Origin: Klebsormidium nitens
Lineage: Eukaryota; Plantae; Klebsormidiophyceae
DNA: 64,000 bases
Direction: 5' to 3'
Assembly (NCBI GenBank): GCA_000708835.1
Contig: DF237411.1
Span: 10,937-74,936 of the forward strand
The notes beneath the pieces were generated by a model. It was not told the origin of the DNA. It saw only the letters and a program-made list of their open reading frames with translations, and did no database searches. The translations under genes were made by a program, and so were the position numbers. Of this stretch, positions 1-64,000 are shown one piece after another (within the stretch, counting starts at the first letter, position 1; each line of letters begins with the position of its first letter).

Positions 1-37
1 AAAGCCTTTGCTCAGCCTGGGACAAATAGGAACTCAC

Positions 38-3000
38 CGAACGCATATTGGCCCAGCTCGTGGTAGCGGTTGAAGCGGCGCCCGGGCACGAACTCGTGCA
101 AGTAGACGAGCTGCCACAGCGTGTAGAGCGTCACTATAAAGGACAGCGTTAGCACGATGGTGCCGCCGGGCCTGAAGAGGGTTAAGGAAAGGGTTTTAAA
201 AAAGAGGTTAAGGGAAGGGTTAGCAGGAAAACACACTGAGACGTGTCTTTAAGAAAGCGTGCAGAGGGTTTCCATCAAGGATAGAGTCAGCACCATGGTT
301 CTGGCGGGTCGAATTAGGGTTAAGGAATAGAATAGAAAAAATAAAAAAAGAATAGAACAAGTTGCTAAGACGAGTTTATTACTGCTTTCGACAGAATGTT
401 GGCACTTGATACTGATCGAGCTCATGACATTTACCCTAAAAATGTAGCTTGAAGTGACCCTTGAGAGCTTTCCCTGTCCGTTCCGTTTTACAACACTGTG
501 TGATCCAGCTTCTTACACCAGGTCTGAATGAGTAGGCGCACTGAAATGAGTCAGATTGCACCTGATCTCTTCACCGCTGACCGACAGAAAACAGTTTATC
601 TTACAAACCTGAAAACTCAAGAAAGACACCGGTGATTGACTGCAAGATATAACACAACTGAAAGCTTACCACTCAAGGTACTTGAAAGCGTAGGGCAGCC
701 CCAGAACTCCTGCCCCGACCATGGCAGTGACATTGTGGAATGCGGAGTAGTACCACTTGGCGGTGCGGTTGCTGGTGATTGGCAGACGGTCGTCCAGCTC
801 CTCGTGCAGAATCGAGTCCAGATTCTTGTCGTGCACCTGAAAAGTAGGGTTGGGGACTGGGTTAGCGATTGATCTAGCTTGACGAGAAGTGGGTCACAAC
901 TTCTATTGGAGCGGGATAGTACATAGGCAGACGGTCGTCCAGCTCCTTGTGCAGAATGACGTCCAGGATTCTTGTTGTGCACCTGAACTTGGGTCATGGA
1001 TCGGGTTGATATTTGATTCTCTTGCACGGAAGTGGGTTATAGCTTCTCCAAAGCAGAAATGGATATTGCCAGTAGGCAGCTGGACGTCCAGCTCCTCGTT
1101 CAGAATGGCGTCCAGGTTCTTGTCATGCACCTGAAGACAGGGTTTAGAATGGGGTTAGGACAGGCGTTGAGTTCGCGAGAAGAGGGTCCACAGCTTCCTT
1201 GGAGCAAGAGTCGAAAGTAGGCAGCGAGTGACCAGCTCCTCAAACAGAAGGTGTCAAGGTTTCAGTCGTGCGCCTGAAACCGGGTTTGCGAGCTGGGTCA
1301 CGAGTCCTTTCAGTCGCTTAAGGAGTTGGACCTTTGATTCAGATTTCGTCCCAGGTACAGGGGAGTTTGAGATCTTAAATCCAGGAGGTTTTGGTTTTCA
1401 ATACAGTGCCATAGCTTTTCCAAGATTGATACGCGTATGCTATCCTGGAAGGAACCCAGATGTGAAGACACTTTACCAGATTATCAAGAAACAATAATGT
1501 ACAAAAGCCGGGTCATTTCGGGAGAGTTTCCAGATTCAAATACCAAGGGTTCAGTCCAGATTCCAGTCAGGCTTGCATAACTTTACCGACTCTTTTGGCA
1601 AACTGCGAGGTTTGAGCAGGGCAGCTTGCAACGGCTCAGAATACAGTCCTTCCCACTTGGCAAGGGGTGATATCAATCAAATCAAGTGCGTGGAAACACC
1701 GCCTAAACCAGGTATAAACACCCTCTACAGACCATCTGCAATCAGGTTCCTCTCAGGCAAGAACTGGCAGCCAGGAGAGAAAGTTGAATCCACTGTCAGG
1801 AGATTGTAAGCTCAAGAGTGAAGCATGAAGACTAAGATTGAAAGAAAAAGGCCGAGTATTAAAGACTAGGCCAGGAGTCAGGTCTTTCTATCACTTTGTG
1901 AGGAACTTCAGAGGTGTTTTTATTTAGCAAGAAGGGGCATTGACAACAGTTACTGTCTTCACACTTAGATGCAAGACAGCATATTAATCAATCCAACACA
2001 GTCTATCAGTGTCCCAGTCTTCATCAAGGTGGGCAAAGGGAGTATGCACCGAGAACAAGCAGCCTTCTTCTAACCAAAGACCCTGCCAAAAAAAGAACAT
2101 GGGAGTACAGGACAGGAGTTACACGGAATGTTATTCCATATCAGCTCCCAATGAACTGTTCTCCAGAATAACACAGGAAAAATATGGGGTTCTGTGAAAT
2201 TGCACAAAAGTTACATTCTCGGACTTGCTTCTTATGTTCCTGGATAAAGGAAGGAGTGAGCTAAGGCCTGATCTGTAGGGGAAGAATAATGAGTGAAGAA
2301 CCAAATGTGCCAATGACCTTGCAGAGTCTGAATTCCTCTCTGGTAAACATCAGTGATATCCCTCTCTGCTGAACATCTGTGATCATGAAGATGGTTCAGT
2401 TGGTGAAGTGAACAGATTGGCACCCAACTGTTCTGCGTTCAAAGTCTGTCTTGCAACGGACAATATATACAAGCACTGTATGCTGGGCGCAGAAAGAAGA
2501 GTTACTAGCAGGGGCAGTATGTCTGAGATGCAGGGCCCCTAAAGGGCACCCTGCAGGTTTGAGGGGCTTGAGAGAAGGGGTGAATGTAGTAGGAACTACG
2601 TGAGAACCAAAAAAGAAAGATTCTCGTTCTTACATCTGGCATGCAGGCTGAGATTGTTTGAAACAGACTGGACATTCTGCCCCTCCAGTATTGTGTGCAC
2701 GCAAAGTGTCCATCTGAGTTGCTGAAAACAAATACTCTACATCCATGCACTCCAGAGACTCGCTTCCCACAGAGGCTCACAGTGTTTGGAAGGGTACATT
2801 TTGAAGAAAGTTTGTTTCTGTCACTTCTTAGTAATATTACCGGTGACCCAACCAACAAAGTTTCCGCATACTCAGCAAATCCCCCCACAGCAATACAAGG
2901 AGAACAGCGCTGAAGGAATCGTTGAACATGAGGGATTCAACCAGGGCAATGAGCACACGTTCAAAGTGATCAACCAAAACTTGGATGTCCAAGAGGGGGC

Positions 3001-3149
3001 AGCTCCAGTCTGATTAACCAAAACGTGAGGCAATCAGCGCAGCTCACCCGTGCAGAGGCGCGCCCCTTTCCGGCGCCCATCTCGCTCATCTCAGCCTCCT
3101 TGGCCGCCCCCGCTGGCGCAAAGTCGGACTCCTTTGCGGGCTCCATCAT
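38..3149 (-). CDS. LHT: Lysine/histidine-type amino acid transporter (LHT, AAAP family). 5' three exons only; the gene continues off the left edge.
   Basis: Exons 3149-3048 (MMEPAKES...ASAR, phase 0), 836-670 ([55 protein letters not shown]) and 171-38 ([46 protein letters not shown]) join in frame across GT-AG introns. [21 protein letters not shown] and [11 protein letters not shown] are recalled LHT family motifs. Confidence 0.92.
780..1310 (-). repeat. Degenerate tandem repeat (~146 bp, 4 copies) of the LHT intron-1 acceptor plus the start of exon 2
   Basis: Minus-strand CAG acceptors at 837-839 (real), 983-985, 1131-1133 and 1274-1276. Each is followed by a recognisable copy of GTGCACGACAAGAATCTGGAC...GAGGAGCTGG. 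Spacings are 146, 148 and 143. Confidence 0.9.
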
Positions 3150-4295
3150 GACGTCCTTTGGCAGCGAGCGGGTGATTGAAGGCTGGGATATGCTGCTTAG
3201 TTTGGTGGTTCCACCAACAGTCGCCAACGCCAATGGCAGCAGAGAAGCGTACTTCCTGGATCAAGGAGCGCTGCACGAGAGAGTGCTTCCGCAAATGTGG
3301 AGCCTTCAAGCTTCACAATGAATTTGAAGCGTCTGCAACCATTGGCATACGCTAGGCCTACCTGATAGGTAGCTCGTAATGTGGGGTAGGTAGTACTAGT
3401 ACGTTGGAGCCGGCCAGGCTTCTTTCTCGCGTGCTCCAGCCTCGTATCTCGCCCATTGAATGCGACCTAGCGGACTCGTGCGGCGAAACGGGCAGAGGCA
3501 TAATGATCGCACACAGCTCAGCAAATGCAGCTGAGCGCCCCTGGATGCAACAGCGGCCAATAACGAGTCGCCAGATGGCAACCAGTCATCTGTTTGACTG
3601 GACTCGTGAGACGGATGACCTGACATTTGAGCAATCTTGGTATCTCGTCGGAGAAGCGTTCTGTACCTTCCTGCTGCAGAGCTTTCGACGAGGAATGAAT
3701 AATAGACTCTTCGTCGAAAGCTTGGTCGATTGATCCTGACGTCATTTTCACCGTTGCACGCGGCCCCATATATTTGGGTGGATGACAAGTCACCAAAGCA
3801 ACACGTGGCAGCTTGCCATACATGCGAGCCTGCGGGATCATCTTCTGACGCACACCTGAGGCTGTGGTCTTGTACCCGGTACAATATTGCGTATTAGAAT
3901 TTAGGATGGATTAGCTCCCGCCCGGGGCAGTCCCCCTGGCTCGTGAGTCCCTTATAATCTCTGGTGCTCAAGTGCCTGGTAAGGTCTGGAGCGGGCTCCC
4001 TGGGAGTCCATGAACTTGGGTACATACTACAGAGTATAAGGCAACAGGAGGCGAGAACGGTCGGGAACGGTCAAGTTCTGTGCTGAGTCGGAGGCTTGAA
4101 AGTGTGCTGACCAAGCCTCTGTAACCTTGTTTCAGAACTTGAAGTCTTCTGCAGGGGCGCCGAATGTCGTTTCTACTGAGAATCAGAATACTTTGGTGAA
4201 GGAGGCGTGTCATAGGACGCACAGAAAGGGTTGACGACAAGACGTTGGAGCTTTGACAGTAGACCTTTAGTCCCCAAGTTCATGCTTTTGCGACA

Positions 4296-7200
4296 ATGGC
4301 TGCTGATGCGCACGTCGCTCCGGCTCGCTTCACCACACGGGCAATGCCTGAGCTATTTCAGGGGCAAGACAGCCGGCCTCTGACGTTCTCATGGCTTTCT
4401 GCCGAGAACTTCGTCAAGGAGACGCTTCAAGCTGGTGCGCTTGCTCACCTAAGCACGCCCCCTTTGCACCGTTCCGGAGGTTTAAGGAGCGCGAGGTTTG
4501 AGGTGGACAAAGTTTCGGGAAGGAGGGGGTTGAGGTTCCTGCTTGGAAGCCCTCCAATGGGGTCTGGAAACTTAGCATTCCAGGTCTGTGCAACTTCCTA
4601 CCACCCGGCTAAGCCCCTCTCTGTTTCCTCGCGTACGTTTAAACTGAAAACCTATAAATGTTGGTCCCTTTTCATTGTGAAACATTTACATCAAATCTAA
4701 CGTTTGTTGTACGGTCTGTGCTTTAGATCTGGTCCCCTGAAGGTTTGCACAAATGGTGCAAGTGTTGCCAGCATCTTGTCTCTTGCGCACATGAGGAGCT
4801 TATGCTCAAGGAAGCAAGGCGGCTAGCCGACATTCAACATCCTGTGTGATGTAGTGCCACTATCTTGTCTGTTGAATAATGTAAAATACACAATGCCATT
4901 CTGCTTTGGGTTAGACTGCAAACCATAGGTGCTGACGACTGTGGAGCCTTGGTAGAATGCATATGTTCTGTTGCATTGCAGCACCATTTTAAGCGCTGGT
5001 CTGGTCAGTTGCATTTTTGCGAGTCTCACGCTTCTCCTCCTCTCTCCCTGCAGACTGAAGTTTGTACAGCAGAACCACTGGCCACAGAACCTGGCACTGA
5101 GTGTCCCTTCAAACCAGTTCCTGACAACAGTCCTGTGCGCCGCTCTTTAGCTAACCGCGCGGCAAAGCAAACACCAGAGAAACGGTGGAGCAGGCACTCA
5201 GAGCGGCACTTTGTGAACAAAAATGGCCACCGGATATACACGCAGCAGTGGACACCGGACGGGACACCAATGAAGTGAGTGCCACAGCTTAATGGAAAGA
5301 CAGGCGCTAGCTTCCTTGCTGTCTGGTTAAGAAGTGGGGATCAACTGCCGTTGTGTATTTCTTGTTTAAAGGACAGTCTTTGTTTCTGGCATAGCGCCGT
5401 TTGCTCGTTCATTATCTTACGCAGGTCCAGTATCTGTATAGCACTGCTGCACCAGCTGAGTTCTGCAGCAGTTAAACCTCTGCTTGGATGATGGCTTGTC
5501 TTCTCCTGGATTTTGTAAGGTCTGAGCTTTTGTCTGGTAGGCTCTGAGAAGCTTCACAAAGCTAGAAGATTCTTTGAGATGGACCTGTGAACCTCAAGCC
5601 ATGGTGGACTCTCCATTTTTTGGGAAACTGGTGAGCCAAGTTGAGACAAATTCTGAGCTGCGTTGGTACTGCTGGCTACAGGGCCGCTGTCGTTGTCTTC
5701 CATGGTCTGAACGAGCACAGTGGCAGATACAAGCACCTAGCACGACAGCTGACGAAGCAAGGTTACGGGGTCTTTGGCATGGATTGGTATGGTGAGACTC
5801 TGTTCCAAACTTTTTGGACCAGCATTTAAGTGCATTCAGGCAACTTAGCGGTGCTTTTTCTGCACAGAATTCACATTGACGCCGAGTCTGTGCATCCCGC
5901 CAGGCTGAAATGCGATTGAGCTTAGAGACATACGAACTGTGCTTTTCTTCCCCCAACTTTATTTGCAGACTTTGCCGGCATGGATAGTAAAGGCCACGGT
6001 TTGAAAATCAGGCCAAACCTTTTTCAAACTACCAGGCTCGCTAGACAAGGCAAGCCAAAACCAGTGGCAATAGAGTTTCTCGGATCGGTTCTCGGATCGG
6101 AATATTCTAAAAAGACCTTTCCTTGAGAAGAAACAGACAGGGGCTGATAGAACTTCTGGACTAAAAATGCTTGTTCCCCTGCCTGCTTGTGCAAGCGGTG
6201 GAGCGAAGCTCGAAAAAGGCAAATGATTCTTGTTGCATCCTCGCTCATACTCTCCCCACGCTTGTAGGTCATGGACGAAGCGACGGGCTACATGGTTTCG
6301 TTGACCGCCTCGATAACACAGTCCAGGACGCCGTAAGTTGTCTCCCCATGACTTTACTCTTTCGGTCCACTTCCTGTCATATGCTTCGGTTCCAATTCGT
6401 TTTTGAGTGCTCATGCTAAAACTTTGTTACCCCGAAACTCCGTGTCGGGTCTGTCCTTCATCGTGATATGTGGTTTTCTTTGGCTTTTCATGTCGTTTAA
6501 CGATTGGACTTGACGGGAATTCATGGTTGAGACCTACCGACTCTGCGAAGCTCCAGTGACGTTCTTCGGATCTAATCATGGCTGTTTCCTGGAATGCGAA
6601 GCAAGGGAGCAACTGCGGCAATTCTATACTGGAGTCGAGGACTTCCTCTCACAACATGACAGATTGAGAGTTTATCCGGGCACATAAACGACAAATTGGA
6701 CAGGGAGACGACAGTTAGGAATCTTGAGAGATGCAAGATTCTGATATCCCTCGGGCTTGCAGGGAGCCTATCTGAAGATGGTGAAGCGGCTGAATCCAGG
6801 GGTGCCGTGCTTCGTGTACGGGCACTCCACTGGTGCAGCTATTGCGCTCAAGGTAACGGTTCATCTCTCCAACTCGTTTCTAGTTTCCAACTTTGAGCTG
6901 TTCGCCTCGACTTGGGTCTGGATGCGCTGCGCCTGACTTTGACGAAAGCATTCTGAAGTCAACCGAGTTTTTGGAAGAGTGCGAACTGAAGTGCCCTTAC
7001 TCTCTGGCGTTTGGACATGATACCGGACTGAAAACCGAAGTGCCCTTTTCTTAAAATTTGAAGTAGCTTTACGTCCTTGGCACCTACCCAGGGAGACTTT
7101 CCGCGGTTCAATAATAGTTTATCAGTAGTCGTATCGAAAGAAACAACATCGTGCATTTGCAATCAAAAAGACTGCGCAAGAAAAGAGGCTGCACTTTCAG

Positions 7201-8760
7201 GCCACCTGCTTCGTCGATATCAAGCGAACCAGTGCCGACTCCTCGATACTGCATTCCTGCAGGCTACGCAAACTTCCCCCCGGAGCGAGCTCGCCGGTCT
7301 CGTTCTCACCGCCCCCGCTATCGCAATCCAGCCACCTCATCCAGTCCTTGCTGTAAGTACTGCCACTGATCTTCGAATCCAGGAGGCGGTCGCAAACGGG
7401 GTCGAGGATTTGTTTCGTACGAACGTGCATTGCAACGCTAAGGAGCATGCAGATCACCAACTTCAGGATTCTGGCACCCGGCGGATCAAGTAGGATTTAT
7501 CACGCAGGGGGCAATTGCCAACGGGTCCCCTTTGCGGAGCACTTTGTTGGGACCGTTCATATTGAGCTTCCGAGGTTGGGTTTCGAGCCAACCGGGATTT
7601 CAGTTCAGATGTTGTTAATCCATTTGCCTCCAAGCTGCGAGAGTTTCACAAGGAAGCCAGAACCGGAAGGAGCATAAGTAGCGGCGAAGAAACAAGGGAC
7701 ACGCTCTTTTCCACTGTCCCTCTTCCTGATCGCAATCACGGAAACCACTTTCTTTCCTTTTTCTTTCTCGTCTGCCTTCTTGCCCGTCTGTCCAATGGCA
7801 TTATTCAGTCGTTTCTCTGTCACAGCACAATTGTTCGCCACTTCTCCAATCCCTTCTCTCGCGAAAGGAAGTAGCCTCCTCACAGTCTGTCTCTTGCCCG
7901 CAGACTCTGCTGCCGTTCTTCTCCGAGGTCGTCCCCACGCTCCAGGTTGAGGCCGCCAACCGGTCGGACATCAAAAACTCCCGGGATCCAGCCTCTCTTC
8001 TCGACAAGTACAGCGATCCCCTGGTTTACACAGGCAGTATACGCGTGCGCACCGGCAGTGAAGTCCTCAGGTATGGGACGTCCTGGCTGGTCGGTTGTCG
8101 CTAGGAAAGAGTTTCGGTCTTGATTTGTTGTTTCAATCGGTTCGAATTTCTCAATGTGTCTTTCCTTGTTGTGTTGCGAGAGTTGTCTGTGGTTCCTGAA
8201 TCAACTCAAGCCGATAGGAGTGTAAAGCGTTGAGAGATCGATAAGTCGGACGCTCAGGCTTGCCCTTTTCCCATGTTTACGTGGTGCTGATGACGAGCAG
8301 ATTAAGGACTAGCCTACTCAAGCATCGGGACTTCGTCGCACGTTTGGGCAGTTTGGTTGACATGCTCCTTTTCAGATACTTTGCTCAGCTTTTTTCCTCC
8401 CTCACACCATTTTCGTTCCGCAGGATTGCTTCGGACGTCCGGCAGAACCTGCACCGCGTCCGGCACCCCTTCTTCGTATGCCACGGGACGGGCGACCGGG
8501 TGACGCTCCCCGAGGGTTCCCACGAGCTGTTCCGGCGGGCCCCGGTCGCCCAGAAGAAGCTCAAGCTGTACCCCGGGTGCTTGCACGACCTGCTGCTGGA
8601 GCCCGAGAAAGACGAGCTCGTGCGAGACGTTGTAAGCTGGATGGACGGGCGGTTAAATGAGGGGGAAAATGGCGAGGAGGAGTTGAGTGTGAGTGGAAGA
8701 CGAGAGGAGAAGAGTGTGAGGGGTGGAAGCGTTGGGCTGGAAATGGTGGAGCGCTGCTGA
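4296..8760 (+). CDS. Alpha/beta hydrolase of the monoacylglycerol lipase / caffeoyl-shikimate esterase family (Hydrolase_4), about 8 exons
   Basis: Exons start near 4296, 5054, 5682, 6269, 6758, 7262, ~7905 and 8422. They encode VVVFHGLNEHSGRY, GMDWYG/HGRSDG, the nucleophile elbow FVYGHSTG, LVLTAPAI, YSDPLVYTG, CHGTGDRVT and LHDLLLEPE, giving a Ser-Asp-His triad. Stop at 8760. Confidence 0.9.
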
Positions 8761-10668
8761 TTGGGTTGCCGCGGAGTCGATTGTGAGGGGATACGCAAGC
8801 AAGCACTTGTTACCTAGGAGGTGGATGTCCAATTTTGTCCGCTCTGGAAAGGTACAAGGTATGCTGCTTGCTCCAGAGCGGGCTGAATTGATTTTTGACG
8901 CACAGTGGCTACCAGAAGCCATATAGTCCTTGGGGTGAGGAAAGCCCAGGATCTGCTGCTAGGCTCGTAGGCTTGTAGCTAGGAGCCCACAAGGCAATTG
9001 AGGTCCCCGAACAAATATAGCAGCGTAATTGGCGAGGGGTTTACATTAGATTGTAACAATGATAAGACCGAGTAGGAGGTTGACGAGAATTGGAATCGAG
9101 CCGCCTGTGCTACATAAAGGGCGCGGCTGGTGTGTAACAGTACGGTACTTGCCCTCTGATAAGTGTCAGGAGATTGCGATGAATTAGCGACTGTCATGTG
9201 TAAGGACAACAGAGCAATTTTAACCAGTCTGTCCATGTAATGTAGCCTCGAACATGCGATTTTTGCAGTCTAGCTGACCGCGTGGCTGTCTAGAGTATAC
9301 TTCAAAACGTTCCAATTAATCAGCCGCTGAGCAGAAAAACCCGGCAGTGACAGTACTAGACTGTGTTTTATGTGTGTGACATCGAGACTATATATGCATC
9401 AAAATCTGGTTTATGATAGTACGTGGATATCCTGGGGTTTAAAGTCAAGTGTGTACCTGAATCCTAGCTCACCTTATACGCGGTATCATGCATGCAGATC
9501 TGCATGCAATGTGTCATGCATGTTAACCGGTCTATAGCTGCATCAACGCATAGCTCGATATGCCAATATCAATTCACGTGTATACTCGATGCCAAAATTC
9601 ATGCACGTACTGTACACGATCTGGCACTGTGCGTAATAGCCAGCCGCCGCGCTAAATTGAATTCCATGCAGTGTATGCTGTGCAGTGTACATTGTCACTA
9701 TGAATAAGTAGTTGCCAATTATATAATATTGAATAACAAGCATGCCATGGTTCTAAACCCAAAGATCTTGCTCAAGATAGATTCTGCATCATGCAAGGCG
9801 AATTGAGACCCCATGTGTTAATTAAGTGCATAGAGCTGCGCTCCCCGGCCATGTGGATTGGCGTGGGCGGCTGCTTCAAAGCCGGCCACTGCCATGTATG
9901 ATCTTTATATTGGATCGCCATGCACGTCAAGGCTGATTGATGCCTGCGCATATCGAAAGCAGCCCCCAAACCATTACTGCAAAAGGATTGATTCAATTCA
10001 GTCTCAATGACAATCCTTAATAAGTTGACAATCATTCGTGCTGTGCAAACCTGTCTGGCGGCGACACCCAGCAGTTGTCGACTAGAGGAAATGGGATCTG
10101 TATCTCGTATGCCTAAGGAGTGGTGCGGACATGCTATGATCCAGACATATACAGAAAGTGCACATCATGGAACTGTGACCTATGTGACCCATGTCATGTG
10201 AGGCCCTAAGCGTCGCAGCCTACATGACCCTTGTACGTGGGCGGCCCCAACAACTTGTACTTTTCAAAAATCGTGCAATTGTCTGAGGCTGGCACATCAG
10301 ATGCAACTGGTTGCAAAATGGAGCAGAACACCCGGCTGTCAAGATCGCTAGACCCAGGCTTGCAATCATCAAAAGCGGAAGGCATGTATGCAAAGACATT
10401 TTACAAGCTTTGAAACAATATTGAATCTGATTCCGGCGAGCATTGCTGATTGTCCTGTGTAACTATGTGACCACCTTGACCTGCCTTTCAATACCTGCGA
10501 CTTGTGAACGTTGTTAGGTGAATAAATCTTGTGATCCTAAGCGGAACCATGTTCTTGTGTATGATATCATGGTCAGTAAAACGAAGAGCTAATACTCTGC
10601 TTCTCAAACACGTTGTCCATGTCCTGGTTGGGCTGGTAAGTAACAATACAACATACTCCCTGCCAATG

Positions 10669-11544
10669 TTAAGATAAACTCGAAAACTGAATCGTGAAGC
10701 TATACTCCCGAGACATCGCTTCACTCAACTTCTCCTTTCGTGCGTCCACTCCTTTCGCAAAGAAGTATTTCACCCGCAGCAACACGTCATTGATCTTGAC
10801 TTTGCTGTCACGTCCTTTCTTCACTGGCTTCCCTGCTCGGCTGTCGGACCAATCCATATCAAGATAGAAGTTGTGTTGTACAAAGTTGAACTTGGGCGGA
10901 TCCAACAGCTGATGCGAGACATCATTGATCGCTATCCTCTTCATCACCACCACAAACTCCGGCTTTGCTTTGTGCATCAACCTCAACTTGCAGAAAAGCT
11001 CCTCCCCATCCGTGCGTTCAACCAACGCTTGAAGTGCGTTGCACAGACGGGCCTCAGCCTCAGGCTTGCACACACCCGTACAGTCGCCCCGGTAGCGCTT
11101 CCCTCCACTTGAATCAGCGACCATTCTGTCAAGGCGCACTGTTTTTCCGTCAGCAGACTGGAAGAGGATGCCTTCATCCCCCAGGCTCACATCAACCAGC
11201 ACAACGTAGTCATCAAGCTCAGGGTTTTGAGCGCCCAATCCCAGGGGGTTGAACTCTGCAACTCTGCGCCCTTCTTCTTTCCCCCTCTCTTCGACAAGCT
11301 CGTCCGCGCGTTGCAAGCGGAAAAACAGGTGCTTGTAAGACTTGTACTGCGCGGAAAAGATCTTCTTTGCTGGGGACACCAGGATCGAAGGGCAGGCACG
11401 CTCGCACCACCCCTGCCAAAGTTGTCCGTGCCTAGTTACAACCCACCGCTGCAGTGTCTTGGAAACGCACTCCAAGCTGCACATATCTCGCAGCGGCAAA
11501 AGATCCAGGATCTTGTTGAACACTGGCTCGTGGAGAGTCTCCAT
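10669..11544 (-). CDS. F-box protein, apparently a single coding exon
   Basis: 312-codon ORF with an N-terminal F-box-like segment (EPVFNKILDLLPLRDMCSLECVSKTLQRWV...LWQGWC). The first ATG is at 11544; the track start at 11607 is GTG. The C-terminal region is not recognised. Confidence 0.75.
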   Translation of the reverse strand: METLHEPVFNKILDLLPLRDMCSLECVSKTLQRWVVTRHGQLWQGWCERACPSILVSPAKKIFSAQYKSYKHLFFRLQRADELVEERGKEEGRRVAEFNPLGLGAQNPELDDYVVLVDVSLGDEGILFQSADGKTVRLDRMVADSSGGKRYRGDCTGVCKPEAEARLCNALQALVERTDGEELFCKLRLMHKAKPEFVVVMKRIAINDVSHQLLDPPKFNFVQHNFYLDMDWSDSRAGKPVKKGRDSKVKINDVLLRVKYFFAKGVDARKEKLSEAMSREYSFTIQFSSLS

Positions 11545-11999
11545 CCTGAGAGCGTTTGCTTGCGCTGCGCCGATTGGCACTAAAGCAGCGCTCCTCTCAC
11601 AATCCACTTATGGCAAATGCTGCCAAAACCCTGCCAAAATTAGGTAACCTCGCATATCCTCGTCTCCCCAGCGATTTGGATCCTGGAATGCGAGAGCCTC
11701 AGGTCCAGCCTGAGGAGATGATCAACGTACGAGTTGAACCAGGATCTGCAGTTTTGCCGCCATTTCTCGCGGCTGCTAGAGCTTGACTCCTCGTTGGCCC
11801 ATTGGCACGCAATCTTAAATGTTTCCGGGGGCTGGTTCGAGCGGTCTTGGTTACCCCCCGCCTAGTTCAGTTGCACACGAGGATGGATGCAGGTCCGACA
11901 TCGGGAATCGACTTGCGATACCAGAATATCTGGCCATGTTCTTCACAACCTTTACCGGCGTCGAAGGGGCCCCCATAGTTTGGGCTAGACCATAAGCCC

Positions 12000-12370
12000 A
12001 TCGTGGCGCAACCTAATTGATTGCGCCAATTGGGGTTGCGCCGGATTTTGCCAATATTTCGCCCAGAGCCCCTATTTCGCCAACTCGGCGCAATTCTCAA
12101 AAAAATCCGCTTATATGCGCATAAGTTAACACTTTCAAGACAAAAGTTGGTCAAAATCAGACCGAGAGCAGTCGACATCGCGGTTTTGAATCAAAGAATT
12201 GACTTCGTAGATTTTGCATATTGCTTTGCAAAGATTTGTATAAGGAGAAAGAAGCTTTTACCATAAGCGGCAAGCTGAAGGCCCTTGTATTTCGCCAATT
12301 TCGCCGGAATGCGCCAATCGGTGCATTTTAAATCAGGGTTAGTGCATAGCGGGTTTGCATTTCGCCACGA
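12000..12370. mobile_element. Possible DNA-transposon or MITE remnant
   Basis: Imperfect hairpin ggcgcaacctaattg...caattggggttgcgcc at about 12005-12041, clustered (T)TTCGCCAA / TGCGCCAA motifs near both ends and an A/T-rich non-coding core. No TIR pair or target-site duplication found. Confidence 0.3.
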
Positions 12371-13604
12371 TCTCTGTATAGTCTATACGCGCGACCGCCG
12401 CCCCCAGAAGGTTGGCACGCCGTGTCCGATCACTCCTAAATATCATGAAAGCGCCACAGCCCATCATGTGTTCGACTTGATCGCAATTCAAGGGACGAGG
12501 AAAAGTCGACCGTCACATGCTTTTGAGCCATGTGTGAAGGTGCCGTGCGTCATCATTTTCTCCATACTCACACAGCGAGATCTGTCCTGTTGTATGCACA
12601 TAGCGTTTAAGTTTGTTTGGAGTGTATACTAAAAGGGCGCGTGGCGTGGCATCCCAGGCTCGGGGTTTCAAAGGAGTTTAACGCAGGCTGAGTTGACATG
12701 GGAAATCACTTGCAGCAAGCCAACAAAGTCTGCATGATGGGAACTTTCATAGGACTAATCGAAACCATGCGTAGTCAAACAGCCCATGCGATCCGAGTAC
12801 TGACGGAGTCCCAAGCAACACAACGAGATAGACAAGACTCGTCAGGGCTGTCGAAATGGCCCCCGTCCATGTAAAGAAATTGCTCGCAATGTTACGAGAA
12901 TCAAATTGGTAAAGAGGCCACCACCACATGCCGCATCCGACTGACCGGCAACGTGCCGACGATATTGCGGTCTTATCAAGCATCAACTACCTCGATGCAT
13001 GGGATGACCGCAGCGAGGTTTTCAGGATGGCAGGAAGACTCCTTGGCTGCAACAAAAGAAACTTAGTTTCAGAAGGAGACATATTTTCACTTGCGCTGCG
13101 CATTTGGAACACCAGGCAAAGGAAGCTCTTGGCTTTCCAGACTCAGGCTTGGGTTGAGAATTCTTACGGCAACCGGCAAAACATTGAGGAGTAAGACTTG
13201 CTCGAGTGGAGTCTCGATCGGCCCGGGCTTTCATTGCAAATTGCAGACACGACGGCGGACACGGATTTCCGTAAAACAAGTCGCGATGACCTAAGGAAAA
13301 CTTCGGTCTTCTTGCAAAAGTCGGTGCTATACCACATAAGAATTTCAAAGAAGGGATCGGTTCCCTCTCAGGAGTAAGAGCGTGCGCCCCATGATCCTTC
13401 TCTTCATACTTTGTCGGCGATTGAAAGAGGTTTTGAGACATCAAGGGCAGACAATCTCACAACCTTCTGCGCCTTTCCGATCAATTATAGCTCCAAATCC
13501 AAACCTCTCAGCAGTTTTTCAAAAAGGTGGCGACAACCAGAAAGTGTTTTCGAAAGGGCAAACGAGTCAGAAAGATGGCAACAATCAGAGCATTCTTTCA
13601 AGAT

Positions 13605-16600
13605 TCAAACGGAACTTACCACCGGTGCCAAACCCGTAGATACGCGGACTGCCTCCGATCGTCTCTGGTGACGCTGCACCAGAGGGGGCTTCTCGAGCGG
13701 TAGGGACCGGAGCTCCGCGTACGAAGGCAGAGGTATGGAGTCCACCAGGTCTTCTGCAAAGGCGCAAAGAAACGGTGTCAATAATCGCTTGTTGGGCAAA
13801 AGCGTCTGCGCAGGCGACCTCGTTTACTGAAAACTGACTATAAAAGTCGCTGCAAACGAGTACGGAACATGGACTTCGTGACAATCTGGGAGTTTGCGGT
13901 CAGAAGTAACCTTCTGAATCGGCAGGAGCTGCGGCTCAAAATGCAGTGGCGCCACTGAAAATCGCAAGAGCATTTGATTTCGTCTTGTTGAATCCTAGCC
14001 TTCTGCATTTTCGTTCTCAATTTGATCCACGTTCCTGTTTTTCAGCGCCGTCGCTTGACTCGGACGACGTCGGTCCAGCGTCTCCCACGCAATGCAAAGC
14101 GACAGCTAAAAGCGGTCAATGGTCCGGCAATGCAAAGCGACGGCTAAAAGAGGTCAACGGTCCGCAAGGGCACAGTCGCCGGTTCTCACCGTCGAACGAT
14201 GGCAAGCTTATTTCGAAAAACTCTGGCTTGCTTGCCGAAGCTTCCGGCGACTTCCGGCCCGGTTCCGCTGAGCGGCTCTCATAACGGAACGGTGATGCCA
14301 CCGGCGGAGGAGAAGGCGCCACGTGGCTCGCGCCGGGAGGCAGGACTTCCAGGAGCTTTTGCACATGCAGCTGTTCGAAGGGAGGAAACGGTTCGTTTGA
14401 AGGGACATTTGGAGCAATACACGCCGGAATCCGCTCGGTGGCTTCGAGCGGAACCTATGTTAATACTTGTGAGGCCTCGACAGCTGAACGTAAAGAGCTA
14501 AAGAGTGTGCGAGATGAATATTTGCAGAAACCGTGCAAAGAAAGGGGAGACAGACTCCAAGACCGTGCGATCTTTCGCTCGATCATCGTGTGCCTCCCTT
14601 CCTCCCCGAAGCAACATAGACTTGCTTTGAACTCTTTCGCTTTTGCTTTGAGCCCAGTCCCGTTGCATTTCGTGCATTTCGAATGAAGCAAGACCGTCCC
14701 TTCATCAGTCAAGAGCCACCCAGTAACAGAGATCAGCAGCTTCCTTACCTGCAGCCCCGTAAGAATAGTCGAGGCATGGGCCTTAAACTCAGCGAAGTCG
14801 GACTTCAAGCTCCGGTTCTCAGCGAGGCATGTCTGCAAGCCCTGTAAAAAGAAAGCAGATTCAACATTCATCTTAAGGTGATGGCGAAGAGGTATCTGAG
14901 TAAATTGAGCAAGAAGGACGAAGTAATGTAGTCGCAGGCAATCATAGATTTAGTGGAATAAGGCTTAAGCCGTGCGGCAACGCTGCAAAACCATAACGGC
15001 ACCCTTTTCTCAAGGATCCTAGCTGAAGTGCGCGCAGAGTTAAAGGCAGACAGTAGTACCGAAGCAGTTGTTGCTTTTCGTATCGTGCGACATACATCAG
15101 ACTCGAACCAATCTGATGAGACCTCCGGATTGCATCCACATAGATCTCGTAGCTCGCCCTCCATCTCTCGCAATCCATTCTCCTCTGGGAGCTCCTCTGC
15201 AAAGCCGGAAGGACGGAACACAGAACGGAAAGGCTGACAGACAAGCTTACCTGAGAGAGCCGTTCCAAGTGCGCCATCGTATCCACCGGCGAGACGCCTG
15301 CCAACGCACTCGGCCTCCCTGCTTCAAACGGCGTCCGCTCCACCACAGCCGGCCGCCTCCCCGGGACAGTCCCCCCGGGCGCTTTCCCAGGCTCAGCACC
15401 AGCCTCTTTAGGCTCCGGTTTCTCCCCCGGTTCATTCCCCCGGTCTCTCCCCGGGTCACTGCCATGAGCGGCGTTTCCAGCCGGGACTGATTGCCGGTCT
15501 CCATTTCCTGCATCCATAGGCGCACCCACCGACCGGTGCGCCGCTGCGCCGCTCGGTTCTGTCGGCCCCCCTGCAACATATTGCCTGAGAAGTACTTCCA
15601 CGCCTGCGGCAGTACCCCCCGGTGCAGCAACTTCGCTTCGAGTTTCACCTTGTGATTGATGCTCTGGACGTTCACTATGTTCGACTGCGCTGTCGGACTG
15701 TGGCACTGCAGCTCTCGAGTGATCTAAACCGTCCGTCGCGGCGCCGGACCGATCATCTGCTGGCGTGCTTCCCCTTCTCGGTGCAAAGCCGCTCTGCTCA
15801 CTTAAACTACCCCGCTCCGCTGCAGAAACTTCTTCACCAGCAACAGGGGACCCCACGTCATGTCTCTGCCCCCCCTCTTGTTCCCCCCCTCGACTCTCTG
15901 CACGCTCTTCCATTCCGGTGCCCTCCTTCCCCTCCCTATCCTTAACAGACCCCCCACGCCCCATTCCCGAGGAACCGGGACCCTCCGCTTCGCTAAGCTC
16001 CTCAACTGGGCCCACAGCACCGCTGCCCCGCAACCCGCCCACTGCATGGCTGTCTATCTTTGCCTCCAAGTCCCGGAAGCCCCTTTCTAACTCCCCCAAC
16101 AGCCCCTCGTCAACACCCCTGCCGACTCTTCCGTCGTTCCCCCCTCTGCTCCTCTCGTCGGACCCTCCTCTGCCGCTTCCGTCGGAACCCCCTCTGCCCC
16201 GTTCTTCGGACCCTCCCCTCCGAGCCTCCCCCTGAGAAGCCTCTGTTTCTGACATGAATTGCGTACTGCCGCCATCCCCCCGCTTCTTTCTTTTCGCCAG
16301 GCTCTGAATCAACCGCTGCCTCGCCTCAAACCTCGACACCTCCTCGTCAAAATCAACAACCCCCGTCACACCTACTGCCGGTCCCGACTCGTCCTTTGCC
16401 GTTTCTTGCTGCGACGCCTGCGCAAGTTCTTTCTCTTCCCCCCTTTCCTTAGTTTCTGACCAATCCCCTTGACCCTCGTCGTCTGCCACCTGGCGCTCCC
16501 TCATTGGCTGCCGGAGAGGACTGCGGGAATGTTCCAGGTGTTCGAGAAAGTTAGGCGTGCCACCCGGGCGCCACGGCCGCGGCTTCTCCTGGTGTCTCTG

Positions 16601-18427
16601 GCCCCCCTGCGAGCTCTCCTCGCTGATGAGCCTCGGCTGAGCGATGTAGCTGTGGAAACGGCCCCTCTCATCATAGCCTGCGACGTGGAATGATTAGGTA
16701 CGTCACGTACATCCAAAGCAAGATGTGGACTTGATCAATGGAACCAGGGTACTGCATTTTGCAGCCAGAGGTGCTGCAAAGGCCATGTTTGAGTCTGAAG
16801 CGCTAGCTGTTTTGTCGAGTGCCACATCCTTGCAAAGAGAAGAGCATAAACTGCTGTACAGTGTCAATGAAACGCAAGCTAATGGGGACTTCTCAAGATG
16901 GACATAGTGCTCTGTGCTCCAGTGGTGTGCAGGTCCATGGGAGGTCTGTTTCACCACTTCTGTTACCAAGCTTCTGGTAAACTGGGGTGTTTTCATTGTG
17001 CAACGGTCTGTCCGAATCCTCTCCTACCGATCATTATGCAACCTGGGGATCAAAGACGGGCATCAAGTAGGAGCTTCTGGCCTCACCAAATTGGGGCACC
17101 CAATTCTCAACATCTGAGCGGGGCACGCGCACCGCGTTCTTGGAAACCACCGCTTGCTTTCGCTCCTCTATTTCTGCCTCAGTCAGCTTGTACTGGGACA
17201 GATCATGGATAGTTTCCTGCCAAAGTACAAAATTCAGCAAGATGGAAAAAGGAACCATCAGAAAACATGACGTTTACCATGACCTTGAAAGTGATGTCAA
17301 AGAAGATGGAAAGAGGTCAATCTGCATGGAATCAGCCCCACTGGAGTGCTAAAAGTGGACAGGATTGCGTCTGAACATCAAGGAATTACCACATGTTCAG
17401 CCTTCGATGAATGACTCTTGCTCAGTGCTGTGCTTCCATTCCCTAAGAATCAAAAATCCAGACCTCATGAAGCACCCTCCGATAGCCGCGTAGCCTATAC
17501 AGGAGTGCAGAAAGATGTGATTCGGCTCCAAGGTAGACAAGCGTCACTTGGGACTTCAGCAATCTAAAAACATTGGTGGTAGAGTCTGTGCAGTGTGAAG
17601 ATAAAGAATCTTCCCGTTGCAGTTTTGACAGGGCAACAAAAAGTTTGGTGTACTCAAACCCACATGTTTCAACACCCACACTTCATTATCAAACAAAGAA
17701 TGCACAAAAGAATCCTCACATCCCAGTCTGGCCGCGGCCTCCTCTTTCTCTCTTTACCCCCACTGTGCTCAGCGTTCCGGCCCTTGCGCAGGCTAGGTGG
17801 CCCCAAGTCCCGGTAGGTGAGGAACCACTGCGTGCCTGCCTTGGACCTCTTCATTGCTGCAGAGTTACCTGACTAGTCTTGCTGTAAACAATCTTGAGCC
17901 TCCATCAAATAGCATCTGCTCTTCAAAGCCTGCGTCAGACTAATCTAGTCAAAACTCCCCATCAGCAGCCTGCTCAAAATACGCCTTGACTGGAAACAGC
18001 AACCGTTTGCAAGGGTGCTTCATTCAGCAGCATCTGCTTTCTCTCAAGGATGCACAAAAGCCAACAGATTCTTTGCGGTAAAAGCCCTTTGCTTTGCCTG
18101 GCAGCAAGCTTGCCTTCCCTTCTGTCAACTTGAAGTATTTAAGACTGGAAAGCGGAGCAGGCAATTGCAATCCGAAGTCCACATCCCTAATCTGGCTGAA
18201 ATGATGCTGCTGACACCAGCAATTCTTCTCCCAGATTCTCAGGAAAGCGCGCCTTCATCTAATGCCCCATTGCTTCTGAGCAGCGTGTGCCTCCTTGCCT
18301 TGCCTTCCGTGTTTTCACCGCTGTTCTTCTGTGCTCCACCCTCCCTGTCTTGGACTCTTGGTGGAAACTTCACCTCTAGAACGACTGCCTTGAAGGCAAA
18401 GGTACCTACCTGCCCTAATCTGCACAT
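13605..18427 (-). CDS. Uncharacterised multi-exon gene with a large G/E/R/S-rich low-complexity exon; boundaries uncertain
   Basis: 520-codon ORF 14942-16504, whose likely coding part ends at the donor near 15250 (HLERLSQ|GTAAG). Other coding-like segments are at 14130-14456 (VPLEATERIPACIAP...LLEVLPPG), 14750-14845 (CLAENRSLKSDFAEFKAH), 16570-16680 and 17730-17850. No domain recognised and the exon chain is not fully resolved. Confidence 0.5.
14090..14165. repeat. 38-bp direct repeat, 2 copies
   Basis: caatgcaaagcgacagctaaaagcggtcaatggtccg at 14090 and caatgcaaagcgacggctaaaagaggtcaacggtccg at 14128. Confidence 0.85.
16110..16235 (-). repeat. Coding 24-bp tandem repeat (8-aa Gly/Arg units)
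   Basis: The translation shows GGSEERGR, GGSDGSGR, GGSDERSR and GGNDGRVG in tandem. Confidence 0.75.
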
Positions 18428-19438
18428 AATAGTATGACCACTGCCTTTAGACTGCTAGGTATAGGACAACACGATTCAAATGGGAATGCTCGATTTGGAT
18501 CCATGCGCGATCATCGGATGGTCACAAACGCTTGTATTCATATTTCGAAACCGGTTGAAGCTGACGGTTGAAAAGTTGTCGCCTTGCGATGTCAAAGGTC
18601 CGTCGGATAAATATCTTGGACGGCTCAGATCCCCGCACCTTTGTGTCTACAGGTCTTGGTTTCGAAGCTCATTGAATGCTGAGCCGTGAAGCCGTTCAAC
18701 GGTGGCGAGCTGCTGCTGTTTCTGTTTAACCTGAATACGTTGATCGCAAGCCAGGCTTTTCACTCTGCCACTTGGTATTTTGGGTATCACTCGCGCTGAT
18801 AGCATATAATAGCTGTTGAAAAGCTGCCGCCACTTTGTATGCAGTGGGGCGGCCGCACAATTAATGCGCCCTCGAACATATTTGCGTAGGTGCCGAACAG
18901 CTTGGCCAGCCGCAATTTGCATGCCAGCGAGCTTGCAGCGGCAGACGCTTTGATATGCGCGTGAAACGCATGGTGCATGGAGATGTGACGTGTGCATGCG
19001 AAGGATCAGATACAAAAGATATGACAATTGCAACAGTGCAACCGATGCAATTTCAGACCGCCTGAATCATGATCGCAGTTAATGGTCCGTGACAAAGAAA
19101 GGATGAAGTCTAAGCGCTGGCATGTTTTTCAGTTGAGCCCGGGTTTTAAACGTGGTTTGAAATTGATTGGTCCTTTTGCGATGCAATGCAAGCGCGACGC
19201 GTACTTGACATGCATTAGCAAATTGACATAAGAACCAACGTAAAAGAGACCACTTCCGTTCTCCATCATGGCATGCTACAGGTAACCATGTTTCGTACCA
19301 TGCCACTTGCACGTGGCAGCTAATGCAAGTGGCCGCCCTCGAGGAATGAAAACAAAAGAGGGGGCTGCAAGGCAAATCCGATTTCCGAGAGCTTTGATCA
19401 CGAGTGCCATCGATCGGGTATACATAATAAACACGTTA

Positions 19439-22400
19439 TCAGCAGATAAACAAGCGCTGTTCAAGTCTCCGCCTCTTGAGCGCCCCCAAGTAGTTGACGT
19501 CTCCTAGTAGGACGCCAAGATCCCCTGTCACCAGAGAAAGGGTAATTTCATTTGCCTTAGTCGGACCCCAACACATCACGGATTCACAATTCTCACACTG
19601 CCGGACTCGTTTTGACACTCGTCACTATGGAGCGTTGTTGCTTAGGTTTTACCAACTTGTGAGCATCGGAAGATTATATAGCGGCGCTCACCGAACTTAA
19701 AAGAATCACCCAGGAGACATCAGAGAGTCTCGTTAAATCACGTGTCTCGTCCGCTTGACCGAATTTTAGTATACAGAGGGCACGTGTGATACATGGTCGC
19801 CCTCCATAAATCAGAAACAGAACCCGACAATCAACCGGACGAATGACAGCCCACTAGCCTGAGATTGGTTCAGATTGTCCCATATAAGCGGAGCTCACCT
19901 TCGAATATTGTATGGACCAGCTGCAACCCCTCCACAACCAGCTCCGCGCCCAGAATGCCGTCCGGCCGGGTGTCCAGCGCGCACAATACCCCAGGCGCGC
20001 GCGCTCGCGCCACAGAAGCCTCTCTGGGCGCCAGCCAGAGCAGGTTGCGTAGGTTCATGGTTTCGTCGTAGCGGACCTTCGAACCTGCACAGGTCGAAGA
20101 ACCACAGCCAGCTGGTCGCCGTTCGAACGACTTCCTTTTGCTGGTGTTCCGATCGTTTACCGTAGCGGACATGCTGTAAGTCTTACGTTGTTTCGAACGC
20201 TTGGTGAAGATCTTAAAGCGATTGCAGCATTCTGGTTTCTGCTTTGAAGTTGACCAGCAGAGACTAGCGCTCCCATCAGCAATCTTGAATCTTGAGTTTC
20301 TCCGTTCGTGTCAAGAGCATTACCTGACCGCACAATCCGTTGATGCATCAAGTACGGCTTTGAGATGGGAACGTTGCTGTTGCGTGAGGCCGAAGCGTCG
20401 GGATTGTCAAATATCCACGCGAAAGAAAAAGCAAAATACCGATGAGATTTTCGTTTCAGCTTCGGGCGAGTCTGCTTAGTCGCAAGCTCCACTATGGCGA
20501 TATTTGTGCAAAAAAGACTCGGCATCGGAATCAACTATGAATGGATTACGGCCTCTCATTTAAAGAATTACCTCGCTGGCAGTAGCCCAGGTTGACCGGG
20601 AACGCCTCCGGGTCTTCTGCCGGGTATTCGCGAGCGTGGAAACTGCACGAAGTGACGTCACAGATCAGCTGCAGGGGGACGAAGGGACATCGCATGCTTG
20701 AGAATGATCAAATCCAAAAGAAGCATTAAGCTCCATTGACAAGCTGCACTCCGAAAGAGTTGTGCAACAACCAAGATCAAGCTAGGGATATTTCTAGCAC
20801 AGGACTCTTAGTCAGACAGGTGCTCGCATCCAGTAAGTGGTCAGGAGATCTACAACAGTGGAATGGCTTGAAAGACCCCATTTCGAACATGAGACGAGAA
20901 TCCAAAAATGGTCGAACGACGGGCAAATGGTGACTCAGCTTCAAAAGCGCAAACTTTCGCGAAGAGCGAACACGAGGATATAAACGTAATGAACAGCTCA
21001 CAGGATGCCAAACCGACGGCTCTCGCGCGCGTACAGAAAGTGTCCGTGGAAAAGGTCGAAGCGGCTGAGGTTGACGGGGAAGCCAGCGACCGGGGCCGTA
21101 GCCGCAATTGCCTCGAATAGAAGCGCGAAGTAACGGCTCACAACCTGAAAGCGTACCGAAATCAAGTCTCAGGATCTGGGCAAGGTACCAACACGCTGGC
21201 GAAAACTGAGATCCCTTGGAAGATGTAGCATGGTGCCTTCTTTTGCGAGATGGGTTTCCGGCCTCACTGCGTTTGATTGTTCCGGCACTGTCCTTCCCCA
21301 ACTTTTCCGAAATTTGTCAGTATGCGGCTGTATGCCGAACCCGTGCGTCATGCTAAGAGGAAGTTGCTTCAAGGATTGTTAGATCCACAGAATCATCCGC
21401 CAACGAAACGGCAGGCAATGAACCGTGAATCCTTCAAGCCTTTGTGAAAACGCTCTACACATTCTCATCCAACTCTTTTTTCCTCGAAAGGAAAGGGTTG
21501 GGCTGAACGTAGAGTACCAGCAGATCTGAGTCTGATGCAGACAAAGGAGCGGCTTGGCCGTTTAATGCCTTGCCATTTGTCGGATTTTCAATGGACTGAA
21601 AGGCTGAGTCGGATCTTTGAGCCGGAGCAATACAGCACCTGACCGCCGAGCGTTATTCAACGACGTTCGCTTGTGAACTTTCAATGAAATGACTGTCAAA
21701 AAACGGGTACTTTAGAAGACCGAAACGACGTCCCGCCTGCTCACTTGCTTTGAGAAGCGCTGCCCAGTTGGTGCGCGCGCCAGCTGGCAGCAGGCCTCGG
21801 TCGACCCTTCGCAGTCGGGAAACTGGCAGAGGCAACGAAAGACGAATGTCTTTAGACACTACTTCAAACTTTCTTCCGAAGAATAAAAGAGTAGATGTCG
21901 ATGGAAGCTGTCCAAGATGCCGCTAAGTTTTTCACAAGATGCACTGCTCTTTTCTCAGATGCTTGCGCAAGGGATCGAGAGCATCAACTCTAAAGCCGCC
22001 CAGAGTGGGTTTTCTGGGGAAAGTGTTGGTCACGACTAAGGACTATTGATGCCTAAAAAGCGCAAGCCCCAAGAAAACCTGCATCCAACAAACAAGACGC
22101 AATCCTGCATCCAGATCCGAAGTTGCTTAGACCGTCAGGCCTTTGCTGTTCCTGATGACAAACCAACGAGCTGCTATGAAGAGTGACACATTGAGGACTG
22201 TGAGTTAAGTCACGATTGTACTCATCTGCCTCAGTATCCTGACAGAAACAGAATTCTCACCTCGAAATGGCTTGGGCTGAGGGCTCTTCGCAGGGCGCTG
22301 CCATTCCCCCGCTGCGTATCGACCGCCCTAACCAGAGCCATAACCTCCGCCGGTGGCTGGGCAACCAGCGCCCCAAACCTGCCCTCTAACCCGCTTTCTT

Positions 22401-23551
22401 GTCCCGCTTGACGACCTGACCGACTTTGCTTTACAACGCCAGAGTTTCTCTTTCGATTTTCCCCTCTCCCTTGGGTATCAAGCAAGTCAGTGACTAGCTT
22501 CCGTACTGAAGACCTACTGATCAACACTGGCGTAGATGAAGCTCCTTCATCTCCATCCAAACGTGAACTTTCCTGATCGACTTCGAAGGAGCCAGGATCT
22601 TGACTTCCTGACGAAACTTCCACTGGGAGCTTCCCAACGAGGGGCCGTATACATGAACGCAATGCGTCAGCCCGGGGGGGTGCCACATCCTGTGCGTCAA
22701 TCCCCCCACTCAGAACCGCTAGCAGATCCCTTGCACAAGCAGTCTGTAGGTCCCGGTCCCCCTGGAACCCAACAAGATGGAGGGGGTCAAATATGACGGC
22801 TAGTCAAAGACGAATGTGATTGGTCGAGCTCGCCGTGACACTAGTCAACTTGATGCCTTGGATGTTCACACTGCCACAGGTTCCATGCCCAAGTATAGGA
22901 ACATTGAGAACCAAAGCCCAAACCAAAGGAAAGAGCTGTCTCCGTTGTTGCTGTACAACGGGGGTAAATTGTAGCTCAGGCAAGACAATCGGCAGTGCAT
23001 GCGCTCACTAGCACGCTGCAAAAGGACAGGTCTGGTTTGATAGGTCATTGATAGGTCATCGATAGATCATCAGCACTTCTGCGACAGGTTTGATGAACAG
23101 GTCTAAGTAGACTCACCGTGTAACTTCTCACGACTGCCATCAACCCCCTTGTGCTGATGCCACCAGTGGTAGCCCTCGCTCCAATGCTGGAGAGCAGCAA
23201 TCCATAGAGGATAGTCGCTTTGAAAGATGGCTTTAAGCCACTGTGCCAACGCAAAGTCTTGACACCTGGCATGCTGACAGCTGTCAGGCCAGCTGCAGCT
23301 GAAATTTGACTCCTTTCGCAAAGCGATGATCGAATTGTGCCACAAGTACTTGCTTGCCTGCTGAATTTGCAAGATAGTCGAACCAAATGTGGGCTGGTCA
23401 CAGGAGACTGAGGATGTGCCCTGCCAGATTGTAACCTTCTAAGGTACTCCTTGTATTGCGAGTCTGAACTGGAAGGTGCACCAGGTTTTTGGAACTGCAC
23501 CCAAGCATTTGGCTGACCGTGACAGGGCGCACCGAAGCAGTTCGATGGCAT
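19439..23551 (-). CDS. Conserved green-plant protein of unknown function, multi-exon; 5' end uncertain
   Basis: Spliced C-terminal exons read FEAIAATAPVAGFPVNLSRFDLFHGHFLYARESRRFGIL | FHAREYPAEDPEAFPVNLGYCQRG | SKVRYDETMNLRNLLWLAP...PGVLCALDTRPDGI...HTIFEG | DLGVLLGDVNYL...RLFIC*. This matches, from memory, a conserved uncharacterised land-plant family (RFDLFHGH, FHAKEYPA, NLRNILWLAP, DVNYL). Coding-like upstream segments lie at 21653-21850, 22256-22686 and 23070-23551. Confidence 0.75.
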
Positions 23552-24248
23552 TGTGCAGCGGCCTCATTAGGAACAACTTCTTATTGTTGCGGCTGGCTTT
23601 GCATCTGTTGAAAAGGTGGCTTCATCACCTTTGCTCAGGGGTGCCTTAAGCTCCGTAACAGCACTGGTCAGCTCGTGCCAATCTGCAGTCAGCTTGCTGG
23701 TCTTGACCCAGGCCCTGGAGCCCTGAGGGGCTGTGGCAGGGCAAGCTGGTGCAGGCGAACAATCGCCATATACTAGGTATATAGCACTGTATTAGCAGCC
23801 CCTGCCAGCAAATTTGAATATTCTGAAATTTTGCTTTTCTGCCAAGAAGTTTTTACCTTTGCCAGTGACGGCGACCAGAGCACCGGCGCCAGTCCACGTC
23901 CGCTCGAAAGTTCAATTTTAAAAATGGTCACGACTCACGACTCACAGTGAGTCACAGAGCAGCGAAACCGGCAGATTATACCCGCCGGCAGTGGGCTGTC
24001 AAAAAAAGTCGAGAAAAAGACAAAAAGTTCTGAAAAATCAAAGCTGTCCAGAGCATGTCGTGTTCGAAGTTGCTGCGGAAGCAGTGGACGACGTCTGACA
24101 GGGGCCAGTGGCAGCGGTAGCCAGCAGCAGAGTAGTTGCATAGAAGTCGAGGAGCCACAGATCCATCACAGGGCATTAGCAGGCCTGTAGGGACGCGTAT
24201 TCTTTGCTGCACCGCCATCTCCCTGGTGTGTGCGGGATTGCTTCGAAC

Positions 24249-24887
24249 ATGGATCAGGGCAGCAAACAGAAAACCAAGCGCCCTGGAGGAACGGAGCTAG
24301 CTTCAAATGGTTCAAAAGATACGTCAGGAGCTGCAAAGAATTTACAAGCTGGGGGTAGCAGGCTGCAAGTACAGAAGAGCACCGCTAAGAAGAAAGCTGA
24401 GCGGCCTTCAGCGAGCGCAGGAGAACGCTCTGGATTGGGTGTTGGTCATGAGGGTGCTCAGAGTAGCAGGCGAGAGAACAATGAAGGGCAGGAAAGAGTG
24501 GATTTGAAGGCTGGAGCGGAGGGAGCAGCGAGGGAGCCTGAGGGTGCGGAAGAAGAGCCGGTGGCAAAGTCAGGGAAGCGGAAGGCTGGTGATGAGATTG
24601 ACTCTATCTTTGGAACCGCAAAGAAGAAGGGCGCGGCCGCTGGGGACGAAAAGGGAGTTAGTATACCAGGTAGTAAAGTGAAGACCAGCAGTAAATCGAA
24701 GAGTAAACTAGGAGGGGGCAAAGAAAAGCAAAAACTAGGTCAGAAGCCAAAGGCTGTGAAAGTGCCGGGTGCAAGGAAAAGGACGAATGACGGGCTGACT
24801 GTCTACTCGGAAGAGGAGCTAGGCTTTGCTAAAAAGGACGCTGGTGGCACTCCTCTGTGCCCGTTCGATTGTCAATGCTGCTTCTGA
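24249..24887 (+). CDS. DUF1764 family protein, Lys-rich, single exon
   Basis: ORF with DEIDSIFG and the C-terminal signature RKRTNDGLTVYSEEELG...GGTPLCPFDCQCCF. ATG at 24249. Confidence 0.88.
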   Translation: MDQGSKQKTKRPGGTELASNGSKDTSGAAKNLQAGGSRLQVQKSTAKKKAERPSASAGERSGLGVGHEGAQSSRRENNEGQERVDLKAGAEGAAREPEGAEEEPVAKSGKRKAGDEIDSIFGTAKKKGAAAGDEKGVSIPGSKVKTSSKSKSKLGGGKEKQKLGQKPKAVKVPGARKRTNDGLTVYSEEELGFAKKDAGGTPLCPFDCQCCF

Positions 24888-25480
24888 ACGCGCCTGTTAC
24901 CTGCGGAGTCCCATGTCCTGCAACAATTTCTGGCCGACAAGCAAATGGGGGGCAGCGGAACCACTTTCAAAGAAGAAACACTACCCTCTGGATCATATGG
25001 CTTTATGCCGTGATCGGAACGATATTGAGCTGTGCATACGGTAGTATAGATTGGATCTTGTATTTGCAGTCGAGATCTGATGCCTTGTTAGTTGCATGTC
25101 GACGTGGCCGGGACGGGCTGTTCTGTACACCCGAACTGGTCCTAGGGTACGCATACCGGCTACACTATACCACATACCGAAGTTCATTGCAAGCTTGCAG
25201 TTTGCATGCCCGGCCATGCAGACATGTGAAACGGCTATGCATCCAATGCATGATGATGATACGACGGCAACTTTGCACGTTTATGTGTACCGATGCATCA
25301 TTTTATGGGCAAGCTGTCTACGTCCAAACGGTTGGCGACTTGAAACATATGAGTACACACATCCGTGCCACCCAGACTGCCCTTGTGCATCTGCAGAGAA
25401 GCAATGGATACAGAGCTTTCTGCAAGGTGGAGTGCGCGACGATCTACCACAATAAGCTACGATCGATCAAAACTTATTTG

Positions 25481-26949
25481 TCAGATAGCTAATTCTGTCT
25501 CGATAGAACGCTCCAGCAAGACCGATGCCTTGTCTAACAGCCCACTCTCTGTCCGAGATGCCATGACCCGCTGCAAAGTGGTATTCAAATCTGCTTCCCG
25601 CAGTGCGGCGATTGCCTCCGGGCCTTCACAGATTTTGACAAGCGAATCGAGCACCTGTTCGAGGGTCACATCATCCACCGACTCGTTGCGAACTATCCTT
25701 GCAAGCGAAGCAACTCCCCCCAGCTCCACGACCTTGCGCCTCCGCTTCTCCGTAGTGGCGATCATGGCGACTCGAGACGCACCGCTCCGCTGAAGGAAGG
25801 GGTCCTGCGAAACAACTTCGAAACTTATGGCAGAGACATAGTAGCGGAGCAGGTAAGTGGTGGTTAAGGAGTGGTTTCAGGAGGGATATGAATACGTGCA
25901 AGGTCGAGGTAGATGTTTCTTGCATGATCTACATGGGCAGTAATGGCACCCAAATCTCTGACAGATAACTTTCAAAATTCAGAAACTCCGACGAAGCCAG
26001 TTCGGGCTTCTGCTGACAAGTTCGCATAAACCCAGATGCTGTGGTTAGAATGAATAAGCAGGACTTTTGGTCCAGAAGTCCGGTTGACTCTGGGACTCTT
26101 GGCAACCATCTGACCCAGTCCAATCACAACGAGTAACAAAGAAAAGACCAGAATCTGGAAGCGAAGTACGATTGTCGATCCCATTAGCAAGGTGAACCTA
26201 AGCTACTCCTCACACAGGGTGACGCCAAAGCAGCTTGCTGCAAGTAGCCTCACCTTGCTCCGAGTCAGCGCCACCGCATGGGTTACCATACTCTCGCCCA
26301 TGAGCGGGTAGATGTTCCACCCAATGTACCCCAGCACCATTATTGCCAAAACTCGCACCACTTTACTCCCCTTTCTCTCTTCTTCACTCCCGCTAAATTG
26401 TGGCTGAGACGCCTCCCCACCGGGCCCCCCCGCCTCATGCACAGAGGTTGTTGCTCTTGCACCCCCAGATGAGAACTCTGGACTAGCGGCTGACGAGGCT
26501 AATGTCGCAGGCGCCGCTTGCGAGCGAGCTCTGGAAAGGTTCTCGGCTAACTTTGAGGAGATCGATTGGTTAACAACCTGGTTTGGCGGTTTCCCACTTG
26601 GAAGACCCGAAGCAAGCGCGGCTTTTTGGGGTTTGGGAGTTTTGGAGGTAGTCCTAGCAGAGGTTTTGACAGAGCGGAAAAGAAAGACGGAGGAAGAGAT
26701 GCTTGGAAAAGGTATGGGAGCGGGATGGGGCTGGCTGATGCTAGCTGATGCATTCTGCCCTGCGGAAGGCAGCCCCAAAACTGGCTTGGTCGCAATCTGA
26801 TCCCCAAGACATGTGCTATGCTTTGTCAAAGCCACCTCCACTGTTGTAAATCTTTGGGTTAGTATTGCGAATGCTTCACGCACGATGCTAGGAGCCGTTG
26901 CTTGCCGTGTAAAAGGTAGAAGCTTTGCTAACACGCTAGGAAGGGCCAT
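25481..26949 (-). CDS. ARM-repeat protein with a central transmembrane helix, probably organellar
   Basis: Exons 26949-26254 and 25804-25481 join in phase 0: ...LAIMVLGYIGWNIYPLMGESMVTHAVALTRSK|DPFLQRSGASRVAMIATTEKRRRKVVELGG... This resembles a conserved plant ARM family as I recall it (YPYMGD...KDPLFKRMGASRL...KVVEMGG). Confidence 0.82.
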
Positions 26950-27042
26950 CTCTGCTCTTGTATTCCTGCTATTCCTCGGATTCTAAGAGAAGCTCAATCG
27001 ATCGATCGCTGTTGCGTAAATGGCGGTATATGAAAGCCTGCT

Positions 27043-28055
27043 TCAGTCTGACTCCTCATCCACTTCAATTGGCTCCACTCCTTGCTCTGCCTTATGCTCC
27101 TCCACAGCCTTTTCAAAGGCGGCCTTCACGTGGTTGCACAGGACCGCAAGATCGCTCAGTGCGCTTTTGAAGACTGTTCTGGCAGATTCGCCTGAAACAG
27201 TGGAGCTGGCGTTAGCGTCCATATCAGTAACATCACGGCTGAGCTCAGGATACAAGACCCACTTCCTTTCAAACATTTTGAACCGCTTGGATAGAGCCCA
27301 GAAAAGAGATGACACCTCAGGGGAAGCAGATGACGACCTGCGAAATGGCAGTAGCACCACCTTTTTGAGAATCGGAGACCTGACAATATTTGAAAACCGT
27401 ATATCCATAGAGAATCAGGCTACAGATCAAGCGCACAAGCTGCAAAAACTTTTGACAAGCGTGATGAAAGCAAAGCACTGACCAGTAGTCTGCACACGGA
27501 CGTTCACCCTTTGCTCTGAAGGATGGGGGACGCTGTAGCCACAAAATGCCACACGAGGGCTGCAAATAAAAGGACAGGCAGTTAGCATGTGTCACACGAA
27601 AAGTGGCACCACCCATAAGAACAAGCAGGACTTTAAATACAGGCAAAAAGTAAGTATGGGTGTCAGCAACTTAACGATGATAAAGGTCTCACGAAGCACA
27701 AAACCTTCTTTGAAAAAGAGAAAGGCTTCAGAACCGGCAGAAGCTCGCTGCGTTTGCATATGTTTCGATTCAAATCAATGACTAACATGCTTTGATAATA
27801 AGCTCCACAGCATGGTCACCAAGCCTGCTAGCAATGAGGCAAAGTGGCGATTCGAAGCACAGAGGACGAAAGGGCGATGCCGGCAGCTTGTCCAGAAAGA
27901 GAGTCGACAAGTCACTTCGGAGGCGCTCACTCCTTGTTCAGGATGTACCGCAGAGCATTGCCAAGTGTGTGATCCTCGTCCTTGAGCGAGAAGGTGATGG
28001 CAGTGTTGTCCGCTTCGCTTCCAACCTCGGTCAGGCCGGCGCCGGCGGCAGCCAT
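27043..28055 (-). CDS. RPAC2: RNA polymerase I/III shared subunit AC19 (RPAC2/RPC19, Rpb11-like)
   Basis: Exons 28055-27931, 27559-27483 and 27191-27043 total 351 nt. They translate to MAAAG...ITFSLKDEDHTLGNALRYILNKDPRVAFCGYSVPHPSEQRVNVRVQTTGESARTVFKSALSDL...EESD*, containing the EDHTLGN and GYSVPHP signatures. None of the ORFs in the track covers the whole gene. Confidence 0.95.
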
Positions 28056-29072
28056 GACGGTTTTTCCCTCAGCGGGCAACTTGCCAAATGCGCTGTGGTA
28101 CCTGATGCCAATATTCCTAAAGCCTAAAGGTCAAAACGAGGCCATGCCAGCTCCAGCGCCAAGTTCGCGTAGTTACTGTTTTACTAGTGTACCGAAGGTA
28201 GAAAATTGGAAGAGAAGCCTGCTTCAAACTGGCAGTCAGAACCAATCCCAGTCTTGCAAGTTGCAGCTGGAGGTCCACGTGATACACGTGGGGCCTGGGC
28301 TGGTCGGGACAGTACACACGGACCCTGCCCCCGGGCCCACTGGGACACTAGCACAGTGACCGGTTGAAATCGATCGGGACGCCGTCCCTGGGCCAGATCG
28401 ATCTTCGTCTATGGCGTCGCTTCCACAATTAAGCGTTTATAGAATGCATGATGCCCTGCGCGACAAGCACCCAGCATGACGCACTTCGTAGTGCAGTAGA
28501 GGCAGACTTGAGAGAGGTTTGTGAAGGAGGCCGCCCTATTCTTCTCCTGTCCCGCTCAGGCGGTGCATGTGGCAATAGTAAGTCCTTACACTAGTGAATG
28601 ACATGGGTTGGAGCAAGATTAACGCCACGATCCTGGTGTTAGATCATCATAGTTCCTGGGTGCTGCAAACACCTCCAGGCGAAGAGGGCTAATCGAATGA
28701 TGTACGTTCAGATTGAGAGTCAACTAATGTTGAGAACGATTCGAAGCAGCATACGTCAATCGAGCTGGCAACAATCAGTCCCTAAATTAGCAGGTTAGCA
28801 AACAAGGAAGCATCTTTTCCATGACGAGATCACGAAACACGTTCCAAATATGCTGATCAAGCATCCCCAGGACTGTTGGGTCCCGTACACATGTCACGTC
28901 GCAAAGTGTCGATGTTTCAATCAGGAAACCATGCGATGATTTCCGGTCTGCCTCCGGATTTCACTGTGCAGCAAAACTTGAAAGGCGAAGAAGTGGTGGG
29001 GACGAGGACAACGGACTTCGCACGCTTGATTTACGTGCGTTCACGGAATTTCCAACCCGCTGGGCACTGCGC

Positions 29073-29546
29073 CTAAAGAACCGGTAGATTGCTCAGACTT
29101 GCATGGAGAGGGCCCCAGCTTTTCAATGTCGCCTGGAGAGATTGCAAACAACTTTTTTCTAGGCGCCTTAAAGTGTGCAATCGGCCATCGGTGCAATTGA
29201 GAATTACCAAGGGCCGTACCATCGACAACCGCTGCGTATCTGCATCCCAAAGCACCCCCACCGCCTCCCAAAAAGGCACCAGAACCTCTTCAACTTTGTG
29301 CGCAAAGTCTGGTATTGGTTCTGGGCCCGTTATTTGCTTGAGCCTGACGACGTGGGCCTTGGCACCGAAGCGGCAAAGGGGTGCACAATCATTTGGTGTT
29401 AACATTGTGCAACGGACCGGCACAAAAAATGAGCAGACCGCTGATGCAGATTCGATGCACTTTGAGTACGCACATTTGTGGGGTTGAATGGGCACCAGAC
29501 TTGACCGCACCAAGTCGATACTGATCCATGCATCAACGGTCCTCAT
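29073..29546 (-). CDS. Hypothetical protein or pseudogene fragment
   Basis: 157-codon ORF with a globular-looking composition (PIPDFAHKVEEVLVPFWEAVGVLWD...). No motif recognised. Confidence 0.25.
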   Translation of the reverse strand: MRTVDAWISIDLVRSSLVPIQPHKCAYSKCIESASAVCSFFVPVRCTMLTPNDCAPLCRFGAKAHVVRLKQITGPEPIPDFAHKVEEVLVPFWEAVGVLWDADTQRLSMVRPLVILNCTDGRLHTLRRLEKSCLQSLQATLKSWGPLHASLSNLPVL

Positions 29547-30899
29547 AAGTAACTCGATCCTGTTGCAATATATTCAAAGCAGCAATTTCGTGCTGGTTCT
29601 GCACCACTGATCACCTCGTCGTTGCAAACTGAGTTGTTTCTCTCCTTCAAAAAGCACCGCTGCCCACGAGACAATGTTAAAAGCTTCCGACCAAAGCAGG
29701 CTGATAAACACACCAAAATTTGCACGCAGGTTTTGTAAACCCTTTCGAGATGAATCTGGTAACTGGATTGTGGAGGAGTCACCAAACCACCAGAATAATC
29801 TCTGCAAGATCCATTTTTATGCCGACCTTGATCTGCGTGGGCTGCTCAAACCAGCCTCATCGATGGTGAGTTTGGGCTGAGCAAAAAAAGGTACACAGAA
29901 GTCGGTGACACACATCATCACAGCTGCCCCGAGTCTTTTTTTCAAGGTAAGATGTTGAAAGCCGCGGAGCACACTGTATGATTTCTGCTTGTCTGCTTTT
30001 GGGGCCAAACTCGCGATTACAACCATTCTGCATGATACTGAACGGTGAAAGTTAGCTTCGAAGGCCTTCCCGCTCAAATGTGGACAAAAAGCTTGCTGTG
30101 AAGCTTCGCCAAACCAGCTGACGATGTCAAAGCTGCCCAAATTAGTGATTCAACAAATTTCAAAATATTCAAGAATAAGTGGCACGAGGAATGGCAACTT
30201 CGAAACCAGTCGACTTGGAACACCTATTCTTTCATTGGAGTGGCCCATATGCATCTCGCAGGCACGAGATTCTCGTCCTCGAAATGCGATAAAAAGGGAG
30301 AGTCCGATGTAGTAGCTGCCATTGCAAGGCAGAACTGTACTTCGCGCTTGCAAGGTGACATAAGAGCTGTATCGAAGCCACTGATACGATAGAAGAGTCT
30401 TCGGCTCTGTCGAAGCCACAGAGCCTGAAGCCTTTCTCACATTGAACCCAAGCGCCCAGCTCACATTGAGACAGTCTTTTGAATGTGGGTAGCGGGCACT
30501 CATCCACCCGCTTCAATGACTGAATCTCGTGCTCGATGGATGCGAGTACTCCCCGAACCATCGACCACAAGTGGTTGATGACACCTACGATCCATGTTGG
30601 CGACAAGCACATTGGGACGCTCTGGGTCACTCGAACAGATTGGAAGCTCCTTCCGACCTGAGTCTATCCCGCACTCATGTTGCCACTTCATAGGAAAGTC
30701 AGGGCTGCATTTTGAAGCAGGCTACCAGTGCACCGGAGCAGAGGGTTGCGACGTTCGCAGCCGCTTGGACGCTAGAAGCTCGCTCCCCACCGTTCAAAGC
30801 TCGATCGACGGCGGATCTTAATGGCACCTGACCCACAAAATCCAAGATCCGGACTCGCGGTGTTTACATACTCGAGCATCCACCCGTCGTGCATGAAAT

Positions 30900-31174
30900 G
30901 GGGCTGTAGCTCAATTGGCAGAGCGCTGGAGCAAGTCTTGGGGAAGGATCGCGCTTTGACCCGCGTGTGTAGATCGGCCGTGAGCCGCGTGTGATGATTG
31001 GCCTTTGAGCCATGTGTGATTAGGGGATTATTGGCCTTGAGCCATGTGTGGTTAGGGGGGATTATCGGCCTTTGAGCCGCGTTTGGTGATCGGCCTTTGA
31101 GCCGCGTAGGTCTAGGTTCAGGCTTTGACCCGCTTGCTTAACCGGAGATGCGGGTTCGAAGCCCGCCAGCCCCA
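30900..31174 (+). ncRNA. tRNA-like Pol III gene with a ~200-nt repeat-filled insert in the anticodon region; identity not callable
   Basis: Acceptor stem GGGGCTG (30900-30906) / CAGCCCC (31167-31173) plus A at 31174. D arm GCTC-AATTGGCA-GAGC (A box). T arm GCGGG-TTCGAAG-CCCGC (B box). Partial anticodon stem CTGG/CCGG. TTTTT follows 6 nt downstream. Confidence 0.75.
30947..31135 (+). repeat. About 7 degenerate copies of a 24-33 bp unit (core ATCGGCCTTTGAGCCGCGTG) inside the tRNA-like gene
   Basis: Copies begin gatcgcgctttgacccgcg, gatcggccgtgagccgcg, gattggcctttgagccatg, tattggccttgagccatg, tatcggcctttgagccgcg, gatcggcctttgagccgcg and aggctttgacccgc. Confidence 0.85.
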
Positions 31175-31180
31175 CACAGC

Positions 31181-31185
31181 TTTTT
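31181..31185 (+). terminator. Putative Pol III oligo-dT terminator
   Basis: TTTTT lies 6 nt after the discriminator base of the tRNA-like gene. Confidence 0.65.
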
Positions 31186-32433
31186 GGAACCGTAAGAAAA
31201 GATGCATGTGCCCAAGCAAGGTGCTTGTTGAACGGTCGACGCTTGACAAAGAAAATGAAACACATGCATGCCCGGGTGAAGCGCCCAGGTCCTGAAGGGG
31301 GCAAAGCCGCAGGGGGAAGATCGATTGGCTTCTCCTATCCCTGGCAGTTCATTCATGTCAGGCTGACTATATCGGTTTGTGTACTTGGTCATGTCCATGG
31401 GACGTCTAGAAATTTGGACTAAGCTTGTCAGCTCCACGGTCGCGCAGGCCTGTGAAACATGATCCAATGCTCCGATGCACCGATCGATTGGCAGCGGGCC
31501 TGCACTTCTTCATAACATCCTTCGAAACATGCATGACCACCTCAGCCGCCCATGAAAACCTTTTTGCGACAGATTGACTTGCCATTTTGACCATTGGCCG
31601 TCGATATCCTGCATGTGCCCCGCGTCGGAGTGGCGGACATTATCGTTTCTGGCCAATCGAATCCAGCATGTGGCACTGATCGTATGAATTGTGATTGCCA
31701 GTGGCATGGCAGACATATAATCTGCATTGCGACTGTGCTTCATGTGTTATATCAAAGTACTCAGCATATAATATCAGTGCGCATGCATGCAATTCCACTG
31801 CGGGGCCCTGCATCGTACGAAATTGGTTACCGTAAACAATGATATCCGACATGATCACCCGTGTTAGTATGTTAATTCTACAACCAATCATTAGGACTCG
31901 ACGATCAGCAGCCTTCCATTTCAATTCACGCAGGCTAGATTTGAGTGACCTGCTTGCGGCATACATCATGCAGTGCATGGTCGAATACATATGGCCTCGA
32001 ACTGGGTACGCGAACATGCAGATCCGCAACTCGATCGAATTGGCGCCACCCGCCTCGGATCTATGTGCTGGCACATGATGGTCATGCATCATCATGCATG
32101 CGCATTGACAAGCAACCGTCCGTTTGCCAAGTCTTCAGTGGGGACTCGAAGCGGCTGAGCTCAACTGCATTGAAGCGCGGCCATGATGCGCCTATTACTA
32201 TGTACATGCTGGGAGTTAACTTGGGTTCATCTCGTCATACTTCCACGGAAATGTTGGTCAACTGGGAGCGCTCAGCATCCGCCATGAACGCACTAGATGT
32301 GGCCGCCACGAGTGGATGTGAAGATTCACCGCTTGCGAAATTGTTCCATTGCGGACAGATCAACAAGGTAGCATGCACTGCCTGGTTGGGGGCGGTCTCG
32401 ACTCTCTTATTGCGGCATCTATACAAGCCAACC

Positions 32434-42587
<10,154 letters not shown>

Positions 42588-43688
42588 GATTGACCTTATC
42601 AGACTCCTGGAGGGGCATGCAATATATTAGAGAAATCCTCATACAAGATGTTCAACACTGACTTTACACAACATAGCATAGGAACAGATTACACCACTTC
42701 AAGGAGCGGATCCTCGAAGGGCTTCTGGCTTCGCAGGCCCCAGATGTGCACTAAAAGTCTTTAAAGGTGACATGTTCAAACAGATTGTGGAAAGGTTGGT
42801 GCTGGCATGATAGGAGACCGGCGATGCGGCTAATTTGAACTTTCTAGAATGGTCTGGCGATGGCAAAAGGAAGGCAGACAGAGATGCTGAGAGCCATTGC
42901 CAGAAGCGTACAAAGCTGGTTGGGACAGCCCCGTAAAGCGAGCCGTGATAACAGTTTTGTCAAACACAAATTATCGTACCGGAGAGTACCACCAACGTGA
43001 TAAACGACGCGACATCAAAAAAAGTTTCTGAGATTGTCACTGTCCGCTCATGCAGATCTTCATTTACTCCATTCGGCCCACAGAAGCACGTAAAAATGTA
43101 CAAGAAAGATAAGAACGACCAACAGTCTATCCCTTCAATTATCTCGCGGACGCTGAAGTTGAAAAGTGGGACTGCATGGATTCATGCAACAAGCAGAAAA
43201 GTAGCTCGCAGAACCTTATTATGGATCTCTGAAACCCAGGCACCTGACTAAGGAGATCCACCCCAACCAACTGATGCCAAGGTGCTCGCTAAGGAAACGA
43301 GGTCTCACCAGAATAACCTCCCTCTTGCAGTGACAAACTGCAAGAAGTTAGCCCATACAAAGTTTGTGCTTGGAATGCAAGTTTTCCACAGACAACCTCC
43401 TCTTGGTGAGGCGATCGCAGTGGCCAGCTCTGTACTCTGAGCACTAAGCGCCTGTCACTAATGCGCTCAAAGTGTATACTCCAAATCCACCTGTGGAAAG
43501 CATACGAGTAATGGGTCTCTTGTTGTTACATACGACTTTTTGTCAACACTGATGCAGAAGCCCTGAAAACGAATGCTTTTGATGGAACTTAAAGCAGGTC
43601 AGCTCTTTCTGGCAATTCTGCGCTTCTCTTGCCGCTTGTTCCGAGCAGTTCTGGACGCCTCTGGACCCATCCCCTGGGAACACCTGGG

Positions 43689-43865
43689 AAACCCTAATTT
43701 AGGGTTCCGCTCTAGAGCTCGTCTTTTATAATATTGGGTTTTGACACTCGTTCTCAAGTGCATGCCTTTCGAACGGCCTCTAAGACCGAGACAGTATTAT
43801 CTAGTGTTAAGACGCTGATGCGCAAAAGTGGATAAGAACAATTTGAGCTGTCCCCCAAACCCTAA
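43689..43865. promoter_or_regulatory. Telo-box motifs in the divergent promoter between the UBP and ICMT-like genes
   Basis: AAACCCTAA at 43689-43697 sits in the palindrome AACCCTAA-T-TTAGGGTT (43690-43706). A second AAACCCTAA is at 43857-43865. Confidence 0.5.
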
Positions 43866-44139
43866 TTTTGCGCAGCAACTCGAACTGGCTTTCAACCTTC
43901 CTGCTTTGTTCTGCGGCCAAGAATCCTTGCGCCCGTTTTGGACAGCTTTTGAGCGAACGTAATACTGATAGAATGCAAGCATCCTTCTGAAATCTGTTCA
44001 GACGCAGCACAAGAAAGCAATTCAGCTGGACGGGCAGCGTGTGCAGCTGCTTGAGCCAGGTGCAGCCCATTGTCAGACATTGACCTCCGCATCAAATGTA
44101 GTGGTGGTGCAATCCAGGTCGGTGGCAATTGGACGCAGT

Positions 44140-47100
44140 ATGGCGCCCTCAGCCGCTCACTCTGCTTGCGCAAAGCTGACCAGTAATGCAGCTCCGGGGC
44201 TTCAACTGGGCAGCAACAGATGCCAGGAGAGCTCTGTGTTAAGTACCTTCTCTTGTCCCAGGGCTTCTTTCGCGTCAAGTTGCAGATATCTTCCATCTTA
44301 TGCTGGCAATTCGTCTCAAATGGGGTCTGCATGCGTGCCGTTGAATGCTGTTACGAGAGTCAGCGGTCCGCCAGCAAACGCACAGCATTTGCATCGGGAC
44401 AGTAACTCGCAAGCTTCAAGTGGGCGGCGCCAGCTTTTGATTGCTGGCAAAAGTCCTGTTGGTCATAAGCATCGGTGGCGTCAGCAAGGGTGTCCAGAAC
44501 AACAGGGAAGAGGGAAGTTGGTAATGGTGCGAGCGGCTGCTGATAATGGTCCTCCCGAGGGTGGCGCCTCCGAGTTGCCGGGGCCGGGAAAAGACGATCA
44601 GATTGTGAATGAGGTTGTGGGCCAAGCGAGGGATGCACTGAGGGGAGCCCTAGAATCCGCCACGAATCAGGCACTGGAGCGAGGTGCCGGGAGCGGGGAC
44701 AATCCTGAGAGTAGAGAGGAAGCACTAGAAGCGGCGATCGATGCAAATGCAGAGGGGGCGCTGGGGAGGGGGGCCGCCAGCCGCGAAGTGAGCGGGCGAG
44801 AGGAAGGTGACAGGTGGCAGGAAGAGGAGGGCGCCACTTCTTCCAGCCGCGCAAAGGGGGGAGAAGAGCAACGGCAGGATAGCCAGAGGCGCTTCGAAAC
44901 AGAAATGCGGCGGGACGTCGAGCAGAACACGGAGGCCCGGGGGTTTGTGGTGGACGAAAAGCTTCGAGACCCGAACAGAGTGCCGGCATTTGCGCCAGAA
45001 CAGCTCGGGGGAGGCGCGTATATGACCGTCCAGGAGCGAGGGGGAGAATCTGGCGGATCAGAAAAGCAGGAGGGGCGGAAGCTGCCGAAAAGCGGGTTTG
45101 TGGTGGATGATTTGGGGGACGGCGGGGGGGTGGAAGTGATTGGAGGAGGGGTGTCGGCGGGGCCAGATATTCTGACGCAGCGGTTGCGACGGAGTAGAAA
45201 GCGCCTTTTGATGAAGATGTTTCAGGGGCTTGAAGTGGGAGTGAAGACGGCAGTCACGGATCCAATGGTGAGTAGCGGTCCCAATTCCGATTCAAAGGTA
45301 CCAATTCAGATTCTTTGGTGGTCCTTCTTTGCAGCGACGAGTGCTGATGCAGAAATTACTCACGTTGTTCAAAATTACGAAGAGGCATTTAATTCAGCAA
45401 AACCAGGTATAAGTGCTGTGATAAAAGAGGGCGCCGTGAATTGTGGTGCACAAGGGAATGCCGAATTGTCACACCATCCGAGTCGGTGGCATATTGAATG
45501 CGCATTTGGAGCCCTTCGAAAAGGTTATCAAATGTTTGACAGAGTGCCTGCTCTAGCGGTGTCTTTAGGCCTGCTTGCCCTTGCTTTCGGCAGAGTGGAA
45601 CTTCATTTTGAACAATCAAAGCAACGCACCCACCTGCAATTCGTCCGATTGCTTTGCCTCTTTTTCCCCAGCTCCTTGCCTCTACCAATCAGCTGGGACA
45701 TGCATTGCTTGTTCTTTTTGCTTTGAATGTTGGCGCCTTCATGAAGAACCAACTTTTCGCATCATCCCCTTAAGCCTTTGTCAAGACCCCAGAGCTAGTG
45801 GCGGGAGTGTGACTTCACATGCACTCTTCTGCATGGAAGCGCAAAACTTTCGAGTCAATAACTATCAAAGCTGCTGTCACAGAGTCCAAGAAACAGGTCC
45901 AATCAGAGGTCGCCAAACCAGAGAAGCCCTCCCGTCTCCTGACCCCTCTGTCCATCTTCCTCTATGTATCTCACCAAGTAAGTCGCAAGCTAGGCGCGTG
46001 CTTTTCGACGCCCTGACATCCCTATGCTGTTTCTTGGCCTCCCCTCACATATCCTTCTTTTCTTTCAGGGCGCCATCGCCCTCCTCTGGTTCTTTCTCAC
46101 CCACCAAATCGAGCGCATCCTCGACTGGACAAACACTGGCGTTTGGTACTCCCGCCTCCTGAAGCTCGCCGGCGCCGCCTTCACTCTCCTCCCCCCCATT
46201 CTCCTCCTCGTTTCCTACCCCCTGGAATGGTTCCTCGTCACCCTCAACAACATCCTCACGGGGGACCCCCTAGCCAGTATCGGCTTTGGGCTGCAAGTGG
46301 CCCTGATCTACTACCCTATAACCTTCTCCGTTTTGGCCGCGATCGCCGGGCTCGAGGGCACGCGCCAGCTGGCGGTGTCCCGCGTGACGAACGACATCAG
46401 CCGCCCGTTCACACCGCAATTAATGCAGCTCGTGGGCATGGCGTGGTTCCTAATCATGGTGCCCGGCCTGCTTTTGTATAAGACGGCGATCGGCTGGGTG
46501 GGCTTCATGACGGCGTTCTATGTGTCGTTCTTCGTCAAGAGCGCCATCGCGCGATTCGTCGGGTACACGGTGCAGCGGACGGAGGGGGATCCCCAGTGGG
46601 CGCAGTCGCCGGCGAACCCGCGGGAAATCGACCCTGAGGTGAGGCATCTTCTTTGTTTTTCCATCTCGCAAAACCTTTTAAAAGCACTTTTCAGACTTCT
46701 TCAAAAGGATTGTAGTCTTCTTTTGACGCAAGTCCTCACCTAAGAGGCGCTTCTAATTTAAAACCTTCACAACATTGGATTTATCGAGACATGCTTACCG
46801 AACGTGCTCAAGCTTTTTCGGGCTTTTCTTGTAAGCACGTGCTCACCTGAGAGTCTCGTTCCAAAAGTCATTATCATTTTTCCGAAACTTTTCGGAGGGC
46901 TTTCGTGACCCCGAGAGGTCGTTCCAGACGATGTCATTCGCCGTCACATCTTGTAAGCGACATCTGGGCCCAAAGCCGCTCCAGGTCGTCGAGTCTCCGG
47001 ATGTGTAGTTGAGGGTTTTGAAAGGCCTAAGCAGCTGGCCCCAAGCATCATAAAACTCATTTCAGCTTTTCGCCACCATCAAGTATACTGCACGTTGTCC

Positions 47101-48908
47101 TTCCAAGACCCGTGCCATCTTCAAAAGGAGTACCCATTGGACACTGGTACTCGTTCTTACACCCTCTCATATCACATATCTCCACTGAAAGCCCCTCGGA
47201 AGCTCCTCAAACTTGCGAGATCCGCAGATTGCCTGCGCACCTCTCAAACCGGAGACCATTCTCAAGAGTCTGATTCTTATGGCCCACTATACTCGGACGC
47301 CCACGCACACCCCGTTCGGACGTCCTTGTTTACATCTCACTCAACCCGCAGCTCGTCATTGAAAGCCCCTAGGGTCCTCTCCTGTGGCATCCGCAAACTC
47401 GGCCCAGGTTTCAAGACTTCTGACGTTTCAAAACGTTCTGCGCTCCACACGTGTTATGCTCGGGCCCCGGACACCTGCGCTCACCGTCTTCGGACCGTCC
47501 TTCCTTCCATCTTACTCAAATCTGCAGATGTACGCTGTAAACCCCCATAATCCATAAATTCGGTAAAGTCAACCTGCGCAACTTTCAAGCTCGAAACAAA
47601 TGTGAGATTATCTTTGCAGTGGCGCATCATATTCCGAACGCCGACGCGCGTCGTCTTTGGACTGTCCTCTTAATCGTCCTACTCAAAATCGCAAATTTAC
47701 GCTGAAAGCGCCAAGAATCCGCAGACTCTGCTCCTGACCAAGCCTCATGACGTTTTGAAACACGTCTCTCCCGCTGTAGTGGCGCATCATGCCCCGGACG
47801 TCCACGCGCGTCGTCTTTGGGCTGCAGTTTGCAGATTTACGCTCAGCGCCTTCAAATATTGAAACCGGCAAACTCTTCCCGCTCACTTCTCATACTTAGC
47901 AAATGTGAAAATCTTATCTACGCAGTGGCGTATCATGCCCCGGACGTCCACGCGCGTTGTCTTCGGACTGTCCGTCGTTCTTCTGCACTTCCTGGTGATG
48001 CTCGAGTCGTCGCAGTGGACCAAGCTCTTCTTCGCCAAGATGCCTCTGTGGGCGAAGCTCATTCACACCATCGGCGCGCTGTGGCTGCTCACCTTTTGCT
48101 ACTACGTCAACACGCACTCGTCCGACTTCATCCGGGAGTACTTCGAGCAATACGTCGTTCCCAGAGTGAGTGATTTGACACTAACAATCAACTAACCGCG
48201 GCGATTGATTCCTGTTGTTTTACATTGGGGCCGGACAGAACTCTCCGTCTCGAAGCTTTAAAGAAGTCCTTTGAATAGGTTTGCATCTTGTCTAGTGAAA
48301 TATACTACGATCAAGCTCCCCTCTAGGTGTTTGCCGTTTGTCATAGGACTCCCTTCCTATAGGGAAACCTATACGTGGAATACAGTGGTTGAATCTGAGC
48401 TTTAGCAATCTGGTTTTTGACCTTGCATCAACCAAGTGCGATCGAAACTTCAACCTCAAGCAGTCGTCGTGGTCATTCAAAGCTGCAATCTCGTGCAGGA
48501 TCGGGAGCACTTGAAACATTTGAGGAGATTGAAGTCTGAACACTGTGAAGAATGGTGATGCTCGCAGCAACTTCCGGAATAAAAAGGGGTCAGCCCGCTC
48601 CAGACCAAACGCCGCATCGTGTCAAGTCACTGACGCGCCACGTGTCCCGTTCGCTGCAGGAAATCGTGAACGAGGGCCTCTACCGCTATGTCCGTCATCC
48701 CATCTACGCCTCCTACATGCTCCTTTTTGTTGCGTACGCATTCGCGATGCGCGCGCCCATCTCCGCGGGTTTGCTCGGTGCCGTCTCCCTCTGGTATTAC
48801 AACATCCGAGTGGAGATTGAGGAGGCGAAATTGGTGGGGCGGTTTGGACAGGACTACGTGGACTATATCCGCGAGGTGCCTTACCGGTATTGGCTTGGCG
48901 TTTACTGA
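44140..48908 (+). CDS. Plastid-targeted ICMT/PEMT-like (isoprenylcysteine carboxyl methyltransferase family) membrane protein
   Basis: Exons ~44140-45267 (Ser/Ala-rich transit-like start, VMVRAAAD, acidic linker), ~46069-46638 (multiple TM helices), 47926-~48165 and ~48660-48908. The end reads VVPR|EIVNEGLYRYVRHPIYASYMLL...EEAKLVGRFGQDYVDY...GVY*, which carries the RHPxY and EE ICMT-fold motifs. From memory it resembles Arabidopsis At5g59500. Confidence 0.85.
47590..47970 (+). repeat. Tandem copies (3) of acceptor plus exon start in an intron of the ICMT-like gene
   Basis: AG|TGGCGCATCAT...ACGCGCGTCGTCTTTGG copies start at 47620 and 47780; the real exon starts at 47926. Spacings are 160 and 146. 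Confidence 0.9.
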
Positions 48909-49780
48909 GTCACAATACTTTCTATTGAAAGCTGAGCGAGCTGGTACAGAACAGCAAACACTGAACGGTTTTGTGGGATCGGAGGATGAGTCACTTCCCG
49001 ACCTTCCATTTTAAGTCCTGCAATTTGGCACTGCTAGCGCTCTGAGCTATTCCAAAGCCCAAATCCGGAACTGTCTCATGGCATGCATGTATTTAAACAA
49101 AGGGTTGTCGATACCATTATCCAGAGAATCACGCCATATGCACGCTGCGATTGCGAGCTATATACTTCATATGGCCGGTCTGGTCAATCCCGTGCTCTCT
49201 CATGCGGTTCGGCCCCGCCCGGTAATGTGAGGCGGATGCATGTAGTACGCGTAGTAGAGCTATCGACCATGCAACTTAAAATCGTCCGATACTAACGCCT
49301 TGAGCATATCGCGGTATGTATGCATACTTAACCGATGCTAACCAAATACGGCGGCACGCTTACACACATGTGAGCCGCGCCACTTAGCCAGATCAATAAA
49401 GCCGGAGCATCGCGCGCAGGAAACGTACCATGTACTGTCGGTCCTGTGGCCAACATTTCTTCGGGTTTTAGGGTAAAAAAGAAATTAGCATGCCTCTGGA
49501 CCTATGCCAGTACCGCATGCGCACTTTTCGAGCTCCTTTGCACATGTGCAGCCACGTACACCATCCCGGCCAGCTGCCTGCTATATATGTCTGTAGTGCA
49601 CCATGTTTAAAGAATGACTGGTCGCGGGAAGGAGGCAATGGTTGCCATCAGAAAGAGGCGGTGCGCATATGCAACAAGTATCAGAACTCCAGTCTTTTCC
49701 TTCGAGACGCCGGGTCTGCGTCTTCATCAAAGTTATGCACTACTAGGACGGGCAAAGCTCATGGAGGATCAACGGGCCGG

Positions 49781-52700
49781 TCACGCAATGGGCGATGAAG
49801 CATTCGCTCCATGCCGTTCTAGGAAGGGAAGGTGATGCAGAGGGGGCGATTTGCCAAGGGAGTTCCACAGGATGTAGTCGCCCTCGACGACCTGCCAAGA
49901 AAGTTGTGCGTAACCGTTTGCTTTGTTTAAAAACCCAAGAACGAAATCAAAGAGCCTGAAGTCAAGCGGACAAACCACAACGGACTGCGCATTGCATGTG
50001 ATCAATTCCCAAGTGGTCCAAGCAAGTCGTTCTCTGACTATTTGAATCTACTTGGTTCATCTGCCAAGATCCAAAAATTCTACCTGCAGTTTTCAAAGGC
50101 TGCCAAGACACAGGGATGTGTCAAAGAGGACTCTTGAAAAAGCTGAAGAGGCTCAGATGGGTCTTGGATGACGGAAACTCAACACAAAACTGCGCCTAAT
50201 TTGAGGAAGCGGGCCATATCCACCGGTCACTTACAATCCAGCGCCCTAAATTCTCCTGCCCTTCATCCGACGTGGATCTTAGTAAAATCGATTTGAAGGG
50301 TTCTCCTGACGACTACAGAAACGTCTCCCATGATTGACAGCAAGCTCTCAATTAACAGAATTTCGAATCCTGCGTTTCTTGTCGGAAAGGGTTTGCGGAA
50401 TCGTCCCCTCCGGAACCTCGACCGCATTGGAAAGTACGGCCTGCTTTTCGAGAGACGTAGAACGACAAAAGCTCGTCAGAGCATTGGCCGCCTTGATTGC
50501 AGTGTTGCTTCACCTCGTAAGTCGCTTCGACGGAGGCCTTTGCCGGAGGGTAAATCAGAACCTTGGAGGTGTCAATCGCGGTTTCAGTCAAGGAGCAGCC
50601 CGAAACCCTGCATGGAAGACGAGAGAGCTCGACGAAGTTTTTTGCCGCTTTCTGCGGGGCGTCTGCATGGAGCATAACAAGACGACCAAACAGTTGGGTT
50701 GACCGTATTTGAAAGACATTCACACAAATTGAAAAGTTTTTAGCCAAGACCTTCACCTTGTGGATTCAATCCTAAAAAGCACTGAATACTTTTCTGACGA
50801 AGTATAAAAGTGTACCACTTAGAGGAGCTGTGTGGCTTCCGGTTGAAACAGATAGGACCAGCGGTCAACAGGCGGTAAAAGAAACTCAGGACATACGAAT
50901 GACTGTAGAAGAGTCACTTCGGTGGCCTCACTTGAAAGAGACGCGCGCATGACTGTACTGATCCCAGGCGAACGGATCGGCCCACGTGGCAGGCCGGCTG
51001 GCGGAGCTGGTCGTGGCGTCATCATCCACGTCATCGGCCTGGGAGATACGATTCCAACTTTTTGGAAAGTGCCTTCATGATCCCTGGAGAAGACGACTGC
51101 CTTTTACAAAAGTACCACTTCGTTGCTGACGCCACGTCGGAAGGGCGTGAAACCGTCCGTAGAATCAGAGATGACAGCAGAGATTGGGCGCCCCAAACCC
51201 CAAAAAAAAGGTTATGTACAGATACTTCAAAAAAGGGGCCATGTAGGTAAGCGTTTGCTCTCAAGTTTCTCGTGGGCCAGACGGAAAAAGCACAACGCAC
51301 CAGCTGCTAAATGGGGATTTGATCGCACGTCGTAAGCACTTGACAGTAGTTTTCAACCCGCGGTGGCGTACTCACAATCTGACCCTTTAGCAGATTCGAA
51401 CTCTGGTCGACCTTCAATGCACGACTCCTTTTTCTCGCGCTCCACGAAAGTCCTCACCGTGCAATCCATTGGCCCGGCCTTTAAAATTTCAGTGCCCGGT
51501 TGTTTCGTCCCGGCAGCCTTTTATATACATCGCTGAAAGCGTGGCTTTTCCGGTGTCTCCTCGAACTACCTCTCTTCCTTTTCAATCTCTGATCGAGAAA
51601 ACTCAACGATCCCTAATCCGAAAAGTTGACAAGTAGATCTTACCGTGTAGTCCATCGGCCCCGCCTCAAGCTTTGTAGTGCCCTGTTTCTCTTTCCCGGC
51701 CACTTTAAGCACGATCTCTGAAAGCCTGGCTTTCCCAGTTTTCCCCCCGAACCATTTCCCTGCTTTCCATTCCCTTATCGAACAGTATAATGGCAATTCT
51801 CACCGTATAATCCATCGGCCCGGCCTCTGGCTTCTCAGTGCCCGGTTCTTGATTCCGGGCCGCTGTAGCACGGTCGCCAAGAGCGTGGCCTCCGCAGTCT
51901 TCCCCCCGAACTATTTCCCGTACCTTTCGAAAACCCTTATCAAAAAAGTTCGACGAAGAAATCTCACCGTGTAATCCATTGGCCCTGCCTCAGGCTTCGC
52001 AGTGCCCGGTCCCTTCAACCCGGCCGCAGTAAGCACCGTCGTTGAAAGCGTAGCTTCCCGGGTCTTCCCCCCAGACCATCTCCCTGCCTTGCAATCCCTT
52101 ATCGAACAAATTTTATGCGAATCTCTCACCGTGTAATCCATCGGCCCGGCCTCTGGCATTGTAGTGCCCGGTCCCTTCAACCCGGGCGCTGTAAGCACGG
52201 TCGCCGAGAGCGTGGCTTCGCCGGTCTTCCCCCCGAACCATCTCCCGGGCGTAACCACCCGCCACACCAGCGATCCGTCTTGAGGCGCGAGCGAACCAAC
52301 GGAGGGAGTCCCTTCCACCGATACAATCGTCCTGCGAGTAGAAACAGACCAATTTGTTAGTGGTTAAGTATTTGTAATGACTGGATCTGCTTAGACCAAA
52401 ATCACGCGCCACGCCAGCGAGCCGTCCTGGGGCGCGAGCGAACCAACGGAGGGAGTCCCTTCCACCGATACAATCGTCCTGCGAGTAAAAAACAGACCAA
52501 TTTGTTAATGGTTAAGTATTAGTAATGACTGATCTGCTTAGACCAAAATCACGCGTCACACCAGCGAGTCGTCCTGCGGCGCGAGCGAACCATCCGACGG
52601 AGTCCCTTCCACCGACGCGATTGTTCTGTAATTAAGGATTGAGGTTAACAGGTAAACCCAGCATATAGGGGTTCTCCAACAGTGAAAACTGGACTTGGTT

Positions 52701-55700
52701 AGGGCAAACCACCCGCCACACTTGTAAGCCATCCTGGGGCGCGAGCGAGCCCACCGACGGAGCCCCTTCCAACGACGCGATTCACCCTCCATAGGGGCAA
52801 ACACAAAGATTGCAAAGTGGATTCATCTAGAGCGGATTGAAAAACGTGCAGCCTTGCCCAGGCTCATTAAGAAGGTTCAGCTGGTGAGAGCATCAGACCT
52901 TAAATTGCGTCGCTGATAAAGCTCTATGGAAAGGAGCCCCGATGGGTTTGTGGGGACACGGATTGGTTTGCAAAGCACCCCGCAAGCCCGATGTTGTGCG
53001 ATGGGTTTTGGTTTCCTTTGTTGGGCTAGGCCGAATTGACTTAGTAGGCCGAATTGACTTAGTAAGGGACTGAAGCATGGTGAAAGTCAGATCCCTGAAA
53101 GATTTCTAGATTTGTAAGTTCAATGTTAGGAAACAAACCAATGATTACAAAATTCATATGAGCCGATCAGGTTCCTGATGAATGGCCTTCCGCAATCCAA
53201 GAGACCCCCACGCCAACACTTTAGCGCAGACTACGGAAATAACGAGACCATCCGGTATGCAAGGGCAGAGCTTCAAAGAACAACCTGCCGGGTACGACCA
53301 AGGATTTGACAAGACGAAATGAGTTTTCAGATGCAAAGTCAGTTGCCATATATAGGAACGCACCTTCCAGGAAAGGGTATGGTTAGCGTGCAGTGTTCCA
53401 AACTGCTCTCCTTTCGGAGCCCCTCCATTAGCGTCAGTCGTATGAGCACCGCCGCCTTCGACTCCGAAAGCAGCTGGATCTGGAGGAAGCCGCGGATGGG
53501 CGCCTTTTCACACCGTCCGGGGGCCTGGTAGCGGGCGAGTGTGAACAGGCCCAAGGGAGGGGACAGGCAGAGCGTGGCGCCGTAGGGGGTGGGCTCGGGA
53601 GACTGCGAGAAGCAACGTCAACGCGGGACTCAGAATTTTATTCGATTTGAGCTTTCTAAGGAGATTTTGCGACATGGGTCCTCTGTCGGCTCAAGATACT
53701 CGGCACACTTTCTTCGTGGTATATGCCCAGGTGTTTCTACAGTACCGCGACAACTTAGGCCTTTTAAGATCGTTGCGGGCTTCCAACAACGCGTCTTAAA
53801 GACGTCAAATGGCTTGCAATCGACGTGCATCTCAACGGAAGCTTGTATACTGCCGTTGCGCTGCATGGTTGCCTTTGACAACGTTTCTTTTCTTCAAATC
53901 AGATCCTTAAATGCATTTTCTCGCCGTTCGAAACGGATTGTACTTCACGAAGGGGTCCGCACCTGTGCATTTGGATGAACTGAAAGCGCGCGCACGCTGG
54001 CGCCTCTAGGAAACGACAGTGGCACGGTGACGTCAGGCAGGCCCTCCAGGTCGGCGCGGCATACGACCTCCCCGCTGATGGATACGACGTCCTCCACTTC
54101 TGGTCTGCGGACAAGCAGAAATAAACTTTCCTTGGACTTCAGGACGGAATTTTTCGAAGCGCCAGGTGTCGTCTGTGCTGAGGATCAAAAACGGGGCACG
54201 GGATCACAGAATTAAAGCATTGAGAGGCTTCTGTCAATCAGAATCAGAAAACGTCCGGCCACAAGATGAAAGTTGAACCAAGCCGGATTGAGTCCACTTT
54301 GCTGTAGTTCGTGGTTGTCAAAGGCCTCGAAGGCGTAATCCGTTGCGTCCAAGACTGTGAGGCACCAGAAATCGGCACAGAACCGACTCCGCTCGAGGAA
54401 TAAATGGACAGCGCTCACGCCGCTTCGTATCTGGGATTTTGATGCTCGATTTCGTTCATCCAAAGCCGATCGTCTCACCTGTCGAAAAGAGCTGCGGTGA
54501 CCCTCTCCCTGACCATCAGAAACAGGCGCTGCTTGCCGCGGTACAGGTAGGGCTTCCAGTACGGCTGCGTCAGATCGGCGGGGGGGACATCCGCTGCGCC
54601 AAAGCCGTTTGACGCAAGGGCGGACGTCAGCGAGGGGTTCAAGTCCAGGGGCCGTCCTGAATCAGACAGTTTCACGGGACTCGTCAAATTCGCGACCCCA
54701 TTGGTTGGCAGAGCTTCTTGGCATCCTTGCTTTTGTACTACGAGGCTTTGATGATCAGTTGAGGACCGGTCAGTCCGCTTGACAAACGGGCTTCAATCAG
54801 AAAGTTTCGAACCATTACACCTTTGCAACGTTCTTGAGCGCTTTTCGACGCCTGACTGGTACAGGTGCCTTCTCTTGATAAGTTTCTTCAGTTCAAGCAA
54901 TGGTTGAGCAAAGAAAGGAGGTTAGAGTGAAATATTCCATCAGAAGAGGTTTTCGGCCCTTCAATACAAGTATCCAATCCCGCAACGTTTGCAGGAATGA
55001 CGCTCATTGACAAGAGGCTTAGAATTCCATTTCGTTGGATGGCTTGAAGCTATCACATCAATTGCTTGATGCTTGCAGATGGAAGAAGATGCGTCTTCTG
55101 GCCTCTTGACGGCCTACTTCTATCCTGAAACAGAGACCTGCGTTGGCAAACCTAGATTGTTCCGTGACTGAAGACCAGAATCAGAAGGTCACAATTGTCT
55201 CAAGATAGGACTGACGCTTTAACGCTTACCATATCACTAAGAACCTCAGAACCTGCCGTTACAACCATCCACCAAAGCAGCAAGGGGGCTCACCCATAGG
55301 CATGGCCCCAGCTATAAATGTCCGCAGTGCATCTTTGTCCTCCTTCCTAAGAACCCCCGCTGACGAGCCCGCCGGTTCCGTTCTAACACTCGGTACTCCC
55401 CCACCTTTCTGAGAGCCGCTCTTTGCGAAGCCCGTCAGACTGTCTACCAGGCCGAAGGAGTAGAGAGAAGCAGCGGAGGGCGCACTTGGGGGGGGGATTG
55501 CGGGAGGGGGCGTCAGAACGTTACCGAGTGCGGCGGCGACAGCGAGAGCCCTGTATGGAATAGAGGGGTGCGAGAACTCTTTTTGCTTGTATCTTTTCTT
55601 GGGCCCGTTTTTGTTGTTTCCTACAATTTGCAACTTCCTTTTGAAGTGACCTAGGGTCTTTTCGATCCGAGAAAGTGCAATTGTTCACCACCCCTTCGAA

Positions 55701-56946
55701 AAGTCTTGTAAGAAGACATTCCAAACAGCATAATGCTTGGTAGGCCTGATGCTGCTGGCTTTGCGGAGGGGAGACACAAGGAGTCCCTCGGCTCATGTGA
55801 AGGACGAATAAGCCTAGGTGACGAATCAGGGTGACTATTTCATTCTCTCTGGCATCGGCCTTTAACAAAAAAACCGGGGCATTTGAGTACGGGGGTTACC
55901 ACTTGAGGAGCAAGTCAAAGACTCTGCATCTCACCGGACAACGGGATCAAACTCAATCCTTTTACAGACACCTCTCTAAAATCACAGAATAGACTTCGGC
56001 AGCCTAGTTGGAAGGCATCCTAAATGCAACAAACAGGTCCCACATCATTCTCTGATCCAACAAATAGTAGTGTGATACTGAGACAGTGACAGCAGATTGG
56101 AAGTAAGAGCAGCTTACATGGTGATGGCCGGTGTCAGCAGCACCAAGGTGGAGAGGTCAGCAATCTTTGGGGCGCTTGAGGAGTTGACAGACTCATAACA
56201 CTGCAGCGCCTGCAGGTCAATAGAAGGGCCTTAAACATCTATAAATGGCCAACCCCTGTCCACCTGGCAACTTTTCTCTCAAAGCAGGACTGTAAGAGCA
56301 GGAAAACTAGATTGGTGAACTCTACTCCAGCGCTCACCTGGAAACTTTCCACGACAAAAGGGTCCACCAGCGGGAGAACTAGAATGGTGAACGCCCCTTG
56401 TGCGTGGTGCTTGACGACCGGCCAGAGCAGGCCCCCATCCGTGCGCAGGCCGATCACGTGCTGAGTCAGCGGGTCATCTAGCCATGCATCAGTCCCTGCT
56501 GGATTCCCCAGCTTCCGCAGACCCTGGCTTGCGCGCATGGCTTCTTGGTGCTTTTGAAAGCACCGGGCGACTTCAGCATCAAACGGGATCCTTCCACCAA
56601 TCTCCAAACTTCCATCTGACTGTTTGCCATGTCCTGACTGCTGTGCTACACTGCCTGTGTGGTCAGGAGCGAGTCTCTGCGTCACAAACGGCATCGTCCT
56701 AACACCCGGCCTACTGCCGTTTGGAGCATTCTCTGGGGACACCGATTGCACAGATTGGGGCTGTTCAGGCTGCAGATTGCTACCATCTTCTGAGCTTCTT
56801 GAGGGCTTTTCCAGTCTGGCTGCATCAGTAGCTGCAGACTGTAGCTGCCGCCACTGGCGCTCGACGGAGGGAAACTTGCGAGAGAAGCACACCTCGCCTG
56901 AGGAGCTGCTCAGGATCCACAGGGCACGCAGCGCGCACGCCTCCAT
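49781..56946 (-). CDS. AP5M1: AP-5 complex subunit mu, about 11 exons
   Basis: MEACALRALWIL...FSRKFPSVERQWR; WLDDPLTQHVIGL...LLWPVV; GRPLDL...YWKPYLYRGKQRL; CRADLEGLPDVTVPL; PPLGLFTLARYQ; EGTPSVG; DPFAWDQYSHARVSFK; GDYILWNSLGK. These match recalled plant AP5M motifs. Stop at 49781. Confidence 0.93.
51450..52250 (-). repeat. Five tandem copies of an AP5M1 exon 3' half plus donor
   Basis: ...GGCCGGGCCGATGGATTACACG|GTGAG/GTAAG donors at 52125-52129, 51963-51967, 51799-51803, 51639-51643 and 51453-51457. Spacings are 162, 164, 160 and 186. Confidence 0.92.
52255..52790 (-). repeat. Four tandem copies of the acceptor plus 5' half of the same AP5M1 exon
   Basis: CAG|GACGATTGTATCGGTGGAAGGGACTCC... 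acceptors at 52332-52334 (real), 52479-52481 and 52626-52628, plus a copy lacking the AG near 52786. Spacings are 147, 147 and 160. Confidence 0.92.
53027..53064. repeat. 18-bp perfect direct repeat, 2 copies, intronic
   Basis: ggccgaattgacttagta occurs at 53029 and 53047. Confidence 0.85.
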
Positions 56947-57614
56947 ATGCTGAGGGTATCGATCAAAGAGAAAGACTGCGAGAGCTCTTGCAGCGATTCA
57001 GAAGAAGGCTTCTCATTGGCCAGCATCCAATGCCACAAATCTTATGGTATGATGGCCTGCTACATAGAATGGCTTCGCGTGTTGCTTGCACGGGGATTGC
57101 TCTTGCGCCTCAGCACCTGATCCTGCGCATTGTGCCTTGCCTGTAGCCTTGAAATTGTAGGTGTCTCCTGAAGGAGAAGATAAAATACGCAGCGCCTTGA
57201 CTCTGACTCTGAGTCTGAGCTAGCAGGAATGGATGGACTGGGAAAGTCAAAGATATAGTGTCAAGCAATCTTCAAGGGAACCCTTCAGAAACGGCATAGA
57301 CCACGGCCGTTCTGCCGGTTTGTACCGCAAACCCGGCGTCGGTCTCTCAGACGTTTATTCCAGCCCGCCAAACTGTGCCCACTCAAACTGACACCAGCAG
57401 TTACACTGACAGACCAAAAAATCTGCACAGTTTCCTGAGTCTGGAGTTTCTCGTCCGTCCTTCAAGTTCCCATGAGGCTGCATGCTGACCTTGTTTTGCT
57501 CAAGAATTGCAGAAGATCGCAATGGCATGCGCATTGGAGGGAGTCCAAACAAAAGCTTCGACGTGACAGCTACAAAAGGCAAACAGCAAATGTAGGCGTA
57601 GGAGCTGAGTAGCC

Positions 57615-60600
57615 ATGGCTGCTGTCATGATGGAGGATCCCAGCTTGGGCCAACCGGCAGAGGCAGAGTCCGCCAGTCTTCATTTGCAGGACATGGAGAT
57701 GGCGTACAAAATGCAGCTCCATGAAGTCCTCCTAGCTTCATCACATACGGCTACACAGAACGGCATACCTGCAGGAATTGACGACTACACAAGAGAGATA
57801 CTGGATGTCGAAGTTGAGACACAGGAGCAGCAGGAAGCCCTGCGGCGGCAAACCGAGGAGGTTGAGCGGTGGGCATCTCGTGACTGTCTGCTCTATAGTA
57901 GGGAAATGCCATGCACTGGCAAATGCTGTTGCCTGCTTTTGTCTAGAAACTTTGAGCTACCAGAAAATGACTTGTTCTGCTGTTCTGACTTCATGTTTTG
58001 GAAGACTGGGATGTTTCAGAGACCTGCGAGTTGCTACTTGATATTTGACAATCTCTCCGTGACTTCTTTTGCCGGTTTATCATTCTACTGCATCACAAAA
58101 CAATGTTCAAGTTTCTTTCCAAGTGACAATGCAGTATTCGGGAGACAGGCATATGAAGCCAACTTTTGAATGTACTGTCAGATCAAACAAACAAGCTGGC
58201 AAGTAAAAGACAGAACCGTCAAGTTAGGCGTACAGTCCCAGAACCTATGTCTCATACCTGCTCTGTTGACGGAGTATCAAGTGACCTCTTGTCATGACCC
58301 TGCACCAGTGAATTGCAGAGCACGTGAAGCAACTGCAGGGGAAAGAGCTGCCGCAGCTGCTAGGCAAGAGGCAGCGATGCAGTACAGGCTGGAGAAGAGC
58401 GACGCCAATTTTGCAAGGTGAGTCAGTGCTGACCGTTTTGAAACTGCATGTGGAAAGTGCCTTGGCATACAGGTCCTTGATGTGATTGTTGAGGTTGTGA
58501 ATAAAAGACAGACAGGTGCGCTGAGCATCTTGCCTGGCTTCTTTGTTAGCCTCTCTCAGATGGAACTGAAGATGCGGGTGAAGAGAGACATTAGAGCAAT
58601 GGACCTAGTTCCAAGCTTCTTTATGGGTGCTTCTAAGGGCTAATAAGCATGTTCTTGGCAGATTGAATGAGACGGGTTTGGTCTGTCACATCCATTAGGT
58701 TTTAAGGTAGACATTTAAGAGACAAGCGGCAGGAGATGTCATTGCTCCTCATTGTCACTGCTATGCAAAGTACAATCGTCCTTGCATTGGCACCTACTCG
58801 CTCTTTCCCAACAGTTCCCTTTTGACACTCTTAAAACACATCTCCTTAGCACTTGACCTTCGATTCTTATTTGGATTTTGCCACTTCCTCCCAGGTACCT
58901 TGACGAACTATCCGACAGCGAGTGGGAGGACTATGGAGACATGTACGACATCCACTCACTCCCTCCAGAAGAGCGCGACTTTCCGGAGCAAGTGCAGCTG
59001 CGCTGCCTAGGCATTGCCGAAAACGACCGTGCCGGCGCAGGGGCCCTTCTGATTGGCAGCAACGACCAGCCCTTGATGGAGCTCAGTCCTCAGCTAGAGG
59101 GTGTTCACACCGCGTGCACCGCAGAGCTGCAAGTTATCTTGGAAGGCCTGCGAGCCGTTCGTGCGCTCGGTTTCCAGCGGCCCAGGCTAGCCCTCTCCCC
59201 GTTTGTCCTGCTGAAGCTCTCCGGAAGCGTGGCGCCTATCGATGCCACTGAGCTGTCCACTCTAGTTGCCGTCCAGGGGCTGATCGCTGAGCTTGGGGCA
59301 AATGTGAAGGGCGTCCCAATCGAACGGAACAAGCGCGCTCTCAGGCTCGCCAGGACGAGCATTGCCAAATATGTGAACGAGCCCCCACCTGTTCTTAGCC
59401 ATCCAGTCCTGCCTGACGAAGCGAAGGGGGTTCAAGAGCCCTGCCCAATCTGTCTGGAGAACCACCCCCCCGCCGCAATGTTCGCCCTCGCGCGCTGCCG
59501 CCACAAGTTCTGCAAGGCCTGCGCGGCACAGCACGCAACGGTGCGGGTGCGCGCGCGCGCCCTCCCGGTGCCCTGCCCGGACCCAGGGTGCGGCGGCGAG
59601 TTCTCCCGTGAGGACTGCGAAGTCGTCCTCCCGCCCGACGTGTTCGGACTGCTGCTGGACGTCCAAGCCGAAAACTGCATCCCGGGGGAGGAGCGCGTGT
59701 ACTGCCCCTACAAGGACTGCAGCGTGATGATGTCAGCGGGAGACTGGGGGGGAGCGGATGCGCCGAGCTCGTCTTCGCACCCGCATCGGACGGCCGTTGG
59801 GCGGGTGGATTGCGTAAATTGCCGGCGGCCCTTCTGCCTGGAGTGCCGGGTTCCGTGGCATCAGCGGATGACCTGCCGTCAGTACCAGGTGAGGGGACAG
59901 CGTGCGGCAGACTTGGGTCTTCTTAATGAGACAGCATTTCCAGTGCCTGGGAGACTGCGTTTGGCGAATAGTCTGTCAGTAGTGTATGAATGGCTGTGAT
60001 TTGTTGAACATGATTCCACTGAGTGAGGAATGTAGCAAATTGCCTCCAAGCTTGCTTATTCACCTCGCCATCAACTCTGTACACGGAACAATAGACGTCT
60101 CCTGGTCGGACAAGATGAGATTCTTGTCCGACCAGGAATCTCATCTGAATGAGGAATCCGACGTTGGCTTTCTTGGCTTATTTCCAGGCTTCGCTGGTAC
60201 CTCTTTTCAGCCGATCATTCGCATCATAAAAGCATTGCTTCCTACTTCGTCAATTGGCCAAGAATCTTTTGCGTTTCCAGCCAGACAAGGATAGTATGAC
60301 CGTAAGTCCGTGTTTCTTTTCGTGACCGATACTACCTTTCCTTGTCAGTCAGCTGTGTAGATTTGCGTTGTGTCCTTCCCAACTTGAATGTTGGGGTTCC
60401 GAATAGGCACTTTGCAAAGCTCCCGGGGCCGCTCTATGACATGGCCTCGATACTAAGGTCTTTTTACCGTCCCCCGCCACACCTTCCGCAGGACCTGCCC
60501 CCCGACCAGCGTGCGATTGAAGACGTGAAGCTGCACAACCTGGCCGCAGAGAAGCAGTGGAAACAGTGCCCCGCCTGCCGCCGCATGATCGAGCTAGCCG

Positions 60601-60896
60601 AGGGGTGCAACCACATGACCTGTGTGTGCGGCACCGAGTTCTGCTACGTGTGCGCGATGCTCTGGCGCGGCGGGCGGGCCACATGCGAGTGCCCGCTCTT
60701 CGATGACGTGGCGGAGGAGAACGAGGAGCAGGTTCGGCATGACTACGAGGCGGACCGCAGGCGCAGGCTCGTAAGAGCATATAAGACGAGGTTGTGTGTG
60801 CATTACATGAGGGGGCATTGTCGGAACGGGGACTGGTGCCGGTTTGCGCATGGGGAGAATGAGCTGAGGTATCCCGAAGACAATATGGAGGACTAG
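57615..60896 (+). CDS. RBR (RING-IBR-RING) E3 ubiquitin ligase with an RNase H-like domain (RSL1-like) and a C-terminal CCCH zinc finger
   Basis: Exons ~57615-57867, ~58320-58418, ~58896-59888 and ~60492-60896. RNase H-like GAGALL...AELQVILEGL; RING1 CPIC...CRHKFCKAC...CPDPGC; IBR CPYKDC...CVNCRRPFCLECRVPWH...C; RING2 CPAC...GCNHMTCVCGTEFCYVC; CCCH YKTRLCVHYMRGHCRNGDWCRFAHG. Confidence 0.92.
60101..60146. repeat. Interlocked double inverted repeat in the last RBR intron
   Basis: cctggtcggacaaga (60101-60115) pairs with tcttgtccgaccagg (60122-60136). agatgagattc (60113-60123) pairs with gaatctcatct (60136-60146). Confidence 0.85.
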
Positions 60897-61896
60897 CAGG
60901 TGTATAGCGAGTTCAATTTTCATGGCAATTAGAAGGTGATGGAACGAGCTGACAAGAGATCGGTGACCCAAGAGAAGTGTGTCATGCGCAGCTCGAGGAG
61001 AATCAGTCGGATGCATGCAGACTGCTTCATGAAAGCTGCAACTGACCGCTTACAACATGACTTGAAGCGAGACTCTAATTCACAGACAATTTGTTCGGCA
61101 TGCATACGGTACGTCTCACATACACGTGGACTTGCAATGATAAGTGAGCTCTGTTGGTGGAGTTAATGAAGCGCATGTAAGCTATAGACAAATAACAAAA
61201 TCGAAAGCCGTGTCATGAATGGCAAAACATTTTCATGTTGGCAGGCATGCAAAAATAAATGAAGGTGCGCACCTGGGCCGTCCATGCCACCAGCTATTCG
61301 TTTGTATAGAGTGATATGACGCAGACGGTACAATATGCGGCGCAAATGTTGATTGATAGAGGAGACAGCAACGTACCAGCTTGACAAGGAAAGCTGGGTA
61401 CTTTGATAATCCGTACTTAATGCATTTGGGACAGTTTTACGAAGCTGCACACTTGTGCGGAGCGCAAGTAATGATCGAACTCGGAAACAGCAGCCGCCAT
61501 AGTGAGTTGCTACATGTGCCCTTATAGCCTTTTCAAAAGCGAGGTGTACATTTTGATTAGTTATGAGGATCACACGAGAATGCACAATTTCGTGTCGCGG
61601 GGCCGCAGATTCGGAACCGTTGCAGAGGTAGTAACATGTTCCGAGAGGTTTGAAGCACGTAGATCGTAGCCTGTCGACCAACGGATGCACGAGTTGGCAT
61701 TTCCTTTCACACGTGCGCTTCTAAGATATACAGCTCTGAGTAATTCTGACGCTGACGCTCTATGGAGAGGCTATGGAGAGCTTCTACAAGATCCATCTAC
61801 GCGAAAAAGCTGCCCTTCGCATGCCTCATGCACCCGTTAATAAAATGGCTTCTATCGTTTCACGGCTGGTTCATTATCAAAGGACATTGGTCGCAT

Positions 61897-63489
61897 TCAG
61901 TGTCCGAAAGGTTTTGCTCCTTTCGGAAGACAGTGATCCTTGTGCGCTGGCCAATGAAGCTTCTGGTGCTCTTTGCTGGAGAAAACAGACGTCAGACGTT
62001 AAATAGTATTCCTGCCAAGATGTTCTTCTTAAGTCCATGGTTGATCAGGCGCTTGTTGAGAAAAGTTTCAAGAGGGTTCGATAAGAAACATTGCTTGAAG
62101 CTTAGGGTCAGAATTTGACTTGGTTCGTCAATATAACCACAGGTGTTGATGCCAGCGACCATAAATATCCTTCCGCGCATCTCGAAAGAGAAACAGCTTC
62201 TAGAGATACAATCCTCTTCAAGCAAGCCGAATGGATGCATGACGGAAACGTTTGAAGACTCCATCGATTGGTTCATTGTTGACTCACCTGCAGTATGGTA
62301 CCACACCGCATCGCCCGCACTTACTGAAAGTTGGTGTTGAGACCGATTCTAAAGCAGTACAACCGCTCCACGAGCAGACCGTAGGAATAGCAAAGTCGGC
62401 TCTTCTCAGCGACTTCAATATGGGGTGTAATTCTGCCAGAGCCTCTATTTTGCTGTACGCGTCATCCAGCAGCTTGCTCTCAACGTGCCTCCAGAAGTTA
62501 GGAAGCTTATTGTCCAACAGACTGGAGTATGGTTTCAGAAGCGAGAGCACATCAGTCTCCCTCATAGCTTTTAAACACTCCTTTGACTCGAACAACCGCA
62601 ACAGCGAGAGAGCACATCTGTTTACCACTTGTTCCTTCGTTTCGTTGGTGAGCCTCTCGGAACGGAAGAGCTCTGCCAAAACTTGAAGATACCCTGCATT
62701 GATCATCCATACTCGGCTGTCCGATGAGAGTGCTAAAGTTTCAATGAGTCTGGCCAGTGACTCCGTTGACGCGTAGAGGTCGTCCTCGCTTAAAAAGATG
62801 TAGTCCTCCGAAAACAGCCTTTGGACCGCAGGTAGCAGATTCATGTGGATTGCTTGCATGCATTGCCGAAACACCTTCGATGCGTGCGCAAAACTGCAGA
62901 TACCTTGAAGAGTACAAATGATCTCTCGGGGAAAAGCGCTGACCACCTCAATGCGCGCTACAGATTTCTGGAGAGAACGCGCCAGCTTCTCAACAAAGCT
63001 GTGTTCTGTCAGGCACATTTGCGCTACTACCTTGCTGTTTATCAACCTCGAGAGGACCAGGATTGAAGTAGCCTGATGTTGAGGATCTTTTGTATGTGGA
63101 ATGAGCATAGGTGTCACGACCTGCCCTGGACTTGTATGCGCGAAAAGCCATTCGCTGACAGCTTTGAGGCATGCACTACTGAAGGCTTTGGATTTGGAGT
63201 CCTCCTCTTGAAGCAACAGCGTGGTCAGCTTCTTGATGACTGAACCCTGTCTGTAGATGGCCAGCTCTTGCATAGCTCTGGCAAAGCGCACACCCTCGCT
63301 TTGCGAATCGCGCGAATCCAACCAGCCATCCTGAAGAACCTGCAAGGCCTCCATGAACTTCCAAGGATCGTCAGAGAGGAATCCAGACGCACAGGTCTGC
63401 ACATCCATGCTCGTCTTGGCTCCGCACCTTTCCAGTGGAGTGAAATCTCTTTGCAATGCCCAGCAAAACGCTTGAGCAATTTTCCTCAA
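61897..63489 (-). CDS. Helical (ARM-like) protein with a C-terminal MYND zinc finger; start uncertain
   Basis: 401-codon ORF ending CSWSGC...CGRCGVVPYC, spliced (AG|GTGAG ... CAG|C) to exon 61975-61897 SKEHQKLHWPAHKDHC...GH*, which completes the MYND motif. The track start is TTG; the first ATG is near 63408. Confidence 0.82.
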
Positions 63490-63639
63490 GTGGCCTCTAG
63501 TCTATGCTACCTGGTTACAGGGCTTCACTCTGAAGAGAAAAGGCGCGCATGCGCCGAGAAACCGAGGTCGTGCGCCTCGCAGACACCAAATGATATCAGA
63601 TCTGTTGTCACAGTTGAAAAGGCACCTTTTTGGAATCCT

Positions 63640-64000
63640 CGGTCCTTAGGAGCCATTGGAGCTAACAAATTCAAGAACAGAAGTCCCCTCCCGCATGAAA
63701 TCAGGAAACTCAAGGACTCCTCACTTATCCTTAGAATCACTCAAGAAATCCACTCCAGATCAGGGGCAACGACAATTACCCATGTAAAGGCACACCAACA
63801 AAAAAACCAAAGAAAAGCGGCCACAGAAATAGAACGACACCAATCCTGCAACCACGTTGCAGATCAGGCGGCAAAAGCGAGCCTGCAAAATCAAACCCCC
63901 TTCATTCCAGACGAAACAACACACCTCCCTGCCGTAACAATACTCACGGCCAACAGTTGGTTATCTGAAGGACCGAAACACATTTTCGAAAACAGTCCTC
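63640..64000 (+). mobile_element. RNase H region of a probable non-LTR retrotransposon, running off the right edge
   Basis: An open frame not listed in the track (no stop before the edge) reads SLGAIG...LILRITQEIHSRSGATTITHVKAHQQ...SCNHVADQAAKA. This matches the RNase H C-terminal HVKxH...NxxAD.xAK motif. There is an abrupt shift to A/C-rich composition near 63660. Confidence 0.6.

What the first reader, a model, noticed from the sequence alone, without database searches (positions are those of the whole stretch)
780..52790. Recurrent nucleosome-sized tandem duplications that straddle splice junctions, in four unrelated genes
Seen in sequence: LHT, UBP, the ICMT-like gene and AP5M1 each have an intron end filled with degenerate copies of the adjacent splice site plus exon edge. 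Measured spacings are 146/148/143 (LHT), 138 (UBP), 160/146 (ICMT-like), 147/147/160 (AP5M1 acceptor side) and 162/164/160/186 (AP5M1 donor side). Two shorter UBP cases are 74 and 55/54. The units share no sequence between genes, so this is not a transposon family but a repeated local process. Established knowledge: the nucleosome core wraps 147 bp, repeat lengths run about 160-190 bp, and tandem duplication across a splice site is a proposed route to intron gain or sliding. Inference: a chromatin-templated duplication mechanism is extending introns at their boundaries and leaving arrays of decoy or alternative splice sites. Candidates include Okazaki-fragment or linker-break repair. I know of no description of this as a genome-wide system, but could not search the literature.
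Basis: partly seen in the sequence, partly recalled or inferred. Interest (0 to 1): 0.82.

Follow-up and report, generated by a model that had tools for sequence, protein, structure and literature searches.

The report
Exon-edge tandem duplications, roughly nucleosome-sized
In four plant-like genes, stretches of about 150 bases that span a splice site have been copied head to tail into the neighbouring intron, again and again and in at least two related species. This lengthens the introns and leaves rows of spare splice sites, but what sets the 150-base size is still unknown.

Summary
Every local direct repeat with a period above 100 nt lies on an exon edge, in the 64-kb window and in about 47 kb from a sister species. 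Shuffled sequence gives none. There are eight arrays in four genes, seven at acceptors and one at a donor.

Each unit is part intron end, part exon edge. Successive spacings have a median of 148.5 nt (IQR 145-160, n=26). The arrays share no sequence, have no dispersed copies and have no terminal inverted repeats, so they are not transposons.

Independent Logan assemblies of a sister species carry arrays at four of the five array-bearing exon edges they cover, with different copy numbers. A third species has copies at one of those edges. The arrays are therefore old, still turning over, and not assembly artefacts.

Random 150-nt placements that spare exons would straddle a splice junction only about 34% of the time. 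All arrays do, so the junction bias looks real, though the sample is small.

The nucleosome or Okazaki-fragment explanation fits the size. It also fits a breakpoint shared by the two AP5M1 arrays. It remains untested, and no compositional periodicity was found.

Corrections: the 138 spacing belongs to LHT, the UBP spacing is 141, and the "ICMT-like" gene lies on the + strand with no ICMT domain.

The parts
118..341 (-). LHT-like gene, exon 3 acceptor array. The real unit is 118-255, with the exon edge at 118-171 and the AG at 172-173. One upstream copy lies at 256-341. The period is 138 and the copy has lost its AG.
   Evidence: (family D9). LHT identity rests on PF01490 and LHT-named hits.
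778..1290 (-). LHT-like gene, exon 2 acceptor array. The real exon is 669-836, with its first base at 836. Three upstream copies each carry CAG plus about 56 nt of exon edge and start at 926, 1075 and 1220. Spacings are 145/149/145.
   Evidence: (D6).
33870..34069 (-). UBP gene, acceptor of exon 33679-33928. One upstream copy carries CAG plus about 52 nt of exon edge, with a period of 141. The sister species has four copies here.
   Evidence: (D11); sister species. UCH domain.
35829..35923 (-). UBP gene, acceptor of exon 35612-35844. A 21-nt copy of the acceptor plus exon edge lies 74 nt upstream. In the sister species the same edge carries a 159-nt duplication.
   Evidence: (D2); sister species.
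39291..39459 (-). UBP gene, three tandem acceptors 55/54 nt apart. Each unit has about 42 nt of intron and about 13 nt of exon edge. The real exon starts at 39303. The repeat is not present in the sister species.
   Evidence: (D7).
47275..47980 (+). Copies of AG plus 45-52 nt of exon edge lie at about 47780 and 47620, with decayed copies near 47450 and 47290. Spacings are 146, 160 and then about 160-170.
   Evidence: (D8, D14). Sister species and third species.
52248..52795 (-). AP5M1-like gene, acceptor-side array. The real exon's 5' part (about 82-84 nt, first base 52331) has three upstream copies starting at 52478, 52625 and 52785. Spacings are 147/147/160.
   Evidence: (D1, D12).
51453..52247 (-). 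AP5M1-like gene, donor-side array. The real exon's 3' part (118 nt, last exon base 52130) has four downstream copies, each with a GT donor. Spacings are 162/164/160/186. The exon-side end of this unit abuts that of the acceptor-side unit at about 52247-52250.
   Evidence: (D2-D5).
52130..52331 (-). The functional AP5M1-like exon (202 nt, 67 codons after a split codon). It is the only place where an acceptor half and a donor half are contiguous, and it is conserved in the sister species.
   Evidence: The adaptor mu-subunit identity is only weakly supported, by PF00928 on a neighbouring exon.

Best explanation
These are small, self-renewing tandem arrays seeded by local duplications of roughly 140-160 bp that span an existing splice junction.

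Shown: each unit is an intron end plus the adjacent exon edge. The copy that stays joined to the rest of the exon remains the working splice site. The other copies now lie inside the intron as spare acceptors or donors. They decay with distance from the exon, and new copies appear next to the exon. The arrays persist across species while copy number changes, and they account for a large share of the length of the introns they sit in.

Inferred:
- The primary event has a preferred length near 150 bp, set by a chromatin-scale or replication-scale ruler. One nucleosome and one Okazaki fragment are the obvious candidates.
- Later copies arise by unequal exchange or slippage within the array.
- Exon edges are favoured sites of origin, beyond what tolerance by selection alone would produce.
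For: - Location: every local repeat with a period above 100 nt in the window and in the sister contigs lies on an exon edge. Shuffles give none.
- Size: spacings have a median of 148.5 and an IQR of 145-160, n=26.
- Unrelated units: eight arrays share no sequence.
- Prevalence: a systematic exon-edge scan finds copies at 5 of about 53 junctions, and only noise elsewhere.
- Geometry: only about 34% of tolerated 150-nt placements, and 14.5% of 55-nt placements, would straddle a splice junction.
- Other species: the sister species has arrays at the same AP5M1, UBP and membrane-gene exon edges with different copy numbers. Examples are UBP 4 copies against 1, and AP5M1 acceptor side 4 against 3. 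A third species has copies at the membrane-gene edge.
- Age: old copies in both species share CGCGTCGG where both real exons have TGTATCGG. The window's nearest copy shares a derived base with the window's own exon. So the arrays have old roots and have also expanded recently.
- Gradient: identity to the real exon falls with distance, 91/80/74% on the acceptor side and 84/82/78/69% on the donor side.
- Shared breakpoint: the AP5M1 acceptor unit and donor unit end within a few bases of each other inside the 202-nt exon. Two adjacent phased particles or fragments sharing one break site would produce that.
Against: - There are no chromatin or replication data. No ~150-nt periodicity appears in CpG, G+C or WW content.
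- The size is not universal: 55 and 74 nt in UBP, 119 nt in the sister species, and 217-241 nt in the third species.
- No primary junction is young and clean enough to read microhomology or filler bases.
- The junction enrichment rests on about 8 origins in about 110 kb. Some of them are adjacent, and exon-anchored copies stay detectable longer than purely intronic ones.
- Splice-site use was not observed.
Confidence: 0.55

Rival explanations
1. There is no junction-specific mechanism. Duplications of about 150 bp arise uniformly along the genome. Those inside exons, or containing whole exons, are removed by selection. Those wholly in introns decay quickly. Only junction-straddling ones, anchored on a constrained exon edge, stay recognisable.
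For: A third of tolerated placements straddle a junction anyway. Introns cannot be aligned between the two species while exons are 80-90% identical, so old intron-only duplicates would be invisible. Exon-derived parts of copies stay more similar than intron-derived parts.
Against: Several copies are young, at 86-95% identity. At that age intron-only or intergenic duplicates would be just as visible, yet none with a period above 100 nt exists in about 110 kb. Doubling the detectable lifetime of straddlers still gives only about a 50% expectation per array, against 8 of 8 observed. The 7-to-1 excess of acceptors over donors is not predicted.
Confidence: 0.25
2. The arrays are kept by selection as functional rows of decoy or alternative splice sites, for example for regulated unproductive splicing or extra isoforms.
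For: The same exon edges carry arrays in two or three species. All donor copies keep GT and a strong donor context. Use of the first donor copy would add an open, in-frame 54 codons. The nearest acceptor copy in AP5M1 has a branch-point-like motif and tract almost identical to the real site.
Against: Copy number and unit length differ freely between species. Copies decay with distance, and older ones lose AG. Extra conservation around the spare donors is not significant (permutation p = 0.19). Use of the nearest AP5M1 acceptor copy would run into a stop codon in the intron-derived part, by my own reading of the sequence.
Confidence: 0.1
3. These introns were created by tandem duplication of exon sequence carrying a proto-splice site (the Rogers-type intron-gain model).
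For: Tandem duplication across AG|GT is an accepted route to new introns (PMC2891723). The membrane-gene intron of the third species consists almost wholly of copies.
Against: Units contain non-exonic intron sequence with its own branch-point-like motif and pyrimidine tract. The intron parts are not derived from exon sequence. The introns extend well beyond the arrays, and the junctions are shared by all species sampled.
Confidence: 0.04
4. It is an assembly artefact, or a transposon or introner family.
For: None beyond the general tendency of short tandem repeats to be mis-assembled.
Against: Independent Logan assemblies of other species show arrays at the same sites. There are no dispersed copies, no similarity between arrays and no terminal inverted repeats. 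Every unit contains sequence from its own host exon.
Confidence: 0.02

Closest known systems
Human F7 intron 7 minisatellite, whose first 37-bp unit spans the exon 7 donor (PMC1557585)
   Same: A head-to-tail array whose first unit straddles the exon-intron boundary. The true donor is therefore followed by a row of identical pseudo-donors inside the intron. The AP5M1 donor-side array has exactly this layout.
   Different: F7 is a single locus with 37-bp units on the donor side only. Here units are mostly 138-186 nt and mostly on the acceptor side. About one junction in ten is affected in the sampled region, and arrays are present at the same edges in related species. Silence of the spare sites has been shown for F7 but not here.
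Tandem-duplication model of intron gain and intron sliding (Rogers model; Drosophila cases in PMC2891723)
   Same: A local tandem duplication that includes splice signals changes exon-intron structure without disrupting the protein.
   Different: That model duplicates exon sequence with a proto-splice site and creates a new intron. Here an existing junction, intron sequence included, is duplicated. No new intron position arises, and the intron only grows.
Satellite DNA with nucleosome-length monomers (about 150-180 bp; general knowledge, not checked in a paper here)
   Same: Tandem units with a preferred length close to one nucleosome, homogenised and turned over by unequal exchange.
   Different: Satellites form long non-genic arrays of hundreds to thousands of copies of one family. 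These are arrays of 2-6 copies inside genes, each made from its own host exon edge.
Introner transposons that create introns, reported to insert in nucleosome linkers (PMC9860276; the linker preference is recalled from memory of Huff, Zilberman and Roy 2016)
   Same: A chromatin-scale ruler has been proposed to shape intron evolution across many genes.
   Different: Introners are mobile families with shared sequence. These units share nothing between genes and are copies of local DNA.
Okazaki fragments sized by the nucleosome repeat, and flap-processing duplications in yeast rad27 mutants (recalled from memory: Smith and Whitehouse 2012; Tishkoff et al. 1997)
   Same: They offer a replication-based source of duplications with a length scale of about 150-165 nt and boundaries phased with nucleosomes.
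   Different: The link is purely conceptual. No replication data exist for this organism, and the reported rad27 duplications are mostly shorter than 110 bp.

Membership tests
Boundary-spanning minisatellite (F7 IVS7 type) | Head-to-tail repeat whose terminal unit spans an exon-intron boundary, so that the splice site is repeated in the intron | tested here: met
   All eight arrays.
Boundary-spanning minisatellite (F7 IVS7 type) | Unit length in the minisatellite range (about 10-100 bp) | tested here: not met
   Only the 55-nt UBP array fits. The others are 138-186 nt, median 148.5.
Boundary-spanning minisatellite (F7 IVS7 type) | Pseudo-sites competent but silent, with the authentic site chosen by position | not testable with these tools
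   No transcript data were available. Sequence shows only that many copies keep GT or AG and their context.
Intron gain by tandem duplication (Rogers model) | The duplicated segment is exonic, and the new intron is built from exon-derived sequence between the GT of copy 1 and the AG of copy 2 | tested here: not met
   Units carry 42-100 nt of non-exonic intron sequence, and the introns extend beyond the arrays.
Intron gain by tandem duplication (Rogers model) | The intron position is novel relative to relatives | tested here: not met
   The same junctions exist in the sister and third species. Distant outgroups were not examined.
Transposon or introner family | Multiple dispersed copies sharing sequence | tested here: not met
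   The blastn self-comparison finds only local tandem hits and no similarity between arrays.
Transposon or introner family | Terminal inverted repeats or other element ends | tested here: not met
   No inverted repeats flank the units.
Satellite DNA with nucleosomal monomer | Monomer of about 150-180 bp | tested here: met
   Median 148.5, IQR 145-160.
Satellite DNA with nucleosomal monomer | Long homogeneous arrays of one family at many loci, outside genes | tested here: not met
   Arrays of 2-6 copies, each of a different sequence, inside genes.
Tandem exon duplication or mutually exclusive exons | A whole exon with both splice sites is duplicated and the reading frame is kept | tested here: not met
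   Only one edge of the exon is copied. Most unit lengths are not multiples of three, and copies carry frameshifts.
   The size matches the 147-bp core and short repeat lengths, but the organism's own repeat length is unknown. Units of 55, 74, 119 and 217-241 nt also occur.
   No MNase or Okazaki-fragment data. Indirect hints point both ways. The two AP5M1 units share a boundary, yet there is no compositional periodicity.

The most novel reading that the evidence does not exclude
In this plant-like lineage a chromatin-phased or replication-phased mutational process preferentially duplicates particle-sized (~150 bp) segments centred near splice sites, especially acceptors. It affects roughly one junction in ten. 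That would make it a major and previously undescribed driver of intron growth and a standing source of new alternative splice sites.
Probability: 0.3. Interest if true: 0.8.

Novelty: new variant of a known kind. Interest (0 to 1): 0.6.

Why it matters
How introns grow, and where new splice sites come from, are open questions. Tandem duplication across splice signals is an accepted idea, but it is supported mostly by isolated cases.

Here about 10% of junctions in the sampled region carry such duplications. They have a sharp preferred length near 150 bp, continue to turn over in related species, and add up to roughly 4-5% of the window.

If this holds genome-wide, it would give a measurable mutational source of intron expansion. 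It would also provide a natural experiment on how the spliceosome chooses among identical tandem sites. And it would offer a sequence-level readout of a nucleosome-scale or Okazaki-scale ruler acting on the germline genome, testable directly with MNase-seq and RNA-seq.

Tried and rejected
- Organism identification failed. Rfam and tRNA scans found nothing useful. An exact look-up of a single-exon gene found no record. Protein searches returned only unnamed Logan ORFs as close relatives. Named land-plant proteins (Marchantia, Ginkgo, angiosperms) match at 31-39%. SRA run numbers appear in no paper.
- The sister-species LHT locus was not recovered, so the two LHT arrays have no cross-species check.
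- Literature searches found no genome-wide description of junction-straddling ~150-bp duplications. They found only the F7 and Drosophila analogues. The Anthoceros genome paper mentions only 'very short arrays' of tandem repeats.
- A sequence signature of phased nucleosomes was sought by autocorrelation of CpG, G+C and WW content, and none was found.
- Extra conservation around the spare donors looked striking by eye but is not significant.
- A bias towards unit lengths that are multiples of three is marginal. By hand count of exon-proximal units, 7 of 11 qualify, with orthologous arrays not independent. I dropped it.
- Telomere-like AACCCT motifs in the intron parts are better read as branch-point and pyrimidine-tract sequence.
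- A lariat or reverse-transcription origin was considered and rejected. The intron parts (42-100 nt) reach well beyond the likely branch points, which lie about 25 nt upstream.
- One fuzzy-regex script timed out.


Full report
**1. What is in the window**

The window is gene-dense, about 51% G+C and rich in introns.

Four repeat searches agree with one another:
- Tandem Repeats Finder.
- The repeat finder.
- A blastn self-comparison at E <= 1e-3.
- An ungapped offset scan requiring at least 29 of 40 matches at offsets 15-600.

There are no dispersed repeats at all. Every significant direct repeat is local. Five block shuffles of the window gave zero hits in the offset scan.

The local repeats fall into two groups.
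- **Short periods.** These are 24 nt inside a coding low-complexity stretch, 38 nt at 14089, 24-32 and about 92 nt at 30938-31116, and 55 nt at 39296. The last of these is one of the splice-junction arrays (it lies on a UBP acceptor).
- **A tight cluster at 138-186 nt.** It occurs at six places: 118-341, 778-1290, 33870-34069, about 47275-47980, 51453-52247 and 52248-52795.

**2. Gene context**

- The LHT-like gene is confirmed by PF01490 and by hits that carry LHT names.
- The UBP gene is confirmed by UCH domains.
- The AP5M1-like gene has only a weak adaptor mu-subunit hit, PF00928 at E = 9e-4.
Its pieces hit no ICMT family. I call it the membrane-protein gene.

Exon limits were fixed from open reading frames, GT/AG sites and conservation against sister-species contigs, where only exons align.

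**3. Anatomy of the arrays**

Every array with a period above 100 nt, and also the 55-nt and 74-nt cases, consists of an intron end plus the adjacent exon edge.

Acceptor-side units:

| Array | Intron part (nt) | Exon part (nt) |
|---|---|---|
| LHT exon 3 | about 84 | 54 |
| LHT exon 2 | about 89 | 56 |
| UBP exon starting at 33928 | about 89 | 52 |
| Membrane-gene exon starting at 47926 | about 95-110 | 45-52 |
| AP5M1 acceptor side | about 64-67 | 82-84 |
| UBP exon starting at 39303 (55-nt unit) | about 42 | 13 |

- At the UBP exon starting at 35844, a 21-nt copy lies 74 nt upstream.
- The one donor-side array, in AP5M1, has 118 nt of exon and 44-47 nt of intron.
- The working copy is always the one contiguous with the rest of the exon.
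- Spare donors all keep GT in a strong context. Most spare acceptors keep AG, and older ones have lost it.
- In AP5M1 the acceptor-side and donor-side units end within a few bases of each other, at about 52247-52250 inside the 202-nt exon.

**4. Related species**

Protein searches with neighbouring long exons found only unnamed Logan ORFs as close relatives. Their contigs come from two other species.
- A sister species, run SRR23617307, has exons 75-94% identical in nucleotides and introns that do not align.
- A more distant species comes from runs SRR14092358 and SRR14092359.

The sister species has arrays at four of the five array-bearing exon edges that its contigs cover (the 55-nt UBP array is absent, see below):
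- **AP5M1 acceptor side:** four copies, spaced 148/136/141/159.
- **AP5M1 donor side:** two copies, spaced 184/168.
- **UBP exon orthologous to 33928:** four copies, spaced 119/145/157/142, against one in the window.
- **UBP exon orthologous to 35844:** a 159-nt duplication where the window has only the 74-nt remnant.
- **Membrane gene:** a copy 156 nt upstream.

Further observations:
- The 55-nt triple acceptor is absent from the sister species.
- The third species has copies 217 and about 241 nt upstream of the same membrane-gene exon, with a longer exon part of about 112 nt.
- No other local repeat with a period above 100 nt exists in about 47 kb of sister sequence.
- This excludes an assembly artefact.

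**5. Age and dynamics**

- Old acceptor-side copies in both species share CGCGTCGG where both real exons read TGTATCGG. Those copies therefore predate a CpG-type change that itself predates the species split.
- The window's nearest copy shares a derived base with the window's own exon and is 91% identical to it. Its intron part is 95% identical to its neighbour's. So it is recent.
- Identity to the real exon falls with distance from it.
- Among copies, exon-derived parts (67-85%) stay more alike than intron-derived parts (36-77%).
- That pattern fits new units being spawned next to the slowly evolving real exon. It does not require selection on the copies.
- The apparent extra conservation around the spare donors is not significant (p = 0.19).

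**6. Is the size special?**

- The 26 well-defined successive spacings in the two species have a median of 148.5, an IQR of 145-160 and a mean of 152 +/- 14.
- Eight arrays of unrelated sequence exist. Six window arrays have units of 138-162 nt, and a seventh origin reaches 159 nt in the sister species.
- Longer duplications would be easy to detect, and none is present.
- The exceptions are 55 and 74 nt in the window, 119 nt in the sister species and 217-241 nt in the third species.
- A characteristic scale near 150 bp is therefore real, though not absolute.

**7. Is the junction association special?**

I used conserved blocks as an exon map for 32.3-63.4 kb.
- Of 150-nt placements that avoid lying inside an exon or swallowing one, 34% straddle a splice junction. 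For 55-nt placements the figure is 14.5%.
- All arrays straddle one.
- Allowing straddlers twice the detectable lifetime raises the expectation to about 50% per array. That still makes 8 of 8 unlikely, on the order of 1 in 100 to 1 in 1000.
- Several arrays are young enough that intron-only duplicates of the same age would be visible.
- An unbiased exon-edge scan finds copies at 5 of about 53 junctions and only noise elsewhere.
- The 7-to-1 acceptor excess is suggestive, at about p = 0.07 two-sided.
- The sample is small, and the two AP5M1 arrays are adjacent to each other.

**8. Mechanism**

Shown:
- Local duplication across existing junctions.
- Expansion within arrays.
- Intron lengthening.
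- Long persistence with turnover.

Inferred:
- A chromatin-scale or replication-scale ruler sets the size.
- Exon edges are preferred sites of origin.

The unit size and the shared AP5M1 boundary fit either two adjacent nucleosomes or two adjacent Okazaki fragments. I found no compositional periodicity and cannot read any primary junction.

Other explanations fare as follows:
- The main rival is uniform duplication filtered by selection and by detection.
- A selected decoy or alternative-splicing role is possible but not favoured.
- Intron creation in the Rogers sense, transposons and artefact are excluded or very unlikely.

**9. Comparison with what is known**

- The closest single example is the human F7 intron 7 minisatellite, whose first unit spans the donor (PMC1557585).
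- Tandem duplication as a source of new intron positions is documented in Drosophila (PMC2891723).
- Introners show that chromatin can shape intron evolution (PMC9860276), but they are mobile families.
- Five literature searches found no description of recurrent ~150-bp junction-spanning arrays as a genome feature. The library covers open-access papers only.

**10. Verdict**

- I rate the finding a new variant of a known kind, with moderate-to-high interest.

Noticed in passing
window 30900-31175 (+): A tRNA-like gene. A clean acceptor stem, D arm and T arm are split by a 184-nt insertion in the anticodon-loop region, and the insertion consists of 24-32-nt tandem repeats. ARAGORN finds it only when long introns are allowed and calls it tRNA-SeC(tca), which is doubtful. 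It could be a disrupted tRNA gene or a tRNA-derived element.
   Followed up: partly
window 32333-48909 versus sister contigs (L004/L001 and L005/L007): The block carrying UBP, the membrane-protein gene and the next gene appears inverted in the sister species relative to AP5M1. There the UBP 3' end lies about 1 kb from the AP5M1 3' end. Beyond the equivalent of 48909 the sister species has large Laminin_G_3 ORFs that are absent from the window.
   Followed up: partly
window 51968-52129 (-): The first spare donor unit of AP5M1 is exactly 162 nt long and stays open in the exon's reading frame. Use of that donor would insert 54 in-frame codons that partly repeat the preceding peptide. By contrast, use of the nearest spare acceptor would meet a stop codon.
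   Followed up: no
Its close relatives are known only as unnamed Logan ORFs.
   Followed up: partly
window 16128-16213 (-) and 14089-14164: One is an in-frame 24-nt repeat (3.6 copies) inside a 520-codon low-complexity ORF. The other is a 92%-identical 38-nt tandem duplication of unknown context. These are the only local repeats clearly not on a splice junction, and both have short periods.
   Followed up: no
window 52320-52326 and L001 3250-3256, versus the older copies: Both species' real AP5M1 exons read TGTA where the older intronic copies in both species keep CGCG. This looks like double CpG decay in the functional exon, with the ancestral state preserved in its own pseudo-copies.
   Followed up: partly
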